From: a virus
Taxonomy: Duplodnaviria; Heunggongvirae; Uroviricota; Caudoviricetes
DNA length: 64,000 bases
IMG/VR virus record: IMGVR_UViG_3300021255_000108
Coordinates: 1-64,000 of that record
Reading direction: 5' to 3' (one strand)
This document shows, piece after piece, positions 1 to 64,000 of this stretch. How positions within the stretch are numbered: position 1 is the stretch's first letter; every line of letters starts with the position of its first letter. The notes under the pieces are model-generated. The model searched no databases and was not told where the DNA came from. It saw only the letters and a program-made list of their open reading frames with translations. Both the position numbers and the translations under genes were made by a program.

Positions 1-11
1 GGTGGATTTCA

Positions 12-251
12 ATGGGTTTGACTGAAAGACATTTGTTTGAATTTGATGATGTGCCTGAAAATTATGAATGGAATTTAGAAGACGATTTATATAATTCAGT
101 TACAAATAATAAAGATTTAGCAGAAAAGATATATTGGATACTGATCGAAGAGGGACAGCATAATTTGAAATTCCCACTTGGCAGTATAATCACAAACACA
201 CCAGATGAAGTAAGAGATATTGTCCGAAAACATATCAAGGAACTAACTTAA
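12..251 (+). CDS. hypothetical protein (79 aa)
   Basis: ORF from track, TAA stop; no recognisable motif. Confidence 0.35.
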   Translation: MGLTERHLFEFDDVPENYEWNLEDDLYNSVTNNKDLAEKIYWILIEEGQHNLKFPLGSIITNTPDEVRDIVRKHIKELT

Positions 252-731
252 GTAGTGAGTAATTTAAATAATACAATTAAAGGAAGGCGAATCTATGATT
301 GAGAAACAATGCCCTCATTATGTTGATAGCCACTCTTGCTATTGGTGTGTTTTTAAAAATAGCAAAAATTGTCCGAAACAAGAGCAATCTAAAGAAAGAG
401 GTAAAAACTCATGAATAACACCTGTCATGAATGTATGAAAGATGCACCGTATCCTTGGTGTTGTAGGATGGAATGTGGCGAACATGAATTTTGTAGAGGC
501 TGTGAAGCTGAAGCAAGCAAACAGCCTAAAAAAGATTGTCATTAATAGAGGTTTAACAAGTGTTTTGTATTCATGAATGGCATAAAATAACTAATAAGCC
601 AATTTATGATTATTGGGACTATTCTGGTTATCATGTCGGTGTATTTTTGTGTAAGTGTAACCTGTGCGGAAAAACGCGAAAAAAGAAGTTTTACTAACAA
701 GGTGATTTATGGAAAATTTGGAGGATAAAAC

Positions 732-920
732 ATGGCGGTCAAAGATATAATAGACAAAATTAAAACGACGAAAGTATACTCCAAATTTCTGGATCAACTG
801 GCTGACAAAGAGCAGGACGAACATATCAAAGACTATTTAACAGAATCATCTCGGTTGCTTAAAGAATATGTAGATGTCCTTGAACAAATAAAAAACCAAT
901 TACGGTGGTGGAATAGGTAG
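732..920 (+). CDS. hypothetical protein (62 aa)
   Basis: ORF preceded by GGAGG-like RBS (tttggaggataaaacATG). Confidence 0.35.
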   Translation: MAVKDIIDKIKTTKVYSKFLDQLADKEQDEHIKDYLTESSRLLKEYVDVLEQIKNQLRWWNR

Positions 921-1210
921 ACATAAATACAAATCCACGGGGATGCTACAGTAGACGGTTGGTGGACATGCGAGGGTTGAGACTACGCGCCGAAAAAGTA
1001 GCACCATCGAGAGATCGAATAAAACATCAGAACCGTGGAGAATAAAGTCCATATGCATGGTGCAAATCCATGCCCGATTTAATATGAAGTTGTGGTGTCA
1101 CTGGATGCAAGTCGGCAGACCCACGAAAGCGTGGAAAGTCACCGTACGAAGATACTCAAATGGAGGATAAAAAGGAAGTAGCGCATCCCTCTAGCCACAA
1201 GATCATAGGT

Positions 1211-1280
1211 TAAAAATTGTAAATTGAATTTTTCTAAAAAATATAATATAATATATATATAAGGTTGAGAGAGAAAAGGA
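1211..1280 (+). repeat. 70-nt direct repeat copy 1 (promoter plus leader unit: taaaaattgtaaattgaatttttctaaaaaatataatataatatatatataaggttgagagagaaaagga)
   Basis: near-identical copy at 2439-2508 (3 mismatches); contains the extended -10 TATAATATAAT motif and RBS-like GAGAGAGAAAAGGA. Confidence 0.7.
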
Positions 1281-1290
1281 AGAATTATTT

Positions 1291-1674
1291 ATGGCACTAT
1301 GGGCAATTTATGCGTCTGATAATTTATATTGTGGTGCTTATGGGATGAATGATTTTGCTATCATTGATGGTACAGAAGAAGAAGCCAATGAATGCGGTCG
1401 AGATTTATCTATTGGTATAATTAATATGTACTCTACTATTTATAATGAGCTTGAAGAAACAGTAAAAGAAATTTGTGAAGATGACAAAACAGCAGATGAA
1501 GATAGCGTACGTGAAGATATATATAACGAAGATATTTCATATAATTGTATTGAATTAGACCCAGATAAATTGCCTACTTCAGATATAAAAGAATTAGAAG
1601 AAATGTATTATAATATGTATTGTAATAATACAGAAGAATTTATAGAAAAGTATACAAAGCAAATCAGTATTTAA
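1291..1674 (+). CDS. acidic hypothetical protein (127 aa)
   Basis: ORF immediately downstream of promoter/RBS repeat; D/E-rich. Confidence 0.45.
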   Translation: MALWAIYASDNLYCGAYGMNDFAIIDGTEEEANECGRDLSIGIINMYSTIYNELEETVKEICEDDKTADEDSVREDIYNEDISYNCIELDPDKLPTSDIKELEEMYYNMYCNNTEEFIEKYTKQISI

Positions 1675-1695
1675 ACAGCGCCGTCGAATTAGTTA

Positions 1696-2115
1696 ATGGA
1701 GGATTTTATGGGTCTTGATAATGGTATTTTTGTTTATTCTAGAACTAGAAAACTTTCAAGAAAAGATTTGCCATTTGGAATGACGTATCCATTTGAAACA
1801 GAAGATAGTGATGAAGATGGTGTTGAAATTTGTTATTGGCGTAAATGTTGGGGTTTGCGCAATGATATAGTCCATTGTTTCGGTTCTGGTGACAAATATA
1901 GTACTTTAATAGAAGCACCAGAACAAGTTATGTGCCTAATTGAAATAATTGCTTCTTGGCTTGATGAAAAGAAATGGAACGCAGAAGGCGGTTCTCTTTG
2001 GTCATATGAACAGATAAGGCATACGTTGATCGTAGATATAATTAATCTGGGCATTATGTATAATTTTATGCAGTCGAATCCGGATATTTATTTGGAGTTT
2101 TACGATAGTTTTTGA
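1696..2115 (+). CDS. hypothetical protein (139 aa)
   Basis: ORF with RBS (aatggaggattttATG). Confidence 0.45.
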   Translation: MEDFMGLDNGIFVYSRTRKLSRKDLPFGMTYPFETEDSDEDGVEICYWRKCWGLRNDIVHCFGSGDKYSTLIEAPEQVMCLIEIIASWLDEKKWNAEGGSLWSYEQIRHTLIVDIINLGIMYNFMQSNPDIYLEFYDSF

Positions 2116-2129
2116 TTTTTATAAAAATA

Positions 2130-2146
2130 TTTGATATAATATATAC
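2130..2146 (+). promoter_or_regulatory. extended -10 promoter (tTGaTATAATatatac)
   Basis: TGnTATAAT consensus; member of a family of ~18 near-identical motifs in the window. Confidence 0.5.
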
Positions 2147-2373
2147 ATAATCAAGAGAGGAGAAAATCTTATGGAAGATTATGGTCCAGTCTGGTTGCGC
2201 TCATCTACGGAAGTTAATCACGATGAAGATTGTATGACAAAAGATGAAGAACTCGCTTGGGAAGAATATTGTAATGAAATGAATGCTCAGTATTGGGAAA
2301 CTGAAATGGCTGATTTGTCCTTTTACGATGCGTTTAATGATTAAGTCACTAACAGCAAATAACTTCCTGAATA

Positions 2374-2438
2374 GGAAAGAGTAGCTCAGTTGGTAGAGCG
2401 TTAAGCCTTAGCTTAAGGTCTCTGGTTCGAGTCCAGAC
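2374..2438 (+). tRNA. tRNA-like element / probable pseudo-tRNA (D-arm gctcagttggtagagc and T-arm tctggttcgagtccaga intact; anticodon arm collapses to a 6-bp stem with a 4-nt loop; no 3' acceptor strand)
   Basis: the 3' side abuts the second copy of the 70-nt promoter repeat, which replaces the acceptor 3' strand. Confidence 0.25.
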
Positions 2439-2508
2439 TAAAAATTGTGACTTGAATTTTTCTAAAAAATATAATATAATATATATGTAAGGTTGAGAGA
2501 GAAAAGGA
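2439..2508 (+). repeat. 70-nt direct repeat copy 2 (promoter plus leader unit)
   Basis: matches 1211-1280. Confidence 0.7.
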
Positions 2509-2657
2509 GAAAGAAAATATGCTGGATGGCTACATTACAGATGTTTGTCTTGAAGAGATTTATCGGGATCTTGATGAAATTGAATGGCAACTTGTAGTGG
2601 ACTCTTGGTCTGAAGCAACTTACTCCTCACAACTTGACGATTAACGTCAAGTCTTAT

Positions 2658-2732
2658 GGCTCAATCTTCTAGTGGTAGGAAGCCTGACTCTCAATCAGGT
2701 AAGGGTAGGTTCGAATCCTCCTTGAGTCACCA
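2658..2732 (+). tRNA. tRNA with anticodon CUC (Glu-type), CCA encoded
   Basis: acceptor ggctcaa/ttgagtc (two G-U), anticodon stem cctga/tcagg, loop ctctcaa, T-loop ttcgaat, 3' CCA. Confidence 0.5.
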
Positions 2733-3379
2733 TCGTCGGTTTGAAGACGTAAAACTCAAACACACCGATAACACGGATTTAGCACTTCAACTACCACCGG
2801 CATCATTGAATTAGAGAAGTCAATTTAAGTGATCCAATAAGATGATGATATGTGGCTAGCGGAAATCGGTATATAAAGAAGCGAAGTAAAGTGCGCCAAT
2901 TGCGACCTGAGATAAGGTGGTGTGGGTGAAAGCAAACCCACGATACGCTCCCGTGTAGCTAGCGGGCCAACGCAGTATAAGGTAAGTAAAGTCTGTTAAA
3001 ACCTTTAATTCACAGACCGTCGGCCATCGTGAGGTTGGGGTTGCAACCTGATAGCAAATTATTCCTCCTTAACCTATGTGCGTGCTACCCATAAGGTAAC
3101 ACAATAATCATGGGTTAGTTGGGACCGTATGCGGCAACGGGGTATAAAGACGCATTGCGCAAGCAGAGATTGCCCATTGGGATCCTCACTGCGAGTGGCA
3201 TTAATACTCAAAAAAGTAATTCTCCCAATTCCGTGGCTCCTGGATATAGAGCAGTCGGATCACGAAGTGAAAATCTTCGGTAAGAACAAATAAACCATCC
3301 ATTGCGCGCAAGGGTTTGTTGGTTTTCCTCCTTATACGCGGGTAAGGAAAAAATCTCCCATTTGAAAAAATTAAAAAAA

Positions 3380-3397
3380 TTTGATATAATATATATG
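3380..3397 (+). promoter_or_regulatory. extended -10 promoter (tTGaTATAATatatatg)
   Basis: consensus motif 20 nt upstream of the RBS of ORF 3417. Confidence 0.5.
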
Positions 3398-3416
3398 TAA
3401 GATGAGGTGAGGTCCG

Positions 3417-3605
3417 ATGTCTCTTGACAAAGCGATTAAATCTGGTAAAGAACATAGGAAACCTTATCGCAAATCAAAAAGAATTGATGCAAGTTGTCGG
3501 AATCACGGAAATTGTCCTTATTGTAAACAAAATCGTTTACATAAGTTTCGTGATGACAAAGGTCAAAATATGTTAGAAGAATTTAAAAACGTAGAAGAAG
3601 AATAA
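3417..3605 (+). CDS. small highly basic protein (62 aa) with a C-x-H-x2-C-x2-C cluster
   Basis: ORF with RBS gaggtgagg; K/R-rich, CRNHGNCPYC. Confidence 0.4.
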   Translation: MSLDKAIKSGKEHRKPYRKSKRIDASCRNHGNCPYCKQNRLHKFRDDKGQNMLEEFKNVEEE

Positions 3606-3608
3606 TAT

Positions 3609-3684
3609 TGCAGACAGGACACGCGGTCAAGTCACGAGGCTCATAACCTTCGGGGACTGGGTTCGACTCCCAGGTCTGCCACCA
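3609..3684 (+). tRNA. tRNA anticodon CAU (Met or lysidine-Ile2 type), CCA encoded
   Basis: acceptor gcagac/gtctgc with unpaired 1:72, anticodon loop containing CAT (loop may be 8 nt), T-arm ctggg-ttcgact-cccag, 3' ACCA. Confidence 0.4.
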
Positions 3685-4287
3685 AGCGCATCACTCACCT
3701 GCGCTATATAAATGGGTAAGTCGTGGATAAGCGCCGAATCGTCATTGGTGCCAGGGTTAAAGTTCTGTTATATTCATCGGGAGTTCGATTCTCCCCAGTG
3801 CTCTGGTGAGGATGGTATGAAGAATTTCTTGGACGCAAGATAGCCTCGCTCAAAGGCGGCCACCGGAGAGTGATTAAGTCGAGAGGGCGACATTAAACAT
3901 CCCGAGTCCATTCTTAGAAATGGTAAACCGCACATCGTTCGCGGTATATAAGTAAGCGGTGTCGGCAAGCAGGGCCAAACTGCTACAGGCTTGGTAATCA
4001 GGCAAGCCCTCAAACGTACGTAGTCGTAGGCAGGGAAGCGCAATAATGCCCTGACGTATCGCGGTCACGAAAGCCATTAAGTGCTAATGGATACGACAAA
4101 ATTTAGCTGAAAAACAAGAAGGCAGGGAAAATGGATGGGTAGTCCCGAACAGCTCTTAGGGTAGCTCCCTAAACTGGCAAATGAAGCGGCTTCATCTACC
4201 GCTCTTGTCACACAGTGTAGGCTAACTGGATACATGACCCAGTATAAAAAGGTGTCGCGCTGATAGACCGCAAGTTCGCAATAGTCT

Positions 4288-4373
4288 ATTATTCTATGCT
4301 CGGGTCGAATAAAGGCAAGTTCGCCGGCCCTTCAAGCCGGAAATGTAGGGTTCAAGTCCCACCCTGAGTACCA
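4288..4373 (+). tRNA. tRNA anticodon UUC (Glu-type), CCA encoded
   Basis: acceptor gctcggg/cctgagt (two G-U), D-stem gaat/gttc, anticodon stem ccggc/gccgg with loop ccttcaa (C33 unusual), weak T-stem. Confidence 0.35.
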
Positions 4374-4382
4374 TATATATAC

Positions 4383-4460
4383 GTCCTGTTAGTTCAGCCA
4401 GGTCTAGAATATAGCGCTGTCACCGCTAAGATCACGGGTCCGAATCCCGTACAGGACGCC
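4383..4460 (+). tRNA. tRNA-Asp (GUC)
   Basis: acceptor gtcctgt/acaggac, anticodon stem tagcg/cgcta with loop ctgtcac, T-arm acggg-tccgaat-cccgt, GCCA 3' end. Confidence 0.65.
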
Positions 4461-4468
4461 ATTTTATA

Positions 4469-4543
4469 GAGGATGTGGTGTAATGGTAACATGACTGCTT
4501 TGGGAGCAGTAGTAGCGGTTCAAGTCCGACATCTTCTACCATT
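4469..4543 (+). tRNA. tRNA-Pro (UGG)
   Basis: acceptor gaggatg/catcttc (one G-U), D-stem gtgt/acat, anticodon stem actgc/gcagt with loop tttggga (G37); T-stem only 3 bp. Confidence 0.5.
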
Positions 4544-4939
4544 CAACCCCATAAAGCCTGAATTAACAGGATATGACTGGCCGGTTGAGGTCCGGCGGTA
4601 CGTCTGGTGTGGACTTGTTGAAACATCGGGACGTGCGTCTCGTGAGCGACGACAGCAGGGGTGAGGCTTAGATTTGTGCCAACAATAGTCGAGTTACAAA
4701 CAAATCAATAGACCGTTACAGCTAAATTTTTGGTTAGACAAGCAAATTCTGAAAAAATTTTCTTTACGGGTTCGATCCCCGAAGCGGTCTAGATTCCTTG
4801 CCAACCATGCGGAATAGCGGGTTCAAGGCAAAAAACATGCGGTCTAGCTAGACGCAACGATGGCTAGTTTGGGGTTTTATGCCACGCTCTTTAGGCAGCG
4901 CAACCCGCTATGACGAGATCTTAGCACGCTTGCCTATAT

Positions 4940-5013
4940 GCGCCATTCGTATAATGGTAGTATCACTGCCTTCCAAGCAGTATGTGCGGGTTCAACTCCC
5001 ACATGGCGCTCCA
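4940..5013 (+). tRNA. tRNA-Gly (UCC), CCA encoded
   Basis: acceptor gcgccat/atggcgc, anticodon stem actgc/gcagt with loop cttccaa, T-arm gcggg-ttcaact-cccac. Confidence 0.65.
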
Positions 5014-5140
5014 TTTAAAGACCTGTCAGCAATCTTTCTTATTGCATTTTGGAGCACGAGGTTCCAGGTTCGACCCCTGGGTTGGGGACCCTCCCCAACT
5101 AGCTCAATGGTAGAGCGCGTATTAGCGGGTCTTGTATTTT

Positions 5141-5216
5141 GGCCCTATAGCTCAGTCGGTAGAGCATGCGGCTGTTAACCGCAGTGTCGTAGGTTCGAAC
5201 CCTACTGGGGCCGCCA
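5141..5216 (+). tRNA. tRNA-Asn (GUU), CCA encoded
   Basis: acceptor ggcccta/tggggcc, anticodon stem tgcgg/ccgca with loop ctgttaa, T-arm gtagg-ttcgaac-cctac. Confidence 0.7.
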
Positions 5217-5304
5217 TTCACGATAGCAAATAAGTGAATAAACGTATGTGCGGCTGGCCAACCTCAAGGCTATTATTTTAAAATAATAAGGAGAACTTGA
5301 CTTT

Positions 5305-5916
5305 ATGGATTTTGGTTCTTGGAATGTTGACATTCACATTGGGAGCAATATGCCCCAGAAAATCGCCACTGCGATGTCTGAACTGGAAGGAACTCTTGTT
5401 GGTGCTGAATATACTCCTATTGCCTATCTCGGTTCTCAGGTTGTAAATGGTACTAATCACGCAGTACTTGCGGAGCAGACAATTGTTACAGGTCGTGACA
5501 CACACAATGTTGTGGTAATGATTTTTAATGAAAAGCCCAATGACACAGTTGCTACTCTTGTGAGTATTGAACGGGTTGTTGAGGGTGGAATGCCACTCGG
5601 TGGAACTACCGTAGATGTACATACTGATATTCCAACAGACGCAATGGAAGTATGGAATGATGCTTTTATGGGATTTGTTGGTTCTAAGGTAGAACCTTTC
5701 GCGCTAATTGGCACACAGGTTGTTAATGGTATTAATTACATCTTTGTTGCTGAAGTTACTTCTGTGACCCGTGAACCTGTTAAGGAAGTTGCTATCGTTA
5801 CTGTTAATAACAGGACTAAGCAGGTAACCTTTATGAACGCACTCGAAAATAAGCATCAGGCTTCTCTTGGATATGCTTTCACTTGGTTGAAGAAACCGCT
5901 GGGCGAGTGGCCCTAA
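5305..5916 (+). CDS. hypothetical protein with two tandem homologous ~90-aa domains (203 aa)
   Basis: ORF with RBS aaggagaa; internal repeat GSQVVNGTNHAVLAEQTIVTGRD / GTQVVNGINYIFVAEVTSVTRE; GC-richer than neighbouring genes. Confidence 0.55.
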   Translation: MDFGSWNVDIHIGSNMPQKIATAMSELEGTLVGAEYTPIAYLGSQVVNGTNHAVLAEQTIVTGRDTHNVVVMIFNEKPNDTVATLVSIERVVEGGMPLGGTTVDVHTDIPTDAMEVWNDAFMGFVGSKVEPFALIGTQVVNGINYIFVAEVTSVTREPVKEVAIVTVNNRTKQVTFMNALENKHQASLGYAFTWLKKPLGEWP

Positions 5917-5948
5917 CTCTTAATGAGCAGATACGTCTGCTCTTATTT

Positions 5949-6035
5949 AGAGAGGTAGCATAGTGGCTTAATGCAGCGGCCTTGAAAACCGCCGATCTTT
6001 AAGGTCCGTGGGTTCAAATCCCACCCTCTCCGCCA
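5949..6035 (+). tRNA. tRNA-Ser (UGA), type II, CCA encoded
   Basis: long variable arm, anticodon loop cttgaaa, T-arm gtggg-ttcaaat-cccac, acceptor agagagg/cctctcc, discriminator G. Confidence 0.55.
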
Positions 6036-6658
6036 AGAGTTGTTATTTATCTCTGTCTAAAAAATAACCGTAGGACGAGGCTAAGGTGGAAAGAAATCCA
6101 TGACACAAACTTAGCGTATAACGTTAGACCCAGGTATGTTAAGGTTGCAGGTATGGGAAAACTGCGTAAAATGTATAATGCCTTATGTTAGTGCCTCATG
6201 AATCAATGGTTTCTTTAGCTCATCATAATAGCAGAGGTGTGGTATAATTAGCCACAGGTTGACACCTAAAATACTTAGTGCGCTTCCATATGGGGCAAAC
6301 GCCATATGGGCAAACGTTTAACTGTACGCAATTATTCTAGATGGCGCACTTAATACAGTATTTGTGCGTAGACCCGTATTAAACGGCGAGCAAATCCCGT
6401 TTGAAAAAACGAGAATCAGCAAAGAGATATATAACAAGATATAGTTTTAATACAACTATGGGAGCAATGCGGGGTGCCTGGGTACCAAAGGAATGACAAA
6501 AGATCCCCTGCCCAACCGGTGTAGCTGGGCCGTATAAACAGCGCAGGGATAAGAGCTAATGACTCTGTTCTGCCTAATAACTTTAGGTAGTTAGTGATCT
6601 GTAAAATCACCGTTAGAGGCTGAGAGGCTTAGGTTTAATAAATTTTGAGGTGAAAATA

Positions 6659-6850
6659 ATGGTTGATACTCCTGTGTATGAATATGAGTTTCCAAGTTAT
6701 GAGCCTGCGTGGTGGGGCATTTATCCGCCATTTCGTCCACAGACTGAATATCGTACCGGTTGGGTATGCCCTAAATGCGGCGCGGTAATGTCTCCTGATA
6801 CTCAATATTGTGTTAATTGTACTCAAATCAATTTTACAGTTTCTTGTTGA
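6659..6850 (+). CDS. zinc-ribbon protein (63 aa; CPKCG...CVNC)
   Basis: ATG 8 nt after GAGG; two CxxC pairs. Confidence 0.4.
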   Translation: MVDTPVYEYEFPSYEPAWWGIYPPFRPQTEYRTGWVCPKCGAVMSPDTQYCVNCTQINFTVSC

Positions 6851-6863
6851 TTTTATTAAAAAA

Positions 6864-6886
6864 TTATAATATAATATATATATAAA
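6864..6886 (+). promoter_or_regulatory. extended -10 promoter upstream of tRNA-Ser(GCU)
   Basis: aaattATAATATAATatatat motif 7 nt before the tRNA 5' end. Confidence 0.45.
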
Positions 6887-6892
6887 AGATGA

Positions 6893-6980
6893 GCGGTATT
6901 GGCTGAGTGGTTTAAAGCGCGGGCCTGCTAAGCTCGTGATCTGTAAAGATCCCAAGGTTCAAATCCTTGATATCGCGCCA
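6893..6980 (+). tRNA. tRNA-Ser (GCU), type II, CCA encoded
   Basis: acceptor gcggtat/atatcgc, anticodon stem cgggc/gctcg with loop ctgctaa, variable arm hairpin gatc-tgtaaa-gatc, T-arm caagg-ttcaaat-ccttg. Confidence 0.65.
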
Positions 6981-6991
6981 AGGAGAATGAT

Positions 6992-7204
6992 ATGTTTTAT
7001 TATAAAATTACTTATTGTGATCAATATAAAGATCAAGAATATACTCATTATGGAATTGTAATTGCTTCAAGTTACAGTGAAGCAGTAGAAAAGTTGGTAA
7101 ATGATTATGGGCCTGAAATTGAGTCTATAACCGTTGATGAAGAAATTGATACAGTCATAACTAAAGACGAGATAGATTTAGGAATAAAATTTTTAGATAA
7201 ATGA
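6992..7204 (+). CDS. hypothetical protein (70 aa)
   Basis: RBS aaggagaatgatATG directly after the tRNA. Confidence 0.4.
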   Translation: MFYYKITYCDQYKDQEYTHYGIVIASSYSEAVEKLVNDYGPEIESITVDEEIDTVITKDEIDLGIKFLDK

Positions 7205-7695
7205 TGGAATATAAACAATTAATTATTGCGCGCAAGGATCTTCAAATGCATCCTGGTAAATTGGCGGCGCAAGTATCTCATGCGTCAATGGCATTTCTAA
7301 CATCACAGATAAAGAAAACAGCAATGCCATTGACTAATTATATGTTGACTAATTTTGATGAGCCTGTTCAAAAGGTAATAAATCCTTTTGATATTAGTAA
7401 GTATGAAGCAAATATTGTCTTAGATAAAGATACTTATGAAAAATGGATTAATGGCTCTTTTACAAAAATTGTATGTGAAGCACGCAATAAAAATCATCTT
7501 TTAAGAGCAATAGAATATGCTAAATCAGTAGGATTATATACAGAAGGATATGATTACTTTCTTATTCGAGATAATTGTTTAACAGATTTAGTGCCAGAAG
7601 ATGAAGATGGTAGAACTTTAACTTGTATTGGTTTTAGACCATTGCCATTTACGCTTAGTCAAGTAATTTCTCGACATTATCAATTATACCGATAA
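7201..7695 (+). CDS. peptidyl-tRNA hydrolase, PTH2 family
   Basis: motif HPGKLAAQVSHASMAF matches the PTH2 GK-AAQ-HA signature; overlaps the upstream stop (ATGA). Confidence 0.6.
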   Translation: MMEYKQLIIARKDLQMHPGKLAAQVSHASMAFLTSQIKKTAMPLTNYMLTNFDEPVQKVINPFDISKYEANIVLDKDTYEKWINGSFTKIVCEARNKNHLLRAIEYAKSVGLYTEGYDYFLIRDNCLTDLVPEDEDGRTLTCIGFRPLPFTLSQVISRHYQLYR

Positions 7696-7714
7696 GTTGA
7701 AAATAGTAAAAAAA

Positions 7715-7725
7715 TTTGTTATAAT
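7715..7725 (+). promoter_or_regulatory. extended -10 promoter (tTGtTATAAT)
   Basis: consensus motif followed by RBS aggagg. Confidence 0.45.
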
Positions 7726-7740
7726 ATAGGAGGAAATGAG

Positions 7741-7968
7741 ATGTTAGTTAAATATTCTGTAAAATATATTAATGATAATTATCAACATAATGATCACGAA
7801 GATGAACCAGCTTCTTATGAAGATGAAGGCATCGTTTCCGCCGCAGATTATAATGAATGTGTCGCACGATTAAATGAGCGTTATGGTGAAGAATGTGTTT
7901 TTTGGTTTTCATTCTGTCCTTTGGTAGATGTAATTACTAAATCTGAAATGGATGATGTATGGGATTAA
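7741..7968 (+). CDS. hypothetical acidic protein (75 aa)
   Basis: ORF with RBS. Confidence 0.4.
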   Translation: MLVKYSVKYINDNYQHNDHEDEPASYEDEGIVSAADYNECVARLNERYGEECVFWFSFCPLVDVITKSEMDDVWD

Positions 7969-7969
7969 T

Positions 7970-8045
7970 GGGGCGGTAGTCCAACGGCAGAGACAGAGGA
8001 CTTAAAATCCTTCCAGTGAGGGTTCGAATCCCTCTCGCCCTACCA
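7970..8045 (+). tRNA. tRNA with Leu anticodon UAA, type I (short variable arm), CCA encoded
   Basis: acceptor ggggcgg/tcgccct, D-arm gtcc-aacggcaga-gac, anticodon stem gagga/tcctt with loop cttaaaa, variable ccagt, T-arm gaggg-ttcgaat-ccctc, discriminator A. Confidence 0.55.
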
Positions 8046-8154
8046 GCTGGTGAAGCGATAACACCGTCTAAAAAAACACTTAACACAGGTAAAGGTGTTA
8101 AATAATTTTTAATGCGGTAAGTAAAGGCCGCGAGCATAAGGAGAGTAGATATTT

Positions 8155-8454
8155 ATGCGTTTTATATCTGATAAGACCGGAAAGGTTTATACTACACAAG
8201 AGGATTGTATCGCCGCTGAAAAGATTTTTGATGCGGAACAGCAAAAGAAAGAACTTGCTAAGAAACAGAAGGAAGAAACACGCGCTAAACGGGCTAAAGA
8301 AGTTGAGGATGCGTATACGGCTTACGTAGAGATGCGCAAGAATTATAATGATCTTGTAGCTAAATTCGTAAAAGACTATGGTTCATTCCATATGACACTA
8401 AAGAATGATGACAATGGCGTATTCAAAACTTTATTTGATAACTTTTGGTTCTAA
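8155..8454 (+). CDS. hypothetical protein, K/E-rich coiled coil (99 aa)
   Basis: ORF with RBS aaggagag. Confidence 0.45.
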   Translation: MRFISDKTGKVYTTQEDCIAAEKIFDAEQQKKELAKKQKEETRAKRAKEVEDAYTAYVEMRKNYNDLVAKFVKDYGSFHMTLKNDDNGVFKTLFDNFWF

Positions 8455-8495
8455 TAGTTCTTTGGCGCTCTATTAAATTAGAACGCCATTTATAT

Positions 8496-8570
8496 GCGGA
8501 CGTGGTGTAATGGTAACATGCCGGTCTCCAAAACCGTGCGATTTAGGTTCAAATCCTAACGGTCGTGCCA
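8496..8570 (+). tRNA. tRNA-Trp (CCA), CCA encoded
   Basis: acceptor gcggacg/cggtcgt (one A-G mismatch), D-stem gtgt/acat, anticodon stem ccggt/accgt with loop ctccaaa, T-arm ttagg-ttcaaat-cctaa; preceded by hairpin ggcgctcta-ttaaa-ttagaacgcc. Confidence 0.55.
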
Positions 8571-8897
8571 GGGGAGCTATTACGCTCAAATATTAGTATC
8601 ATATGCTACGGTATGGAGAGCAAAACAGTCGTTTGCAAGGATGATAGTGTAGGCACTCCCCACCATTTTAAAGAAGGAATTAAATGTGTAGAGTTTAGGA
8701 TAGGTAAATGGACCTATTGAATCAATTAAATTTGCCATCCATCCAAAATGTAAAAATATAATTATGTATTCGTTGTCTGAAACTTAGATCATAGAACATC
8801 CAGAGGATTAGCGTTGTATTTATTGGCTGACTTGTCCAGTTTGTCACGAATCTTTTGAAGTTAATAAAAGACCTTTAGATTGAAAAATTTAAAAATT

Positions 8898-8908
8898 TTT
8901 GATATAAT
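8898..8908 (+). promoter_or_regulatory. extended -10 promoter (tTGaTATAAT)
   Basis: consensus motif upstream of RBS aagggagaaaag. Confidence 0.45.
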
Positions 8909-8939
8909 ATATATACAAAAAGTAAGGGAGAAAAGATTT

Positions 8940-9164
8940 ATGAAGATGATGGAAATGCCACAGTCAGAAGGATATACAATTTATACTTGGGGTGACGTTA
9001 CCAAAGCGCATAGATTAAAAATGAAATATCATCATTTTACTTGCCCTTATTGTGATTGTGTTTTTGACGCAGATAAAGATCATTATGAATATCATAGTAA
9101 TAGATATGATGAAGAATGGTATACTACCATATGCCCTTGTTGTAAAAATGAATTTTCTTCTTAG
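8940..9164 (+). CDS. Cys-rich small protein (putative zinc finger)
   Basis: CPYCDC...CPCC; ATG 8940 after a strong RBS (the track ORF starts earlier at 8880). Confidence 0.4.
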   Translation: MKMMEMPQSEGYTIYTWGDVTKAHRLKMKYHHFTCPYCDCVFDADKDHYEYHSNRYDEEWYTTICPCCKNEFSS

Positions 9165-9170
9165 GATTAT

Positions 9171-9247
9171 GCCGTTGTAGCTCAAATAGGAAGAGCAGCT
9201 GATTTGTAATCAGCAGGTTGTTGGTTCGATTCCAATCGGCGGCTCCA
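9171..9247 (+). tRNA. tRNA-Thr (UGU), CCA encoded
   Basis: acceptor gccgttg/cggcggc, anticodon stem gctga/tcagc with loop tttgtaa, T-arm gttgg-ttcgatt-ccaat. Confidence 0.65.
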
Positions 9248-9317
9248 AGCCCCACACAGCAAACTACAAGTAAGCATATTTCTGTTAAAAATATAAGCTA
9301 TTATTGGGACTAGTTTT

Positions 9318-9500
9318 ATGAAAAAATGTTGTGATAATTGTAAATATTATGAATGGTATTATGATAAATGTAATAAATATAATTGCGAAGTAGATGGCCG
9401 TAGTGTTTGTAATGGTTATGAAAGTACGACGAAATGGTTAAATATGGAACAAAGTATTTATTTTACAGATTATAATCCAACTATTGAACTTGCCGACTAG
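9318..9500 (+). CDS. Cys-rich small protein (60 aa)
   Basis: CCDNCKYYEWYYDKCNKYNC motif; the 3' end overlaps tRNA-Gln, and the terminal TAG would be read through 6 codons to a TGA. Confidence 0.35.
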   Translation: MKKCCDNCKYYEWYYDKCNKYNCEVDGRSVCNGYESTTKWLNMEQSIYFTDYNPTIELAD

Positions 9501-9564
9501 TCTAACGGCAGGACATGAGACTTTGACTCTCAGCGTGATGGTTCGATTCCATCGTCGGCAGCCA
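9491..9564 (+). tRNA. tRNA-Gln (UUG), CCA encoded
   Basis: acceptor tgccgac/gtcggca with U1-A72 and G73 (Gln identity features), anticodon stem tgaga/tctca with loop ctttgac, T-arm gatgg-ttcgatt-ccatc. Confidence 0.65.
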
Positions 9565-9683
9565 GATTGTTGTCCGGCCGGCAACCCAGTGGATGGATTG
9601 TGACGCATCCCGTGCTACTACTGCGAGACGGTTCACGCTTAGGCTTTGCATGCGCACCACGGCCGATGAAGGTAGCACATTAT

Positions 9684-9759
9684 GCTCCATTAGCCCAACG
9701 GCAGAGGCAATGCGCTCAAAACGCATACAGTAAGGGTTCAAATCCCTTGTGGAGTACCA
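9684..9759 (+). tRNA. tRNA with Leu anticodon CAA, type I, CCA encoded
   Basis: acceptor gctccat/gtggagt, D-arm gccc-aacggcaga-ggc, anticodon stem atgcg/cgcat with loop ctcaaaa, variable acagt, T-arm aaggg-ttcaaat-ccctt, discriminator A. Confidence 0.55.
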
Positions 9760-9765
9760 TTTTAT

Positions 9766-9841
9766 GCTCCATTAGTCCAACGGCAGAGACGACTGGCTTA
9801 GAACCAGTGTAGTGAGGGTTCGAATCCCTTGTGGAGTACCA
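9766..9841 (+). tRNA. tRNA with Leu anticodon UAG, type I, CCA encoded
   Basis: same acceptor as 9684 (paralogue), anticodon stem actgg/ccagt with loop cttagaa, variable gtagt, T-arm gaggg-ttcgaat-ccctt. Confidence 0.55.
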
Positions 9842-10183
9842 GAAGGTACTGCTTTCCTGAAGAAATACTTCAAGCAGCGGAGAAGCTAAAACTTCGTAAG
9901 ATAGGGGCACGGTCAACTTAGAGCGGTGAGAACGAGATATCAAGAACCGCAAGTTCGTCGTGATTAAATGAGGGAACACTCGGATCTACCTATTAAATAG
10001 CTTAGAATGACGGACAAGGCTAAGGCGTATGATATTTTGAGGTTGTGGGAGATATTAGTAACCAAATGAGCTATTGACGGATAGCAAGACTCTGAAACAG
10101 GTACGCCTGCTCTGCTAATATTATTTGTACCACTAAATTAAAATAAACAGGACGGTAGGACGCGAGTGGTCATTCTAATGATT

Positions 10184-10270
10184 ATTGGGGAGTAGTTCAA
10201 TCGGCAGAACACCGGTCTCTAAAACCGTGATATCCCTCTGACGGAGGTAGTTGTGGGTTCGAGTCCCACC
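10184..10270 (+). tRNA. suppressor tRNA, anticodon CUA (reads UAG), CCA encoded, unusually long (~24 nt) variable region
   Basis: acceptor tggggag/ctcccta (U1-A72, G73), D-arm gttc-aatcggca-gaac, anticodon stem ccggt/accgt (identical to tRNA-Trp) with loop ctCTAaa, variable region gatatccctctgacggaggtagtt containing a cctc/gagg helix, T-arm gtggg-ttcgagt-cccac. Confidence 0.7.
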
Positions 10271-10302
10271 TCCCTAGCCATTATTATATTTAGGAAACGA
10301 TT

Positions 10303-10680
10303 ATGTGGCCATTTAAAAAAAAGAAACAAGAAATAACAACAACAAAAGAGCCTCCTGAGTGCGTACATAAATATAAAGATTTTCCTTGGTATATTGAAAG
10401 TCACACATATAATTATCCTAACTCACGCAAAACTATTGATTATGAAATTAAAATTATGGAACCATATGTGTGTGTAAAATGTTATCACAGAAAAGATATT
10501 GTATTGGCTACACATGCAGGTAGACATACAACGTATGAAAATTATTGGAGTACTATTCAAGAATTAGAAAAACAATATAAAGATAAAATAAAGTCTCGAC
10601 CAGAAATAGAAGATGAAATTAATGATATGATTCTGGTTGACAGAGAATATATTGATATATATCATCAAATTGTAAAATAA
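10303..10680 (+). CDS. hypothetical protein (125 aa), Cys/His cluster
   Basis: ORF directly after the tRNA array; followed by terminator. Confidence 0.45.
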   Translation: MWPFKKKKQEITTTKEPPECVHKYKDFPWYIESHTYNYPNSRKTIDYEIKIMEPYVCVKCYHRKDIVLATHAGRHTTYENYWSTIQELEKQYKDKIKSRPEIEDEINDMILVDREYIDIYHQIVK

Positions 10681-10690
10681 AAATTTGGAC

Positions 10691-10720
10691 AACACTCTTA
10701 AAAAAGAGTGTTGTTTTTTT
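10691..10720 (+). terminator. rho-independent terminator (aacactctt-aaaaa-agagtgtt, then T9)
   Basis: perfect 8-bp hairpin followed by a T-run. Confidence 0.7.
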
Positions 10721-10743
10721 TATTTCTTATGAAGGTGATAAAA

Positions 10744-11133
10744 ATGGCATATATTCATTATAACCCAAACCCCAATAGATGGGACACAGGAGACTGTGTA
10801 ATTAGAGCTTTGTCTTTAGCCACCGGTTTTGATTGGGAAAGAGTATATTTAGAATTATGTATTCAGGGTTTTATGATGGGGAAGATGCCTAGCACTAATT
10901 CAGTATGGGGCGCTTGGTTAAAAGGAAGAAATTTTTCTCGTCACATTATACCAACAATGTGTCCCGATTGTTATACAGTAAAAGATTTTTGTTACGATCA
11001 CCCAAGGGGCTTATATTTATTATGTACAGGTGATAACAACGGCACTCATATACTCACTTGTTTAAATGGTGATTATATAGATTCTTGGGATAGCGGTAAT
11101 GAAATACCTATATATTATTGGAGGAAAAATTAA
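10744..11133 (+). CDS. putative papain-like / C39-like cysteine peptidase (130 aa)
   Basis: candidate catalytic Cys in DTGDCVIRAL and His in NGTHILTC, then DSWDSG; RBS gaaggtga. Confidence 0.4.
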   Translation: MAYIHYNPNPNRWDTGDCVIRALSLATGFDWERVYLELCIQGFMMGKMPSTNSVWGAWLKGRNFSRHIIPTMCPDCYTVKDFCYDHPRGLYLLCTGDNNGTHILTCLNGDYIDSWDSGNEIPIYYWRKN

Positions 11134-11135
11134 AA

Positions 11136-11600
11136 ATGGCGTATTATAATTCATATTATTCTACTGGGTATGCTAATCCATATTACGCTGCATATTAGCC
11201 AAATATGAACTAGCCATAGACTTATACTCCTGTTCAACAGCAATAGCCGCAAATGGCGAACAATAATGGTATCGTATTAATAGCCAGCGAAGGAGATGCG
11301 CAAACATATCCTGTCGCTCCTGGTAACACACAATGGATGAAAGATTAGTATAAAGATTATTTATACATTAAAACAGTTGATCCTTCTGGAATGATTATGC
11401 CTTTGCGAAAATTTAAATTAGTTGAAGAAACAAATCAAGAACAAAAACAACAGTCAACACAACCACCAGTAACATTTAATCCAGATTTATATGTTACTTG
11501 GGAAGCACTAGAACAAAGATTAGCAGAAAAATCATCTAAACCGTCTAAAACGCCTCCTGTGGCGAGAAAGGTAACTAATAATGATGTACAACAATAGTAA
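11136..11600 (+). CDS. Q/N/Y/P-rich low-complexity protein read through 6 in-frame TAG codons (about 154 aa)
   Basis: single frame from ATG 11136 to TAA 11598 with TAG at 11196, 11211, 11217, 11244, 11346 and 11595; with TAG=Q it reads ...AAYQPNMNQPQTYTPVQQQQPQMANN... and ends DVQQQ; the track ORF 11391..11597 is its C-terminal part. Confidence 0.5.
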
Positions 11601-11793
11601 TCCTATGCAACAATTATTAAATATGTACGGTAATATGAATAATTTAATGACTCAATATAATAATTGGAGCCATAACTTTAATGGAAACGCAGAACAAGAA
11701 GTGCGCAATATGTTAAATTCAGGCCAATTGTCGCAGCAACAATTTAATGCAGCCAGGCAATTGGCGCAAATGATTTTAAATAATGGACTATAA
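11581..11793 (+). CDS. N/Q-rich small protein (70 aa)
   Basis: ORF from track; low-complexity N/Q/M composition. Confidence 0.4.
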   Translation: MMYNNSNPMQQLLNMYGNMNNLMTQYNNWSHNFNGNAEQEVRNMLNSGQLSQQQFNAARQLAQMILNNGL

Positions 11794-11850
11794 ATCTAAT
11801 TATTAGATTTATATATAAAACAATTATATCAGAAAGGAAGTTATGTCCAA

Positions 11851-12612
11851 ATGGGTTTTTCTTCTAATGATGCTGGCTCAGTAGCCGATATGGCAGCAGT
11901 TATGGGCAATCACAATAATGGTGGTTTGTTCGGCGGAGATAATTCCGGATGGGGCTTAATTCTCTTCTTAATTATCATCCTTGGATGGGGTAATGGTAAT
12001 TGGGGCTACAACAATGGTGGCAATAATGGTGGAGCAACTTATGTTGTTAATGATGTACAACGTGGGTTTGATCAAAGCGCCATTATGAACGGCATATCTG
12101 GATTATCTACTGGTCTAGCTAATGCTGAAATTTCCCGTTGTAACCAACAGGCCAACATTCTTCAAGCTATGAATAGTGGCCTTATGGGAGTTACTAATCA
12201 ATTAAATACTATGGCAATGACAAACCAATAGTGTTGCTGTGATAATCGTGCGGCTATTGCCGATCTGCGTTATAATGTAGCAACAGAAGCGTGCGCCGAT
12301 CGTTCTGCGATCGATAATGCATTACGTGATGTTCTTGCTGCAAATAATGCTAGCACACAGCGCATTCTTGATCAGATGTGTCAAGATAAACTTGATGCAA
12401 AAGATGAAATCATTGCTAACCTCCGTACACAATTGAATATGTTGAATTTACAACAGAGTCAGAGTGCACAGACTGCTCAAATCTTAGCAGACAATGCTCG
12501 TCAGACTTCAGCTTTAGAGCAATATTTAAATCCTGTTCCGATCCCTGCTTATCAGGTGGCTAATCCAAATTGTTGCGGTCGGTATAATAATAATAACTGC
12601 GGCAACTTCTGA
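11851..12612 (+). CDS. Gly/Asn-rich plus coiled-coil protein read through one TAG (about 253 aa)
   Basis: track ORFs 11851..12231 and 12376..12612 are in the same frame, joined across TAG 12229 with no other stop (…AMTNQ-TAG-CCCDNRAAIADL…). Confidence 0.5.
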
Positions 12613-12627
12613 TTGGAGGTATGCTAA

Positions 12628-13107
12628 ATGGTTGAACATACCAACAATGCGTTACAAACAGTTAATCCTGGTGAAACTGTAATTTTTACCGCATCATCCA
12701 ATCCTTGCCGCAGAGGGTTTGTTCGTCATCGCGACGATACTGGTAATTTTCTTTTAAGTGGATATATACCTTCTGCTTATGGATGTCCTTGTTGCAATAA
12801 TTGTAATCGTTCTGCTGTATATCTATGTGAGTTCGGAGCGAATATAGCTATTCCAGAAGGCGGAACAGTTGGTCCCATTTCTTTAGCATTTGCTATTGAT
12901 GGTACTACAATTCCAGCATCTACTATGACTGTTACACCAGCCGCGGTTGAGGAATTTTTTAATGTTGGCAGAGCTACTAATATTGATATTTGGAATGGTT
13001 GCTGTCAGACTGTAAGTGTGCGCAATATTTCCGATCAACCAATTTTAGTATAGAATGCTAATATTCTTTTTAGCCGACCAGATTTATTAGTAAGTAGATA
13101 AGGAGGG
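12628..13107 (+). CDS. hypothetical protein with a C-terminal extension through TAG 13051 (about 159 aa)
   Basis: frame continues 17 codons past the TAG to a TAA at 13105, just before the next start at 13108. Confidence 0.4.
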
Positions 13108-13524
13108 ATGTCTAATATGGATCCTATTATGATATATGAACAGGCGAGTGATATGATTGCTCGGGAAATTCAAAAATTAGTAGATAAAGGCAATATTGAT
13201 AAAGAGACACTCTGCCTTATCGGAGAAGCTATTGATGTACAAAAAGATTTAGAAACTCTAAAGGTAATGAAAAACGAAGGTGGTTATAGTCGAGATGATT
13301 ATAGCTACGATGGACAAAACAACCGTAGAGGACGTCCTAATAGAAGCTATGATGGCGACTCTTGGGACAATTATTCTAATAGAGGTAGAAGCTATGATAA
13401 TATGAGTAGTCATGGCGTTACCGAACAATTAATTTATAAACTAGAAGATGCCATGAATATGGCTGAAGACCGTCAAAGTCGGGAAGTAATACGCATGGCT
13501 CTAGAGAAATTGGAGAAGATGTAA
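13108..13524 (+). CDS. hypothetical protein (138 aa)
   Basis: RBS aaggaggg. Confidence 0.45.
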   Translation: MSNMDPIMIYEQASDMIAREIQKLVDKGNIDKETLCLIGEAIDVQKDLETLKVMKNEGGYSRDDYSYDGQNNRRGRPNRSYDGDSWDNYSNRGRSYDNMSSHGVTEQLIYKLEDAMNMAEDRQSREVIRMALEKLEKM

Positions 13525-13528
13525 ACTT

Positions 13529-13849
13529 ATGATTTGTCGTATTACTTGGACAGAAACTTTAGAAGAAGGTCAACAGCAACATGTTGTTGACTTTTCTTTT
13601 AGAGATTATCGATTAAATTTAGTAAATGAAGATTACTATTTAACTTGTAATTTGTTCTATCATTTTACTCACGAGAATGAAGTATTGTTTGAACAAGCAA
13701 TTTTAAATCATACTTGCGAAGTAAATAATGTAGAATTAATCATCAATGATGGTAGTTCACAAACTTATAATTCATTTCATATAATTAATGACTATACTTC
13801 ATATACAACTCCAGATGGTATACCGTTAATTATGTTACAATTAAGATAA
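13529..13849 (+). CDS. hypothetical protein (106 aa)
   Basis: ORF; followed by terminator. Confidence 0.4.
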   Translation: MICRITWTETLEEGQQQHVVDFSFRDYRLNLVNEDYYLTCNLFYHFTHENEVLFEQAILNHTCEVNNVELIINDGSSQTYNSFHIINDYTSYTTPDGIPLIMLQLR

Positions 13850-13853
13850 AAAT

Positions 13854-13888
13854 AAGGGCATCAATTCTTTTGATGCCCTTATTTTTTT
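13854..13888 (+). terminator. rho-independent terminator (aagggcatc-aattctttt-gatgccctt, then T-run)
   Basis: 9-bp hairpin followed by a T-run. Confidence 0.7.
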
Positions 13889-13904
13889 ATTTAGAGGTAA
13901 TAAA

Positions 13905-14711
13905 ATGGTAGTTAAAGTAAATAATATAACATTAACTTCAATTGCACAAAATTGGTATCCTGGTGTAGTAACACCAGGAGACACAGAAAGTCATCATTTT
14001 ATATATAGGCAATCAACTGGGCCGTTTTCTATGAATATATCCTTTTCTGGGTGTGATAATAACGATATGATTTATTTAAATGGTGCTTCTCAATTCTATG
14101 ATACTTAGTACCAATCATATCGGTACATATGTTTAAGTCGTTAGCACTCTACACAGGTTAGTAGTTCAGCGGATAGTACATTATATATACCAATTCCTGC
14201 ATCTGGCACCAAAACATTTAAAGTATACGCTGGGGCTGGAATATATGTTAATAATGTTTATTGTTTATTTGATTGGCAACCAAACTCTCACGGCCCTTTA
14301 GTCGCTAAAGGTGAGAAGATTACAGCTAGTAAAATGAATGCTTTAAAAAATTATGTATTAACTTCAATAAAATGGACAATGTGGAAGAGAAACGTAAATG
14401 CGCCAGCACTGTCTGTTTTTTATCCTCCAGTAGGAAGTTTGATAAAATACAAACAAGATACTAATGAAAACTATTATGATTCAACAAATTTATTATTATG
14501 GGAATTAATAGCTCCGTATGATAGTGTGTTTTATTATAATTATGCTGATGAACCATTTATCGAATATACTGAAACAGATAATTTTAAGGGTAAAATAATT
14601 ACAGCAGATATTTTTAATCGTTATGATTATTATGGAAAAACTATGACATATGACAAAGTAATTATTCGTATGGATGGACACGATTATATCGGTCCAGATC
14701 ATTATGTTTAA
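13905..14711 (+). CDS. hypothetical protein, paralogue A, read through 2 TAGs (about 268 aa)
   Basis: track ORFs 13905..14108 and 14334..14711 share a frame; TAG at 14106 and 14151; shares NSHGPLVAKGEKITASKMNALKNY and YPPVGSLIKY with the next gene. Confidence 0.5.
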
Positions 14712-14720
14712 GGTGATTAT

Positions 14721-15549
14721 ATGGCACGTTCCGGTGTACTAAAAATAAACAATGTAACAATAGCAGATCCATATTATGGTAATGGATATGTTTATAATTT
14801 AACATATTCAAGTGCTAATTTACCGATAGCAGTTAAAATAACTTGGTCTGGATTCGTTCATGATTATGAAGAGGGACAAAGTAACATTATTATTGATAAT
14901 ACTGAAAAAGTTATAACAAACCCTCAATATAAAGATTATACTCATATATGGTTTAGATACGATCAATAGTCATAGACTATCGATACGTTATGGAATCAAC
15001 CTAGAATAAATATACCAATATCATCTTCTGGGTCAATAATATTAAATGTTATAATAAGAGGAAAGCTTACGATAAACTATTAGTATGTTACTTTTTCATG
15101 GCGACCAAATTCCCACGGTCCCTTAGTCGATAAAGGTGAGAAGATTACCGCTAGTAAAATGAACGATTTAAAAAATTATATATGGGATAGCAGTAAACTT
15201 AAAAATATAGACCCTTTTACAGATTATCCTCCTAGTTATGAAGTCACAACCCCCCCAATTTTTTATCCACCAGTTGGTGAATTGATTAAATATAGACATG
15301 AAAATAATAATTATATGTCTAACCCAGAACGAAAATATTTTTTAGGTGATAGTCAATTAGTACAAGTAAGATAGCGTATGGTGGAAGATTTACCATATGC
15401 TGCTAGTATTGACAGTATTGATAATTATTTTAAAAACAAAATAATTACATCAGATGATTTTAATCGTTATGATTTATATAATAAAGTAGTTAAAAGTGGT
15501 TGGAGATTTCCAGAAGCTACACACATATATGATTATAATGTCACATAAA
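14721..15549 (+). CDS. hypothetical protein, paralogue B, read through 4 TAGs (about 276 aa)
   Basis: track ORFs 14721..14969 and 15159..15374 share a frame; TAGs at 14967, 14973, 15081 and 15372; ends at TAA 15547. Confidence 0.5.
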
Positions 15550-15564
15550 AATTTTCATAATTTT

Positions 15565-15592
15565 TGACAATAAAATAAAAAAATGATATAAT
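15565..15592 (+). promoter_or_regulatory. sigma70-type promoter (TTGACA, 16-nt spacer with TG, TATAAT)
   Basis: near-consensus -35 and extended -10. Confidence 0.6.
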
Positions 15593-15602
15593 AATTATAT
15601 CA

Positions 15603-15622
15603 AAAAGACTTGTCCAAGTCTT
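15603..15622 (+). promoter_or_regulatory. perfect 20-bp palindrome aaagacttgtccaagtcttt between promoter and RBS (possible operator or leader hairpin)
   Basis: inverted repeat placed between the +1 region and the RBS aaggagaaaaa. Confidence 0.4.
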
Positions 15623-15642
15623 TAAATTAAAGGAGAAAAAAT

Positions 15643-17142
15643 ATGGCTACAACATTATTAAATGCTTTAAAAGAAACTACCAATTACACTCTGACAGAAA
15701 ATGGTGGAGTAACTCATAAGACTACCAATAGCGACTTGCTTGATATGTTTGCTATGGGTGCGGCAATGCGCAATAGACCAGTAGAGGATGTTATTCTTAT
15801 GTTTAAAAAGGCATATGAAGAAAATCCAGAATTGGCTATGAAGATGTTGTTTTATATCCGTGATGTGCGCGGTGGACAGGGCGAACGTAGATTTTTCAGA
15901 GAATGTATTAAATGGGCCTCAAATAACAAAGACATTCAATCCTCTATTTTAAAGAATATTCAGTATATTCCAGAATTTGGACGTTGGGATGATCTGTATT
16001 CACTTGTTGGTACCTCTTTTGAAAAAGATGTTATGCACTTTATTAAGAAACAGCTGGCATTGGATGTGCAGAGTACAACTCCATCTTTGTTAGCAAAATG
16101 GTTAAAGAGCGAAAATGCATCCAGTAAAGATAGCATAAAGCTTGGAAACATTACTCGTAAGTATCTTAATATGACACATAAGGAATACCGTAAAGTATTG
16201 GCAGAGTTACGTAAACGAATTAATATCGTTGAACGTTTGATGTCTGAAAATAGATGGAATGAAATTGAATTTGATAAAATTCCATCAAAAGCAGGATTGA
16301 TCTATAAGAACGCATTTGCGCGCAGAGATATTATTAAAGAAAAGTATAAGGCATTTGCGCAGGACGTAACATCTACTGTCAATGCTGGTACATTGTATCC
16401 ATATGAAGTCGTAGATAAAGCAATTCAGTTGTTCCGTTCCGCACGAAATATCGATTTTGATAATACAGACAGACTAATGATTAATAAATATTGGGATAAT
16501 TTAACAGATTATTTCAATGGCGCTAAATTGGACGCGTTGTGCGTTGTGGATACATCTGGGTCTATGATGGGAACGCCAATAAATGTTGCTGTATCACTGG
16601 GACTGTACTGCGCTGAGCGCAATAAAGGACCTTGGCATAATCATTATATCAGTTTCTCTTCCTATCCACAGTTGATTAAAACCGATGGAGTGGATTTTTG
16701 TGACAAAGTAAAACGTATTGTCCAGACTAACTTGTGTGAAAATACTAATATTGAAGCTACTTTTGATTTAATATTAAAGACAGCGATTGTCTCCAAAGCA
16801 AAATTACCAGAATATATTATTATTATCAGTGATATGGAGTTCGATCAGGCAACCAATTGTTGGTGGCGTAGTAATACAACTCTTATTAATAAAGGTAATG
16901 CTGAAACTGTAATGGAAGGCATTGAACGCAAATTTATCGCAGCCGGCTTACAGATGCCAAAGTTAATTTACTGGAATGTTAATGCGCGTCAAGCTAATAT
17001 TCCAATGATTGGCAATCATAGAGTAAGTTACGTATCTGGTTTTAGTCCTTCTATTTTTACAGCAATTTTGACTGGGAAAACTGGATGGGACTTAATGTTG
17101 GAAGCTATTGATAACGATCGGTACGCGTGTATTCACGCATAA
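15643..17142 (+). CDS. vWA-domain protein with an N-terminal helical domain (TROVE/DUF2828-like; possibly a Ro60-like RNA-binding protein), 499 aa
   Basis: MIDAS motif VVDTSGSM, second acidic motif IIISDMEFD; N-terminal RDVRGGQGERRFF region. Confidence 0.55.
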   Translation: MATTLLNALKETTNYTLTENGGVTHKTTNSDLLDMFAMGAAMRNRPVEDVILMFKKAYEENPELAMKMLFYIRDVRGGQGERRFFRECIKWASNNKDIQSSILKNIQYIPEFGRWDDLYSLVGTSFEKDVMHFIKKQLALDVQSTTPSLLAKWLKSENASSKDSIKLGNITRKYLNMTHKEYRKVLAELRKRINIVERLMSENRWNEIEFDKIPSKAGLIYKNAFARRDIIKEKYKAFAQDVTSTVNAGTLYPYEVVDKAIQLFRSARNIDFDNTDRLMINKYWDNLTDYFNGAKLDALCVVDTSGSMMGTPINVAVSLGLYCAERNKGPWHNHYISFSSYPQLIKTDGVDFCDKVKRIVQTNLCENTNIEATFDLILKTAIVSKAKLPEYIIIISDMEFDQATNCWWRSNTTLINKGNAETVMEGIERKFIAAGLQMPKLIYWNVNARQANIPMIGNHRVSYVSGFSPSIFTAILTGKTGWDLMLEAIDNDRYACIHA

Positions 17143-17147
17143 TTTTA

Positions 17148-17186
17148 AACGGGTTGATTATAAAATCAACCCGTTGATTTTTTTTA
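17148..17186 (+). terminator. rho-independent terminator (aaacgggttgatt-ataaa-atcaacccgtt, then T8)
   Basis: 12-bp hairpin plus a T-run. Confidence 0.75.
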
Positions 17187-17229
17187 TATTTTTTATTATA
17201 ATATATATATAAAATAAAGGAGTAAGAAT

Positions 17230-17454
17230 ATGCAAAATAATACATTTTGGTATCATGGACGCATGTTTAATATCAAAGAAACAGAAAATAAAATGGTTGA
17301 ATATGAAGGCATGGTAAAAAATTTAGAAGAACAAATTAGAGAATTAGAAGATCAACTAAAAGAAAAAGATAATTTACTCGCTTATTATAAAGATCAATTA
17401 AAAGACGCAAATGATTTACTCACTTACTATATTGACAAAAGTAAAAATTTTTAG
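17230..17454 (+). CDS. coiled-coil protein (74 aa)
   Basis: heptad E/K/L pattern; RBS aaggag. Confidence 0.4.
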   Translation: MQNNTFWYHGRMFNIKETENKMVEYEGMVKNLEEQIRELEDQLKEKDNLLAYYKDQLKDANDLLTYYIDKSKNF

Positions 17455-17622
17455 TATAATATTTTGTGGAACAAAAATAAAAAGGAGAACACTTATGCCA
17501 ACAGAAGTTAAGATTATGATGCTTGAAAATCGTAAGAAACTTATTATGACAAGAGATCCTGCGGCTAATATTAATATTGCCAGTAAAATTGATAGAAAAC
17601 TAAGAAAGTTGAGAAATGAATA

Positions 17623-18135
17623 ATGGACGCATACCTTGCTGGAAGTATTTTTTATTTGGGAGATAAATTCCGCAATGAATACTTTTGTAAAAAATTGCGT
17701 GAAGCTTTTCCCGATCTAAATGTATATAACCCTCTTGAAAACACTGAGATAAATGATAAAACAAAATTTGCCGATAGTATGGCTATTGCGGATGGAGATA
17801 ATGCCCGATTAAACAAAGCTGATATCCTAATTGCTTGTATTGATGGTGATGTTCTTCCGTCTGGTACTTGCGCGGAAATTGGTAAATTCCACGAAAAAAT
17901 TGCCAGAGGAGAGCATAAATATCTTGTCGGCATTTGTACAGATACTCGTCAAATGTATTTGACGCATAGTGCTGATAAAAACTGGGCTGGTGCTGCTTCT
18001 CCTGGTGAATGTCAATATTGTTATGAAAATCTTTATGTAACCGGTCTTATTAAACAAGGTGGTATATTGGTAACAAATATTGATGAAGCTATAAAACACA
18101 TTAGAGTATGGATAAACGGAGATGAAACTAATTGA
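17623..18135 (+). CDS. nucleoside 2-deoxyribosyltransferase-like protein (170 aa)
   Basis: N-terminal MDAYLAGSIFY...; size and pattern consistent with the NDT/Rcl family. Confidence 0.45.
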   Translation: MDAYLAGSIFYLGDKFRNEYFCKKLREAFPDLNVYNPLENTEINDKTKFADSMAIADGDNARLNKADILIACIDGDVLPSGTCAEIGKFHEKIARGEHKYLVGICTDTRQMYLTHSADKNWAGAASPGECQYCYENLYVTGLIKQGGILVTNIDEAIKHIRVWINGDETN

Positions 18136-19403
18136 ACTATGGAATTAATGAAAAGCCAAGAAATTGGCGAGACGCAGTTGGATATACCGCCTAGTTTGTA
18201 TTCGCAGTTCTTACAGCAACTATCCTCATTGCTACAATCTGCGGGACGCCGGTTGCGGCCGGACTTGTGGCAGCAGGCATTTCAACTGTGTTCTTCCTAT
18301 TGCTTACCGGATTCAAAGCCCCCATCGTTATCTCCAATTCAGGAGCAACTGTTGCGGCAGTCGTGGGCGCAATCGCCCTTGCGGGTCCGGTGTATGAAAA
18401 TTATACTGGGGTGTTACTTGGCGGGTGCGTTATCGCATGTATCTACGGAATCGCTTCTTTCTTTATTAAAAAATTCGGAACAAGATGGCTGACTAAACTA
18501 ATTCCTCCAATAGTAAGCGGTACTACTATTATGGTAATTGGAGCCAATCTTGCTAATTTTATTCCAACTTACGCTCAAGTAGGAGGACAATATTCATTAT
18601 GGGGAATTTTAGTCGCCATAATTACTGCTATAACAGTAGCTTTATGCGCAAGATACGGCAAGGGCATCATCAAAACTTTACCATTCTTAATTGGCTTGCT
18701 TGTAGGATATGTCGCATCTTTCATTCTGACTTTGTGCGGAATCCCACTTGTAGATATTTCACAGCTCTCGTGGCACGGACTATTGGCATTTCCAGACTTC
18801 GCGTTTTTACATATAAACTTTTCCACATTTAATTGGTCCACTTTACCACAGATTGTGTTATCTTTTGGTTTAGTAAGCCTTGCCGCAATGACTGAGCATA
18901 TTGGAGATATGACAACCGCTAGTGCTGTTGTTGGAAAGGATTTATTGAGTGAGCCTGGTTTACATCGAACTTTACTTGGTGATGGCATTGGGAGCCTTAT
19001 CGGCTGCTTTATTGGCGCTCAACCGAATACTACATATTCTGAATACACCTCTACTATGGCTGTTTCAGGTGTTTACAGTAGCTGGTTTACTTTGTCCACT
19101 GCTATCTCTCTCATCGCATTGGGATTTCTACGACCTTTTAATCAATTTATTACAGCCCTTCCTAATTGTGTATTTGCTGGAGTATCTGTGTTTGCCTATG
19201 GTTTTATTGCTCTGGCAGGATTAAGGACTTTAATTAATAGCGCTATTGATTGGTCCAATATTAAAAATCAACTTATTTTTGCCGCGATGTTTACAACAGG
19301 AATTAGTGGCATAGCAATTCAATTTGGCGCATTTAATTTAAGCGGTATTGCTTTAACTATGGTCGTCGGTGTTATTTTAAATGTAATTATAAAAGAGCTG
19401 TAA
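18132..19403 (+). CDS. uraA: uracil permease (NCS2/NAT family, UraA-like) with an in-frame TAG at 18192-18194
   Basis: GLLVGYVASF and VGKDLLSEPGLHRTLLGDGIGSLIGCFIGAQPNTTYSEYTSTMAVSGVYSSW align with E. coli UraA; conserved TM1 (FVFAVLTATILIA vs UraA FAMFGATVLVP) lies upstream of the GTG 18267 track start and is separated only by TAG; start TTG 18132 overlaps the upstream TGA. Confidence 0.6.
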
Positions 19404-19417
19404 AAAGCTCTTTTTTG
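19392..19417 (+). terminator. rho-independent terminator (aaagagc-tgtaaaa-agctcttt, then T6)
   Basis: hairpin plus a T-run after the permease gene. Confidence 0.6.
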
Positions 19418-19472
19418 ATTTTTTTCTTTTTTTTTAATATAATATATATATAAAATAAAGGGAGAAAATCAA

Positions 19473-19757
19473 ATGAAATTGTGGTTTGAAAATAGTAATC
19501 GTGAAGAAAGATTAATCGCAGATTGCGCGACTTGGTCTGAGGTTGATGAAACCATTAATGATTTTATTAAAAACTGTAATGACCGAAAAATCGCTGAAGC
19601 GATAGATAAATATGGAGAAGATTTCAAATTAGAACAAATACAAAACAATTTGTTTACACGATACTATACAAGAGTATGGGAACAAGAAGATGGTCGAACA
19701 AGGATAGATGTAGGTTCTCATTACGAATTTTTCATTTGGGAGGGTAAATATGAATAG
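19473..19757 (+). CDS. hypothetical protein (94 aa)
   Basis: promoter motif 19434-19452 and RBS agggag upstream. Confidence 0.4.
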   Translation: MKLWFENSNREERLIADCATWSEVDETINDFIKNCNDRKIAEAIDKYGEDFKLEQIQNNLFTRYYTRVWEQEDGRTRIDVGSHYEFFIWEGKYE

Positions 19758-19835
19758 TGATATATTACCAGTTTTATTTATCATTATATACATACTTATT
19801 ATAAAAATTTGGTTAGATACATAAGGAGTATAAAT

Positions 19836-21224
19836 ATGGCATATACTGGTTTTGTTGTAAAAGTTGAGCATTTGCGCAAACATGCCAACGCAGATCGTCT
19901 TCAAATCGCAACTTTTTTTGGAAATGACACTATCGTAGGTTTGGATACTAAAATTGGCGATCTTGGTGTTTATTTTCCAGTAGATGGTCAGCTGTCTGAA
20001 TCTTTTTGCGCGGCAAATGACTTGGTACGTCGTAAAGATGAGAATGGCAAGCCAGCAGGTGGTTATTTAGATCCTGAAAAGCGCAATATTAAAGCCTTGA
20101 AATTGCGCGGTGAAAAGTCGGATGGTCTTTATTTGCCAATTACTTGTCTTGCTAATTTTTGTAAAATCTCTGATTTAAAAGTTGGAGACACTATTGATAC
20201 GCTAAATGGAGAATTAATTTGCCAAAAGTATATCCCACGGAGAAATCCCACTTCTAACTTTAATGGGCCAAAGGCTCCAAAAAAGCCTAAAGTTAATATT
20301 GCTCCTACTTTTTACGAGCACGTAGATACCGCACAATTGGCTTATAACCTTGCTGCGTTTAAAACTGGCGATGTTGTACAACTTACCTTAAAGATGCACG
20401 GAACCTCTGGGCGCACTGGTTATCTTCCTCTTGTTCATACTAAACAGACTTGGTTTGATAAACTGCTTCACCGTCCAGGAAAGGAATATAAAGAGTATGG
20501 TTATATCACTGGTACTCGTCGAGTAGTGCTTGATGGCACTCGCACTGGTGGTTTCTATGACTCTGATGATTTCCGTGAAGCAATGGCGGCTAAGTTTAAA
20601 GGAAAACTTCATAAAGGTGAAACTGTTTATTATGAAATTGTTGGCTTCCAGGGGCCGAATGGCGCACCTATTATGGCAGAAGTGTCTAACGCAAAAGTAA
20701 AGGATAAAGAGTTTGTTAAACAGTATGGCGAAACTACTACTTTTGCTTATGGTTGCGACCCCGCTGGCACTTATGAGATGCAAACTAATGAAGCAGGAGA
20801 TATGGTTATGCCTCCCTGCTGTGAGATATATGTCTATCGTATGACTATGGTAAATGAAGATGGTGATGTGGTAGAATATTCTCCAGCGCAAATTAAAGAG
20901 CGTTGCGAACAAATGGGTGTTAATACTGTTATGGAATTTGAGACTTTTATTATTCCGGATGCTGTGCGATTACCTGACACTGTTGGGTCTATACAAAGAG
21001 TAAATGCCGGTGAATATGTTCTTCGTAAAGTAGAACAGTATTTTGATGGCCCCGACCCTATTGGTGGTATTCATGTGCGCGAAGGTGTTGTTGCTCGTAT
21101 CCTAAATCGTTCCAACTTCGCAGTATACAAACATAAGAACTTCTCTTTTAAGGTGCTGGAAGGCATTGCGAAAGATGAAGCTACTGCCCCAGATATTGAA
21201 GAAGCACAGGAACTAATTAAATAA
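19836..21224 (+). CDS. RNA ligase (Rnl2-like nucleotidyltransferase) with an N-terminal tRNA-binding OB-fold (Myf/Trbp111-like) domain
   Basis: N-terminal VVKVEHLRKHANADRLQIATFFG...GVYFPVDGQL resembles CsaA/Trbp111 tRNA-binding domains; KMHGTSGR matches nucleotidyltransferase motif I (KxHG); ATG 19836 follows RBS aaggag. Confidence 0.5.
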   Translation: MAYTGFVVKVEHLRKHANADRLQIATFFGNDTIVGLDTKIGDLGVYFPVDGQLSESFCAANDLVRRKDENGKPAGGYLDPEKRNIKALKLRGEKSDGLYLPITCLANFCKISDLKVGDTIDTLNGELICQKYIPRRNPTSNFNGPKAPKKPKVNIAPTFYEHVDTAQLAYNLAAFKTGDVVQLTLKMHGTSGRTGYLPLVHTKQTWFDKLLHRPGKEYKEYGYITGTRRVVLDGTRTGGFYDSDDFREAMAAKFKGKLHKGETVYYEIVGFQGPNGAPIMAEVSNAKVKDKEFVKQYGETTTFAYGCDPAGTYEMQTNEAGDMVMPPCCEIYVYRMTMVNEDGDVVEYSPAQIKERCEQMGVNTVMEFETFIIPDAVRLPDTVGSIQRVNAGEYVLRKVEQYFDGPDPIGGIHVREGVVARILNRSNFAVYKHKNFSFKVLEGIAKDEATAPDIEEAQELIK

Positions 21225-21605
21225 AAAAGGAGTGAGCGATAATTAATACAGACGAAAGAATTGATAAGGCCACAGAAATTCTTGAGTATATTATGGAGAG
21301 CGACCCAAGAACATTTAGAAATCCAGATTGTGAAAATGCTTGGATTTTTGATAAAGTTCATACTGCTTTAATGATACTTAAATTTGGAAAAGAAGTATTT
21401 TAAGAGGTCCTAATGAATAAACACAAATTTTCTTACTATATATTTAGTATATTTACTATGTTAAATTTTTTCGCAGCAATTGATTCAGTAATTAAACCGA
21501 ATCATTATGTATGGATATTTAATGCTATTGCGTGTGCAATTTGTTTAATGGAAACAATTGAAGAATATGATGCCTATAATCGACATTTATATTGAAAGGT
21601 AAAGT

Positions 21606-21869
21606 ATGAATCGAGAACAACGTAGAGCATATGACAAAAAAGTAAAAAACGATAAACTTGCCGCAATCTGTCCAGTTTGTAAACATAAAGCAAGAATGTA
21701 TACAACCGCTCGTACCCCGACCGATATTGATTTAATGTGTGAACGTTGCGGTGCTGTTGTTTGCGCGAATACAGAAGCACATAAGTACATACCAGCTGGA
21801 ATTTATAGCAATCCAATATTATATAATCTATTGATTAAAGCCGGCATCGATAAAGAATCAAGTAATTGA
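21606..21869 (+). CDS. zinc-ribbon protein (87 aa)
   Basis: CPVCKHK...CERCG. Confidence 0.4.
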   Translation: MNREQRRAYDKKVKNDKLAAICPVCKHKARMYTTARTPTDIDLMCERCGAVVCANTEAHKYIPAGIYSNPILYNLLIKAGIDKESSN

Positions 21870-21884
21870 TTCTTTTATTTTTTT

Positions 21885-21894
21885 TTGATATAAT
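21885..21894 (+). promoter_or_regulatory. extended -10 promoter (tTGaTATAAT)
   Basis: consensus motif. Confidence 0.45.
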
Positions 21895-22062
21895 ATATAT
21901 ATCAAATGGGAGAAAAAGAAAAATGATTATTTTAATTGCGGTTTGTATTGTTTTAGCACTCGCGGTTTATGCGTGTTTAACTGTTGATCCAAGAACCATT
22001 GAAGATGATATAGATCAGATGGACTATATTAACAAATGGAAACGAGACCAGAGGTAATAAAA

Positions 22063-22911
22063 ATGCACGACACTTATTTTTTTACAGATATCCACGGTAG
22101 AAAAGATTTTTTTGACGCTATTATGTCTTATATAAAAAGGCAAGACCCGCAAGCAACGATTGTTTTTGGTGGTGATGCTTGCGACAGAGGCAATTATGGG
22201 TATGAAATTATGCGTGCCCTATTGAATAATCCACAAGTTGTTTATTTAAAAGGTAATCACGAAGATCTATTCGTAAAAGCCGCAAGAGAATGTTTAGAAT
22301 TTATGCGCTCAATGAATATAAAAATTGAGCATTTTGATGACGCTCATAATCTATTATATAGCATAGATAGTTATTCAAGAAACCCCATTACCTTACACCT
22401 TTATAATGGCGGGAATGATACTCTGGTTAAATGGTTGGTTGAAGGAAAAGCTGATCCAAATTTCATTGATGAAATTAATAAACTTCCTTTAACTTTTTCA
22501 TATGAACAATATGATTTTTGTCATGCTGGAAGTACTTATGAGAATTTTAGTAATGCCGCAAATGATGAGTACAATAATGAAACAGTGGATAAAGACGTAC
22601 AACGTGACATACTATGGGATAGAGAAAGTTTTAATATTCCGTGGAAAGAAAACAGATATGTCCTTCACGGTCATACGCCAATTATGTACCTTCCATTTAT
22701 AACAGAAGAAGCAGAAGAACTTTTTAAAAAGGTTCCTCAACCTGTACTTTATAATTCAAAAGTTGATATGGATACTGGTGCGGTATTTAGTAACCATTGT
22801 TTTCTTATGAACTGTACTACGAATCAATTAATTCATTTTTTCAAACAGGATAATGAAATACGAATAATTGAAAACGCATCTTTTTATAGTATTGAAATAG
22901 AGGAAAATTAA
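22063..22911 (+). CDS. PPP-family serine/threonine protein phosphatase (lambda-phosphatase-like)
   Basis: motifs FTDIHG (GDxHG-like), GGDACDRG (GDxxDRG) and KGNHED (GNHE); ATG 22063 follows a GAGG RBS. Confidence 0.6.
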   Translation: MHDTYFFTDIHGRKDFFDAIMSYIKRQDPQATIVFGGDACDRGNYGYEIMRALLNNPQVVYLKGNHEDLFVKAARECLEFMRSMNIKIEHFDDAHNLLYSIDSYSRNPITLHLYNGGNDTLVKWLVEGKADPNFIDEINKLPLTFSYEQYDFCHAGSTYENFSNAANDEYNNETVDKDVQRDILWDRESFNIPWKENRYVLHGHTPIMYLPFITEEAEELFKKVPQPVLYNSKVDMDTGAVFSNHCFLMNCTTNQLIHFFKQDNEIRIIENASFYSIEIEEN

Positions 22912-23403
22912 ATGTATACTTTATACATTATGTGCGGCCCGCCTGGTAGTGGAAAAACTACTTATGCCAAACGTTTCTTATCTCATTGTACATATATAAG
23001 CAGAGACAGTATTAGATTTAAATTGCTTGAAGAAGGACAAGGATATTTTGATAATGAAGATAAAGTATTCAAAGAATTTATTTCTTCTATTGGTCGCGCT
23101 TTATTGTTCAATCACGTAGTTGCTGACGCCACGCATTTAAATGTTTTTTCGCGCAATAAACTAATACACGGTTTGGAATACTATTATCGTAATCGACAAA
23201 TGGAACCGAATTTTTCTATTGTGTATGTGATAATGGATACTCCATTACATACATGTTTAGAAAGAAATAGCAAAAGACAAGGCAATGAATGTGTGCCGAC
23301 AGCAGCATTAAAAGATATGTTTAATAAATTTACTTGTCCCACATTGACAGAATCGTCTCGATGCGTAGCTCAACAAATTATTCGAGTTAAAGAGGAGGAA
23401 TAA
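22912..23403 (+). CDS. P-loop polynucleotide-kinase-like kinase (T4 Pnk kinase-domain-like)
   Basis: Walker A MCGPPGSGKTTYA and ISRDSIR, resembling T4 Pnk GCPGSGKSTWA...INRDDYR. Confidence 0.55.
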   Translation: MYTLYIMCGPPGSGKTTYAKRFLSHCTYISRDSIRFKLLEEGQGYFDNEDKVFKEFISSIGRALLFNHVVADATHLNVFSRNKLIHGLEYYYRNRQMEPNFSIVYVIMDTPLHTCLERNSKRQGNECVPTAALKDMFNKFTCPTLTESSRCVAQQIIRVKEEE

Positions 23404-23404
23404 T

Positions 23405-23995
23405 ATGTGCGACATTTGGCTAACAAGTGATACGCATTTTTATCACGATAAAGAATTTCTTTATGGACCAAGAGGTTTTCCGTCTGTTAAAGAAATGAAT
23501 GAAGCTATTATTGAGAATTGGAATAAAGTTGTTAAGCCAAATGATATAGTGTATCATCTCGGTGATGTTTTTATGGGAGATTATGACGCCAATCTTCTAA
23601 AAAAACTAAATGGTTCTATTTCTCTTATTCAGGGTAATCACGATACGGTTAATAAAATTGGCGCAATGTATTTGACTAATAAAATAATCGATGTAGCTGT
23701 AACGAGTACAATTCTTACAATTAGAAAATTTCATTTTTTCCTTTGTCATTATCCTGTATTAACCGCAAATTTTGATGATGATAATTTTAATCGACACGTA
23801 ATCAGTCTACACGGTCATACACATCAAAAGAAGAATTGGCTCTTCGTTGATAACCCATTTATTTATCACGTTGGAGTTGATTCTCATAATTACACACCTG
23901 TTAATATTGAAGAAATCATTGTTGATATTCGTAATACTTGGACAGAAATGGCTCATTTAAATATAACACCTCATGGAATTTACAACAATTATTAA
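23405..23995 (+). CDS. calcineurin-like metallophosphoesterase
   Basis: SDTHFYHD, GDVFMG and GNHD metal-binding motifs. Confidence 0.6.
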   Translation: MCDIWLTSDTHFYHDKEFLYGPRGFPSVKEMNEAIIENWNKVVKPNDIVYHLGDVFMGDYDANLLKKLNGSISLIQGNHDTVNKIGAMYLTNKIIDVAVTSTILTIRKFHFFLCHYPVLTANFDDDNFNRHVISLHGHTHQKKNWLFVDNPFIYHVGVDSHNYTPVNIEEIIVDIRNTWTEMAHLNITPHGIYNNY

Positions 23996-24006
23996 AGGAG
24001 AACGTA

Positions 24007-25458
24007 ATGTTTCAATTAATTATTTTTGGTATCGCATTAATTTTACTAGTTTTACTATTTGTATTTAGTTATGTTAAAGCGCCGCCTGATATGGCATATA
24101 TTATTTCTGGTGCTCACAAAAATCCTCGTATTTTGGTAGGAAAATCTGGCTTTAGAATACCTTTTTTAGAGAGACTTGATAAACTTTATTTGGGCGCATT
24201 TCAAATTGATGTAAAAACTACATCAGCAGTACCGACTGCGGAATTTATTAACGTTAAAATTGATTCAACAGTTTCTGTCCAAATTAGTCGTGACCCAGTA
24301 TTGATGCAATGCGCGGCTCGTAACTTTTTGAATGTTAAACGTGCCGACATTGCTAAACGCATTAACGATTTGCTTGAAGGTAATTTGCGTGAAATTACTG
24401 GTACTATGCGACTTACTGATATGGTAAGTGATCGTAAAACTTTTAGTGAAAGAGTACAAGAGAATGCGGTCCCCGATCTAGAACGCCTTGGTCTTGAACT
24501 GGTATCTTTTAACGTCCAGAACTTTAATGATGAAAATGGCGTTATTAACGATTTGGGTATCGATAATATTGAGCAAATCAAGAAGACTGCTGCTATTGCC
24601 AAATCTGATGCTCAAAGAGATATTGCTATTCAACAGGCTGCTAATCAGCGTGCGGCAAATGAGGCAAGAGTAAAAGCGGCTACACAAATCGCGGAACAGA
24701 ATACTGCTCTTGAAATCAAAAGTGCTGAATTAAAAACTCAAAGTGAAGTTAAGCGAGCAACAGCTGATATGGCCTATAATATTCAGCAAGCAGATCAAAA
24801 GAAAGAATTAGATGTCGCGCAAACAAATGCGCAAATTGCGCAAGCAGAGCGCGAAGTAGAATTAAGAAATCAGCAGATTGCTCTTAAAGAAAAAGAACTT
24901 GATGCTATTGTTCGTAAGCAGGCTGATGCGGATCTTTATGCTACAGAACGTGCGGCCGAAGCAGATTTAGCCAAACGGCAGCGTGAAGCCGAAGCGAAAG
25001 CGTATGAAGAAGTTCAGCGAGCCGAAGCCGCTAAAAAAGCAACTATTTTGGAAGCAGAAGCAAGAAAGGCTATGGCTGATGCTGAAAAATATGCTGTAGA
25101 ACAAGAAGCGGCTGGTATCGCCGCAAAATACGCAGCAGAAGCAGAAGGCATTAAAGCAAAAGGACTGGCAGAAGCTGAAGGTATTTACCGCAAGGCAGAT
25201 GCTCAGCGTAGAATGGGCGAAGCATCCGTTCTTGAAATGTATTACGCAATGCTTCCTAAAGCAATTGCGGCAGCAGCAGAGCCCCTTAGTAATGTGGATA
25301 AAATTGTTCTGTATGGAGAAGGCGCGCAAACAAAACTTATCTCCGATGTTATGAATACCTCAACACAAGTAATTGAAGCTATTAAGCAGGCTACGGGTAT
25401 AGACCCAACGCAAGTCATAGCAAGTTACCTTGGATCGAAAGCTGGAGCCGATAATTAA
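24007..25458 (+). CDS. SPFH/band-7 (flotillin-like) membrane protein with a long A/E/K-rich coiled-coil tail
   Basis: N-terminal TM helix, SPFH-like core, repetitive AEAEARKA-type C-terminus; ATG 24007 follows RBS aaggag. Confidence 0.55.
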   Translation: MFQLIIFGIALILLVLLFVFSYVKAPPDMAYIISGAHKNPRILVGKSGFRIPFLERLDKLYLGAFQIDVKTTSAVPTAEFINVKIDSTVSVQISRDPVLMQCAARNFLNVKRADIAKRINDLLEGNLREITGTMRLTDMVSDRKTFSERVQENAVPDLERLGLELVSFNVQNFNDENGVINDLGIDNIEQIKKTAAIAKSDAQRDIAIQQAANQRAANEARVKAATQIAEQNTALEIKSAELKTQSEVKRATADMAYNIQQADQKKELDVAQTNAQIAQAEREVELRNQQIALKEKELDAIVRKQADADLYATERAAEADLAKRQREAEAKAYEEVQRAEAAKKATILEAEARKAMADAEKYAVEQEAAGIAAKYAAEAEGIKAKGLAEAEGIYRKADAQRRMGEASVLEMYYAMLPKAIAAAAEPLSNVDKIVLYGEGAQTKLISDVMNTSTQVIEAIKQATGIDPTQVIASYLGSKAGADN

Positions 25459-25593
25459 TCGGCTCCTTTTAATTGACTCCGATAACGACCGAAGCTGGGC
25501 CAAAAACGCCCATAGCAATTTTTTTCTGCGAATACTTGACATATAATGAAAAATATTTTATAATAGAGTTATTCAAAGAAGGAGAATAATTAT

Positions 25594-26205
25594 ATGGATA
25601 ATTTTTGTATGAATTGCCTACATTACGAAAATGAAAGTTATCCATGCCAATGGGACTATCTTTTTGCTGATGAAGAAGAAAGTTTTAATTGTTGCGATTG
25701 GGTAAATAAAAATGATATTGAGAAGAACACACAATATAACAACCAAGAAATTAGGAGAACACACGATATGACTACCAGAAAAGAAACATATGAATATGAT
25801 AAAGACACCCATACTACTTATTGTACAAGAAAAATAAAGGGAAAAATTTATCGAGGACAAGCAAAATGTCATCCACAAGATTATGATTTTGAAAATCATA
25901 GAACTGGTGAATATTATGCCTTTATGCGCTCTGGTATTGAACAATTATGTTGTGACCGAGAAAGTATAAAATCTGAATTAAAAGCACTTAAACATCTTTA
26001 TGATATACTTGATCAAAATAAAGCAGTTAATAAAAAATCTATAGAATGTTATATGATTCGTAGACAAATAAAAATAAAAGAAAAAGAGCTTAAAGTTATT
26101 AGAGGAATAATTAGTGCTACAAAAACAAGCTTACGATCAACTATTGCTCAAAAGGATAGATTATATAATGCCATTAGAGAAAAACGAGCTGCCGATAATG
26201 CCTAA
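25594..26205 (+). CDS. hypothetical protein with an N-terminal Cys cluster (203 aa)
   Basis: FCMNCLHY...CQW...CCDW. Confidence 0.4.
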   Translation: MDNFCMNCLHYENESYPCQWDYLFADEEESFNCCDWVNKNDIEKNTQYNNQEIRRTHDMTTRKETYEYDKDTHTTYCTRKIKGKIYRGQAKCHPQDYDFENHRTGEYYAFMRSGIEQLCCDRESIKSELKALKHLYDILDQNKAVNKKSIECYMIRRQIKIKEKELKVIRGIISATKTSLRSTIAQKDRLYNAIREKRAADNA

Positions 26206-26587
26206 AGCGATTGGTATTACCGCGCAAGCTTTAACGCATATATTGTCTTCACAAACAAATACAATAGAAAATTTTAATACTTTATGTAAAAAATTAAATA
26301 TAGATCGTATGTATGTAAGTTTAACAGCACTTAAACCATTCATATCTAAACAAGTTGTTACGAATAGTGAAATTATTCCATTATTTGAAAAAGATAATTT
26401 AATCTTTGTTCGTGAAAATGAAATTACTAACGATGAAACTTTAATCCTTCGACAATATTTAGATAAAAAATTCCCTGACAATTGGGGGATGATTGTTTAT
26501 ACTGTTGATGAGTATATAAGTTTTCGACCATATTTAGGAGAGGAAGATCTATATAATTTAGGAGGAGACAACATTTATGTTGGATGA
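26168..26587 (+). CDS. hypothetical protein
   Basis: ORF from track; start uncertain and overlaps the upstream gene. Confidence 0.3.
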   Translation: MPLEKNELPIMPKAIGITAQALTHILSSQTNTIENFNTLCKKLNIDRMYVSLTALKPFISKQVVTNSEIIPLFEKDNLIFVRENEITNDETLILRQYLDKKFPDNWGMIVYTVDEYISFRPYLGEEDLYNLGGDNIYVG

Positions 26588-27197
26588 TTTAATCAAACTT
26601 TTGCCAAATGGCAGTCTTTCAGTAGAAGATTATCAATATTATGATAGCTTGTTAAATCATCGCACAATTTTATGGAATCAAGAGGTTGATGAATCAATAG
26701 TTGAAAGAGTAGTATTGCCGCTTTTACGCTTTGAACAAGATTCTAGCAATGATCCAATAACTTTAATTTTTTCTACAATAGGTGGTAGCGTAAGCGACAG
26801 CTTCATTCTATGTAACATTATTGATAATTATACTAAACCATTAAATATTATAGTTTTAGGCTATGCCGCAAGTATGGGAACAATTATATTGGCTGCTGGG
26901 GCGCATAATGACAATGTTGTGCGTAAGTGTTATCCATTTTCTTACGCTCTATTGCACGCAGGTTCAACATCTTTTAGCGGAGAAAGCTTAACGGTTGAAG
27001 ATACTTTACAATTTAATAAACGAGTAGATGAAAAAGTTAAAAAGTTTATTCTGTCTCACACATCAATATCAGAAGAAGAATATCGAGAGCACGAAAGAAA
27101 ACAATGGTTCTTAGATTCTAGCGATATGAAAAAATATGGTCTTATAGATGAAATAATTGGTGGAGATGATATAGACAGTGGAGTTTCTAACATTTGA
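26577..27197 (+). CDS. ClpP-family serine protease
   Basis: GYAASMGTIILAAGA matches the ClpP active-site Ser motif (G-x-AASMG). Confidence 0.55.
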   Translation: MLDDLIKLLPNGSLSVEDYQYYDSLLNHRTILWNQEVDESIVERVVLPLLRFEQDSSNDPITLIFSTIGGSVSDSFILCNIIDNYTKPLNIIVLGYAASMGTIILAAGAHNDNVVRKCYPFSYALLHAGSTSFSGESLTVEDTLQFNKRVDEKVKKFILSHTSISEEEYREHERKQWFLDSSDMKKYGLIDEIIGGDDIDSGVSNI

Positions 27198-28425
27198 TAC
27201 AAGCGCTTTATTAAATGGTATACAAATTACCCCAGGATATACTTTTATTAGCAGAATTGTTTTAAAAGAATTAGAGCAAATAAAAATATCTACAACAAAA
27301 GATGAAAATATAAAATATCAAGCAAGAACATTATTACGATATTTATCTGAGCACCCAAAGCCGAATTGGAGCACCCCTCCAATTTCACCTTTTAAAGTAA
27401 ATCTTTTCTTAAAAACACATAGATTTTTGGAAAATAATAACGATAGTTATATTATTGCTGAGGCAGTTTTGACTGCTAAAAAGACTAAAACAAATATAAC
27501 TTTCTTTACCAGTGATTTATCACAAGCATTATTGGCGGAAAATTTCCCAAAATATCTTAAAGTAGTTTATTATAAAGAAACTACTGCCAGAGAAAATTTA
27601 TGGAATGGCATATCTCAATTTTTCTTAAATAAAACAGTTTCTGAATATGTATATAGCCATCCAGAAGAGAATCGATTAAATCTTGCCATTAATGAATATG
27701 CACTATTATTAGATGGTAAAGGCGAAGTTAATGATATCATTAAATGGGATGGTAAAACATACGGTGTTATTCAATATAAAAATATCACAACAGACTATTT
27801 TGGGACAATTAGAGCATTAAACCCACAACAGGAAGCCGTTTTTGATTTATTACAAAACCACAATATTGGTATTAAGTTACTTCGCGGAAAATATGGCGTA
27901 GGAAAAACGTTTATAGCATTGGCGCACGCGATGTACTTTATTAAAAAGACACATCAATTTGATCGTTTAATTTATATTCGTAATAATATTGAAGTTGCTG
28001 GTTCAAAGCCATTAGGCGCACTTCCAGGTGAACAAGAGGACAAATTGATGCCGTATATTATGCCTCTTGCTGACATACTTGGCGATGAAGAAATGGTGCG
28101 GCAATGTATAGAAGATGGAACAATTGAGCCAGTTCATATCGGTTATCTACGAGGTAGAAGTTTTAATCATTCTATTATCTTCGTTGATGAAGGCGAAAAT
28201 TTAACTACTGATATGGTAAAATTAATCATCGCAAGATGCGGCGAAGGTAGTGAAGTGTGGTTTATGGGTGATGAATCACAAACAGATTCAGATATATTTA
28301 AAAAGAATAATGGTATTGCCGCATTAATACATAGTTTAAAAGGCGACCCGCTCTTTGGAACAGTCAAATTGGAAAAGACAGAACGTGGCGAAATCGCTGA
28401 ATTAGCTAATAAAATTCGTCAGTAA
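27178..28425 (+). CDS. phoH: PhoH-like ATPase with an N-terminal PIN-like domain (YlaK-type)
   Basis: Walker A LRGKYGVGKTFIALA; Walker B IIFVDEGEN. Confidence 0.65.
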   Translation: MEFLTFDTSALLNGIQITPGYTFISRIVLKELEQIKISTTKDENIKYQARTLLRYLSEHPKPNWSTPPISPFKVNLFLKTHRFLENNNDSYIIAEAVLTAKKTKTNITFFTSDLSQALLAENFPKYLKVVYYKETTARENLWNGISQFFLNKTVSEYVYSHPEENRLNLAINEYALLLDGKGEVNDIIKWDGKTYGVIQYKNITTDYFGTIRALNPQQEAVFDLLQNHNIGIKLLRGKYGVGKTFIALAHAMYFIKKTHQFDRLIYIRNNIEVAGSKPLGALPGEQEDKLMPYIMPLADILGDEEMVRQCIEDGTIEPVHIGYLRGRSFNHSIIFVDEGENLTTDMVKLIIARCGEGSEVWFMGDESQTDSDIFKKNNGIAALIHSLKGDPLFGTVKLEKTERGEIAELANKIRQ

Positions 28426-28450
28426 GAAAATTTTCTTACTGACTTTTTTT
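28420..28450 (+). terminator. rho-independent terminator (cagtaagaaa-at-tttcttactg, then T7)
   Basis: 10-bp hairpin plus a T-run. Confidence 0.7.
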
Positions 28451-28451
28451 G

Positions 28452-28480
28452 TTGACAAAAATAAAAAAATATGTTAAAAT
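28452..28480 (+). promoter_or_regulatory. sigma70-type promoter (TTGACA, 17-nt spacer, TAAAAT)
   Basis: upstream of gyrB. Confidence 0.5.
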
Positions 28481-28515
28481 ATATATGAAAATAAAAAAAG
28501 AATGAGGTTTCATAG

Positions 28516-30441
28516 ATGCCAAATCATAACTATGGTATAGAAGATATAAAAACTTTGGAGGGTATGGAAGCCATTAGAACTCGTCCCGGAATGTATATTG
28601 GTGACGTTGGACGTGAAGGCATATGGCAGATTACCCTTGAAATTATTTCTAATGCTATTGATGAATATCTCGTAGGAGCTTGTAATGAAATATTTGTTGG
28701 TATTGATGGGGCTCGGGTTGTTGTCGCTGACAACGGACGCGGCGTTCCTTTTGGAAAGAATGATGCCGGAGAAGAAGTCCTGGTTAATATATATACTAAA
28801 TTGCATACTGGCGCTAAGTTCGATAGCGATGGTAATGCTGGGTACAATACTTCTGGTGGTATGAATGGTGTTGGTGCGAAAGCGACCAACGCACTTTCTG
28901 ACCTATTTTCTGTTGAAAGTTTTAGAGACAATAAGCGCGCATATGCTTTATTTTCAAAAGGACAACTGGTTAGATTTGAAGTAAGACCAAGAGATCCTAA
29001 AAAATATGCTACCGATGTCCGTTATGAACACGGAACAATTATTCAATTTATTCCCGATGGAACAATCTTTAAAGATGTTGATTTGGATGCTGACTATGAT
29101 CGTATTCGTAAACAACTTTGGGAATTGGCGTATTTGTCTCCGGGTCTTCATTTTACTCTTTCAAATGGCAGCAATAGAGAGGAAATTGAGAGTAAAAATG
29201 GACTTCTTGATTATCTGGATACCCTTAACTCTGGAAAAGAGCTACTGACAACACCAATGTATGCTGAAAGCAAAGAAAACCGTATGACAGTACGGGTGGC
29301 AATGCAGTATACAAATCAGTTTACTGATACTTATCGTCTATTTACAAATAGTATTCCAAATGTTGGCGGTACTCATCTTACCGGTTTTAGAACTGCTTTA
29401 ACGCAGGCAGTTAATATTTATGCGAGAGAGAAAAAATTACTCAAAGAAAAAGATGACAATTTTTCTGGCGATGATTTAAAGGAGGGTCTAGTCCTTGTCC
29501 TTAGTCTTACGATGCCGGACCCTGTGTTTAGTGGTCAAACAAAAGGTACACTTACTTCGGCAGAAGGTAGAACAGTGGTTCAGCGCCTTTGTACTAAAGC
29601 AATTACAGAATGGTTAGGCGCGCATGAACGAGACGCAAAAGCAATTATTGGCAAAGCTATACTCGCCAGAACTGCTAGAGAGAAAGCGCGGAAAGCAAAA
29701 GAGACAGTACGGTCCGCTACCACTAAGGCAACACGTATTACCTTACCAGGTAAACTCGCGGACTGTTCAAGCAAAGTACGGTCAAAATGCGAGGTATTTA
29801 TCGTCGAGGGAGATTCGGCGGCTGGCAGCGCGAAAGAAGCTCGTAATAGAGACACGCAAGCCATCCTTCCGATCCGTGGTAAAATCCTTAATGTTCTTAA
29901 AGCTGACCTCTCTAAAGCAATGGCTAATGAAGAAATTAAAAGTATGATTATTGGTTTTGGATTACAGATTCAAAACAATAAAATTGTACTAGATGAAACT
30001 AAACTCCGTTATGGTAAAATCATTATTATGAGCGATGCTGACGTTGATGGTGAACATATTCGTTGTTTGTTTTTGACTTTTATTTGGAAATTCTGTCCTG
30101 AGTTGATTGAAAAGGGTTATGTATATGCGGCTGTACCTCCTCTATATCGAATTATTCGTGGTAAAAACTCAATCTACATTAAAGATGACGCTGCGCTTGC
30201 CGATTATCGTGCCAAGAATCCGGGTTCCTACGAACTACGTAGATTTAAGGGGCTTGGCGAACAGTCGGTGGAAGAACTTGCTGAGTCTACAATGGCTCCC
30301 AATTCGCGCACTCTTAAACTTATCACAATGGAAGACGCAATTTCCGCAGGAAACACTTTCAATGCCTTAATGGGTGAAAGTAGCGTACTTCGCAAACAAT
30401 TTATTGAAAAGAATGCCTTTAGAGCAAATATTGATATTTAA
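28516..30441 (+). CDS. gyrB: type IIA topoisomerase ATPase subunit (GyrB/ParE-like)
   Basis: GHKL ATPase N-terminus; TOPRIM motif EGDSAAGSAK; PLYRI...GKN motif. Confidence 0.85.
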   Translation: MPNHNYGIEDIKTLEGMEAIRTRPGMYIGDVGREGIWQITLEIISNAIDEYLVGACNEIFVGIDGARVVVADNGRGVPFGKNDAGEEVLVNIYTKLHTGAKFDSDGNAGYNTSGGMNGVGAKATNALSDLFSVESFRDNKRAYALFSKGQLVRFEVRPRDPKKYATDVRYEHGTIIQFIPDGTIFKDVDLDADYDRIRKQLWELAYLSPGLHFTLSNGSNREEIESKNGLLDYLDTLNSGKELLTTPMYAESKENRMTVRVAMQYTNQFTDTYRLFTNSIPNVGGTHLTGFRTALTQAVNIYAREKKLLKEKDDNFSGDDLKEGLVLVLSLTMPDPVFSGQTKGTLTSAEGRTVVQRLCTKAITEWLGAHERDAKAIIGKAILARTAREKARKAKETVRSATTKATRITLPGKLADCSSKVRSKCEVFIVEGDSAAGSAKEARNRDTQAILPIRGKILNVLKADLSKAMANEEIKSMIIGFGLQIQNNKIVLDETKLRYGKIIIMSDADVDGEHIRCLFLTFIWKFCPELIEKGYVYAAVPPLYRIIRGKNSIYIKDDAALADYRAKNPGSYELRRFKGLGEQSVEELAESTMAPNSRTLKLITMEDAISAGNTFNALMGESSVLRKQFIEKNAFRANIDI

Positions 30442-30455
30442 TAAGGATTAAGACA

Positions 30456-31022
30456 ATGATTAAGATTTACACTGATGGTAGCGCAACAAAAAATAGGTGC
30501 GGATGGGGCTATGTATTTATTGATGATGAAGGAGTTTGTATTTCTAGTGGTGAAGAAACTAATTCCACTAATCAACGTATGGAATTAACTGCTGCTATCA
30601 ATGGTCTTAATCATTGGCAAGGTAGTTATTATCCAGATGATGAAAATGTCATAGTATATAGCGATAGCGCATATTTGATAAATTGCTACCAAGAAAAATG
30701 GTATTTAAATTGGGAAAATAATAATTGGTTAAATAGTAAAAATGAACCAGTTGCTAACAAAGATTTATGGCTACAATTGATCCCGTACTTTAATAATCCA
30801 TTAATTACTTTTATGAAAGTAAAGGGTCATTCTGGTGATAAATATAATGAATGGGCAGACCAATTAGCGCGTGGTACATTAACTACAACCGATTTATTGA
30901 CAAAAGAAGAAAAAAATGATAGAATGTTAAAAGAATTGATAAGAACTTTATGGGATTTTCGGGAAAAGAAAATTGATACTTATCAAGCAGTGGCAATAAT
31001 TGAGAGGTTATTTAATGAGTGA
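30456..31022 (+). CDS. rnhA: ribonuclease HI
   Basis: IKIYTDGSA...NQRMELTAAI...DSAY motifs. Confidence 0.7.
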   Translation: MIKIYTDGSATKNRCGWGYVFIDDEGVCISSGEETNSTNQRMELTAAINGLNHWQGSYYPDDENVIVYSDSAYLINCYQEKWYLNWENNNWLNSKNEPVANKDLWLQLIPYFNNPLITFMKVKGHSGDKYNEWADQLARGTLTTTDLLTKEEKNDRMLKELIRTLWDFREKKIDTYQAVAIIERLFNE

Positions 31023-33396
31023 AAATATAATTCAATCTCCAATAGTAGAAGAAATAGAACAATCATTTCTTGATTATTCTCTATCTGTAATTACAGATAG
31101 AGCCATTCCTGCTGTTGAAGATGGACTGAAACCAGTTATGCGCCGTATCTTATGGTGTATGGCAGAGAGCGGTTATAAAAGCAATAAACAATATGTAAAA
31201 TGCGCCAGACCAGTCGGTGATACAATGGGTAAGTATCATCCGCACGGTGATAGTTCAATATATGGTGCTCTTGTTGGCGCAAGCCAGCCTTGGAATATGC
31301 GGTATCCATTGATTGATTTCCATGGTAATAATGGTAGTCGTGATGGTGATGGTCCAGCTGCGATGCGTTATACAGAATGTCGTTTAAGTAAAATCGCAGA
31401 AGCAACATTGGAAAATATTAAAAAGGATACAGTAGATTGGATTCCTAATTTTGATGAGACATTAAAAGAACCTGTATATCTACCTGGTATTTTTCCGAAT
31501 CTATTGTGTAATGGTACAACTGGTATCGCAGTGGCAATGGCTTGTTCTTTTGCCCCGCACAATTTAACAGAAGTAATGAATGCCATTATTGCTTATGTTA
31601 AAGGTGAGGCTCTTACTTCTGCTGACCTTGTTAAATATATTAATGGGCCTGATTTTCCGACTGGTGGAATTATAATAAATCAAAAAGAGTTAGTTAATGC
31701 TTATTTAACTGGTAAGGGCAGAGTAAAAATACGTGGTGAATATAAGGTTGAAAAAACAAAACAAGGCGTGGAAGTATTAGTATTTACTTCAATACCTTAT
31801 AAAGTATCTAAAGAAAATTTATTAACAGAAATAGATACTTTGTGTGAAGAAAAGAAAATTAATGGTATTGTTGAAATTCGAGATGAAAGTAATAAAGAAG
31901 GCGTTCGTTTTGTAATTGAATTAGCAAAAGGGCAGAACGCAGATGTTATTGCTAATCAATTATATGAATTAACAAATCTTGAAAGTACTTTTAACATAAA
32001 TCAAGTCGCACTTGAAAATAAAACGCCAAAACAGATGACTTTGGCTGATATAATTAAGAATTATGTCGAACATCAAAAAGATGTATTTCGTAGATTAAAT
32101 GAATATCAAAAGAAGCAACTTGAACATCAGATACATATTTTAAGTGGACTATGTAAAGCTCTTGATGACATTGATAATGTTATACAATTAATTAAATCTT
32201 CTGCTGATAAAAATGCCGCGCATAAAGCGTTAATGGCTAAATATGATTTTAGCTCGGAACAAGCTGATGCTATTTTAAGTATGACATTAAGTCGTTTAGC
32301 CAATATGGAAAAAATAGCATTGGAAAAAGACTTAGAGAAAGCAACAGAAGATTTAGGAATAATACTTTCAAGACTTAATAATGCGGAAGTATTTAATACA
32401 TATTTAATTGATTGTTTAGAATCTTATAAAAATACATATGCGGATGCGCGCAGAACTAAAATAACAAATATTGAAATAACAAAAGAAGAAAAAGAAATCG
32501 CCCAAATTGTTCCAGAAGATGTTATTGTAATTATGACAGAAGCTGGTAATATTAAACGAGTTCCAAAAAAGAATTTTAAATCACAAAAACGCAATGGAAA
32601 AGGCATTAAAACTCAAGATGATTGTACTCTTGGGATGATAGATACGAATACTATTGATGTAATTATGGCATTTACTGATAGAGGACGAGTATATAGATTG
32701 CCTGTTGATCAAATTCCGGAAGGAACACAATTAACTCGTGGAGTGGCAATTAGTACACTTATTCAAACAGAAGTAAATGAAAAAGTAGTTGTTATTACAT
32801 CCGCGGCGAGAAATGAAACAGATAAATATGTTTGGTTTGTTACTAAGAGTGGTTTAATTAAGAAAACAAATATTAACGAATATAATACAATAGGTAAACG
32901 AAAAACTGGCGTTCAGGCGATTGGACTACGGAATGAAGATGAACTGTGTTCAATCTGGATTGGAGGAAATAGTGATATCTTGGTTATCACCCGAGATGGA
33001 ATGGGTATCCGTTTCGATGGAGCGGCTGTTAGCACTGTTGGAAGAACAGCTGCGGGAGTACAAGCCATCAAACTTAACAGTGATGATAAGTGTGTGTTCG
33101 GAGGACCGATATTCGACGACGAAAAATATAACATATTGGTTGGATATACTAACGGCACAGGGCTATTGTTGTCTGGCACTGAATTTACTCGGCAAGGAAG
33201 AGCTGGTAAAGGTCTTAAAATTACTAAAGACTGTAGAATATCAACAGTGTGTAGTGGATTTTATGAACGATTTTATATCGCCGGTTCAAATAGTGGCATC
33301 TGCGTTACATTGGAAGATATCCCCAGAGGCTCAAGAAACTCTGCTCCCATTAAGTTGATTAAGAATAGTGATATTACATCAATTATAGGTGTTTAA
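31017..33396 (+). CDS. gyrA: type IIA topoisomerase subunit A (GyrA/ParC-like)
   Basis: active-site motif AMRYTE; SIYGALV; ATG 31017 follows RBS gagagg. Confidence 0.85.
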
Positions 33397-33397
33397 T

Positions 33398-34540
33398 ATG
33401 ATTACAGAAAATAAAAAATATTTTGTAGCATAGGTAAATTCTTCTAAAGCGAATCAATTTACTAAATATTATCACTATTCACACGTTGGATTTAAGAAAG
33501 CCAAATTGAATCTTGGTGTCTTTAATAAAGACACCAAGAAACTTGTTGGTGTAATGCAATGGGGATGCTCCGCGCAAGAAAATATAAGGCTTGATAGATA
33601 TGTAAAGGAACCGATAACAACTGATGAATATTATGAGTTAAATAGGTTTTGTATGGCAGATTCAGAATTAGAAAATTCTGAATCATAGGCTTTATCTCTT
33701 GGTATAAAATGGATAAAAAAGTATCAACCACACATTCGTCTATTGGTTTCATATGCGGGCAGGAAAGAAGGAAATGTAGGTTATATTTATCAAGCAACTA
33801 ATTGGGAGTATTTAGGATATTTTATATCTTCTGGTTTTTGGAATATTGATGGACAAGAAGTGCATCAATTGACTCTGTGGTATAGATATAATAAAAGCGA
33901 GTATAAAGATAAAACTTTTTTAGATGCGTTGCGCGCAATGTATCATTATGTAGAACAGACTTGGACGAAACAATTTATATATATACAACGCTTAGATACA
34001 GGATTAACGACAGCAGATGATATATTACCATATCCAAAAGTAGATGATGGTCCTATTTTAATTCGCTCAAAAATTTATAAAAATGAACCGTTAATTGAAA
34101 ATAATAAAAATAATATTGGAGATGCCCCTGATTTTTATTATGATGATAAGGAGCTATTATTTACTCGAAGAAAATTAATCAGAGATGGCGTAATTAAGCC
34201 AAAACAAGATATTATAGCATCATATAATGATTACGGTCAATTGATTGAGACAAAACAAACCGCATCTGCTTATGGCCCAACGTATACAATTGAAGGCATA
34301 CATCGCTCTTGCATATCTAATAAATTCTATAAAGATAGAGTATTTAAAAAATTTAGTCAAGACGATGAAATTCCAGAAGAGATAGACGTACCAATTTGTT
34401 GTATAATTGATGAAATTCCATTTCGTAATTTAACAGAAGCCGCTAAATATTTAAATGTAAGCAGGCAAGCAGTATCTGCTTCTAAACAAAGAAAAGCAAA
34501 AATGATTAACGGTATAGATGTTTTATGGGTAAAAGATTAA
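33398..34540 (+). CDS. NUMOD1-HTH-containing protein (homing-endonuclease-like) read through 2 TAGs (about 380 aa)
   Basis: track ORFs 33506..33688 and 33743..34540 are in frame with ATG 33398, with TAGs at 33431 and 33689; C-terminus EIPFRNLTEAAKYLNVSRQAVSAS matches the NUMOD1 motif of I-TevI-type endonucleases. Confidence 0.45.
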
Positions 34541-34571
34541 GAGTCATTCATTTGACTCTTTTAATTTTTTT
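34541..34571 (+). terminator. rho-independent terminator (agagtcattcatttgactct, then T-run)
   Basis: hairpin plus a T-run. Confidence 0.6.
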
Positions 34572-34610
34572 TGATAAAATATATATACAGAAAAATAAAG
34601 GAGAAATAGT

Positions 34611-35438
34611 ATGCCAAGAGTTAAAGAACTAAATGGTAATTATGCTGAATATATAGAAAGACTATTAAATGCAGTAGTTAGAAATGAGTTTGTTTCCTTT
34701 AAGCATATAGATCAGCAAATGATGTTAGATTGTTCAAAAATTACACAAGAAGAAAAAAATGAAATGTTATCTTGGGCATATAATATACAAGATACTTATC
34801 ATTTTAAAACTAGTGAATATATTGGACGAAACACTAAATCAGAAAAAGGCGATTTAATTTTAAATAATCAAATTACTGAATTTAAATGTGTCTCGCGAGG
34901 ATCAGGAACTTATTTTAATACTTCTGTAACATATTTAGATAAGTTTGGTATACTTAATCCGATTGCCGCTTATGAAAAAATTGGATATCGAGATACATTA
35001 GAACGTTTAATTTCTCCTTTAGGTTATCATACAACAAAATATGGTAATTCAAGTTTTGTAACTCAATCTACATCTACTATGATTCAAAAAGAAATGGTCT
35101 ATAATGATATTAAACAAATTGATAGTTCTTTGCGTGCTATTTACACAGATAAATTATCTAAATATTTTAAAGCCAATCCAGAACAAGCTAGAATTTTTAT
35201 TTTTGATATGTTATATAAATGCTCAAAAGGACCTGCAGAACAAATGTTAATTTATAATTATCATAACAATACAATGCATTTATTTCAAATCTCTAATATG
35301 ATCAATAAAAATCTTAAAAATAGTATTCTAACCCCCTCTGGGAAATATGGCTTTTCTTGTGGTAATGGTTGTCGTGTCCAATTAGGATGGCAAAATGGTA
35401 GTGGGTTAAATAATTATACACTTAGAGTATTTATTTAA
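34611..35438 (+). CDS. hypothetical protein; possible PD-(D/E)xK restriction endonuclease partner of the adjacent methyltransferase
   Basis: GDLILNNQITEFKCV fits a D...E-x-K core; position immediately upstream of an MTase. Confidence 0.3.
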   Translation: MPRVKELNGNYAEYIERLLNAVVRNEFVSFKHIDQQMMLDCSKITQEEKNEMLSWAYNIQDTYHFKTSEYIGRNTKSEKGDLILNNQITEFKCVSRGSGTYFNTSVTYLDKFGILNPIAAYEKIGYRDTLERLISPLGYHTTKYGNSSFVTQSTSTMIQKEMVYNDIKQIDSSLRAIYTDKLSKYFKANPEQARIFIFDMLYKCSKGPAEQMLIYNYHNNTMHLFQISNMINKNLKNSILTPSGKYGFSCGNGCRVQLGWQNGSGLNNYTLRVFI

Positions 35439-35450
35439 AGGAATGATTTA

Positions 35451-36320
35451 ATGCCGAATTTAGACAAATTTTATACAACTAAAACTGTAGCTTTAGATTG
35501 CATAAATTTTTTATATAAAACTTTTCCTAATATTAATTTTAATAAAAAAATTTTTTTAGAACCAAGCGCTGGAGCAGGAGCATTTAGCGCTCAATTACCA
35601 CATTGTATTGCTTTAGATATTGCTCCAGAAGCGGATAATATTCAAAAAAAAGATTTTTTTAATTATAATCCTCAAATGACTTTTAAAAATTTTGTAACAA
35701 TAGGTAATCCTCCCTTTGGACATAGATCAGAATTAGCGATTCGATTTTTTAATCATGCTGCTCAATTTAGTGATGTTATAGCATTTATTGTTCCAGTATC
35801 TTTTATGAAATGGAATGTACAAAAAAAAATATCAATGAATTTTGTTCTTACTGATTATTTTTATTTGACGCCGCAATCATTCACAGCTAATAACGTACCA
35901 TATTCTGTAAGAACAGTATTTCAAATCTGGAGCAAGAAAAATACAGAATTTGATATACAAAAAAATTATCGTTTACAAAAAGCACCTCCAATAACGCATC
36001 CAGATTTTAAAATTTGGCAACATAATGCGACAGAACAATCTCGATCAACTGTAAATGAAGATTGGGAAATCGCTACTTGGCGACAAGGTTATAAAAATTT
36101 CAATGAATTATTTACGCGAAAAGATTATGATTGGTTGTATAATCAAGTTTATAACACTAATCAACAATTTTTCTTTATTAAACCATTAAATGAAAAGGCT
36201 CGTGCCATCATTTCTAAAATGGATTTTAATGCTTTAGCTGAACGAAATACAGCCACTCCAGGTTTCGGAAAAGGTGATTTTGTATCATATTATATGGAGT
36301 TAGAAAAGAAATATGAATAA
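35451..36320 (+). CDS. N6-adenine DNA methyltransferase
   Basis: motif I LEPSAGAGAF and motif IV IGNPPFG. Confidence 0.65.
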   Translation: MPNLDKFYTTKTVALDCINFLYKTFPNINFNKKIFLEPSAGAGAFSAQLPHCIALDIAPEADNIQKKDFFNYNPQMTFKNFVTIGNPPFGHRSELAIRFFNHAAQFSDVIAFIVPVSFMKWNVQKKISMNFVLTDYFYLTPQSFTANNVPYSVRTVFQIWSKKNTEFDIQKNYRLQKAPPITHPDFKIWQHNATEQSRSTVNEDWEIATWRQGYKNFNELFTRKDYDWLYNQVYNTNQQFFFIKPLNEKARAIISKMDFNALAERNTATPGFGKGDFVSYYMELEKKYE

Positions 36321-37530
36321 TCAACCAATATGTCCTCTTCCAATGAAGATAAGTAAAATTCCAGATGGTAAAGAGAAAATTTTTCCCTCTCTTTGCGCTT
36401 CTGGTGAATATTTTGCACAAATTAAAAAAGATGGTTATTGGTATCAATTTGAACGTACTGAAACATATGGCTATTTATGGAGTCGTAATATTAGTGTTCA
36501 AACTGGGCAATTAACCGAAAAGTCAGAAAACGTTCCTCATATTGTAAATATTCTTAATCGTTTACCTGTTGGTACAATTATAATAGGAGAAATTTACTAT
36601 CCGGGTAAAACTTCAAAAGATGTTACTCCTATTATGGGAGCCGCACCTGGAAAAGCAGTAGAACGTCAACAGGGTGAATATGGCCTATTACATTATTATA
36701 TGCACGATATGATATATTTTAATGGTACAAATTTAATGGATTACGGCGCAAGTATTCGTTATAATTTATTAAAAAAAGTCGTTGAAAAATATCAATTGTT
36801 ACAAGAGCCATATATGGAATTGGCGCAAAGAATAGATGATAATATTCAAGAAGCAGTAGCCGAAGCTCTTGCCGCAGGCGAAGAAGGAATGGTATTAAAA
36901 CGTAAATCTGCACCATACACACCAGGTAAACGTCCTGCGTGGGATACAATAAAAATTAAGAAAACTGCTACTTGCGATGCGGTATGTATGGGCGCTTGTG
37001 AGCCGACTAAATATTATAATGGTAAATTGCCAATTGGACCTAACTATACGGTTCTAAATGAATATGGGTTAGTAGATTTAGAATTAACCAAATTACAACA
37101 TAATCAAGCAAAAGAGTGGCCTTATTGGATTATTGAACGATATGGCATTCCGACAGAACAAGGCGCCCCTTGGGGACTATTAAGTGAAGCAAGAGTGCCA
37201 ATTGGAGATTATAAAGTAGTTAAAGGTATCGAATATAAAACGATGCCTGTAACAAAAGCATACTATTATGGATGGCCCAATGCTATACGAGTTGGTGCCT
37301 ATGATGAGAATCATAAACTTGTTGAAATTGGAACTATTTCTTCTGGACTTACAGAAGAAGATCAAAAAAATTTGAAAGAACATCCGTTAATGTTTTTTGG
37401 TAAAGTTGTAGAACTTGCGGGAATGGAAAAACATAAAACAACTCATACATTACGTCATTTTTACTTTAAACGCATACGTGATGATAAGAATCCAGAAGAA
37501 TGTACAATTCAGGAGATTTTTGGAGAATGA
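36313..37530 (+). CDS. ATP-dependent DNA ligase
   Basis: motif I KKDGYWY (KxDG); overall size and pattern match small phage ligases. Confidence 0.7.
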   Translation: MNNQPICPLPMKISKIPDGKEKIFPSLCASGEYFAQIKKDGYWYQFERTETYGYLWSRNISVQTGQLTEKSENVPHIVNILNRLPVGTIIIGEIYYPGKTSKDVTPIMGAAPGKAVERQQGEYGLLHYYMHDMIYFNGTNLMDYGASIRYNLLKKVVEKYQLLQEPYMELAQRIDDNIQEAVAEALAAGEEGMVLKRKSAPYTPGKRPAWDTIKIKKTATCDAVCMGACEPTKYYNGKLPIGPNYTVLNEYGLVDLELTKLQHNQAKEWPYWIIERYGIPTEQGAPWGLLSEARVPIGDYKVVKGIEYKTMPVTKAYYYGWPNAIRVGAYDENHKLVEIGTISSGLTEEDQKNLKEHPLMFFGKVVELAGMEKHKTTHTLRHFYFKRIRDDKNPEECTIQEIFGE

Positions 37531-37751
37531 ATAGTTCGCACGATTATGACTCTTCAATTGAATTAATTGAAAAGTATAAAAAGAAACTTATAGAAAGTAC
37601 CAATATTGAAAGTCGCCCAGAAGAAATGCTTGTTATAGACAATATTTTATTTCGCTTTTGGCAACTGGGATGGCTAAATATTTTAGAAAAAAATTGACTT
37701 TTCAAAAAAAATAATATATTATATATACATAAAATAAAGGAAAAAAACTTT

Positions 37752-37958
37752 ATGACTAAGAAACAGCAGAAGAAATTCGCTAAGCAGTTAGCAGAATTGG
37801 AATATAAATTACAGTGCGCTCAAGACAACGAAGAAATTAATTCTTTGAAAACAAGGATTTTAAATTTACAGGAAGCGAACGCAGCAGATATGACGATTGA
37901 AGATCTGTACGCTGTCGATGAAATGGTTCAAGAATTTCTTCAAAATTTGAAAAAATAA
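37752..37958 (+). CDS. coiled-coil small protein (68 aa)
   Basis: promoter motif 37705-37725 and RBS aaggaaaa. Confidence 0.35.
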   Translation: MTKKQQKKFAKQLAELEYKLQCAQDNEEINSLKTRILNLQEANAADMTIEDLYAVDEMVQEFLQNLKK

Positions 37959-38085
37959 AAAATTTTTAGTATAATTAATATAGTTAATAACTGACGGCAT
38001 ACACCGCAGATTATTATAAATAAAATAAATAAAAAATAAAATGAATGTTGGAAATCCAACTAGAGAAAAAGGAGAACATAATATT

Positions 38086-38361
38086 ATGGCTGTTATGAAG
38101 GAAAACACAAAGAAAGTTATCTCTTATCTGCAGGGTCTTGCTGCTAATGACAATGTAACCGCGGCTGATGTCGCTGAGGCTCTTCATCTTGAGGTTCGTA
38201 GCGTGAATGGTATTTTCACAAGCGCTATTCAGCGGAAGGAACTTGGTTATCGTGATGAGCAGGAAATTGAGCTTGAAGATGGCACTCATGCGAAGGTAAA
38301 GTTCTTGCGGCTGAATGATGCTGGCAAGGCTGTGGATGTAAACGCAACTGACGCAGAGTAA
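38086..38361 (+). CDS. hypothetical protein (92 aa), GC-richer
   Basis: ATG 38086 follows RBS aaggagaa (the track ORF starts at 38041). Confidence 0.4.
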   Translation: MAVMKENTKKVISYLQGLAANDNVTAADVAEALHLEVRSVNGIFTSAIQRKELGYRDEQEIELEDGTHAKVKFLRLNDAGKAVDVNATDAE

Positions 38362-38460
38362 CAAATATACTATAGGGTTTGGTAATCTATTATCAAACCC
38401 TTATCTTTTATTATTATGATATATATAACTATTATTTTCATTATTGTTGTAACTATTTTA

Positions 38461-39396
38461 ATGGCTTATAGCGTTCATTTAGTAAAAGAAATCAAGTGTT
38501 AGCAATTTACTTTAAATAACTTAAATGAATCATTAAAAACCGCCAAACAAGATTTAGATACTTTAGCGCAATAGCGATAGAGTGTATATTTAGAAGCTCA
38601 ATAGTTAAAAGAAGATTCATTTGAAATTAAAAAAGATATTAATTTTTTAAATAAAACTGCTTCTGAATTACGAAATAATTTAAAAGAATAGAAACAACAA
38701 AATGAAGAAGAACTTTTACATCAAAAGGCTCAATTAAAAACTTCACTTGATGCTTATAGTCAAGAAGTTAAAACATCAATGGAGCAAGACTTTCTAACTG
38801 TGCAAAAAGATTTTATTGATTAGTTTAAAGTAGAAAATACTAAAAAATTAAATGCGGCAAAAGAATTATCTGATAAATTAAAAGAATTAAAAACGTCAGT
38901 AGATGCCGCTACAAGAATAGCAAAAGCTGAGTTGGAAAAAGAAAACTATAATCAATATCATTCTTTACAAATCTCTCAAGAAAGCATTCAAGATATTAAT
39001 AAAATTGAAGCAGCAGTTATGAATGTAAGTCCAATTGCCAAAACTGCAATCGCAAAAGTCATTTGGAAAGTTTATTATGAAAAAGCATACACCGATTTAG
39101 TTGGTAGATTATTATAGGCCCCGACTTGCGGTATTTATAAAATCACCGATATACATAATCGATGTTATGTTGGATAGGCTGTAGATATTGCTGAGAGATG
39201 GAAGCAACACATTAAACGAGCAATAGGTGCAGAAGAGCGCACAAATAATAAGTTATATCCAGCTATGGATAGACTTGGTCCGTGGAATTTTACTTTTGAT
39301 GTTATTGAAGAATGTCCAAGAAATAAATTAAATGAAAGAGAAGATTATTGGCAGGAATTTTATCACGCAAAGGATTTTGGGTATAGTATAAAATGA
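38461..39396 (+). CDS. GIY-YIG nuclease-domain protein with an N-terminal Q-rich coiled coil, read through about 9 TAGs
   Basis: one frame from ATG 38461 to TGA 39394; C-terminal GIYKITDIHNRCYVGQAVDIAERWKQH matches GIY...YVG; the track ORF 38932..39117 lies inside it. Confidence 0.5.
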
Positions 39397-39713
39397 AATT
39401 AACACAAAAAGAAATTGAAGAACTTATTGATTCTTGTAATGCTACCGCAAAAGAGTTAGATAAACAAATCGAAAAACATCGAAGAACACAAGCTCGTATC
39501 CCTGTTACTTTAACAGATTTTATTTCAAATAAATTTGATATAGACGAACTTAAAGAAAGTGAGCCTGATTTTATTGCTTCTGTTGAAAAATGGTGCGAAG
39601 CATTAAATACTTTGCGCGAAAAATATATAGAAACAGATAATTATAAATATTGGAGGCTGTTTTGGGATTTAGTTCCTATAAATTATATATATCCGCCACA
39701 TAATGATAATTGA
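39393..39713 (+). CDS. hypothetical protein (106 aa)
   Basis: ATGA overlap with the upstream stop. Confidence 0.4.
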   Translation: MKLTQKEIEELIDSCNATAKELDKQIEKHRRTQARIPVTLTDFISNKFDIDELKESEPDFIASVEKWCEALNTLREKYIETDNYKYWRLFWDLVPINYIYPPHNDN

Positions 39714-39727
39714 CTTTTAATAAAAAA

Positions 39728-39738
39728 TTTGATATAAT
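39728..39738 (+). promoter_or_regulatory. extended -10 promoter (tTGaTATAAT) with TTGACT 13 nt upstream
   Basis: consensus motif. Confidence 0.45.
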
Positions 39739-39769
39739 GTATATAGAAAATGAAAGAGGAAAAGAGAAT

Positions 39770-40123
39770 ATGTCAAAACAGCAAGAATTTTTGGAGTTTT
39801 GGAATTATCTGGTACATGAAATGAATGGAGACATTGAAGTTCCAGGTAATGTACAGGCTTATATTGATGCAATTTCTGAAAATAAAAATGTAGATAAACC
39901 GGCATTTACTGAAAATGGAAAAAACATTCTGAAATGGTTACAAAGTGCGCCAACTATGATGTATAAGGCAAGAGATATAGCAGAAGGAATGATGATTGGT
40001 TCAAAAGCGGTGTCTGGCGCTATGCGGAAATTGGTTACCGATGGGTATGTTGAAAAAGTAGGTAATTCACCAGTTGTATATACAATTACAGAAAAAGGAA
40101 AAAATGTAAATTTTGAGGAGTAA
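39770..40123 (+). CDS. hypothetical protein (117 aa)
   Basis: ATG 39770 after RBS; promoter at 39728. Confidence 0.4.
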   Translation: MSKQQEFLEFWNYLVHEMNGDIEVPGNVQAYIDAISENKNVDKPAFTENGKNILKWLQSAPTMMYKARDIAEGMMIGSKAVSGAMRKLVTDGYVEKVGNSPVVYTITEKGKNVNFEE

Positions 40124-40131
40124 AAAATAGT

Positions 40132-41076
40132 ATGAAGAAAAATTTTGAAAATAGTACACATATTGAAGGTTATGTATTTGATCACAAGTTGGAGATGAAA
40201 GTAACTGGTCCGCAGGCGAAGTTCCCGAATACAGAGTATATCACCGGAGAAATCAATATCGCAACGGATGAGAAGTGCGAAAATGTTATTCCAGTACATT
40301 ATACATATATTACCGCAACGACAGGCAAGGGCGGCGCGGATAGTCGGTTTACAGCACTAAAGAGTATTCTTGATGGAGCACCGACAGTAGTAAGTGACGG
40401 TAAGGAAAAAGCCACGAAGGTACGTATAGATAGTGCGATTGCATTACGCGAATGGTTTAGGGATATTAAAGATGAAAAGCCAGTAAGTATAATGCGTAAT
40501 GAAGGTGGATTTATTCACATTGTTCAGTCAATTAATGAGGATGAGAAGGCACGTAGCAAGTTTAAGGCAGATATGCTTATTACTTCTGTGCGTGATGTTG
40601 ATCCTGATCCTGAACGTGGAATCGATGAAAAAGTAATTATTAGAGGTGCCATTTTTGGTTTTAGAAAAGATCTTCTGCCAGTTGAATTTTCTGTAACTGG
40701 TAAAAATGGTATGAATTATTTCAGAAACCTTGAAGTAAGCAATAAGCACCCAGTGTTTACACAGGTATGGGGCAATCAGGTTTCTAGAACCTTGAAGACA
40801 ATTACTACAACAGAAAGCGCGTTTGGAGAAGACGAAGTTAGTATTAAAGAGACTTCTTCAAAAGATATGGTAGTTACAGGATGTCTGAAAGAGCCGTATC
40901 TCTTTGATGATGAAAATACTATTACCGCGGCAGAATTGTCTCAGGCAATGAGTGATCGTGAATTGTATCTGGCTTCAACGAAACAGAGACAGGCTGAATA
41001 TCAGGCTAGTAAAAATGCTGGTGGATCTGCGGCAACTGTGGCAGTTTCTGGCGCGACTACTGGTTATGACTTCTAA
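40132..41076 (+). CDS. putative ssDNA-binding or annealing protein (314 aa) with a C-terminal ...TTGYDF tail
   Basis: position directly upstream of the Sak4-like ATPase; the terminal aromatic Phe is reminiscent of the T7 gp2.5 tail (weak evidence). Confidence 0.3.
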   Translation: MKKNFENSTHIEGYVFDHKLEMKVTGPQAKFPNTEYITGEINIATDEKCENVIPVHYTYITATTGKGGADSRFTALKSILDGAPTVVSDGKEKATKVRIDSAIALREWFRDIKDEKPVSIMRNEGGFIHIVQSINEDEKARSKFKADMLITSVRDVDPDPERGIDEKVIIRGAIFGFRKDLLPVEFSVTGKNGMNYFRNLEVSNKHPVFTQVWGNQVSRTLKTITTTESAFGEDEVSIKETSSKDMVVTGCLKEPYLFDDENTITAAELSQAMSDRELYLASTKQRQAEYQASKNAGGSAATVAVSGATTGYDF

Positions 41077-41092
41077 TAGGAGGAAATAACTT

Positions 41093-42070
41093 ATGGCAAA
41101 TCTTCTTACTTCCATTAAACCTCATGAGGTCAGTCGTGACCTCAGAGGTTATAGTGTTTTGTTTTATGGCACTGCTAAATCTGGAAAAACTACAACCGCA
41201 AGTAAATTTCCAAAGTCTTTGATTTTGGGTTTTGAAAAAGGTTGGAATGCCCTGCCTGGTGTTATGGCAATTGGCGTAAATAGTTGGCGAGAGTTCAAAA
41301 ACTATTTAATTATGCTAAAAGATGAAGAAACAAAAGCAATGTATTAGACAATTATTATAGATACCGCTGATATTGCTTATGATTATTGTTCTGATTATAT
41401 CTGTAATCAAAATGGTGTAGACACCATCGGTGATCTGCCATATGGTAAGGGATATACACTTGTAGCAAAAGAATTTGATACAAGTATTCGTAAAATCCTA
41501 CAGTTGGATTATGGTCTGGTTCTCATCTCTCATAGCACTGATAGAGTAGAAAAAGACGAGAAGGGTAATGAATATACTCGTTTGGAACCGACTTTGGATA
41601 AGCGCGGCAGATTGATTTGCGAACGTACTTGTGATATTATCGGTTTGTCACGTCCTACAACAAATGAAGATGGTTCAGTATCTACTAAATTGTTTATGCG
41701 CGAAACACCTAGATTTGTTGCTGGTTCTCGTTTTAAATATTTGGATCCTGTAATTGAATTTACATATGATAATTTGGTGGATGCTATTCATCGAGCAATT
41801 GATAAAGAAGCTGAATTGACAGGTCATAAGTATGTGACTGAAACAAAGGCAAATGCTTATTCAGATCCAGAAAATGAAATGCCTTCTTATGATGAGATGC
41901 GCGCAGAAGCTAGTACTTTGATTGGTCAGCTTATGGAAAAGGATCCACAAAATAGAATTAAAATTAGTAAAATTGTTTCTACTTATCTTGGAGTTAAAAA
42001 GTTCGCTGATGCAACCGAAAAAGATAGTGATCAAATTTGGCTAATTCTACAAGAATTGCGTCGGCTGTAA
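41093..42070 (+). CDS. Sak4-like / AAA_24 RecA-family ATPase read through TAG 41345
   Basis: Walker A YGTAKSGKTT; Walker B TIIIDTAD lies immediately after the TAG; track ORFs 41093..41347 and 41504..42070 share a frame. Confidence 0.55.
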
Positions 42071-42098
42071 GCGAGTGTTTAACACTCGCTTGTTTTTT
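42071..42098 (+). terminator. rho-independent terminator (gcgagtgtt-taacactcgc, then T-run)
   Basis: hairpin plus a T-run. Confidence 0.65.
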
Positions 42099-42153
42099 AT
42101 AAAAAAATATGTTATAATATAATGGTAAAAGATATTATAATAGGGCTGATATA

Positions 42154-42684
42154 ATGGCAAGTAAAAGAAAATTATCACCTGTTAAGTGTTTATATTGCGG
42201 AAAAACTTTTAATCGAGAATTAGAAGAATATGTACAAGTAAATAAGGTGCGTTATGCGCATAAAGTTTGTTATGATCAACATACCGCAAGTATAACACAA
42301 GAAGAGCGTGATTTAATGGCATTAAAAAATTACATAAAAAAATTATTTAATGTCGAAACAATTAGTCCGCGCATTCATAAACAAATTGAAGATTATCATA
42401 ATAATAGAAATTATACTTATAGTGGGATTTTAAAAAGTCTAACTTATTTTTTTCAAATTAAAGGAAACTCAATAGAAAAAGCCAATGGTGGTATAGGTAT
42501 TGTACCTTATGTCTATGAAGACGCTAGAAATTATTATACAGCGATATGGATGGCTCAACAGCAAAATATATCTAAGCCAATCGAACAATATCAACCAAAA
42601 ATAGTGGAGATACACATTCCCCCACCAGTGCGGAAAGAGCATAAAGTTAAACAATTTTCATTTTTAGACGAAGGGGAAGATTAA
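42154..42684 (+). CDS. hypothetical protein with an N-terminal zinc finger (176 aa)
   Basis: CLYCGKTF...HKVC. Confidence 0.4.
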   Translation: MASKRKLSPVKCLYCGKTFNRELEEYVQVNKVRYAHKVCYDQHTASITQEERDLMALKNYIKKLFNVETISPRIHKQIEDYHNNRNYTYSGILKSLTYFFQIKGNSIEKANGGIGIVPYVYEDARNYYTAIWMAQQQNISKPIEQYQPKIVEIHIPPPVRKEHKVKQFSFLDEGED

Positions 42685-44229
42685 GTGAGTTCTAAATATG
42701 TAGATAGTACAGCTATAATGCAAGTAATAGGGTGTGTATATAATGATCCATCTATTTTGGATGCGGAAGACACATATTTTGTTACAGAAGCAGATTTTGT
42801 AGAAGAGTTTCATAAAATCATTTATGGAACAATGTTTAAACTTCATGAAAATGGAACTCATTCATTTACTCTTGAAGCAATTAATGATTTTTTAAGTAAT
42901 CATCCTAAACGAAAAGCTGTATATGATTTAAATAAAGGTAATGAATATCTTACTCAAATTAGTCAATTGGTTACACGTTCTACTTTTGATTATTATTACA
43001 AACGTATGAAAAAGATGACGCTTCTGCGAATGTATGATAATGTAGGTTTGGACGTAACTTTTCTTTACGATCCAGATAACATTTTGGATACAAAAAAGAA
43101 AGAAGCGCAAGAGGAGTGGCTTGATAATACAAGTCTTCAAGCCATTGCTGATAAAATAGATGAAAAAATTGAAACAATTAGAGCAGCTTATGTAGAAAAC
43201 GACATCAATGGTGGAGCCTTTAAAGCCGGAGATGGTATTACAGAATTAATTAAAAAATTCGAACAAGTTCCAGATGTTGGAGTACCATTGTATGGAGATT
43301 ATATTAATACAATTACAAGAGGCGCTCGATTGGGTAAATTTTATCTGCGTTCTGCCCCTACTGGCGTTGGTAAAACCAGAAGTATGATAGCTGATGCTTG
43401 TTATATCGGTTGTGATGAATTTTATGATGAACAATTTGGTTGGCGTAAAAATGGCACAAGCTTTCCTACTTTGTTTATTGGGACAGAACAAGACAAAGAT
43501 GAAATTCAAACAATGATGTTGGCATTTTTATCAAATGTTAATGAAGAGCACATTTTAACTGGTAAATATGAAAAAGATGAAAGAGATAGAGTATTTCACG
43601 CGGCAGAAGTAATTTCAAGATGTCCGTTATATATTGAAGTGCTTCCAGAATTTAATTTACAAGATGTAGAGAATTGTATTAAACGCAATTTGCGCGAACA
43701 CGATATTGCTTATGTATTTCACGATTATATTCATACATCAATAAAAATTCTTGAAGAGATTAGTCGTCGTGCTGGCAAAATAGCCTTACGAGAAGATAAT
43801 GTTCTTTTTATGTTAAGCGCAAGATTAAAAGATATATGTGTTAAATATAACGTATTTATTATGTCAGCAACGCAATTAAATGGCGATTATCAAGATAGTA
43901 AAACACCTGATCAAAATTTACTGCGTGGCGCAAAAGCCATAGCTGATAAAATCGATTATGGTAGTATTTTACTTCCAGTGAAAGATACTGATTTGGCAAG
44001 TTTGGAAACTATACTTCAGAGAAATCCACAGTTTCCAAAACCAATTATTAAATTATCAATTTATAAAAATAGACGGGGCAGGTATAAGAGCGTTATCCTA
44101 TGGTGTAATGCTGATTTAGGTACTTGCCGCATTCGACCAATGTTCTTAACAGATTTCCAATACGAATGGATAGGCATCGAAGATTTAAAAGTAATTATTA
44201 ACGATTTTAGCGCTTTTGAGGAGGATTAA
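42685..44229 (+). CDS. dnaB: DnaB-like replicative helicase
   Basis: Walker A SAPTGVGKT; RecA-like C-terminal domain. Confidence 0.75.
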   Translation: MSSKYVDSTAIMQVIGCVYNDPSILDAEDTYFVTEADFVEEFHKIIYGTMFKLHENGTHSFTLEAINDFLSNHPKRKAVYDLNKGNEYLTQISQLVTRSTFDYYYKRMKKMTLLRMYDNVGLDVTFLYDPDNILDTKKKEAQEEWLDNTSLQAIADKIDEKIETIRAAYVENDINGGAFKAGDGITELIKKFEQVPDVGVPLYGDYINTITRGARLGKFYLRSAPTGVGKTRSMIADACYIGCDEFYDEQFGWRKNGTSFPTLFIGTEQDKDEIQTMMLAFLSNVNEEHILTGKYEKDERDRVFHAAEVISRCPLYIEVLPEFNLQDVENCIKRNLREHDIAYVFHDYIHTSIKILEEISRRAGKIALREDNVLFMLSARLKDICVKYNVFIMSATQLNGDYQDSKTPDQNLLRGAKAIADKIDYGSILLPVKDTDLASLETILQRNPQFPKPIIKLSIYKNRRGRYKSVILWCNADLGTCRIRPMFLTDFQYEWIGIEDLKVIINDFSAFEED

Positions 44230-44233
44230 TTAA

Positions 44234-44452
44234 ATGGCATATAATGGTCATAATGGGACTTTAAAAACAAGTCCGGAAGTCGCGCAGCACGCTGATGGAC
44301 TTCAAATAGAATATGTAATGAATAAGACACAATATCAAAATTTAATTAATGATAAACCCAAGAATATTGATGACAAACAATATGTTATAGATGTCATCAA
44401 TTCTACTTATGGATTAAAAGGAACAGTAGTTAAACTTAGTATTGAAAGGTAA
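44234..44452 (+). CDS. hypothetical protein (72 aa)
   Basis: ORF from track. Confidence 0.3.
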   Translation: MAYNGHNGTLKTSPEVAQHADGLQIEYVMNKTQYQNLINDKPKNIDDKQYVIDVINSTYGLKGTVVKLSIER

Positions 44453-44458
44453 GTCATT

Positions 44459-45538
44459 ATGAGATATGACAAAGATGAAATCAAGAATAAATTAACAACA
44501 GAGCAAGTATTTTCTGTTGTTAAAGATTTCGGTGGAGATCCGCAATGGACCAATCAAGGTTTTGTATCTGCTACCATTTGTCATAATCATCCAGGTGAAG
44601 GTAGTCATAAATTATACTATTACAGTAATAGTAGATTGTTTAGATGCTACACTGAGTGTGATGCGTCTTTTGATATTTTTGAGCTTGTTTCAAAAGTTCA
44701 AAAAAATAATTCTTTATATAAATCTGTTAGTTACATAGCGAAACGTTTTGGCTTTGGTGGCTATGATTCAGACGATGATTTTGTTCGCCAATTAGACGAT
44801 TGGGATGTAATTGATAGATATAAAAAACTTAATACAATGACCACAACAAAAGAAACTCAATTAAAGACTTATGATAAAAAGATTTTAAATAATTTACCAT
44901 CTCCTTTAATCACTGATTGGATAAAAGAAGGAATTAAACCAGAAATATTAAAGTATAATAAAATAGGGTACTATCCAACAGATGAACAAATAACTATCCC
45001 ACATTTTGATAAAGATGGTAACTTTATAGGATTGCGCGGCAGAGCACTAGGCAAACAACAAGCAGAAATGTTTGGTAAATATAGACCGATACAAATCGGT
45101 CATTTGTTATATAATCATCCTCTTGGATATAATCTTTATAATTTGAATAACAGTTATAAAAATATTCAAAAATTAAAAAAGGTAATTGTTTATGAGGGTG
45201 AAAAAAGTTGTCTATTGTATCAATCATATTTTGGTTTAAATAATGACATTAGTGTTGCTTGTTGTGGTTCTTCTATTTCATTGGCGCAGATTAAATTACT
45301 GTTGCCGCTTCATCCAAATGAATTAATCATCGCTTTTGATAGACAATATAAAGAATTGGGCGATGATGAGTGTAAACATTGGATTAAGCACTTAAAGAAT
45401 CTTTATACTTTATATAATAAATTTATCCCTATTAGTTTTATTTTTGATAAATCTAATAAACTAGATTACAAAGATAGCCCTATTGACAAAGGGGTTGATA
45501 CATTTTTACAGTTGTACCGTGAGAGAGTGATTTTATAA
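44459..45538 (+). CDS. dnaG: DnaG-like DNA primase
   Basis: CHC2 zinc finger (CHNHP...C.TEC); TOPRIM-like EGEKS. Confidence 0.65.
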   Translation: MRYDKDEIKNKLTTEQVFSVVKDFGGDPQWTNQGFVSATICHNHPGEGSHKLYYYSNSRLFRCYTECDASFDIFELVSKVQKNNSLYKSVSYIAKRFGFGGYDSDDDFVRQLDDWDVIDRYKKLNTMTTTKETQLKTYDKKILNNLPSPLITDWIKEGIKPEILKYNKIGYYPTDEQITIPHFDKDGNFIGLRGRALGKQQAEMFGKYRPIQIGHLLYNHPLGYNLYNLNNSYKNIQKLKKVIVYEGEKSCLLYQSYFGLNNDISVACCGSSISLAQIKLLLPLHPNELIIAFDRQYKELGDDECKHWIKHLKNLYTLYNKFIPISFIFDKSNKLDYKDSPIDKGVDTFLQLYRERVIL

Positions 45539-45541
45539 AAT

Positions 45542-47302
45542 ATGGACTATAAATTAATTAAAGAGACAAGAGACGATTTGTCAGTAATTGAACAATTATT
45601 ATACAACAGAGATATTTCAGTGGAAGATGCCCCTGTGTTTTTAGAGCCTTTGTTGGCAAAAGAATATCCAAATGAATGGTTAGATTATATAGTAGATGCG
45701 GCAAAAACGCTTTTAATAAGTATTATAAATAATGAAAAAATTTATATACAAGTAGATAGCGACTGTGATGGTTATACATCTGCCGCAGTTTTAATAAATT
45801 ATTTATATGCAACATTTCCAACATTTGTAGAAACTAATTTATTTTATGGGTTACATCATAAAAAGGCTCACGGTATAGACATCAGTTTAATACCAGAAAA
45901 TACAAAGTTAGTTATTGCTCCAGATTCTTCATCAAATGAGAATGAGTTGCATAAGGATTTATATAATAAAGGAATTAAAGTTATAATATTGGATCACCAC
46001 GATGCTATAAGACAAGCAGATGATCCAGCAATTATTGTAAATAATCAAATGTGTGACTATCCAAATAAATATTTATCTGGCGTTGGTATAGTTTATAAGT
46101 TTTGTCAAGCGCTTGATAAATTAATTAAACAATCAAAAGCAGATGATTTTTTGGATTTAGTAGCTCTTGGCTTGTTGGGTGATATGATGGATATACGAGA
46201 GCCAGAAACCAGAAAGTTGATTACGCTTGGGTTATCCAATGTACACAATCCATTTTTTGTTTATATGTGCCGCAAGAATGCGTTTTCTATGAATAATAGT
46301 ATCAATACCCACAGTGTGACTTGGTTTGTTGTGCCTTATATCAACGCTGTAACAAGAATTGGTACAGATAAAGAAAAGTATTTAATTTTCTCTTCAATGT
46401 TACAACATAAAGCAGGAGAAGAAATTTTATCTACTAAAAGAGGACACAAAGCCGGAGAGACTGAATTATTAGTAGAAGCCGCAATTAGAGTTTGCGCAAA
46501 TATAAAAAGGCATCAAGATGATACTAAAAAAACGACATTAGATTATTTAAGAGAAAAAATTGAAAAAGAGCATTTAGCAGATGCGCCAGTTATAATTATT
46601 AAAAACGATAATGTCGCAGAAGATGATGCTCTTAAAGGTATTACTGGCTTATTGGCTAACGCTATTATGAGTGAGTATGGAAAACCAACAATCATTGTTA
46701 ATGAGACAATTGATTATGAAACTGGTGAAATTACATACAATGGGTCAGCTCGAACCTTCGAAACTGCGGGAATTGAAGACTGGCGTAAGTTTATTGAAGA
46801 TAGTGGTTATGCTATATTCGCATAGGGACATCCGGCCGCCTTTGGAGTCTCTTTCGTCCCCCAAAAGCTAAAAGCCTTTGGGAATTTTTTGGAGCAAAAG
46901 TTCGGCACAGAACGATTTGAAAAAATGTACTTCGTTGATTATATTTGGAAATACAATAATCAAGACATCCCACGTATAATTGAAGAAATAGCTAAACATA
47001 AAGACCTTTGGGGACAAAACGCGCCAGAACCATTAGTAGCCATTCAAGATTTTCCAGTTAATTCTACCAATGCGTTTTATATGGCAAAAGGTACATTAAA
47101 GTTACAGCCGAATAATTTAAATTATAATTGTCTAAAATTTAGTGTTCCATTAGAAGACTATGAGGCTATGCTAGACAAGCGCGTTACTGTTATTGGCACT
47201 TGTGATATAAATGAGTTTATGGGCAATCGAACCCCGCAAATAAAAATTGTAGATTATACAATTGAGCAAACTTCGCCAACCTGGTCAATATCAGACTTTT
47301 GA
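45542..47302 (+). CDS. recJ: RecJ-like DHH/DHHA1 phosphoesterase read through TAG 46823
   Basis: DHH motifs DSDCDGYTSAA and ILDHHD; DHHA1-like A-TAG-GHPAAFG spans the TAG; track ORFs 45542..46825 and 46889..47302 share a frame. Confidence 0.55.
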
Positions 47303-47356
47303 CTTTTTTAATTACTTATGATATAATATATTTAGAAAATAAAATGGAGTTAAAAT

Positions 47357-48532
47357 ATGATATTAACAGCAAAACAAGAACAGGGGTTACAATTAGCAGT
47401 ACAGCGTTATAAGACAAATGAGCCATATACTTGTATTGGCGGTTTCGCTGGCAGTGGGAAGTCAACTCTTGTACGATTTATAATTGATGCTTTACAAGTT
47501 CCTCCACATCAAGTATGTTATGTCGCTTATACTGGTAAGGCTGCCCAAGTGTTACGACGTAAAGGGTGCGCCAATGCTATGACTGCGCATCGTTTATTAT
47601 ATAAATCTATTCCATTGGAGAATGGGAGATTTAAACATATACCAAGAACTTCTATTGAACCATTTAAAGTTATAGTTGTTGATGAAGTTTCTATGCTTCC
47701 AAAGCGAATGTGGGAAACATTACTTGCGCACGGTAAGTATGTTATTGCACTTGGTGACCCTGGACAGTTGCCACCAGTTGCTGGTGATAATAATGAAGTA
47801 TTAGAGCACCCGCATATTTTTCTTGATGAGATTATGCGCCAAGCGCAAGAGAATGAAATAATCCGTTTAACTATGCACATAAGAGAGGGCAAGCCTCTTG
47901 AACTTTTTAGTGGAAAAGATGTGCGTGTTGTCCCACGGAGTGAGATATTAAAAGACGGATTTCTGTTCTGGGGCGATCAAATACTTTGCGCAAAAAACGT
48001 TACAAGGAGACAATTTAATTCAACCATCAGAAAAATATCATTAAATGTAAATGACAATTTGCCTATTGTAGGCGATAAAGTTATTTGTTTGCGTAACGAT
48101 TGGGATTTTGTTAATCTATCTGGAGATGCTTTAGTTAATGGATTGAGTGGAACGGTTAAAAAAATTACTTATTTAGATCCACGCCATCCTTTATTTAATC
48201 CTTTTATGGAAAAAACTCCCCTTATTGATGTTATGCCAGACTATGATGATACCAGTATATTTGAAGATATTGATATAGATTATAAACTCTTTAGTGATGG
48301 TGAACCAAGTATCAATTGGAAGAATTGGAAACAAATTCCTAAGCCATATCATCCGCACGAATTTGATTATGGCTATGTAATTACCGTACATAAAGCACAA
48401 GGCAGTGAATGGGATAAAGTCATTGTGTTTGAAGAATATATGAAAGATCAGACGCGAGATGATTTTAAGCGTTGGTTATATACCGCGGCTACCAGAGCAG
48501 CTAAAAAATTGATTGTTGTGCGTACAACTTGA
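47357..48532 (+). CDS. SF1 DNA helicase (RecD/Dda-like)
   Basis: Walker A GGFAGSGKST; helicase motifs VVDEVSM and TVHKAQGSEWD. Confidence 0.7.
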   Translation: MILTAKQEQGLQLAVQRYKTNEPYTCIGGFAGSGKSTLVRFIIDALQVPPHQVCYVAYTGKAAQVLRRKGCANAMTAHRLLYKSIPLENGRFKHIPRTSIEPFKVIVVDEVSMLPKRMWETLLAHGKYVIALGDPGQLPPVAGDNNEVLEHPHIFLDEIMRQAQENEIIRLTMHIREGKPLELFSGKDVRVVPRSEILKDGFLFWGDQILCAKNVTRRQFNSTIRKISLNVNDNLPIVGDKVICLRNDWDFVNLSGDALVNGLSGTVKKITYLDPRHPLFNPFMEKTPLIDVMPDYDDTSIFEDIDIDYKLFSDGEPSINWKNWKQIPKPYHPHEFDYGYVITVHKAQGSEWDKVIVFEEYMKDQTRDDFKRWLYTAATRAAKKLIVVRTT

Positions 48533-48585
48533 TTTTATTAATAAAAAATGATATAATATACATAGAAAATAATAAGGGGTAAAAT

Positions 48586-51500
48586 ATGTTTTTCAATGGG
48601 CATAATCATACTATGTATAGTAATCTTCGTCTTATTGATTGTATAAATAAACCGAAAGACCTAATTGATCAGGCAATTCAATTAGGTCTTTCTGGTATAG
48701 CAATTACAGATCACGAAGCTTTATGTTGTCATATTGAAGTTAATCAATATGCGAAAAAAATAAAAGAAACAAATCCAGATTTTACAATAGCGCTGGGTAA
48801 TGAAATTTATTTAACAGAAACAAGAGAGCATAATCAAGAATATTATCATTTTATTCTTATCGCAAAAGATGCGTTGGGACATAGAGCATTACGAGAATTA
48901 AGTTCCAAGGCGTGGATTAATAGTTATATTGATAGACGTATGGAACGCACACCAACTTTAAAGAGTGAAGTAGAAGAAGTAATGCGAAATTATAAAGGAC
49001 ATTTAATTGCTACGACAGCTTGTATCGGTGGAGAGTTACCAAAATTAATTTTAAAAAGGCGCATTTTACAACAAGCAAATTTGGATGATCACGATATAAA
49101 TCAAAAGATTCATCAATTTATTAATTGGTGTATAAAAGTATTTGGGAAAGATGATTTTTATCTTGAATGCGCACCGGGATTATCAGAAGAACAACTTTAT
49201 GTAAATAAACAGTTATATTTCTTAGCAAGACAGTATGAATTGTTGATGGTGCCAGCTACAGATAGCCATTATTTAAGAAAAGACTTGCGGTTCGCGCATA
49301 AAGCATATCTTAATTCAAAAGAAGGCGAGCGCGAAGTAGATAAGTTTTATGAATATTGTTATCTTATGGATGAACAAGAAGTACGAGAAAAATTGAGTGC
49401 TTGTTTTAATGATGAAATTATTGGCTGGCTTTTAGAGAATACAGAACTTGAAAGAAAATCGATTGAATTTTATGACTTAACAAAAGCGCAACAAATTCCA
49501 ACTGTTAGTGTGAATCCGCCTGAACCATCAGCTTGGTGGAACAATAATAATTCATATGTTGATGATTTTAATAAAGGTGGTTGTTATGAACTTTTAGGAT
49601 CTTTATTTATGTCTGATGAGCCGCAAGAACGTCAATGGATTAATGACGTTTGGAGTGCGCTGAATGAGAAAATAGGATTTTGGGGAGAACACAAAAATTA
49701 TGTCGCGCGCATCCAGACTGAAGCAGAAGTTATTAAATATATTGGAGAGCGTCTTGGGAATTGCCTTTTCGCTTACTTTAATACTTTTAAACATTATATT
49801 GATTTGTTTTGGGAATGTGGTTCAATTGTCGGTCCTGGTCGTGGAAGCGCTACTGGCTTCCTTAGTAACTATCTTTTGGGAATAACACAATTGGATCCGA
49901 TGAAATGGGATCTTCCTTGGTGGAGATTTTTGAACAAAGAACGTGTCGAGTTGCCTGATATCGATATTGATTTGGCGCCGAGTGTCCGTCCGAAAATCTT
50001 TGAAAAGATTCGTGAAGAACGAGGTCAATTGGGTCTATTACAGGTCGCAACTTTTGGTACAGAAGGTACAAAGTCCGCAATTCAAACTGCTTGTCGTGGA
50101 TATCGTCATCAAAACGATGAAGGCGAAGAAGAATATCCAAATGGTATTGACAATGATATAGCCCAGTATATTAGTTCTTTGGTTCCACAAGAACGTGGTT
50201 TTTTGTGGAGTATTAATGACTGTATTAACGGCAATGAAGAGAAGGGTCGTAAACCAGTAAAAACATTCATTAAAGAAGTAGAACAATACCCTGAGTTATT
50301 GGATATTATTAAAAATATCGAAGGTATTGTTAAAAATAGAAGTATTCACGCTTCTGGTGTAATATTATATGATGAAGAACATGTTTTTGATACAGCGGCT
50401 GTGATGAAAGCGACGTCTGGAGATTTAATCACTTGTTATGACTTACATATGGCAGAAGCCGCCGGTGATACAAAATACGATTTCTTGGTCACTGAAATCT
50501 GTGATAAAATGATACAGTGTTTAAAACTTTTAAAAGAACACGGTAAAGTAGAAGATTTAAGTTTGCGGGAATTATACAATAAATATTTACATCCAGAAAT
50601 TATAGATACAACAGATGAAAAACTTTGGGACGCACTTGCCGCGGGTACAGTTTTGGATGTTTTTCAGTTTAATAGCGGTAGTGGTTTAGCAATAGCAAAA
50701 TCTTTGAAACCAAGAAATCCATTGGAAATGACGGCCGCAAATGCTATGATGCGTTTGATGAATGAGCCCGGAGTAGAAAGTCAACAAGACAGATATTTAA
50801 GAATTAAGAAATCTGGTATTGCTTCTTTTGATAAAGAAATGAAAAATATTGGTTTGCCGCAAACAATGATAGACGCATTACACGAATATTGTGATACATA
50901 TTATGGTTGCGTACCAATCCAAGAGCAGATGATGCAAATCTTGATGGATGAGCGTATTAGTGGTTTTAGTTTGAAAGATGCGAATGATGCTCGTAAAATT
51001 GTAGCTAAAAAACAGATGAACCGTATTCCAGAATTAAGAGATAAATTTTATAAATCCATTTCAGATGTATATGTTGATAACGGTAAAATCGCTGATTATG
51101 TTTGGGATATAGCAGTTAGACCGCAATTAGGATATGCGTTTTCATTAAATCATTCATTGCCTTATTCTTTTGTTGGTATTCAAGCATTGATTCTGGCATT
51201 AAATTGGAATAGTATTTATTGGAATACGGCTTGTTTGATTGTAAATAGTGGCTCTATTGATACTGATAGTGGTGGTCAAACAAAATATGATAAGATCGCA
51301 AAGGCTATTGGTGATATTGTAGATTATGGTATTAAGGTAGTGCCGCCTGATGTAAATTATTCTAATTATGGTTTTGAGCCGAATGAAGATAATAATACAA
51401 TTCTATATGGTTTAAAAGCACTTGTTGATATTGGAGAAGACGTTGTAGCCACAATTATTAAACGTCGTCCATATAATTCATTAGAAGATTTTATGTGGAA

Positions 51501-52491
51501 AACTGGTTTAAAAAAGAAAGCAATGATTTCGTTGATTAAATGCGGCGCACTGGATAGTTTTGGTGAACGCAAAAAAATAATGTATCAATATTTGTGGATG
51601 ACTTGTGATAAAAAGAAACGAATTACTCTTCAAAATATGAACGGATTAATTCAGCGAAAGTTATTGCCAGAAGAATTAAATAAACAGCGTGCGGTATTTG
51701 AATTTAATAGGTATTTAAAAGATAAATGTAAAGATGGAGATTGGTTTGTATTAGATGATAGAGCATTAAATTATATAAATGTAAACTATCCTAATATAAC
51801 TTTAACTTCAATTGATGGATTGCGAGTACATACAAAAGTTTGGGATAATGTGTATCAAAAAGAAATGGATAAAGTGCGCGAATGGATGAAAGAAAATCAA
51901 CAGGAAGCACTGTATCAATTAAATAAATCTATCTTTATTGAAGCGATTGAAAAGTATGCCCAAGGGAATTATTCTTCTTGGGAAATGGAAACAATGTGTT
52001 TCTATTATCACGAGCACGAATTGGCGCACATTAATAAAGAACGATATGGTTTGATAGACTATTATAATCTTCCAGAAGAACCAGTTGTTGATAGCTTCTG
52101 GCATAAGAATGGTAGAGAAATTCCTATATATAAATTATATCGAGTATATGGTACAGTTATTGCGAAAAATAAAGCAAAAGGTGATGTTACTTTATTGGGA
52201 CCGAATGGAGTATTTAATGTTTGGTGTAATAAAGAATTTTTCGCGATGTTTGATAAACAAATTTCTGACCGCCGACCAGATGGTACAAAAAAGATTATTG
52301 AAAAATCTTGGTTCCATAGAGGTACAATGTTAGTATTCACTGGTATGAAACGCGGTGATGAATTTATTCCAAAGAAATATGCGAACACTCCTGGACATTT
52401 AATTTATAGAATAGATGAAATTAATAAAGATGGTTCGTTAATTATGCGCGCCACAAGAGCGCAAGGCGTAGCAGAGGAAGAAGAAGAATAA
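48586..52491 (+). CDS. DNA polymerase III alpha subunit (PolC/DnaE family) with an N-terminal PHP domain
   Basis: 1301 aa; PHP motif HNHTMYSNLRLIDC...ITDHEAL; overall family pattern. Confidence 0.8.
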   Translation: MFFNGHNHTMYSNLRLIDCINKPKDLIDQAIQLGLSGIAITDHEALCCHIEVNQYAKKIKETNPDFTIALGNEIYLTETREHNQEYYHFILIAKDALGHRALRELSSKAWINSYIDRRMERTPTLKSEVEEVMRNYKGHLIATTACIGGELPKLILKRRILQQANLDDHDINQKIHQFINWCIKVFGKDDFYLECAPGLSEEQLYVNKQLYFLARQYELLMVPATDSHYLRKDLRFAHKAYLNSKEGEREVDKFYEYCYLMDEQEVREKLSACFNDEIIGWLLENTELERKSIEFYDLTKAQQIPTVSVNPPEPSAWWNNNNSYVDDFNKGGCYELLGSLFMSDEPQERQWINDVWSALNEKIGFWGEHKNYVARIQTEAEVIKYIGERLGNCLFAYFNTFKHYIDLFWECGSIVGPGRGSATGFLSNYLLGITQLDPMKWDLPWWRFLNKERVELPDIDIDLAPSVRPKIFEKIREERGQLGLLQVATFGTEGTKSAIQTACRGYRHQNDEGEEEYPNGIDNDIAQYISSLVPQERGFLWSINDCINGNEEKGRKPVKTFIKEVEQYPELLDIIKNIEGIVKNRSIHASGVILYDEEHVFDTAAVMKATSGDLITCYDLHMAEAAGDTKYDFLVTEICDKMIQCLKLLKEHGKVEDLSLRELYNKYLHPEIIDTTDEKLWDALAAGTVLDVFQFNSGSGLAIAKSLKPRNPLEMTAANAMMRLMNEPGVESQQDRYLRIKKSGIASFDKEMKNIGLPQTMIDALHEYCDTYYGCVPIQEQMMQILMDERISGFSLKDANDARKIVAKKQMNRIPELRDKFYKSISDVYVDNGKIADYVWDIAVRPQLGYAFSLNHSLPYSFVGIQALILALNWNSIYWNTACLIVNSGSIDTDSGGQTKYDKIAKAIGDIVDYGIKVVPPDVNYSNYGFEPNEDNNTILYGLKALVDIGEDVVATIIKRRPYNSLEDFMWKTGLKKKAMISLIKCGALDSFGERKKIMYQYLWMTCDKKKRITLQNMNGLIQRKLLPEELNKQRAVFEFNRYLKDKCKDGDWFVLDDRALNYINVNYPNITLTSIDGLRVHTKVWDNVYQKEMDKVREWMKENQQEALYQLNKSIFIEAIEKYAQGNYSSWEMETMCFYYHEHELAHINKERYGLIDYYNLPEEPVVDSFWHKNGREIPIYKLYRVYGTVIAKNKAKGDVTLLGPNGVFNVWCNKEFFAMFDKQISDRRPDGTKKIIEKSWFHRGTMLVFTGMKRGDEFIPKKYANTPGHLIYRIDEINKDGSLIMRATRAQGVAEEEEE

Positions 52492-52502
52492 GGAGAATTA
52501 TA

Positions 52503-53099
52503 TTGGATAAGATTATTGTTGCCATTTGCGGCAAAAGTGGGTCTGGAAAAGACACCATATTAAAAAATTTAATTAGTATGAATCCAGAGTGGTACCCAAT
52601 TGTATCGTGTACCACTCGCCCAAAAAGGGATAATGAAATAGATGGTGAAGATTACCATTTCTTATCTAACGAAGAATTTGCTGAGAAAGTTTTAAATGGT
52701 GATATGCTGGAAGCTACTTTCTTTAATAATTGGCATTATGGTACGATGGCTTCTAGTTTACATACAGGAATTAATGTAGGAGTATTTAATCCAGATGGAT
52801 TCAGTGCACTAACTGAGGCTCCGCCAAAAGATACATTAATAGTCGGGTTCTATATCGTTTGTCCAGACCGTATTCGGTTAATGCGAGTTCTTGCGCGAGA
52901 AGAAAATCCTGATATTCAAGAAATCTTTAGACGGTATGGTACAGACGAAGAAGATTTTATAGACTTTGAAACTAATAGTTATATTAAACCTGGGAATATC
53001 CTATCAAATTCTTGTAGAGAAGAACTATCACAAAATCTGGTATATATTACTAATAATATCAACCAGATATGGACAGATTTGGATAAATTGCCTCAATAA
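52503..53099 (+). CDS. guanylate-kinase-like (d)NMP kinase
   Basis: P-loop CGKSGSGKDT; TTRPKRDNEIDGEDYHF motif; TTG start after RBS aaggagaa. Confidence 0.55.
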   Translation: MDKIIVAICGKSGSGKDTILKNLISMNPEWYPIVSCTTRPKRDNEIDGEDYHFLSNEEFAEKVLNGDMLEATFFNNWHYGTMASSLHTGINVGVFNPDGFSALTEAPPKDTLIVGFYIVCPDRIRLMRVLAREENPDIQEIFRRYGTDEEDFIDFETNSYIKPGNILSNSCREELSQNLVYITNNINQIWTDLDKLPQ

Positions 53100-53141
53100 A
53101 TATGCATATAAAATATATCACGATTTAGGGGGTAAAATACA

Positions 53142-55385
53142 TTGGTAACTAAAAGAGATGGTAGCAAAGTACCATTTGATAAAAATAAAATTGTTGTTGC
53201 TATTGAAAAGGCGTATTGGGGAGAACGATATCCTTCTAATCTCCCTGATCCGCCATTTATACAACAGATAGCAGATTATATTGCGGACGAATATGAGGCA
53301 TATGAACTGACAATTGATGACATCCAAGAATTGGTAGAAAATCAATTAATGAAACATGAGCCAAATACCGCAAGAGAATATATAAGATATCGTTATAAAA
53401 GAGATTCTATAAGACGATATAAGGACGCATTCTTACGCAGTTTAAAATCTAAAATTGAAGCAACAGATGTACAAAACCAAAACGCTAATGTAGATGAGCA
53501 TTCTTTTGGCGGGCGTCGGGGTGAAACAGATAGTGAAGTAATGCGGCAATACGCTCTTAACTATTGTATGAGCAAAAAAGCAAGAGATAATCATTTAAAT
53601 AACCGTATTTATATTCACGATCTAGATAGTTATGCTGTTGGGATGCACAATTGCCTTACAGTACCTTTTGATGATTTACTTGCTAACGGATTTAATACGC
53701 GTCAGACTGATGTAAGACCTGCGCGCAGTATTAATACCGCATTCCAACTTATTGCCGTTATTTTCCAACTTCAAAGTTTACAGCAATTTGGTGGCGTTAG
53801 CGCAAGTCATTTAGACTGGACTATGGTGCCTTATGTGCGGCAAAGCTTTAGAAAACATTTTCAAGATGGTATGCATTTTATCGAAAAATTAACATACGAT
53901 CAAGCGATTGGTGATGCTGTTATTGATACTTGGAAACCAAGTGCGGCAGAAATGTCAATAGATGATCCAGCATATAAAATGTTTAATTCAGCTTATGAAT
54001 ATGCATTAACAATGACTGAACGAGAATTAAATCAAGCAGTAGAAGGAATGTATCATAATCTTAATACTCTTCAATCTCGTAGTGGTAATCAATTACCTTT
54101 TACTTCAATCAATTATGGAACTTGTACTTTGCCAGAAGGAAGAATGGTAATTAAAGCATTGCTAGAAGGATCTATTAAAGGCGTTGGCAAACTACATAAA
54201 ACACCAATTTTTCCGTGCGGCATTTTCCAATGTATGAAAGGAGTTAATCGTGAACCTGGAGATCCCAATTACGATCTTTATAGACTCGCTTTAGAATCAA
54301 CTGCCAAAAGACTTTATCCTAACTATGCCAATGTAGATTGGACAGGAAATGCGGGATACGACATTAACGATCCACGCACCTATTTCAGTACAATGGGATG
54401 CCGAACGGCAAATGGTTTTGATATCAATGGCTTCGGTCAATTAAAAGATGGGCGCGGAAATATCTGCCCAGTAACAATTATTTTGCCAACATTAGCAATG
54501 GAGGCAAAGGAGCAATTTAAAGATCAAACAGATTATACTCCTGCTGATGTATTTGATGTGTTTTATAATATTCTTGATGAAGCAATTTACGACGCAAGAG
54601 AAGAATTAATCGAGCGTTTTAATTGGATATGTGACCAAGATCCAGCCAGTGCTAAATTTATGTATGAAAATAATACAATGGCAGGATACATCCCAGAAGA
54701 AGGTATTAGATCCGCGCTAAAGCACGGCACTTTAACAATTGGTCAAATCGGTATTGCGGAAACTCTTGAAATTATCTTTGGGTATAATCATAGAACAAAA
54801 GATGGTATGTATTATGCTAAACAGATTGAAGAATTGTTTAGTAAACGTTGTAAAGAATTTAAACAAGCTGATAAACTAAATTTTGGCGTTTATTATTCTC
54901 CTGCCGAAAATCTTTGCTATACAGCAATGAAGAAATTTAAAGAAAAATATGGTGAAATTAAGCACGTATCTGACCACGAATATTTTACCAATAGTATGCA
55001 TATCCCAGTATGGGAGAATGTTGGAGTGCTTGAAAAGATTAAATTAGAGAGTGAATTAACTGGCTATAGTAGCGCTGGTTGTATTACTTATGTAGAATTG
55101 GATACCAGTATAAAGAATAATCTTTCTGCTCTTGAACAAATCGTAAATTATGCTATGGATAATGATATTCCATATTTAGCAATTAATGTACCAAATGATA
55201 CTTGCTTAGATTGCGGCTATACAGGCGAATTTAATAATAAATGTCCAGCTTGCGGCAGCACGCACATACAGCAGTTGCGGCGTGTAACAGGTTATTTAAC
55301 AGGAGATTATCGTTCAGCTTTTAATTACGGCAAACAAAAAGAAACAGAAGCCCGCATTAAACACGTAAATAGGATGGAGGAATGA
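53142..55385 (+). CDS. nrdD: anaerobic ribonucleoside-triphosphate reductase, class III
   Basis: glycyl-radical motif RRVTGYL near the C-terminus; CxxC...CxxC zinc site; 747 aa. Confidence 0.85.
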   Translation: MVTKRDGSKVPFDKNKIVVAIEKAYWGERYPSNLPDPPFIQQIADYIADEYEAYELTIDDIQELVENQLMKHEPNTAREYIRYRYKRDSIRRYKDAFLRSLKSKIEATDVQNQNANVDEHSFGGRRGETDSEVMRQYALNYCMSKKARDNHLNNRIYIHDLDSYAVGMHNCLTVPFDDLLANGFNTRQTDVRPARSINTAFQLIAVIFQLQSLQQFGGVSASHLDWTMVPYVRQSFRKHFQDGMHFIEKLTYDQAIGDAVIDTWKPSAAEMSIDDPAYKMFNSAYEYALTMTERELNQAVEGMYHNLNTLQSRSGNQLPFTSINYGTCTLPEGRMVIKALLEGSIKGVGKLHKTPIFPCGIFQCMKGVNREPGDPNYDLYRLALESTAKRLYPNYANVDWTGNAGYDINDPRTYFSTMGCRTANGFDINGFGQLKDGRGNICPVTIILPTLAMEAKEQFKDQTDYTPADVFDVFYNILDEAIYDAREELIERFNWICDQDPASAKFMYENNTMAGYIPEEGIRSALKHGTLTIGQIGIAETLEIIFGYNHRTKDGMYYAKQIEELFSKRCKEFKQADKLNFGVYYSPAENLCYTAMKKFKEKYGEIKHVSDHEYFTNSMHIPVWENVGVLEKIKLESELTGYSSAGCITYVELDTSIKNNLSALEQIVNYAMDNDIPYLAINVPNDTCLDCGYTGEFNNKCPACGSTHIQQLRRVTGYLTGDYRSAFNYGKQKETEARIKHVNRMEE

Positions 55386-55922
55386 CTTACGCGATACGCA
55401 GGAATTATTTATGATGACACTGCGGCAGGCCCCGGTTTATGCCTATCATTCTATGTGCAAGGATGTAATATACATTGTGAAGGCTGTCATAATAAGCATA
55501 CTTGGGATTTTGAGGGTGGACACGAGTTCACCCCTCAAGTCCTTGATAATATAGTTAATGGATTAACCGCGCAAGGAGTAACAAGAAATTTATGTATACT
55601 TGGCGGGGAACCCCTTGATCCTCAAAATCAATTACTAACAGCACTTGTTGTTAGCACTGTGCGAGAAAAAGTACCAGCCGCGAACATTTGGGTATGGACT
55701 GGTTTTTCAATGGAGCATTTGCTTAAAAACCGCAGTTCGCATATGTCCACTATTTTAAAACAAATTGATGGTTTAGTTACAGAACCTTTTATCTTAGCGC
55801 AACGAGATATTACATTGCCAATGCGTGGTTCGCGCAATCAAAAAATTATGATATTTGACCGTAAAAATAATTTATGGTATAATTTATATAATAAAGATGA
55901 GAGGTATGAATTAAATGGCTGA
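55386..55922 (+). CDS. nrdG: anaerobic RNR activating enzyme (radical SAM)
   Basis: GIIYDDTAAGPGLCLSFYVQGCNIHCEGCHN (CxxxCxxC); the conserved N-terminus lies upstream of the GTG 55455 track start, in frame directly after the nrdD TGA, with no canonical start codon. Confidence 0.65.
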   Translation, partial: LTRYAGIIYDDTAAGPGLCLSFYVQGCNIHCEGCHNKHTWDFEGGHEFTPQVLDNIVNGLTAQGVTRNLCILGGEPLDPQNQLLTALVVSTVREKVPAANIWVWTGFSMEHLLKNRSSHMSTILKQIDGLVTEPFILAQRDITLPMRGSRNQKIMIFDRKNNLWYNLYNKDERYELNG

Positions 55923-56385
55923 ACCAATTTTTATGGAACAAAATGAATATGAAGAATATCTTAAACAATAGGAAGAACAAAAAAATTCTTCAATTGGTTC
56001 CACAACACTATACGACTTAAATAAGGCGGCAGTGCGTTCTTTAAAGAAAATGAACAATATGGAAATCAATCGGGCACTTGAAAAAGTAAAGGATTGGTAT
56101 AAAACTTTAATAGATGAAGATGGCGTGCCTCCGCAATACTTTATGTTTTTAGAAAGAGAACATAACTATTACACTTTATTTGTAGATACTAAAAACAATT
56201 TAAATTCATTAGACAGCCTAATTCGTGAATTTAAAGATTTGCTTATGAATTGGTATGCAGATAAAGATGTGCGCGCAATTGATTATGATAATTCATCTGG
56301 CGCAATTGAAGTATGGGCTATGTGGGATGGAGAACCAACTGTTGGTTATTTATTCCCTTATGATAAAGGAGTTATTGAATACTAA
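55915..56385 (+). CDS. hypothetical protein read through TAG 55969 (about 156 aa)
   Basis: ATG 55915 in frame with track ORF 56032..56385; the context reads LKQ-TAG-EEQK. Confidence 0.4.
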
Positions 56386-56652
56386 TGTACGAAGGATATT
56401 ACCGTATGGGTATAGTTAATCCCAGCACTTTTACCGTTATTAATATGGAAGCACAAGAATAGAATACAATAGAACTAAGTGGTTCTTATGTTGAACAAAT
56501 GCAACAAATAGGAAAAATAGTACACGATAAAAATATCACAAAAGTGTATGTATCTAATAAAGTTGCTATTTCTCTAAAGCGCGTTTTAAATGAATATTTA
56601 AATACTCAATATCAATATCAACCAGTAGAATTTATTTACAGAAAGGCATAAT
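56385..56652 (+). CDS. hypothetical protein with one in-frame TAG (about 88 aa)
   Basis: ATG 56385 to TAA 56650; TAG after EAQE. Confidence 0.3.
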
Positions 56653-56655
56653 CGA

Positions 56656-56892
56656 ATGAATAATTATTATCTTCTTAATGTTGTAGAAACTTATCGTGTT
56701 GACACAGTTGATGAAGCATTAGCAATGCAGGAAGCTTTTGATAACAGTACAGATTATGAGCTTGTTTCTTTTTCGTATACTACAAAAATAAATAAGAAAA
56801 CCGATGAAGAATATCAGGTTGTTAAAGCTAAAAAGGTCTTCCAGACAGAGAAAGAAATTTCAGTCCCAATTACAGTGGAGTATAACAGATGA
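56656..56892 (+). CDS. hypothetical protein (78 aa)
   Basis: ORF from track. Confidence 0.35.
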   Translation: MNNYYLLNVVETYRVDTVDEALAMQEAFDNSTDYELVSFSYTTKINKKTDEEYQVVKAKKVFQTEKEISVPITVEYNR

Positions 56893-57446
56893 ATATAGCA
56901 AAAACAAATATTTTAACAGACTTTTATTTTGAAAAAGTCAGTGAATATCCAGATGCGATTTTACCAACAAGAGGAACAAAAGATAGCGCTGGATATGATT
57001 TTTATTGCGCAAAGGACATTGTGATTCCAAACTATAGTCATATGATGAGCGCAATAACTGCTGATACTGTTTTTGGTGGCCCTCTACATTGGCAGAGTGT
57101 TGAAGCACTTGTAAGGAGTAGAGACGTAAAAACTCCTCTAATCCCAACTGGGGTTAAGTGTCATTTGCCGCAAGGATATTATTTACAACTGTCTTTGCGC
57201 AGTTCTACTCCAAATAAACATTGGCTGATTATTGCTAATCCACCTGGAATTGTTGACGCAGATTATTATAACAATCCAGATAATGAAGGACATATTTACT
57301 TTCAGGTAATTAACCTTCTACCATTTGATGTAAAAATGCCAGCCAGGACCAAATTTGGTCAAGGTATCGTCCTACCTTATGTCATCGCAGCAGATGACAA
57401 AGCAGAGAATACTCGTTTAGGAGGATTCGGTTCTACCGGAGCCTAA
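56889..57446 (+). CDS. dCTP deaminase / dUTPase superfamily protein
   Basis: PPGIVDADYYN motif typical of dCD/Dut enzymes. Confidence 0.6.
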   Translation: MNIAKTNILTDFYFEKVSEYPDAILPTRGTKDSAGYDFYCAKDIVIPNYSHMMSAITADTVFGGPLHWQSVEALVRSRDVKTPLIPTGVKCHLPQGYYLQLSLRSSTPNKHWLIIANPPGIVDADYYNNPDNEGHIYFQVINLLPFDVKMPARTKFGQGIVLPYVIAADDKAENTRLGGFGSTGA

Positions 57447-57905
57447 TGTTATTAGCATTAGATTAGGCAACCTCAACTACTGGATATTCTATTTGGGACA
57501 ATGATAAGTTAATTAAATTCGGTCATTTCACTTTTACAGATGAAGAAATACCGCATAGATTCCATAAACTATGTAAGGAAATTACAGTCTTGTGTCAGTT
57601 GTATAGAATAGATACAGTGGTAATTGAAGACATATAGATGCAAGCAGGCAATGTAGCAACTTTTTAGAAACTTGCGCAAGTCCAAGGAGCAATATTAGAA
57701 ACGGTTTTGAGTTTAAAATTAAACTATATGATTATTAAACCCAGCGAATGGCGAGCAGAGTGCCATTTCCTCAAAGGGCAGGATAAACATAGAGAAAGCC
57801 AGAAAAAAATTGCTTAGACTTGGGCTCAACAATAGTATCAAATTAGATGCACTTAGGACGAGGCTGATGCTATATGTATAGGTTACGCGACAATAAAACA
57901 AACAA
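57447..57905 (+). CDS. RuvC-like Holliday-junction resolvase read through about 6 TAGs
   Basis: one frame from ATG 57447 to TGA 57903; N-terminal MLLALD-TAG-ATSTTGYSIW and C-terminal DEADAICIGY fit the RuvC/YqgF-like pattern. Confidence 0.45.
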
Positions 57906-57933
57906 ATAATCAATTAAATTGGGAGTGATATTT

Positions 57934-58335
57934 ATGGACTGGAGTGCTTTTATTACAGAGCTATTTACGCTTGTTTTAATTCCTCTGCTTGGTGTGCTAG
58001 TAAAATATCTTGTAAGTTATATTAGCATCAAGAGTGATGAAATTCAAGCTAATAATAAAAATGTAGAATATAATAAATATATTGAAATGCTTGAAAATAC
58101 CATTACATCTGCGGTAATCGCAACAAATCAAACTTATGTTGATACCCTAAAGGCACAGGGTAAATTTGATAAGGCTGCGCAAGAAGAGGCGCTAAAGAAG
58201 ACCTATGGCGCTGTTATGGCTATTCTAACAAATGACGCAAAGAATTATCTTAATGAAATGATTGGCGATCTTCAGTTATATATTATGAATGGTATTGAAG
58301 AACGCGTAAGAGAAAATAAAACACAAAATGGATAA
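57934..58335 (+). CDS. membrane protein (1 TM) with a coiled-coil tail
   Basis: hydrophobic N-terminus ITELFTLVLIPLLGVLV; last + strand gene before the convergent terminator. Confidence 0.4.
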   Translation: MDWSAFITELFTLVLIPLLGVLVKYLVSYISIKSDEIQANNKNVEYNKYIEMLENTITSAVIATNQTYVDTLKAQGKFDKAAQEEALKKTYGAVMAILTNDAKNYLNEMIGDLQLYIMNGIEERVRENKTQNG

Positions 58336-58337
58336 AA

Positions 58338-58386
58338 AAAAATAAGGGCGGAAGTCAATTACGACTTCCGCCCTTTTATTTTTTTA
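58338..58386. terminator. bidirectional rho-independent terminator (A8, gggcggaagtc-aatt-acgacttccgccc, T-run)
   Basis: 11-bp GC-rich hairpin flanked by A-run and T-run, between convergent + and - gene blocks. Confidence 0.8.
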
Positions 58387-59031
58387 ATAATTTACAATAG
58401 GAATTGCGGCAATGGCTTCTTTAACCCACTCTAAGTCATCGCCACCCATATCCTTATACATTTTCCAACGTTTTTCAAAGTCCCTTTTCTCTTTGGTCGT
58501 CATACCATCTTTACGTTGATAATCTAAACAACTGCGCTCCAAGTCACTTTGTTGAACGCTTAATACACCTTTTGTAATACTATCCAAATTGGACTAAATA
58601 GATTGCTGAAATTTTTCTAATCTATTGCCCATGTCGCTACAATTATGAGTTTGAGTTTTTTGTATTAAATCTAATTTATCACTCATATCTGTAAAAGCAA
58701 TAGACACTCGTTCTTGAAAATCCGTATCTGCTTCTTTATTACTTTCCATTCTCTGTTCTAAATCAAGAATGGCACCGCTTAATCTATTTTCAACAGCAGC
58801 AGTACTATCAGCGCTAATTTTCTTAGCTAATTGTAGTTCTTTTGTCCATCGCTGTTCATACTTTGCCGCGTGCTGGTCGAATTTTTCCTCTTCTAATTTC
58901 TCCGCGCCTTTCTTATAACGACTTACGAACCAGTTCTTTATTTGGTCACGGAAGCATAATAGTAAAGGCAGTACTATATACGCTGGCCAGAAGTTTTTTA
59001 AAACTTCGGCAATCTAATTCCATATTTCCAT
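58384..59031 (-). CDS. membrane protein (N-terminal TM plus coiled coil), lysis-cassette-associated, read through 2 TAGs (about 215 aa)
   Basis: ATG at 59031 after RBS ggaggagga; TM AEVLKNFWPAYIVLPLLLCF; in frame with track ORF 58384..58587. Confidence 0.45.
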
Positions 59032-59049
59032 CAACGTGCTCCTCCTCCA

Positions 59050-59367
59050 TTACCCAATAGAATCATCATCTTCTGTCGCCCTAAAGGCGCTCTGTATTTT
59101 TTGATAATTCTCTACACCAGCTTTAGCAGTATAGCCCAACCGTAATGAAACATAAGCCGTTGTTACATACATAAATATGTTCTATATATAAGTACCAAGC
59201 ATTGGTTCTTTAAATAATAAAAACAAAAGGACTAAACTTATTGCGATCCAGCTTACTATATCAAAGTAAGCTAATTTTTTACTAAACTCAATTGGCTACT
59301 GTTGCTGAGTTGAGGAGTTTGGCTAAGGCGTTCGCTTCGGCTTGGTTGCTACATTTAATTCTGACAT
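59050..59367 (-). CDS. small membrane protein (holin-like, 105 aa) read through 3 TAGs
   Basis: ATG at 59367 after RBS aaggaggag; TM WIAISLVLLFLLF; not in the track because of the TAGs. Confidence 0.4.
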
Positions 59368-59404
59368 ACCAGTCTCCTCCTTCTTTTGTTGTTTCTTCGT
59401 TTTT

Positions 59405-60673
59405 CTATAGATAAGTGCTCATCATATAACCAACTTTATTGTTCCACATAATTTTTGACCAGGCGATGTTAGTTTCTTCTAACACATCCACTTCTTGTCC
59501 AATTGCGACCTTACCAATCCGCGCACTAGCAGAACTTGGCTCTTCGCGCAAATTAACTGTAGAACCAGAAGACGCTGTTACTGTTGCTTTATATAACACT
59601 TTAATCACCTCAACGTTATTGTTGTTATTGTGTTCTAACCCCGCTGGAATGCCCCAATGCGTCCAAGAATAAGAATCCAATGGACTTGGGCCAATTACAC
59701 CCTGCTTGCTACCACGCGCATCTACAAAAGTACCATCACCAAGATAAACGCCAGTATGCTACATTTTTCCATCTCTGTAACGATATAAGCAGCATACTTT
59801 ATCTCGCGGCAATGTGTCAATTGTACCTTTTTGTTCCCAGTTTGTTTTATTCCACTAAGAAGTAGCACCAGATACCATCTATATACCAGCCTGCGCCATA
59901 CATTTGCGCACAAAACCAGCGCAGTCAAATACTTCTTTTCCTATCCACTTTTTTACAACATCATAATCAACATAATCAGGATATTGATTAGCCTATTGTT
60001 GAATTAAACCTTCTGTACATCTTTGTCCAGTAGTTCCATAAATATATCCACAGCCAATTTTAGATTTGGCATAATTTATTACAGCCTATGCTCCTGTTGA
60101 CATAATAGACACCTCCCCATAATTGCCTCGTATTTCAACACCTGGATAATAAAATAATAATATTTCTTTGTAAGTAAACCCTTCTGCGGCCATATGTTTG
60201 GCGCCATTTTGACTCATACCAACGCCGTGTCCATTGCCACTTCCGGTATCATAAGGGTCTTCTTTAGAAATTAAATAGGGACGCATCCCTCCCCACCTTT
60301 CTTGTGAAGATTTGATGCGTCCACCGTTAGAAGCTGAAAAATATGCGTTATTTATTAAGTTATTATTATAATATAAAACTTCACCTTGCGTATCTTTTAC
60401 AGCCTACAATGCATTGCTATAAGTAGTTGTTGCTTTGGAAATTCTAAAAGCCTAATCAGAAGAACTCTTATCTGTTATAAATCCTTGAGATTTCAATTTG
60501 CGCAAAGCAAAAGTGCGCGATGCCACTGCCTACGCACGACACGCTTCAAGAGATGAATTACCAATTTCCGCACCTACTACACCTGTTAAATATTCTTCAA
60601 TATCTATTTCTATTTCTTCAGCTTGATAATGTGCTATATTTTCATCTCTTGTTAATTTAACGAGGATTTTCAT
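59405..60673 (-). CDS. multidomain endolysin (SpoIID/LytB-like, NlpC/P60 endopeptidase and SH3b domains), read through at least 4 TAGs
   Basis: EEYLTGVVGAEIG and GHGVGMSQNGA (SpoIID motifs); FDCAGFVRKCMAQAGI (NlpC/P60 catalytic Cys); SH3b-like C-terminus KATVTASSGSTVNLREEPS...GQEVDV; TAGs at 60086, 59993 and 59879 all lie in one frame. Confidence 0.6.
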
Positions 60674-60694
60674 AATGTATATATCATTCCTTTA

Positions 60695-61531
60695 TTAGAG
60701 ATAAAAAACTTCAACCTCACCCGTAAATGTATCATTTGAATTTGTATATAAACACATCTAATGAGAATAATGGTCCCATATCGTATATCTCCAAGAACCA
60801 TTATACCACATTGTATTAACAGCTAAAACGTTATCACTTGTTATATCTGGGAATGTAAATAGTTTATAATAACTATTTCCAGCCGCATTAAAAGATGATA
60901 AAGATAATGATACTTGCTTCCTCTATATAGACTAAAAATTAGTTACTTGCGCAACATTGCCACCAGAAAACCTAATGTTCCAATTGTTCGTACCAGCAAA
61001 ATTCATCGGATATAATAATAATGTACCATAATTACAATTATCTCCAGATTCGCCGCCGTAGCCATCTCCGCCCCAACGGTGTGGTATCCAGACAAAATTA
61101 TACCATTGATTATTACAAGGAATACCATTCCAAGTGGTGCCACCATTAAATGAGACCGAACCAATACATCCATTAGAATATTTCACTTGGCTAATAAATG
61201 CTGCCGGATCTGCAACTGTTGTTCCATAACTTCCAACTGCTCTTGCTTGATGCCAAGACGTAAAAATTGGCCCATTAAATGTACTTCTGCCAGAAACTTC
61301 TAACGCATTAGAAGTAAAATCAGGAGTAGCAACTCCAATAGATAAACTAGTTAGCGATAAATTTTCATTCTTTGTAGCATAAATTGTTGTTGCTTCTGTT
61401 TTTGTTAAATAATCATTGAGGCGAGTGGTTAACGCATTAGCACTGACCGCCCCTCCCTACCCTTCAAGTGCCAAAATTTTAGCTATCGCTGTATCAACTT
61501 GTACTCCACTATATGTACTATTATAACCCAT
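60695..61531 (-). CDS. tail-fiber-like protein read through 4 TAGs (about 278 aa)
   Basis: ATG at 61531; includes track ORF 60932..61186 (FNGGTTWNGIPCNNQWYNF); TAA at 60695. Confidence 0.45.
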
Positions 61532-61534
61532 AGA

Positions 61535-62320
61535 TTACTCCGTCCTTTTCCATATATATACCGCAGTATAAGGCGGCATAATATTTATCGTTTGACTGTC
61601 TGTTGAAAGTGCGGGGATTGGGTGAGTGTGAGATCCACCACCACCTATTAATCCAGTACCACCAGATGGATCGCCTTGACCTCTGGCAGCAGCGGCGGCA
61701 GTATTACCCGCGGTTATCCATTGACCAGAAGAATTATTGTATAATCTAGCACCCTAATGCGTTGTTTGTGTTGCTCCATTGTAATAATATGCATTGCCTG
61801 TTGTACCAGCATTAACCCACACATTAACTAGATGCCCGTGGCTTGGCATTTCAGCAATTGTTAAAGTGTGACTTCCTGATGTACTAGAAAATGTATGATG
61901 AATATGTGAGGCTGTTTCTGCTCCACCGCTGCTACCAACAGCGTGAGTACTACTAACACCTAATAAAAACTAACCCTATATTTGTTCCCATTTACCGCCA
62001 AATTTATTTGTTGGATTCTCACTATCCATACTCATATAAATGCTTCCAACGGGATAAATTAAATCAAGAATTTGTGATTCACTTAAATTCACGAGTCTTT
62101 CCTTTCTAACCAAGAATGGATGATTATCATAAACAATTAAATCTCCATCGGTTTCTAAAACAAATCGTACCATTGGTACACCAGCTGCACCAGCTAATTT
62201 CCAAATATCACTACTAAAAACATAAGGTAAACAATACTACCAAGCGCCATTATGATACACCTTGGGTAAAACCCATTCATCATCACCCTAATAGCGCATT
62301 ACAACTCCACCTTGTAACAT
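61535..62320 (-). CDS. phage tail collar-domain fiber protein read through 5 TAGs (about 261 aa)
   Basis: PVGSIYMS...NPTNKFGGKWEQI, MPSHGH, GGGGSHTHPIP and NIMPPYTAVYIWKRTE match the collar-domain pattern; includes track ORF 61976..62173. Confidence 0.55.
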
Positions 62321-62324
62321 ACCA

Positions 62325-64000
62325 TTACCTCACATAAATCCAAATGCGGCCATTCACTTTTACATTTGTGCTGCCCCATTCTTCATAATCAGGTACCGCT
62401 GATATCGTACCAACCACAGCCTGCGGATTTTGTAAATATTCTTCTGTAGTCATTATGCTGACAGTACCATTTGGCCCAGAACAAACAAACTCACCAATCG
62501 CATTGCGCGCGGCTTCTCTGCCTTCAAATAAATATACAAGCGCACGACCGGCAACAGCAATAGGCGTTTTAGCCGTATCGGTTTCACCGATGTTAAATCC
62601 AAAGGTATCAGACACAATTTTACAACCTTTTTGTAAGCGTTGATAAGTTGGCGCCATAGTGTCATCACCAATCTCATAAACACAAGAACCAGGTTTAATA
62701 TCATTTGAGAGAGGCACTGCACGCATTTCAGCATAGTCATTCCAAACGGCGCCATATAATTTACCTCCAGCAGTAATATCTCCGTTTTGTGCCCAAGAGA
62801 ACATCGATTGAGTATTTCCAGCCTGATTATAACCATAGATTCCGCGCCCTCCAGTGGTACTATTCTATGAATACATATATATTATTCCAGCAGTACCTTG
62901 TACAACCATTTGAGATTCACCAACATTGGTTCTATTAATTGTTAATATTCCAGTCATCGTATCTCCGCTTTTAGATACTTTATCATTGGCATTAACGTTG
63001 CCCCAACTTACATCGCCGTTTGCATCACTATTTTTTATTAGCGCTTGTCCAGTTGTTCCACCGTTCGGTATACTTGCTCCCCAACTTACATCGCCATCCG
63101 CATCGCTGGCCTTTATTAACGCCTGTCCAGTAGTGCCTCCGTTCGGCACGCTAGTGCCCCACATAACATCTCTATCGGTGTTACTACGCTTCACTAAGCA
63201 TTGCCCAGTAAAACCACCAATAGGAAGTTCATAATAAGGCTCACTTAATTGGAAGAATATCTATCCTTCTGTCGGATTTTCAGGAAGGACTTCACCATAA
63301 TTGGCATTTAATGTTCCTGTTATTTTATTTGTAACTTTTAAATCATATAAAGTAACACAGCCAGTGGATGGATTAACTTTTGGATAATTCTCAGAAATTA
63401 AGGCAAATGAAGTTGTATATTTCCCATTAGCAGGTTTTGCAAACGCGCCACTATTATTACTAGACGCCGCCATAAGCGGTAATTCAATATTATGAGGGGC
63501 GTCGCTCCAATATACATACACTTTTGAATTAGCATCAGTGTCTCTATCACCTCTGCGCCAAGCACCACCAGCCGAAGTTGTATCTGGAACCCAAGTCAAT
63601 ATAAGAACTGAATGCGCAGCTAAATGCGTAGTAAATCTACTATCAGCACTATAATAAACTGGTTTAGCACCAGTTGTTTGATTATTAGCTAAAGTTAAAT
63701 TTAATGTTGCGTTGCCATCTCCATCATATGGCAAATAATAAGCAATAGTTAATCCAGCATATAGTTCACTTACTGTTGTTAAATTACCTGTCCAAGTGCC
63801 AGTTTTTGCGGTCTAGGTCCCATTTACATAATAAATGCCACTAATACCAAGCTCACGAACAGCACCTTGCGCGGTATTGGCACCAGTACCACCATGTGAG
63901 ATTGGTAGTTCACCAGTAACACCAAGAATTACTTTATTACTAGTATAAATATCAGTACCATCACTATCATTTGCTATTGAATTTTCTAAATCAACTTTTA
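62325..64000 (-). CDS. tail fibre protein with Gly-rich tandem repeats, 5' end beyond the window, read through at least 3 TAGs
   Basis: track ORFs 62325..62804, 62865..63194 and 63261..63734 share one frame separated only by TAG (62865, 63261); repeat VPNGGTTGQALIK(A/N)SDA(D/N)GDVSWG x2; further TAG at 63813. Confidence 0.55.

Follow-up and report, generated by a model that had tools for sequence, protein, structure and literature searches.

Covarying RNA modules within the tRNA array of an uncultured TAG-recoded phage

A non-coding block in a phage tRNA array

The window, by which we mean the whole 64,000-nucleotide stretch of DNA that was analyzed, comes from an uncultured phage of about 30% GC. 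ARAGORN and Rfam together place 16 tRNA genes at 2380-10280, all on the + strand and including a suppressor tRNA(CUA), and many genes of the window become longer when TAG is taken as a sense codon; the phage is TAG-recoded. The block described here follows tRNA-Glu(CUC) directly (Table 1). An initial annotation made from the sequence had located it between tRNAs, or between a tRNA and a promoter; it does lie between tRNA-Glu and a promoter with a small gene after it, but the next tRNA is reached only at 3609. This promoter, at 3362-3390, sets the 3' limit of the RNA block; it is itself outside the block and belongs to the next unit, whose gene (62 aa) begins at 3417. On the + strand, no promoter-like or terminator-like consensus was found between 2480 and 3362, which makes transcription from the promoter-like site at 2452 probable; that site probably drives a 41-aa ORF, tRNA-Glu and the RNA block as a single transcript.

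Contigs carrying an identical copy of the neighboring 62-aa gene were found in ENA, JGI and Logan assemblies, several of them from SHIW14-1 / SAMN02144230 samples and others from run SRR873598; the longer ones also match the block, which several cover in full. In the near-identical copies of the window phage (L176-L185) the spacing is the same throughout, so there is no presence/absence polymorphism to exploit. Relatives were found among IMG/VR phage contigs, of which many measure 100-200 kb, and among contigs of metagenome-assembled genomes (MAGs), whose samples include the guts of sheep, goats and yaks. Searched with the block and with the first 25 kb, GenBank phage records gave tRNA matches and otherwise no relative, and an exact-match search of IMG/VR with a 44-mer of the block returned nothing.

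Table 1. Features of the block and its immediate flanks, numbered from the first nucleotide of the window.
Feature	Position	Strand	Basis and remarks
Promoter-like site TTGAAT-17-TATAAT	2452-2480	+	Nearest upstream of the block; member of repeated promoter family D2
tRNA-Glu(CUC)	2658-2732	+	ARAGORN; Rfam tRNA model, 55.4 bits; directly 5' of the block
Spacer with small optional hairpin P0	2733-2759	+	Between the tRNA 3' end and M1
M1, conserved pseudoknotted RNA module, about 140 nt	2760-2901	+	Covariance model R1, 112.5 bits, E = 6e-20
M1 P1	2764-2769 / 2865-2870	+	Covariation
M1 conserved single strand UAACACGGAUUU, 12 nt	2769-2780	+	Between P1 and P2
M1 P2	2781-2787 / 2889-2894	+	Crosses P1
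M1 P3 (CCAC/GUGG)	2794-2797 / 2852-2855	+	Covariance model R1
M1 variable hairpin	2802-2846	+	Length very variable among copies
M1 conserved single strand AUAUAAAGAAGCGAAGUAA, A-rich, 19 nt	2871-2889	+	Between P1' and P2'
Linker domain a	2898-2967	+	Read from sequence; hairpins ACCU-GAGAUA-AGGU, GUGGGU-GAAAGCAA-ACCCAC and CCCG/CGGG
Linker domain b	2968-3060	+	Predicted hairpins GUCUGU...ACAGAC and AGGUUG-GGGUUG-CAACCU (MFE and centroid folds)
M2, conserved multi-helix domain, about 240 nt	3061-3300	+	nhmmer, 3061-3356, E = 3e-85
M2 helices, 5' half	3082-3089/3095-3102, 3130-3134/3155-3159, 3163-3166/3189-3192, 3173-3175/3179-3181	+	RNAalifold
M2 helices, 3' half	3193-3197/3205-3209, 3230-3233/3256-3259, 3237-3239/3249-3251, 3263-3267/3275-3279	+	RNAalifold
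Candidate long-range M2 helix UUGGGA/UCCCAA	3119-3124 / 3223-3228	+	Predicted pairing
Perfect 10-nt palindrome UUGCGCGCAA	3302-3311	+	Immediately 5' of GGGUUUGU; candidate self-association (dimerization) element
Tail: GGGUUUGUUGG, then hairpin CCUUA (3330-3334) / UAAGG (3343-3347)	3312-3356	+	CCUCCUUA at 3327-3334
Promoter TTGAAA-17-TATAAT with upstream TG	3362-3390	+	11/12 consensus matches; repeat family D2

The block is non-coding, as had been proposed. The stretch 2733-3361 contains no ORF, even when TAG, TGA or TAA is read through, and the longest + strand stop-to-stop frame overlapping the block extends over 61 codons in the standard code, 64 with TAG, 70 with TGA and 110 with TAA read through. 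Pfam gave no match for the 84-aa minus-strand ORF (3201-3455) or for five other ORFs of the block, and PHROGs gave none for the 84-aa ORF or for four of those five. A recoded gene spanning the block, named beforehand as the observation that would overturn the structured-RNA proposal, was thus sought as a long frame with protein similarity, and none was found (64 codons at most with TAG as sense). The reported GC enrichment was also borne out: GC is 0.42-0.50 across 2701-3300, against 0.27-0.38 in coding DNA at 1201-2500, the flanking genes being at about 30%.

Composition and folding of the single sequence said little about structure. The folding energy of the + strand is no better than that of shuffled sequences (z = -0.05; minus strand, z = -1.73) and is uninformative by itself, so that the evidence for structure is the comparison with relatives. 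When the GC-rich blocks of the window were compared with one another as possible paralogues, BLAST gave matches of only 10-17 nt. An explanation by tandem or direct repeats was discarded, the sole internal repeat being a short submotif, GGUAUA(UA)AAG (D15). It is common to M1, M2 and the next non-coding block, where it takes the form of a helix followed by AUA(UA)AAG..GCG, and this recurrence in the sequence hints at a common structural building block.

M1 is a pseudoknotted module of phage tRNA arrays

In loci fetched by way of neighboring proteins, BLAST and nhmmer found only the first 130 nt of the block conserved (92% in L001). A three-way alignment of this part, which we call M1, contains the compensatory changes ACCGAU/AUCGGU, ACCGUU/AACGGU and AGCGUU/AACGCU. 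From 5' to 3', M1 consists of P1, UAACACGGAUUU, P2, AAACUA, P3, an internal loop with the variable hairpin, P3', about 11 nt ending in GCGGAAA, P1', AUAUAAAGAAGCGAAGUAA and P2'; since P1 and P2 cross, the fold is a pseudoknot. We define the motif by the P1/P2 pseudoknot together with P3, a J1/2 of UA(A)CAYRRAUU and a 3' strand AUA..AAGAAGCGAAGUAA, and positions 2760-2901 of the window fit this definition with all three helices in place.

The alignment set comprised 69 covariance-model matches, or 55 distinct sequences counting the window, L001 and L081. Standard pairs occupy 93.1% of the paired cells, against 30-49% when the partners are slid by 1-3 columns, and a MAFFT alignment gave similar values. 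Cells changed on both sides number 141, compared with 8-31 after sliding and a mean of 38.7 after shuffling, and none of 500 shuffles reached 141. The inner P2 helix is paired in 100% of cases and shows four pair types at three of its five positions, while G-U pairs fix the + strand as the one that folds. Because the alignments were seeded with exact-match patterns, the invariance of some single-stranded stretches is inflated; a second pattern, drawn from the 3' half only, recovered 11 further M1 loci in which the 5' strand is variable (UAAUACGG, UAACACGA, UACACAG, UAACAUGG).

A small extra hairpin, P0, fills the gap to the upstream tRNA in about half of the M1 copies. Across 47 distinct copies, the 26 nt 5' of P1 have a mean folding energy of -3.86 kcal/mol, against -2.05 kcal/mol for shuffled sequences (Wilcoxon p = 1.7e-5); the energy is -3 kcal/mol or lower in 26 of the 47, and -3.8 in the window.

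Copies of M1 were found in about 75 phage contigs of IMG/VR and in 13 gut MAG contigs, in every case within a tRNA array. Its 5' pattern has matches in 78 IMG/VR stretches; 13 of 16 MAG contigs with the pattern were confirmed, one of them with a second, diverged copy. The window itself holds exactly one copy (R1, filters off), with no second even inside M2. All tRNAs are on the M1 strand in 52 of 52 loci, and among gut and rumen phages M1 is strictly associated with tRNA arrays. M1 starts less than 100 nt from a tRNA 3' end in 29 of 48 copies, typically at 22-42 nt, and ends less than 20 nt before the next tRNA in 10 of 48, where the end of P2 lies 5-15 nt ahead of that tRNA. The distance from the upstream tRNA nevertheless ranges from 4 to more than 7000 nt, and the flanking tRNAs have many different identities. 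One M1 per array together with varied neighboring tRNAs suggests a discrete RNA gene and argues against a general junction signal.

These positions bear on the possibility that M1 is a self-cleaving ribozyme, or a cis-acting processing element, that matures the neighboring tRNAs in the manner of the HDV-like theta ribozymes, which adjoin tRNAs in TAG-recoded gut phages (PMC10879173). M1 shares with theta ribozymes a place next to tRNAs, in many loci 4-42 nt after a tRNA 3' end and sometimes 5-15 nt before the next tRNA, as well as crossing helices and many conserved unpaired nucleotides, and a TAG-recoded phage with a suppressor tRNA is just the setting in which theta ribozymes are found (PMC10879173). 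The layout of M1 is a different one. HDV-like ribozymes are nested double pseudoknots in which P3 runs straight into the 3' strand of P1, a catalytic C lies in J4/2 and cleavage occurs at the 5' end of P1; in M1, P3 and the 3' strand of P1 are 11 nt apart, the variable extension belongs to P3 instead of occupying a P4 position, and J1/2 is 12 nt long. No HDV-like or other ribozyme family matched at E<=10, the distance to the upstream tRNA is not fixed, and a single copy per array beside varied tRNAs would be unexpected of a general junction-processing signal. We therefore regard this role for M1 as improbable.

M2 is a second covarying domain

L171 realigns with the window from about 3064 to 3345 at 77% identity, and when metagenomes were scanned with the best-conserved stretch of M2, as we call this second part, nine loci were returned, four of them distinct new sequences. 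More distant copies were recognized by nhmmer and a second covariance model in L137, L147, L122 and L165, along with a weak copy in L117. Covariance model R2 places the 3' part of M2 at 3160-3323 with 172.5 bits. M2-core and tail patterns run against IMG/VR found, besides L158 and L171, chance matches only (L174, L175).

RNAalifold predicted 12 helices from nine sequences. Paired cells of M2 amount to 92.5%, against 38-43% with partners slid, and 27 of 49 pairs are changed on both sides, against 4-11 after sliding, in a count that uses the same nine sequences from which the structure was predicted, several of them closely related. A closing helix around M2, AUCCU/AGGGU, had been predicted with seven sequences and was dropped when it disappeared upon addition of two more distant homologues.

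Both hairpins singled out in the initial annotation are present, at 2922-2941 and 3263-3279, but their loops, read there as GNRA-type, have 8 and 7 nt and are therefore not GNRA tetraloops. The first, GUGGGU-GAAAGCAA-ACCCAC, belongs to linker domain a. The second, CGAAG-UGAAAAU-CUUCG, is helix 10 of M2, for which relatives have the compensatory versions CACGG/CCGUG, UGCGG/CCGCA, CUCAG/CUGGG and UCUGU/ACAGA around a conserved loop, UGAAAnU. The covariation with related phages that had been called for as a check is strong for M1 and M2 alike, and by this comparative evidence selection acts, on the + strand, on both the pseudoknot of M1 and the helices of M2.

Linker hairpins, palindrome and tail

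Between M1 and M2, L186 and L188 have about 17 nt and L194 has only the equivalent of 2968-3060, which makes the middle 160 nt of the block lineage-specific linker hairpins. Domain a is absent from L186, L188 and L194 and is only partly alignable to L171, where CCAG-AGAU-CUGG stands in place of ACCU-GAGAUA-AGGU; AUUGCG/CGCAGU is a possible closing helix, as read from the sequence. Domain b is near-identical in L194 and absent from L186, L188 and L171, the last of which has a different insert between M1 and M2 with its own closing helix. The hairpin with the GAGAU loop appears to covary with L171; comparative support for the linkers is otherwise almost nil.

At the 3' edge of M2 lies the palindrome UUGCGCGCAA. 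At the same position relatives have CUUGCGCAAG (L137), CUUGUACAAG (L191), AAUGCAUU (L147) and ACUUCGAAGU (L165). All five sequences are self-complementary, so that self-complementarity has been kept and the sequence has not. In computed energies, the palindrome 12-mers have 0.0 kcal/mol alone and -7.7 to -18.5 kcal/mol as self-duplexes. The weak M2-like copies L122 and L117 have no long palindrome at this position. The element could instead be a protein-binding DNA site, and we therefore treat it as a lead and not as a finding. A version of UUGCGCGCAA in which the palindrome is broken would be, for example, UUGCGAAAAA.

The tail is conserved in L171, L186, L188 and also L158, where it comes directly after M1. 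Its helices (11 and 12) covary in relatives, the window's own version having diverged.

The modules are separable

All modules of the block, from M1 and the linker hairpins to M2, the palindrome and the tail hairpin, are co-oriented and lie on the strand of the tRNAs. In most loci M1 stands alone (about 50 distinct sequences without an adjacent M2). M2 is found without M1 in the sequence examined of L191, and 0.4-2 kb upstream of M1 in L137, L147, L122 and L165; in L186 and L188, only about 17 nt separate it from an M1 on its 5' side. The M1 of L158 runs straight into the palindrome and tail, the last 45 nt of the block; compared with this arrangement, the window carries some 400 additional bases between M1 and palindrome. 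Since M1 and M2 occur elsewhere alone or in reverse order, they are separable units. A large structured RNA, as the initial annotation had envisaged, is hence correct as to structure, on the evidence of covariation with relatives, but what had been proposed as a single candidate RNA of about 680 nt is a mosaic of separable modules.

It is nonetheless conceivable that M1 through the tail, about 590 nt, constitutes one ornate RNA that works only as a unit, perhaps a homo-oligomer like ROOL or GOLLD with the palindrome as intermolecular bridge. The order M1, M2, palindrome and tail recurs in five lineages (the window, L171, L186, L188 and L194, the sequence of L194 ending before the palindrome); the size equals that of ROOL, the tRNA-island context matches ROOL and GOLLD, and in GOLLD, too, a variable linker accompanies two domains of which one is conserved and the other less so (PMC12286853). 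The palindrome, kept through compensatory change and forming stable computed self-duplexes, would fit such an RNA as well. This proposal must be set against M1 without a neighboring M2 in about 50 distinct sequences, M2 that lacks M1 or lies hundreds of bases upstream of it, and a linker whose length varies from 17 to about 190 nt; no covarying pair between M1 and M2 was found. We consider an obligate single RNA doubtful.

The block could also be read as a decayed mobile element, either an insertion or the remnant of a group I/II intron, or else as a recoded protein gene, with conservation that does not stem from RNA function. The 400 extra bases relative to L158 would fit such a reading, relatives do carry intron-interrupted tRNAs, and the phage reads TAG as sense. 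Of the intron remnant suggested in the initial annotation, however, nothing in the block speaks in favor: Rfam has no group I/II intron match here, tRNA-Glu is complete with no tRNA halves flanking the block, and the block is succeeded by a promoter and a gene. Reassigning any one stop codon opens no long frame, no protein family matches, and compensatory substitutions in helices are the signature of selection on RNA structure. An intron remnant or recoded gene is effectively excluded.

Comparison with known RNA families

At gathering scores, the Rfam 15 matches in the window are all tRNAs; when filters were relaxed and E<=10 was allowed, the block gave nothing but a spurious minus-strand microRNA match. 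As a positive control, ROOL was detected inside the tRNA arrays of related phages (L081, 333 bits; L146, 317 bits), and the same kind of array contains cow-rumen-3 in L001, L137 and L158 and cow-rumen-4 in L001 and L158. The absence of any Rfam match means that the block is no member of ROOL, GOLLD, introns, RNase P, tmRNA or any catalogued ribozyme or riboswitch. The likeness to GOLLD and ROOL suggested beforehand holds for the phage tRNA context, which is comparable, but does not extend to membership.

The resemblance is closest to ROOL (RF03087), which is likewise found in tRNA islands of rumen and gut phages, co-oriented with the tRNAs, and has about 580 nt, many helices and pseudoknots and no assigned function; it co-resides with M1 in L081 and L146. 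The block agrees with it in context and size, beginning 1 nt after tRNA-Glu in a 16-tRNA array and measuring about 590-620 nt (2733-3356), yet there is no detectable homology in sequence or structure, and the block does not match the ROOL model (gathering score 99.1 bits). ROOL has been described as one conserved unit (PMC5737381), whereas the modules of the block also occur separately. GOLLD (RF01998), whose model found nothing in the block at its gathering score or with E<=10, is similar in lying near tRNAs in phages and prophages and in its two-part architecture, one part being conserved and the other less so, with a variable linker (PMC12286853). The block is smaller than GOLLD, and oligomerization, demonstrated for GOLLD, is hypothetical for the block. 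ROOL and GOLLD form RNA-only cages of unassigned function; in one bacterial strain the level of ROOL is comparable to that of rRNA, and GOLLD is expressed more strongly in the course of phage-induced lysis (PMC12286853). Cow-rumen-3 (RF03083) and cow-rumen-4 (RF02948) are small structured RNAs of rumen metagenomes located in the tRNA arrays of the same phage group; their folds and sequences differ from those of the block, and neither matches it.

Two further systems offer partial parallels. The tRNA cluster of phage T4 yields the stable 'species 1 and 2' RNAs (rnaC, rnaD), matured from the tRNA precursor transcript; they resemble the block as small stable RNAs within a phage tRNA cluster, in an unrelated phage group. 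The dimerization site (DIS) of HIV-1, a palindrome with a GCGCGC loop, resembles the block's element as a short perfect palindrome in which self-complementarity is conserved rather than sequence. Unlike the DIS, with its hairpin loop, the palindrome of the block is only a candidate dimerization element.

A cis-regulatory leader, riboswitch or attenuator, for the downstream gene might also account for a module of this kind: the size and conservation of M1 are riboswitch-like, an ORF follows some M1 copies, and in L158 and L171 the tail has CUCCUU, complementary to AAGGAG, about 25 nt before a ribosome-binding site and ORF. Downstream of the RNA, however, the features are inconsistent, with tRNAs in some cases, ORFs in others and, in the window, a strong promoter separate from the block; in ten loci the end of P2 lies 5-15 nt before a tRNA, leaving no space for an expression platform, and a terminator consensus is absent. 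Such a leader is very unlikely.

Our literature search found ROOL, GOLLD and theta-ribozyme papers only and no earlier description of motifs of the M1 or M2 type, the 224-motif list of Weinberg 2017 being outside its scope. The M1 and M2 folds appear to be new, prior mention outside Rfam being possible; their kind, complex RNAs of phage tRNA islands, is known.

A model for the block and its implications

We favor, at a probability of roughly 0.6, the interpretation that the block encodes modular, structured RNAs with independently folding domains, which are co-transcribed with tRNAs and act in trans. That it consists of structured non-coding RNA is near certain; we infer the co-transcription, the excision by tRNA processing, the action in trans and the self-association. 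According to this model, the RNA would be made within the phage tRNA precursor transcript, by read-through from 2452, there being no promoter inside the block. Its 5' end would be set by host tRNA-processing enzymes where the upstream tRNA ends; in those relatives with a tRNA 5-15 nt further on, RNase P acting at that tRNA would set its 3' end. This assignment of ends is suggested by the position between tRNA genes and by analogy with the T4 tRNA-cluster RNAs. With a tRNA-to-M1 distance anywhere between 4 and more than 7000 nt, excision of this kind cannot apply to every locus. During infection, the compact RNA so released would act in trans, in line with proposals for ROOL and GOLLD, and the palindrome may allow two copies of the RNA to pair.

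A bolder version is that M1 and M2 are two undescribed classes of complex RNA that have been fused, in the lineage of the window, into a ROOL-sized RNA associating through its palindrome, or alternatively that M1 is a new ribozyme or ligand-binding fold; we offer it as speculation and consider it unlikely. If it were true, the fused M1-M2 RNA would represent a third, structurally unrelated solution to the nanocage task of ROOL and GOLLD in tRNA-rich phages.

Large bacterial and phage RNAs with complex folds are rare, and rRNA, RNase P, introns, OLE, GOLLD and ROOL have each proved to carry out unusual biochemistry or to form unusual assemblies. The block adds two well-supported new folds to the niche of ROOL and GOLLD, in the same phage group. 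Its modules lend themselves to experiment, in that M1 and M2 each occur alone as well as fused, and the palindrome can be broken and then restored, a simple mutational probe of self-association. Finally, the new RNAs share TAG-recoded, tRNA-rich rumen phages with ROOL, cow-rumen-3 and cow-rumen-4, which suggests a whole set of RNA genes that travels with phage tRNAs; such a set would provide a comparative handle on the role of these RNAs.

tRNA genes, associated proteins and codon reassignment

Three tRNA-like genes of the window that had been missed by ARAGORN were found with the Rfam tRNA model, and the one carrying a CAU anticodon is similar to the tRNA-Met of L117, a related phage locus. 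The array also encloses a gene for a peptidyl-tRNA hydrolase, and a small basic protein is encoded 3' of the RNA block, the GC-rich non-coding stretch directly downstream of tRNA-Glu(CUC). This protein contains a CxxxxxCxxC motif, and related proteins are encoded in at least 126 IMG/VR stretches; it has no match in PHROGs and no Pfam domain on the gene's record. When TAG is read as a sense codon, the number of frames of at least 200 codons in the whole window rises from 25 to 36, and many of the window's frames of this size contain 1-9 in-frame TAGs. Given these additional long frames and the presence of a suppressor tRNA, the phage looks TAG-recoded in at least part of its genome.

Inserts of about 50-90 nt split tRNA genes in related phages. 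In the window, the tRNA-Asn halves at 5140-5174 and 5175-5213 correspond to separated segments of L171 (2503-2537 and 2629-2667); judged from the alignment, the L171 counterpart would thus have an anticodon-loop intron of 91 nt.

Features of the tRNA arrays in the window and in related phage loci
Feature	Locus	Coordinates	Remarks
tRNA-like gene	window	2380-2439	37.4 bits; truncated match
tRNA-like gene	window	3609-3681	32.8 bits; CAU anticodon
tRNA-like gene	window	4298-4370	44.4 bits
Suppressor tRNA	window	10186-10280	anticodon CUA
Small basic protein gene	window	3417-3605	62 aa
Peptidyl-tRNA hydrolase gene	window	7201-7695	164 aa; Pfam PTH2
Second non-coding block	window	3682-4297	about 615 nt; GC-rich, ORF-free
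Promoter cassette copies	window	2112-2140, 2452-2480, 3362-3390, 6847-6885, 7697-7735, 8880-8918
Non-coding stretches between tRNAs	window	4542-4666, 4821-5040, 5011-5141, 6056-6243
Interrupted tRNA genes	L171; L117; L158; L001	2504-2667; 12696-12841; 533-652; about 9725-9860
ROOL, cow-rumen-3, cow-rumen-4 loci	L081; L146; L001	7047-7649; 2084-2675; 9187-9332 and 5082-5145

Sequence features of the RNA block

The sequence CCUCCUUA occurs twice in the RNA block (window 3064-3071 and 3327-3334) and is identical to the anti-Shine-Dalgarno sequence with which bacterial 16S rRNA ends at its 3' side. All relatives retain CCUCC-type sequences in the 3' tail of the block, where their predicted pairing partner is a GGAGG-like arm. 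The anti-Shine-Dalgarno-like CCUCCUUA may have arisen by chance, or it may play a part in the binding of ribosomes or mRNA. M1 is the conserved pseudoknotted module of the block; in its copy at L148 3847-4040 (minus strand), the 5' half is partly duplicated internally, so that AACACGGAUUUAGCAYUUAAACUACCACCGAU is present twice; this repeat suggests recombination within the motif.

Further conserved modules and accompanying RNAs

The second non-coding block probably represents another set of structured RNA modules. Its segment 4023-4222 has matches in L171 and L158, the 4105-4210 part is present in L191, and segment 4221-4292, which in the window stops just 5' of a tRNA, is kept in seven loci. 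The submotif CGCGGUAUAUAAGUAAGCGG..GGCAAGCAG is common to this block, to M2 (the multi-helix domain of the RNA block) and to L001 7130-7180. A promoter cassette consisting of TTGAAA, an A/T-rich 17-nt spacer, TATAAT and then TATATATGTAAG recurs in highly similar copies upstream of many small genes and tRNA units in the window.

The further non-coding stretches between tRNAs listed in the table show 76-97% conservation in other phages. The counterpart of one module (window 4821-4929) directly adjoins a cow-rumen-3 RNA in L001, L137 and L158, although an Rfam scan of the window, where the module is present, gave no match to cow-rumen-3. ROOL, cow-rumen-3 and cow-rumen-4 RNAs lie in the tRNA arrays of some phages with M1; phage tRNAs are therefore accompanied by several unrelated structured RNAs that travel together.

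Follow-up and report, generated by a model that had tools for sequence, protein, structure and literature searches.

The last gene of the tRNA island in the window (the whole 64,000-nucleotide stretch of phage DNA analysed here) encodes a tRNA(CUA) that is predicted to be charged with glutamine and to suppress UAG in vivo, and that carries in its 24-nt variable region a putative second, anticodon-like hairpin. Comparison across phage tRNAs shows that this predicted hairpin copies the anticodon loop of tRNA-Gln, that it is conserved and covarying, and that it is restricted to suppressors. On balance we think it probable that the gene specifies a functional Gln-inserting amber suppressor whose ‘pseudo-anticodon’ arm keeps Gln identity for the charging enzymes of the host.

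A suppressor tRNA at the end of a phage tRNA island

ARAGORN called 14 tRNA genes on the plus strand of the window, between 2.6 and 10.3 kb, the last of which is the tRNA(CUA) gene: a single tRNA at 10186–10280 (plus strand) with anticodon CTA, 95 nt long including its encoded CCA. The Rfam tRNA family RF00005 matched positions 10186–10277 at 55.0 bits (E = 9e-10; gathering score 29), and a cloverleaf with one additional hairpin was the minimum free energy (MFE) structure in single-sequence folding. All four tRNA helices covaried across relatives in the family alignment. A first-pass annotation of this DNA had proposed a UAG-reading tRNA with a CUA anticodon, which the ARAGORN call, the Rfam score and the MFE cloverleaf all uphold; the interval that it gave, 10184–10270, did hold the tRNA but began 2 nt early and ended 10 nt short of the 3′ end. 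The identical tRNA, within the same protein-coding neighbourhood, was present in two other rumen assemblies (sheep-rumen metagenome series SHIW14-1_SAMN02144230); because these are independent, an assembly artefact is ruled out. The window tRNA(CUA) is a real phage tRNA. A megablast search with window positions 8000–14000 gave no match among GenBank phages.

The acceptor 5′ strand, TGGGGAG (10186–10192; plus strand, as for all parts of the gene), pairs with 10270–10276 and gives U1–A72 and G2·U71, and the D stem, GTTC/GAAC, closes an 8-nt D loop. The anticodon arm, CCGGT-CTCTAAA-ACCGT (10212–10228), contains a C27·U43 mismatch and presents the anticodon CTA at 10219–10221; its loop, CU-CUA-AA (10217–10223), has 7 nt, U33 and a purine at position 37, the form expected of a phage amber suppressor. 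It is followed by the 24-nt variable region GATA-TCC-CTCTGAC-GGA-GGTAGTT (10229–10252), by the T arm GTGGG-TTCGAGT-CCCAC (10253–10269; placed from the fold and the family alignment) and by a 3′ segment (10270–10280) made up of the acceptor strand CTCCCTA, G73 (10277) and the encoded CCA (10278–10280).

U1–A72 and G73, both read from the sequence, agree with the Gln-like acceptor end that had been noted for this gene. The same pair and discriminator occur in the ordinary phage tRNA-Gln(UUG), which had been reported at 9491 and which we located at 9491–9564 (plus strand), with the anticodon loop CU-UUG-AC and a short variable loop. The tRNA-Trp(CCA) at 8496–8570 (plus strand) has an anticodon arm that, over 17 nt, differs from that of the suppressor solely at position 35, where C is replaced by U in the suppressor; the identity of the two anticodon stems had been pointed out correctly, as had the likeness of the D arm to those of the Gln and ‘Leu’ tRNAs of the island, which we saw in sequence comparison.

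The tRNA-Pyl label, which ARAGORN attaches to any CUA tRNA, was rejected. tRNA-Pyl is compact, with a variable loop of 3 nt, a D loop that is small and an anticodon stem of 6 bp, and is accompanied by pyl genes; in the window tRNA the variable region has 24 nt, the D loop 8 nt and the anticodon stem five positions, one of them mismatched, and there were no pyl genes among the annotated proteins of the window. The gap upstream of the gene (9842–10185, 344 nt) had no Rfam match at E ≤ 1 and a fold z-score of −0.22, and a scan around the tRNA(CUA) found promoter and terminator sites no more numerous than in shuffles. A lone terminator-like hairpin lies at 10687–10716, after the gene next to the tRNA(CUA).

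In-frame TAG codons and the amino acid that they specify

Treating TAG as a sense codon raised the share of the window in open reading frames (ORFs) of at least 300 nt from 73% to 88%. In-frame TAG occurred in 25 of the 60 ORF-level genes, which with TAG read through ended in TAA (44) or TGA (16). Nine in-frame TAG codons lie in a lysin with SpoIID, NlpC/P60 and SH3 domains (59288–60673, minus strand), six in a RuvC-like resolvase (57446–57928, plus strand) and eight in a protein with coiled-coil and GIY-YIG regions (38461–39396, plus strand). Three tail-fibre-like late genes (60695–63998, minus strand), the last of which leaves the window, have 4, 5 and 3, and a block of small genes directly downstream of the tRNA island (11103–15548, plus strand) has 6, 1, 1, 2 and 4; on a sister contig the genes of this block were called at full length. 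Fragments also merged into recognisable genes for an AAA_24 ATPase, a DHH protein, a Mom-like protein and several small genes, and Pfam domains crossed TAG positions, as where AAA_24 residues 19–214 run over the TAG at 41345. These in-frame TAG codons in real genes bear out the earlier suggestion that the phage uses TAG as a sense codon. The minus-strand late block (58.4–64 kb) is TAG-dense, and the large replication genes (15.6–57 kb), namely gyrase B and A, ligase, DnaB, primase, Pol III alpha and NrdD (functions read off the translations rather than assigned by a family search), for the most part have no TAG. This distribution fits the published picture, in which recoding falls mainly on late and lysis genes (Borges et al. 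preprint); the window phage, from a sheep-rumen metagenome, is a partly TAG-recoded one.

When the lysin was aligned with 120 database homologues, the TAG columns had Q in 118/118, 119/119, 87/109 and 71/109 sequences, the background frequency of Q being 4.6%. Five of the six TAG columns in the alignment of the RuvC-like protein were likewise Q; this protein had no PDB match by sequence. Some homologues belong to recoded relatives, in which Q had been assigned by the gene caller, and for this reason one relative, L280, was checked at the DNA level: three TAG positions of the window are ordinary Gln codons in L280, and two TAG codons of L280 are Gln codons in the window. Judged from the Q columns of both proteins together with this codon interchange, UAG is read as Gln in the window phage, the residue that had been supposed from the acceptor end. 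The tRNA(CUA) would let the TAG-bearing lysis, tail-fibre and some other genes be translated. A scan of 20 window proteins turned up neither a synthetase nor a release factor. The host is possibly a member of the Lachnospiraceae (Clostridia), as judged solely from relatives of the lysin.

A hairpin with the anticodon loop of tRNA-Gln

Within the variable region, TCC (10233–10235) and GGA (10243–10245) would form the stem of a hairpin (10233–10245, plus strand) with the loop CTCTGAC (10236–10242), in which CTG (10238–10240) takes the place of an anticodon. As RNA this loop, CU-CUG-AC, is a tRNA-Gln anticodon loop; the tRNA-Gln of the phage itself has CUUUGAC. Relatives were collected by patterns fixed on the anticodon arm or on the T loop, so all counts that follow are minimum counts and, because sampling was anchored in this way, frequencies among the matches listed are not population estimates. 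A first scan of IMG/VR, with the 15-nt anticodon arm as the pattern, reached at least 119 viral contig loci, with 112 tRNA(CUA) genes among the matches listed, of which about one-third were 84–95 nt long. At least 30 unique long tRNA(CUA), including that of the window, had a variable hairpin with a loop of the form YU-YUG-AR (24 with CUG and 6 with UUG). Sixteen of these 30 listed carriers had the loop CUCUGAA, four had CUUUGAA and three UUCUGAG, and CUCUGAC, CUCUGCC, UUCUGAA, CCCUGAA, UUCUGCA, UUUUGAU and UUUUGAG were found once each. The wobble place thus varied between C and U only, which are the two Gln anticodons CUG and UUG; U33, the CUG or UUG triplet and A37 are the traits of a tRNA-Gln loop that the hairpin reproduces. 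Counting both scans, the window and about 40 other phage tRNA(CUA) genes among the matches listed carry the arm.

Covariation was tested on a MAFFT alignment of 29 carriers, with 500 shuffles and slid-register controls. The three stem pairs were UA13/GC5/CG3/UG3/AU2, CG13/GC9/UA3/UG1 and CG24/AU1; they were 89.5% paired, compared with 59.5% in shuffles, and the covariation score was 0.706 against 0.170, with none of the 500 shuffles as high. Registers slid along the alignment scored at most 0.21, as against 0.71 for the 3-bp stem. The 5-bp register with a GAC triloop that single-sequence folding prefers for the window tRNA was rejected by the same test (71.5% paired against 71.2%, with 327 of 500 shuffles as high). 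RNAalifold missed the variable hairpin in the family alignment, as it did the D stem, and is uninformative for such short helices. The first-pass annotation had been right about a variable region of 24 nt, but the ‘4-bp helix’ that it placed there belongs to the single-sequence register CCUCU/GGAGG, and comparison within the family backs UCC/GGA with a 7-nt loop in its stead. A Shine–Dalgarno role for this segment was also considered and rejected: GGAGG stands there in the window and AAGGAGGU in locus L030, and other carriers have GCAGG, GCCGA, GAUGA or GGCGU with the hairpin kept.

The acceptor, D and T stems of the carriers are diverse (mean column identity of 72%), so the carriers are not one recent clone. 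A second scan, in which only CTCTAAA and the common T loop were fixed and the anticodon stem was free, yielded at least 72 new unique tRNA(CUA), 17 of them long. Two of these 17 listed were type-II-like. Among the 15 long non-type-II arms listed, 11 had the same loop, on eight different anticodon stems, with the hairpin of locus L342 having exactly CUCUGAC on a 5-bp stem; the remaining 4 still had YUGA, in hairpin loops of a different length.

Long variable regions were concentrated in suppressors. In the 826 unique tRNAs listed for the first two locus sets, a length of at least 84 nt was found for 37/101 tRNA(CUA) and 35/51 tRNA(UCA), compared with 0/29 tRNA-Gln, 1/24 tRNA-Trp and roughly 1–2% of other type-I isoacceptors. 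Most tRNA(CUA) among the matches listed had no arm, and many were ordinary tRNAs of 72–78 nt, from which it follows that the arm is not required for suppression. Where the pseudo-anticodon loop could be set beside a tRNA-Gln of the same locus, which was so at three loci only, position 38 agreed only in the window.

Opal suppressors carry a tryptophan-type arm

If the arm copies the loop of the cognate anticodon, a CCA loop is to be expected in opal suppressors that insert Trp, and this was what we found. A scan with CGGTCTTCAAAACCG recovered at least 57 tRNA(UCA), and among the matches listed 26 of the 35 unique long tRNA(UCA) had a variable hairpin with the loop NU-CCA-AN, mostly CUCCAAA. The 26 listed had Trp-like bodies with A1–U72 and G73; the other nine were tRNA-Sec-like. 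The opal stem has 4–7 bp and was 91.2% paired against 69.4% in shuffles, with a covariation score of 0.528 against 0.150 and 0/500 shuffles as high. Among the matches listed, pseudo-anticodon type and suppressor type were fully associated (30/0 against 0/26; Fisher p = 1.5e-16). The alignments thus show, for the predicted hairpins, a Gln-type arm on amber suppressors and a Trp-type arm on opal suppressors, each matched to the amino acid that the suppressor would insert. The second hairpin of the opal suppressors, GGGUCUCCAAAACCC, resembles a direct copy of the first, CGGUCUUCAAAACCG, which points to an origin by duplication.

Possible readers of the pseudo-anticodon arm

GlnRS and TrpRS lean strongly on the anticodon bases of their tRNAs, and GlnRS looks to U35, G36, a weak 1–72 pair, G73 and G10. 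In bacteria that lack GlnRS, the non-discriminating GluRS reads the anticodon too and GatCAB reads U1–A72. A change from YUG to CUA would keep U35 and remove G36, a major element for GlnRS or for the pair of non-discriminating GluRS and GatCAB. In the window tRNA the true anticodon is C34-U35-A36, and YUG is found only in the variable-arm loop, at 10238–10240. U1–A72, G73 and G10 are present and, with U35, would supply the remainder of Gln identity; across the family the 1:72 position is UA, AU or a mismatch. The rules of E. coli GlnRS, which may not be those of the host, also call for G2–C71 and G3–C70; the acceptor stem of the window tRNA has G2·U71 and G3–C70, and that of most family members G2–C71 and C3–G70.

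Class I synthetases approach their tRNA from the face opposite the variable loop, which is left facing the solvent. A flexible arm on that solvent side could present the charging enzyme with an intact anticodon loop of the Gln type, so that the host enzyme might still recognise, recruit or efficiently charge the suppressor as a tRNA-Gln, while the true anticodon CUA would decode UAG on the ribosome. By its features, a stop anticodon together with a covarying hairpin that displays the anticodon of the inserted amino acid (here CUCUGAC), the window tRNA belongs with the other carriers of a pseudo-anticodon arm. The specific proposition that the real anticodon reads the stop codon and that the pseudo-anticodon in the variable region is read by host GlnRS or TrpRS, as a natural identity element, is one to which we give a little less than even weight. 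Points against a reading by the synthetase are that the stem has 3 bp, that MFE folding of the window tRNA prefers another register, and that the loop is placed at the tRNA core and GlnRS is monomeric. That the cognate synthetase reads the arm is our inference, and it has an engineered precedent (PMC7590224). According to a 2025 preprint, Gln was inserted in E. coli extract by 28 of the 29 phage tRNA(CUA) whose products were analysed (PMC12636597), from which it follows that plain CUA tRNAs can already be glutaminylated.

Conservation and covariation show selection on the arm and not its partner, and its reader might be something other than the aminoacylation enzyme, although we think this rather unlikely. 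The arm would then be a functional mimic of the tRNA-Gln anticodon loop, kept by selection as a decoy or shield against anticodon nucleases hitting tRNA-Gln, as a site for a modifying enzyme or a phage protein, or as a bulky determinant against TrpRS. The phage encodes an RNA ligase, a polynucleotide kinase and phosphoesterases, which are the usual repair kit against anticodon nucleases, and mischarging by TrpRS is a real risk because the anticodon arm of the suppressor matches that of tRNA-Trp. A nuclease decoy, however, would be equally useful on ordinary tRNAs, where long arms were seen in none of the 29 tRNA-Gln and one of the 24 tRNA-Trp among those listed, and a purely steric anti-determinant needs neither a conserved YUG nor, in opal suppressors, a CCA. 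A match between pseudo-anticodon and amino acid in two separate systems is what would be predicted of an identity element. We regard it as improbable that the hairpin has no function at all and is the relic of a duplicated anticodon arm, on a plain CUA suppressor charged through U35, U1–A72 and G73 alone. Such a history would account for the near-copy of CGGUCUUCAAAACCG in the opal hairpin GGGUCUCCAAAACCC and sits well with the many suppressors that function without any arm (PMC12636597), but a relic would decay, and here the loop is kept and the stems compensate in tRNAs whose acceptor, D and T arms have diverged to that mean column identity of 72%. Its wobble variation, moreover, is confined to C and U, both of them giving Gln anticodons, and the pattern was seen again on eight other anticodon stems among the matches listed in the second scan.

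Two structural alternatives can be given very little weight. One is that the tRNA is a type-II molecule, derived from a Ser, Leu or Tyr tRNA, and that UAG is read as one of these amino acids. The first-pass annotation had leaned this way in likening the variable region to that of type-II tRNAs, and the 24-nt length does agree, G73 is found in tRNA-Ser too, and Ser-like tRNA(CUA) exist in other phage contigs (L003, L049 and L061). The form of the arm is not that of a type-II arm, however. Type-II tRNAs (Ser, Leu and bacterial Tyr) share with it a variable region of more than 10 nt that forms a hairpin, but their stems are longer, their loops short and without fixed sequence, their unpaired flanks small, and they are read by shape and orientation; the window tRNA has a covarying 3-bp stem and the 7-nt loop CU-CUG-AC, with 4–7 unpaired nucleotides on each side. 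Its D arm and acceptor are Gln/Trp-like, and the TAG columns are Gln and not Ser, Leu or Tyr. A handful of the long tRNA(CUA) listed from the first scan are true type-II-derived suppressors, with a Ser-like D arm and a GC-rich 5-bp variable stem; these do not have the motif, and we think this alternative extremely improbable. One type-II-derived tRNA(CUA) among the matches listed adjoins a near-identical tRNA-Ser. The other alternative, scarcely more credible, is that the tRNA refolds and uses the second hairpin as a working anticodon arm, one gene then reading both CAG and UAG. There are indeed two hairpins with anticodon-like 7-nt loops, and the distance from the second to the T stem, about 5 nt, is that of a normal variable loop; but 3 bp cannot stand in for the 5-bp stem of an anticodon arm, the first hairpin adjoins position 26 in exactly the canonical way, the phage already owns a tRNA-Gln(UUG), and we know of no tRNA that tolerates a whole arm inserted at position 26.

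Relation to known suppressors and implications

The suppressors of code-15 phages (crAss-like, Lak and Phass-1) resemble that of the window in being phage-encoded tRNAs with a CUA anticodon, in lying in a tRNA cluster and in serving genomes whose lysis and structural genes use TAG for Gln (Borges et al. 2021 preprint; Peters et al. 2022; PMC10607447). They differ in that the publications consulted give the anticodon only, and neither a variable arm nor an anticodon-like loop, and in that many are of 72–78 nt. Phass-1 (OQ749652) has two Sup-CTA tRNAs in tandem, one short and one long, and the variable arm of the long one contains CCCUCUGAAGGGG; the record labels both as ‘tRNA-TERM’ and the Phass-1 paper is silent on the arm. 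A blastn search with the whole tRNA returned only Phass-1 and a chance match to the T arm.

Among classical suppressors, E. coli supE is a tRNA-Gln with a CUA anticodon, and Su7 is a tRNA-Trp with a CUA anticodon that is charged with Gln. Both place CUA on a Gln- or Trp-type body, with Gln identity given by U35, a weak 1–72 pair and G73, and the window tRNA is like them in its Trp-type anticodon arm and its UGGGG acceptor. supE and Su7 are, however, single-base anticodon mutants with variable loops of 4–5 nt and reduced charging, whereas the window tRNA has an insertion of 19 nt that puts a YUG loop back at another site. The closest parallel in architecture and logic is engineered: Mukai (2020) provided a suppressor with a CUA anticodon and a copy of the cognate anticodon arm on its variable arm, and aminoacylation in vivo in E. 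coli was raised (PMC7590224). That system is synthetic, is built on an allo-tRNA chassis with His identity, and was used mostly with a HisRS to which an extra anticodon-binding domain had been added (PMC7590224); the arm in the window is natural, has Gln (and, in its opal counterparts, Trp) identity and a far shorter stem, and no modified synthetase is known for it. Mimics of anticodon arms also occur in mRNA, as in the thrS operator of E. coli, which is bound by ThrRS, and in the mRNA of yeast AspRS (reviewed in PMC9976931). There, too, a hairpin away from the anticodon position copies the cognate loop and is read by the anticodon-binding domain of a synthetase, but these mimics lie in mRNA leaders and repress translation (PMC9976931), whereas the arm in the window lies inside a tRNA and would promote charging.

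An amber suppressor in a code-15 phage is thus of a known kind. The pseudo-anticodon arm seems to be undescribed, with its nearest analogue an engineered one (Mukai 2020); we found no description of a natural arm of this type in a necessarily incomplete search of the literature on recoded phages, suppressor screens, non-canonical tRNAs and tRNA identity. Phage-encoded synthetases that match the suppressors are seldom found, and host GlnRS and TrpRS must somehow be repurposed (Borges et al. preprint). An arm matched to the inserted amino acid, in amber suppressors with Gln and in opal suppressors with Trp, amounts to a concrete hypothesis for how suppressors are charged. If it is correct, the arm would add a new type to the natural identity elements of tRNAs, one so far only engineered, and its sequence would be a signature that predicts the residue inserted by a suppressor. 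Loss of anticodon recognition is a standing limitation in genetic-code engineering, for which these tRNAs would be a ready natural design for efficient suppressors. Should another molecule turn out to read the arm, it would still represent a widespread and unannotated structural class of phage tRNA; should the synthetases read it, the arm would explain how recoded phages are able to use host synthetases that insist on a cognate anticodon.

Suppressor tRNAs with anticodon-like variable arms

The Gln-type variable-arm hairpin of the window's amber suppressor tRNA(CUA) has a Trp counterpart in phage opal suppressors. These tRNA(UCA) genes, 93–100 nt long, carry a variable-arm hairpin that presents the tRNA-Trp anticodon loop, CUCCAAA, on a covarying stem of 4–7 bp (viral contig loci L141, L147, L155, L161, L164, L168, L181, L200, L208, L230 and L234, among others).

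Armed amber suppressors also occur beside short ones. The published phage Phass-1 (OQ749652) encodes a tandem pair of Sup-CTA tRNAs (62445–62610, corresponding to positions 5907–6072 of locus L281), one short and one with the Gln pseudo-anticodon arm, and the same pair of short and armed tRNAs was found at L016 and L111. At L024, a 99-nt gene to which ARAGORN assigned a 4-base anticodon is a CUA tRNA; its variable arm forms a 6-bp hairpin with the loop GUCUGCU, again with CUG inside.

TAG recoding and gene content of the window

TAG recoding in the window is patchy, with no clean early/late split, as seen when 11103–15548, 38461–39396 and 57446–57928 were compared with 15643–56385. Plus-strand genes for GIY-YIG, RuvC, Mom-like, AAA_24 and DHH proteins, which lie amid replication genes, hold 1–8 TAG codons each, and their large neighbours hold none.

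A long variable arm is the norm for bacterial tRNA-Leu. The window's three tRNAs with Leu anticodons, UAA (7970–8045), CAA (9684–9759) and UAG (9766–9841), are just 76 nt long, with a short variable loop, A73 and D arms similar to that of the phage tRNA-Gln. Rfam gave three further tRNA-like matches that ARAGORN did not call: 4298–4370 (44.4 bits), with the loop CC-UUC-AA and C at position 33; 3609–3681 (32.8 bits), with anticodon CAU; and 2380–2439 (37.4 bits), which is partial. A weak Rfam match to Y-RNA-like (YrlA) RNA within the tRNA island (5056–5121) scores 29.8 bits, where the gathering threshold is 69, and is probably due to chance; a gene for a DUF2828/DUF7788 protein (15643–17142) lies 10 kb downstream of it.

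The window also encodes an RNA repair and tRNA housekeeping gene set, comprising an RNA ligase (phrog_968; 19809–21224), a polynucleotide kinase (22036–22911), two phosphoesterases (22912–23403 and 23405–23995) and, inside the tRNA island, a PTH2-type peptidyl-tRNA hydrolase (7201–7695). Two auxiliary genes, both assigned by Pfam, are unusual in a phage genome: that for a xanthine/uracil permease (18267–19403) and that for a flotillin/Band_7 protein (23938–25458; assigned from the gene call).

A long tRNA-Ile

At L059, a 96-nt tRNA-Ile with anticodon UAU contains CGAUAA within its long variable arm, which may be an Ile (GAU) pseudo-anticodon. If so, this arm would be a hint that the pseudo-anticodon principle, by which the arm copies the anticodon for the inserted amino acid, could reach past stop codons.

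Follow-up and report, generated by a model that had tools for sequence, protein, structure and literature searches.

A tailed phage that reads TAG as glutamine and encodes a two-armed suppressor tRNA(CUA)

In the published model for phages of genetic code 15, TAG has a double meaning, and partial recoding serves as a timing switch. How the suppressor tRNAs of such phages come to carry their amino acid is less settled: Borges et al. treat their charging by host GlnRS or TrpRS as an open question. In engineered tRNAs, a pseudo-anticodon placed in the variable arm led to higher aminoacylation (PMC7590224, section 2.6). Here we analyzed a 64-kb stretch of DNA (the window) from the genome of an uncultivated tailed phage, which most likely infects a standard-code bacterium of the Bacillota (Clostridia-type). 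Taken as a whole, our best explanation is a phage that uses code 15, decodes TAG with a two-armed tRNA(CUA) and concentrates TAG in late genes, and we give it a probability of about 0.9.

TAG as a sense codon

With TAA and TGA as the only stops, 76 genes were called in the window, 56 terminated by TAA and 20 by TGA, and none of them requires TAG as a stop. In-frame TAGs number 63 and are spread over 21 of the 76 genes. Reading TAG as sense rather than by code 11 raised the coding density of the whole window from 76.5% to 85.3% and that of the late region (58384-64000) from 47.9% to 92.4%, while a control with TGA as sense brought no gain. A sequence-only reading of the same DNA had counted at least 25 genes with TAG, which is right in substance and slightly high in number. 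Its other statements on gene structure agree with our calls: clear genes end with TAA or TGA and none with TAG, and in-frame TAGs are present at 18192, 41345 and 46823 and, on the minus strand, in the endolysin gene at 60086-88, 59993-95, and 59879-81.

The plus strand carries a nucleotide-metabolism and replication block of 47 genes (15643..58335; Pfam, tblastn), encoding a GyrB/GyrA-type topoisomerase, ligase, DnaB, a primase-like protein, a RecD-like helicase, a DnaE-type polymerase, NrdD/NrdG, dUTPase, PhoH, and ClpP. Upstream of it lie five plus-strand genes for hypothetical proteins with TAGs: a Q/P-rich protein (11136..11600) with six, a Gly/Asn/Cys-rich protein (11851..12612) whose single TAG (12229) faces Q in 4/5 homologues, a protein (12628..13101) whose single TAG (13051) faces Q in 2/2 homologues in alignments that extend beyond it, and two paralogues with two (13905..14711) and four TAGs (14721..15548). 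Within the block, also on the plus strand, single TAGs occur in a small coiled-coil protein (17230..17511; TAG 17452, covered by no homologue), a UraA-like uracil/xanthine permease (18132..19403; Pfam Xan_ur_permease; TAG 18192), a small protein (19473..19760; TAG 19755), a Sak4-like AAA_24 ATPase (41093..42070; Pfam AAA_24 7.8e-40 over residues 19-214, with TAG 41345 as residue 85), a RecJ-like exonuclease (45542..47302; TAG 46823, flanked by Pfam DHH and RecJ_OB), and two hypothetical proteins (55915..56385, TAG 55969, with Q in 7, K in 4 and N in 1 of the homologues at this column; and 56385..56651, TAG 56460). A Mom-family protein (33398..34540) contains two TAGs, both crossed by Pfam Mom (1.8e-38, residues 8-214), a GIY-YIG homing-endonuclease-like protein (38416..39396; Pfam GIY-YIG at 238-317) contains eight, and a RuvC-like resolvase (57446..57928; Pfam RuvC) contains six, its relatives sharing TAG at 4-9 same sites.

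A bidirectional, intrinsic-terminator-like hairpin (58344..58375) separates this block from the convergent late block. There, all on the minus strand, we found a lysis-cassette neighbor with an N-terminal membrane helix (58384..59031, two TAGs), a holin-like small membrane protein (59050..59367, three TAGs), an endolysin with SpoIID, NlpC/P60 and SH3 domains (59288..60673, nine TAGs; supported by Pfam, PDB, 976 homologues, and the column and codon analyses), a tail-fiber-like protein (60695..61531, four TAGs), a tail-fiber/baseplate protein (61535..62320, five TAGs; Pfam Gp10_C 9.6e-20 over 84-260), and a tail-fiber protein that is open at the window end (62325..63998, three TAGs).

TAG is a sense codon in this window. 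The Pfam domains SpoIID, NLPC_P60, GIY-YIG, Gp10_C, Mom, RuvC, and AAA_24 run across TAGs, and PDB alignments continue through the TAGs of the UraA-like, SpoIID, and RecJ-like proteins. TAG is matched by TAG 45 times in relatives with at least 90% identity and 52 times in relatives with less than 60% identity, and this conservation of position shows that the TAGs are not sequencing errors. The idea that TAG is an ordinary stop, with the TAG genes explained as pseudogenes, split genes or assembly errors, can draw on the many ORFs still obtained under code 11 and on a replication block that is 90.5% coding under that code, but it is scarcely credible, being refuted by identical TAG positions in relatives at 96%, 76%, and <60% identity, by the column test described below and by the coding density of a late block in which the endolysin, holin-like and tail-fiber genes would all be fragmented, and it is further opposed by the domains that carry on in frame and by the CUA-anticodon tRNA that the window encodes.

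Glutamine at TAG positions

TAG codes for glutamine in this phage (genetic code 15). A Codetta-style test of all 64 codons, based on homologues with known DNA, recovered the standard meaning of all 61 sense codons and assigned TAG to Gln, 26 nats over Lys across 24 columns and with a per-column margin similar to those of CAA and CAG. An endolysin column test with 44 distinct homologues with DNA, counting unambiguous non-TAG codons only, gave log-likelihoods of -15.9 for Q and -26.5 for K over the nine TAG columns, two of which have Q in 39/39 and 34/35 homologues; in its controls, other amino acids were correctly named in 195-200 of the 200 resamplings. Independently, Q leads K by 13.5 nats over the 15 TAG columns outside the endolysin, with RuvC columns showing Q in 9/9, 12/13, and 11/12 homologues. 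The codons facing the window's TAGs in distant relatives are mainly CAG (136), CAA (129) and TAG itself (52), with AAA (28) next. In solved structures from cultured standard-code bacteria, Q occupies the TAG sites in the SpoIID 'KAQAV' and UraA 'LQH' motifs, the permease TAG at 18192 aligning with the Q of LQH in E. coli UraA (3qe7). The RecJ-like TAG is uninformative on residue identity, since PDB 8y30 has Gly or a gap at this position.

Column likelihoods, relatives' codons and structures thus bear out the code-15-like assignment to Gln made by the sequence-only reading. Two of its points carry little weight for residue identity. The quoted Q-rich contexts of TAG are all present but are weak evidence for Gln on their own, and in the RecJ-like example the alignment spans the TAG without lending support to Gln.

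It is very improbable that TAG is sense but specifies Ser, Leu, Tyr, pyrrolysine, Lys, Glu or Trp instead. Glu would follow if a GluRS-charged tRNA escaped amidation, and Ser-type and Leu-type CUA tRNAs are present on some other phage contigs. Against this, K trails Q by 26 nats in the column likelihood and E and S trail it by about 35 nats in an earlier run of that test, TAG falls on invariant-Q sites in SpoIID, UraA and RuvC (LDQ), and the relatives' codons opposite TAG are CAG and CAA, not TCN, TTR, TAY or TGG. The remaining points for and against other residues concern the anatomy of the tRNA.

A suppressor tRNA with two anticodon-like hairpins

The sole TAG decoder found in the window is a 95-nt suppressor tRNA with anticodon CUA and an encoded CCA (10186..10280, plus strand), supported by ARAGORN, Rfam and its cloverleaf fold. 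It is the final gene of a tRNA array whose other 13 tRNAs, with small ORFs free of TAG among them, occupy 2658..9841 on the same strand. This gene, key to the mechanism, was missing from the earlier finding. Within the 64-kb window, searches that included Pfam found no second suppressor tRNA, RF2 gene or synthetase gene. The Rfam tRNA match (55 bits) is full length, and 20 nt are inserted in the variable region. ARAGORN's 'Pyl' label follows from the CUA anticodon alone; the variable loop of 3 nt and the anticodon stem of 6 bp that mark tRNA-Pyl (PMC7609411, plus general knowledge) are both missing here, which argues against pyrrolysine.

Hairpin 1 (10212..10228), CCGGU-CUCUAAA-ACCGU, is the decoding anticodon arm, with the anticodon at 10219-10221. 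A C27/U43 mismatch at the top leaves a stem of 4 bp; positions 27 and 43 are likewise unpaired with each other in 12/17 related two-armed tRNAs with both letters, among the matches listed. Except for C35→U, the arm is the same as in the window's tRNA-Trp(CCA) (8496-8570, plus strand, in the array), a feature that could speak for Trp at TAG. Hairpin 2 (10230..10248), AUAUCC-[CUCUGAC]-GGAGGU, takes the place of a variable arm and carries a pseudo-anticodon CUG (10238-10240). Its 7-nt loop, CU-CUG-AC, is laid out like a Gln anticodon loop and differs from the loop CUUUGAC of the window's tRNA-Gln(UUG) (9491-9564, plus strand, in the array) at the wobble base only. Hairpin 1 starts one base past the D stem, and hairpin 2 ends 4-5 bases short of the T stem, AGUU lying between hairpin 2 and that stem. 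Hairpin 2 is thus positioned where a normal anticodon arm would be, and its distance to the T stem is that of a class-I variable loop.

The long extra arm is class II-like and the G73 discriminator is as in tRNA-Ser, which could speak for Ser, Leu or Tyr, but the D arm is of class I type and 4-5 unpaired bases precede the T stem, unlike in those tRNAs. The weak U1-A72 pair, G73 and G10 are features common to tRNA-Gln; G3-C70 is also present, and G2.U71 deviates from the identity set of E. coli GlnRS. By overall similarity the body is not clearly Gln-like, the nearest tRNAs being Asn, Trp, and Leu.

The same two-armed design occurs on other phage contigs, combining CUA with CUG/UUG, UCA with CCA, and UAU with GAU loops. 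Our samples were limited to tRNAs with anticodon stems GGU...ACC, and the figures are raw counts among the matches listed, ignoring shared ancestry. At loop positions 3-5, long-armed CUA tRNAs have CUG or UUG in 29/38 cases and CCA in 0/38; long-armed UCA tRNAs have CCA in 35/71 and YUG in 2/71; and long-armed UAU tRNAs have GAU in 21/30, all among the matches listed. Again among the matches listed, 4 nt lie between the pseudo stem and the T stem in 18/22 of the Gln set and in 31/40 of the Trp set, and the Ile set has 4-5 nt there in 21/21. On its other side, the spacing between the pseudo stem and the real anticodon stem ranges from -1 to 7 nt. The nearest body is tRNA-Gln in 17/32 two-armed CUA tRNAs and tRNA-Trp in 20/38 two-armed UCA tRNAs listed. 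In the Gln set the paired core of hairpin 2 is 3 bp only, with weak outer pairs. Among the 24 related tRNAs listed, these three inner pairs are formed in 24, 22, and 21, with both-side changes in 8, 6, and 1 sequences. In a control with shuffled partners, 0/2000 trials attained the observed pairing. By this sequence comparison hairpin 2 is a conserved structure whose stem covaries in related tRNAs.

We propose that hairpin 2 would present a cognate Gln anticodon to an anticodon-dependent charging enzyme, for which GlnRS, or a non-discriminating GluRS followed by GatCAB, are candidates, and would let a tRNA with A36 in its decoding anticodon still receive Gln. The Gln-like second hairpin may thus explain how the suppressor tRNA is loaded with the correct amino acid. 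A lesser but real possibility, which we tend to doubt, is that hairpin 2 has no charging role and is a relic of a duplicated arm, or does another job such as stabilizing the tRNA, engaging a modification enzyme or guarding against host anticodon nucleases. The enzymes GlnRS, TrpRS, and IleRS are of class I and contact the tRNA face opposite the variable region, so that use of the arm would demand a rearranged fold. Some UCA tRNAs have two similar hairpins (GCGGU-CUUCAAA-ACCGU beside CGGGU-CUCCAAA-ACCCG), a hint of origin by duplication. Many suppressor tRNAs also manage without hairpin 2, which is absent from 86/128 unique phage CUA tRNAs sampled among the matches listed, and short phage tRNAs(CUA) are cited as E. 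coli GlnRS substrates in PMC12636597; the arm is therefore not generally required. In favor of a charging role, the loop triplet follows the amino acid in three families, and the loop is retained across tRNAs that differ in acceptor, D and T arms and in the stem of the hairpin. The two stems of the window's tRNA(CUA) are also unrelated in sequence. Finally, the Ile pseudo-loops carry A instead of U at position 33, so that decoding by them on the ribosome is unlikely, and they retain GAU nonetheless.

Distribution of TAG and comparison with described phages

TAG is unevenly distributed, with 13.9 per 1000 codons in lysis and tail-fiber genes versus 1.7 in replication genes (Fisher p = 5e-12). 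The dense places are the convergent lysis/tail-fiber block, the hypothetical genes at 11.1-15.5 kb and a few others such as GIY-YIG and RuvC, which hold 14 of the 23 TAGs of the replication block. The 15 genes of the tRNA region (1-11133) contain no TAG, and neither do 37 of the 47 replication-block genes. Since TAG is absent from the tRNA region and from the large replication genes, both can be translated by the host under its own code without help.

Whether TAG has the double meaning of the published model in this phage, terminating early or by context and specifying Gln later, is a question on which we see the odds as even. The TAG-free genes would suit it, as would TAGs that abut a true stop in two genes (11595 TAG-TAA, 19755 TAG-TGA) and the TAG at 17452, which is followed by 19 codons to TAA that lack homologue support and may be sense or stop. 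On the other side, no clear gene has TAG as its only stop. A double meaning is compatible with our best explanation and not a true rival to it. Following the published model, the suppressor tRNA would accumulate and outcompete release factor 1, and only then would full-length late proteins be made.

For the two-armed suppressor tRNA design, we found no description in the literature searched. The recoding itself is a known kind of phenomenon, since the reassignment of TAG and its bias to late genes follow the pattern of published code-15 phages.

TAG as a sense codon and its distribution

The window has a G+C content of 35% and comprises a tRNA array (2.6-10.3 kb), followed by a long plus-strand block and, from 58.4 kb, a minus-strand block; the two are separated by a strong terminator-like hairpin (58344-58375), which is bidirectional. 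The plus-strand block encodes proteins of nucleotide metabolism and replication, including a GyrB/GyrA-type topoisomerase, RNase H, an ATP-dependent ligase, DnaB, a RecD-like helicase, a 1301-aa DnaE-type polymerase, NrdD, dUTPase, PhoH, ClpP and an SPFH/flotillin protein. In the minus-strand block are genes for a holin-like protein, a SpoIID-NlpC/P60-SH3 endolysin and tail-fibre proteins. The polymerase shares about 39% identity with the polymerases of Enterococcus and SPbeta-type Bacillus phages, and searching GenBank phages with 24.5 kb of the window gave no near-identity DNA match. The window comes from an uncultivated tailed phage that probably infects a Bacillota bacterium. Promoter scans of the window returned hits no more numerous than those in shuffled sequence.

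The sequence-only reading had proposed that TAG is a sense codon in this genome, and the TAG coordinates and sequence contexts that it quoted were all found in the window. We called genes with a simple self-trained caller that recognizes only TAA and TGA as stops, and removed two ORFs overlapping tRNAs. This yielded 76 genes, all of which end in TAA (56) or TGA (20), as had been said of the clear genes. In-frame TAGs, 63 in total, occur in 21 of them; the earlier count of at least 25 was slightly high. Treating TAG as sense increased the coding density from 76.5% (code 11) to 85.3% across the whole window and from 47.9% to 92.4% in the lysis and tail-fibre region (58384-64000), where the median protein length rose from 85 to 279 aa. 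Treating TGA as sense gave no such gain, so that among the three stop sets compared the fragmentation of genes was relieved by TAG-as-sense alone. Pfam domains cross TAGs in the endolysin, a GIY-YIG protein, a Gp10_C tail protein, a Mom-family protein, RuvC and an AAA_24 ATPase, and alignments to PDB structures cross the TAGs of the UraA-like permease, the SpoIID domain and the RecJ-like protein. For the last of these, which had been offered as an example of a recoded gene, the alignment does continue through the TAG, but the residue is uninformative, with Gly or a gap opposite; the Sak4-like protein had no relative in the PDB.

TAG is unevenly distributed. Its density per 1000 codons is 0 in the tRNA region (15 genes), 9.9 in 11136-15548 (eight genes without assigned function), 1.7 in the replication block (47 genes) and 13.9 in the six lysis/tail-fibre genes, where TAG makes up 30% of the Gln-type codons; the late and replication blocks differ with a Fisher p of 5e-12. 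The same bias is known from recoded gut phages; in the model published for them, genes readable in the standard code come first and a suppressor tRNA then permits translation of late and lysis genes (Borges et al.; phAss-1). By analogy, the window phage would express its standard-code-readable genes first and its late and lysis genes once the suppressor tRNA is made. Because the block 11136-15548 is as rich in TAG as the late block, it may also be expressed late. It contains two adjacent paralogues without assigned function (13905-14711 and 14721-15548, +) with two and four TAGs, respectively, both containing SWRPNSHGPLV.KGEKITASKMN.LKNY. Within the TAG-poor replication block, the GIY-YIG and RuvC genes hold 14 of the 23 TAGs. 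The GIY-YIG homing-endonuclease-like gene (38416-39396, +) has eight, the second-highest number in the window, and appears to be a mobile gene adapted to the phage code.

At two plus-strand sites a TAG directly precedes the real stop (TAG-TAA at 11595-11600 and TAG-TGA at 19755-19760); these tandems may be old TAG stops with a backup stop or may merely add a C-terminal Gln. Downstream of the TAG at 17452 lies a 19-codon tail without homologue support, and occasional termination at TAG is conceivable.

The residue at TAG

Endolysin homologues were numerous in a large protein database (976), but their Q residues cannot serve as proof of Gln, since the closest homologues are recoded relatives that had been translated with TAG as Q. 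Because such counts are partly circular, we repeated the column test at the DNA level, using 80 viral loci with DNA and non-TAG codons only. Across the nine endolysin TAG columns, with 44 distinct homologues, the log-likelihood was -15.9 for Q and -26.5 for K, and in two columns Q was found in 39/39 and 34/35 homologues. As a control, 18 other amino acids were put through the test, and each was identified correctly in 195-200 of 200 resamplings. Ser, a residue suggested by the long arm of the decoder tRNA, was ruled out by the wider column tests given next.

A tblastn search of the full set of loci with every window protein reached 35 TAG positions. Fifteen of these lie outside the endolysin and have three or more homologues each; there Q was 13.5 nats ahead of K, and the RuvC columns showed Q in 9/9, 12/13 and 11/12. 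When all 64 codons were tested in this way, each of the 61 sense codons received its standard residue and TAG was assigned Q with a margin of 26 nats over 24 columns, a per-column value similar to those of CAA and CAG. In relatives below 60% identity, the codons opposite window TAGs were CAG (136), CAA (129), TAG (52), AAA (28) and AAG (26), while 45 of the 49 codons found there in relatives of at least 90% identity were TAG. At the SpoIID 'KAQAV' and UraA 'LQH' sites, the proteins of cultured standard-code bacteria have Q. The column, 64-codon, codon-level and structural evidence therefore bears out the sequence-only assignment of TAG to Gln in a code-15-like code. Metaproteomics offers an approach to Gln in peptides at TAG sites (PMC9523058).

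Residue 265 of the endolysin (59879-59881, -) is TAG in the window and TCA (Ser) in both close relatives (96% and 76% identity); Ser is also the most frequent residue in the homologues, and the window TAG needs two base changes in a near-identical gene.

For annotation, the genome is to be translated with table 15, as the lysis and tail genes are otherwise lost. Among the Pfam-scanned proteins of the window, which covers 64 kb of the genome, we found no gene for a release factor (including RF2), a synthetase or an amidotransferase.

The decoder tRNA and its second hairpin

ARAGORN called 14 tRNAs in the array and Rfam gave 16 matches. The sole TAG-reading tRNA in the window closes the array (10186-10280, +) and is labelled 'Pyl' by ARAGORN due to its CUA anticodon. 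The Rfam tRNA model matches it in full with 55 bits and a 20-nt insertion in the variable region. Its D arm is of the ordinary class I kind and resembles that of the window tRNA-Gln(UUG), and typing by similarity of the tRNA body gave an ambiguous result. The E. coli GlnRS identity set comprises a weak U1-A72 pair, G73, G2-C71, G3-C70, G10, U35 and G36. The window tRNA has the weak 1-72 pair (U1-A72) and G73; in 24 related tRNAs positions 1 and 72 are unpaired in ten and form U-A or A-U in the rest, bar one C-G. At the other acceptor and D-arm positions it has G2.U71, G3-C70 and G10, and many relatives have C3-G70, the comparison being with the E. coli set, which is maybe not that of the host. 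U35 together with G36 is lacking in the decoding anticodon CUA (A36) and is found only in the loop CUG of a second hairpin.

The decoding anticodon arm, CCGGU-CUCUAAA-ACCGU, is that of the window tRNA-Trp(CCA) except for C35->U and includes a C27/U43 mismatch; an unpaired 27-43 reportedly raises UAG read-through by CUA tRNAs (PMC13092985). The tRNA-Trp(CCA) itself (8496-8570, +) has the same anticodon stem including the mismatch, hence a 4-bp stem, and a tRNA-Trp with such a stem has been reported as a UGA reader (PMC13092985); despite this, 20 window genes stop at TGA and reading TGA as sense brings no gain in density.

We compared the decoder with several known kinds of tRNA. In theta-ribozyme-associated suppressor tRNAs an HDV-like ribozyme cleaves at the tRNA 3' end; here we found no match in Rfam 15, where the theta model is possibly absent, and the start codon of the next gene follows the encoded CCA end after only 22 nt. 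No RNA family other than tRNA, theta/HDV-like ribozymes included, matched the window above the Rfam threshold. tRNA-Pyl is marked by a 3-nt variable loop, a 6-bp anticodon stem, a small D loop and pyl genes (in part PMC7609411). The window tRNA has none of these features: its variable region is 24 nt and its anticodon stem 4-5 bp, and no Pyl genes were found among the Pfam-scanned window proteins. A class II tRNA for Ser, Leu or Tyr would explain the long arm, but the class I D arm, the discriminator G (Leu and Tyr tRNAs have A73) and a TAG residue other than Ser, Leu or Tyr rule it out.

The 24-nt variable region reads G + AUAUCC-[CUCUGAC]-GGAGGU + AGUU. From the outer to the inner end, the stem consists of A-U, U.G, an A.G mismatch, U-A, C-G and C-G. 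The seven-base loop, CU-CUG-AC, has the layout of an anticodon loop with the Gln anticodon CUG, and the wobble base is its sole difference from the loop of the window tRNA-Gln (CUUUGAC). A Shine-Dalgarno role for the GGAGG of the arm can be dismissed, as related arms conserve the loop and not GGAGG.

To place this hairpin among related tRNAs, we combined two scans of IMG/VR, one with the window's 18-nt anticodon arm and one with anticodon stems of the form GGU...ACC, with CUA tRNAs adjoining endolysin homologues. These and the scans below are pattern-restricted and mostly from IMG/VR, and the counts are of unique sequences, not independent events. The matches listed included at least 128 unique CUA tRNAs, at least 42 of them of at least 84 nt; about eight of these long tRNAs had true Ser/Leu-type class II bodies, and all others carried the same kind of hairpin. 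Among the patterned CUA matches listed, 29 of 38 long variable regions formed a hairpin with two or more base pairs, a 7-nt loop and CUG or UUG at loop positions 3-5 (for example CUCUGAA, UUCUGAG, CCCUGAA and CUUUGAA), and none of the 38 had a CCA loop. The pseudo-anticodon bases U35 and G36 were invariant among the matches listed, and the wobble base was C or U, giving the two Gln anticodons. The bodies of 17 of 32 two-armed CUA tRNAs listed were nearest to tRNA-Gln.

The stems covary (UCC/GGA, CUC/GAG, GCC/GGC, AGC/GCU, AUC/GAU and UACGG/CCGUA), and when 3' strands were swapped between sequences, none of 2000 trials attained the pairing observed. In a MAFFT alignment of 24 two-armed CUA tRNAs, the inner three pairs were formed in 24/24, 22/24 and 21/24 sequences, with changes on both sides in 8, 6 and 1, respectively; the outer pairs were weak. 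Scanning bacterial genomes for long-armed CUA tRNAs gave mostly Leu/Ser-type suppressors and chance matches, with at least five clear two-armed Gln-type tRNAs among the matches listed, from MAGs labelled Bacillota, Acutalibacteraceae, Erysipelotrichaceae, 'Mollicutes' and Nanosyncoccus. True Ser/Leu-type class II CUA tRNAs are present in other phage and Clostridia MAG contigs among our comparison loci (L157, L176, L173, L095, L170 and L140; further L329, L331, L336, L381, L383 and L388), where they could be amber suppressors inserting Ser/Leu or regulatory tRNAs.

The same design was found in tRNAs with two other anticodons. UCA tRNAs, taken by their anticodon as TGA suppressors, were scanned likewise and included at least 71 long variable regions among the matches listed. 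In 35 of these 71 (44 by a looser rule) a 4-6-bp hairpin carried the 7-nt loop nU-CCA-AA, which is the Trp anticodon loop; a YUG loop occurred in 2/71 of the matches listed, and the remainder were tRNA-Sec-like. The bodies of the two-armed UCA tRNAs were nearest to tRNA-Trp in 20 of 38 of the matches listed. The scan of AUA-reading UAU tRNAs (Ile) gave at least 30 distinct long forms among the matches listed, and 21 of 30 had a 3-5-bp hairpin (mostly 4-5) with a loop YA-GAU-NN, GAU being the main Ile anticodon. Long forms were rare among the ordinary sense tRNAs of the same loci.

All three families share a layout in which 3-5 nt separate a 5-bp pseudo stem from the T stem. Among the matches listed, this spacing was 4 nt in 18/22 Gln-type and 31/40 Trp-type tRNAs and 4-5 nt in 21/21 Ile-type tRNAs, the length of a class I variable loop; the spacing back to the decoding arm varied from -1 to 7 nt. 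Given these spacings, each hairpin is normally placed relative to one neighbour: the decoding arm relative to the D stem, the second hairpin relative to the T stem. Distinct from this pseudo-anticodon arm are short extra variable arms in many different sense tRNAs of some phage contigs (His, Ile, Asn, Thr, Gly and Cys; loci L194, L197, L203, L121, L096 and L205), which are capped by GNRA-like tetraloops (GCAA, GAAA).

The array has further unusual members. Three tRNAs with the Leu anticodons UAA, CAA and UAG (7970-8045, 9684-9759 and 9766-9841, +) are just 76 nt each, with a 5-nt variable loop and A73 and without the long arm of bacterial tRNA-Leu; TTA, TTG and CTA codons nonetheless stand opposite Leu in homologues in the 64-codon test, and comparable short 'Leu' tRNAs occur in other phage loci. 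Rfam matched three tRNA-like sequences that ARAGORN did not call (2380-2439, 3609-3681 and 4298-4370, +): one is partial, covering model positions 6-65, and has UUA in an odd 6-nt loop; another has the anticodon CAU (32.8 bits); and the remaining one has the loop CCUUCAA with C at position 33. The array also encodes a PTH2-type peptidyl-tRNA hydrolase (7246-7695, +), which, speculatively, could recycle peptidyl-tRNA dropped at TAG under incomplete suppression. A weak YrlA (Y RNA-like) match within the array (5056-5121, +; 29.8 bits, under the family gathering score) and a DUF2828/DUF7788 protein (15643-17142, +) may together recall Ro/Y-RNA modules.

A possible charging element, compared with known systems

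GlnRS, TrpRS and IleRS, all class I synthetases, use the anticodon as a major identity element and bind the tRNA face away from the variable region. Because the families with the hairpin are those in which the decoding anticodon departs from the cognate one, we considered that the hairpin might supply the cognate anticodon. We tentatively propose, at a probability of about 0.4, that the two-armed phage tRNAs are an undescribed natural class in which the second hairpin is an identity element for charging, displaying CUG/UUG, CCA or GAU. The decoding anticodon (CUA for Gln, UCA for Trp, UAU for Ile) would match the anticodon-reading synthetase poorly; the second hairpin, at the normal distance of an anticodon arm from the T arm, would show the cognate anticodon to the enzyme, and the reading and charging of the tRNA would thereby be separated. 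The suppressor tRNA would be charged by a host enzyme. Since these synthetases bind away from the variable region, a swap of folds would probably be required, with the second hairpin in the anticodon-arm position during charging and the first hairpin there on the ribosome. The spacing before the T stem fits this idea. U33 is absent from the Ile pseudo-loops, and this speaks for a protein, rather than the ribosome, as the reader of the second hairpin.

As the main rival, the second hairpin could have arisen by duplication of an arm and persist as a functionless relic, or it could have some other role; we regard this as less likely than not but far from negligible. Three points weigh against a charging role: two thirds of the sampled CUA tRNAs have no second hairpin among the matches listed, E. 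coli GlnRS is cited as accepting short phage tRNAs(CUA) (PMC12636597), and the stems of the Gln-type hairpins are short. In the literature, with subscription journals mostly outside the scope of the search, we found no account of phage suppressor tRNAs that naturally carry a pseudo-anticodon or a second anticodon arm.

How anticodon-reading host synthetases charge phage suppressor tRNAs is an open question according to Borges et al. A natural tRNA with a stop-reading arm and a cognate-anticodon hairpin suggests a direct answer, and its recurrence in TGA->Trp suppressors and AUA-reading tRNA-Ile suggests a general rule and not a one-off. If the charging role is true, the hairpin would be a new kind of tRNA identity element and a natural, ready design for genetic-code engineering, so far built only by hand (PMC7590224). 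In that engineered case a pseudo-anticodon in the variable arm recruits the anticodon-binding domain of a synthetase and raises the charging of amber suppressors (Mukai 2020). The system is synthetic, built on allo-tRNA scaffolds and on a HisRS to which an extra binding domain is fused, whereas the design in the window is natural, sits in ordinary tRNA bodies and would need to function with the host's enzymes in unmodified form.

Class II tRNAs (Ser, Leu, Tyr, Sec) and allo-tRNAs likewise have an extra stem-loop between the anticodon and T arms, and the ribosome tolerates long variable arms. Unlike these, the window tRNA has a class I D arm, canonical 7/5 bp acceptor and T stems and a conserved 7-nt loop with the cognate triplet, and it inserts Gln, not Ser, Leu or Tyr. 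Its extra arm and those of related tRNAs are followed by 4-5 unpaired bases before the T stem, compared with 1-2 in class II tRNAs.

Other counterparts are the E. coli amber suppressors supE, a tRNA-Gln(CUA), and su+7, a tRNA-Trp(CUA) charged with Gln. Both insert Gln and share the weak 1-72 pair, G73 and U35 with the window tRNA, whose anticodon arm also recalls su+7 in being a tRNA-Trp arm with C35->U. They are 75-76 nt long, have a single anticodon arm and are weak, and TAG remains a stop in the cell, in contrast to the second hairpin with its Gln anticodon loop and the 63 sense TAGs of the window.

Among code-15 gut phages (crAss-like, Lak, the Garnet/Amethyst types of Borges et al., and phAss-1), covered by the NCBI taxon 'Caudoviricetes code 15 clade', TAG is likewise Gln, a tRNA array includes a tRNA(CUA), lysis and structural genes are enriched in TAG, early genes are readable in the standard code and the host is presumed to use that code. 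The window differs in its lack of a near GenBank DNA match, its distant polymerase (~39%), the absence of RF2 or a synthetase within 64 kb and, by Rfam, the absence of a ribozyme 3' of the tRNA; the suppressor tRNAs associated with theta (HDV-like) ribozymes are likewise tRNAs(CUA) of recoded gut phages (Kienbeck 2024, PMC10879173). phAss-1 (OQ749652, our locus L013) encodes a short tRNA(CUA) (5907-5978, 72 nt) and, six bases away, a two-armed one (5985-6072), the arm of which is unmentioned in the phAss-1 paper. With the window tRNA, the short one has the acceptor 5' strand UGGGGAG in common and the long one the arm design, which suggests that parts have been exchanged between suppressor tRNAs. 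The suppressor tRNA of the window is not a class II tRNA or a tRNA-Pyl and, by Rfam, not a theta-ribozyme-associated tRNA; it is supE/su+7-like with an added arm, and the recoding represents a further lineage among the known code-15 phages, probably in a phage of Bacillota.
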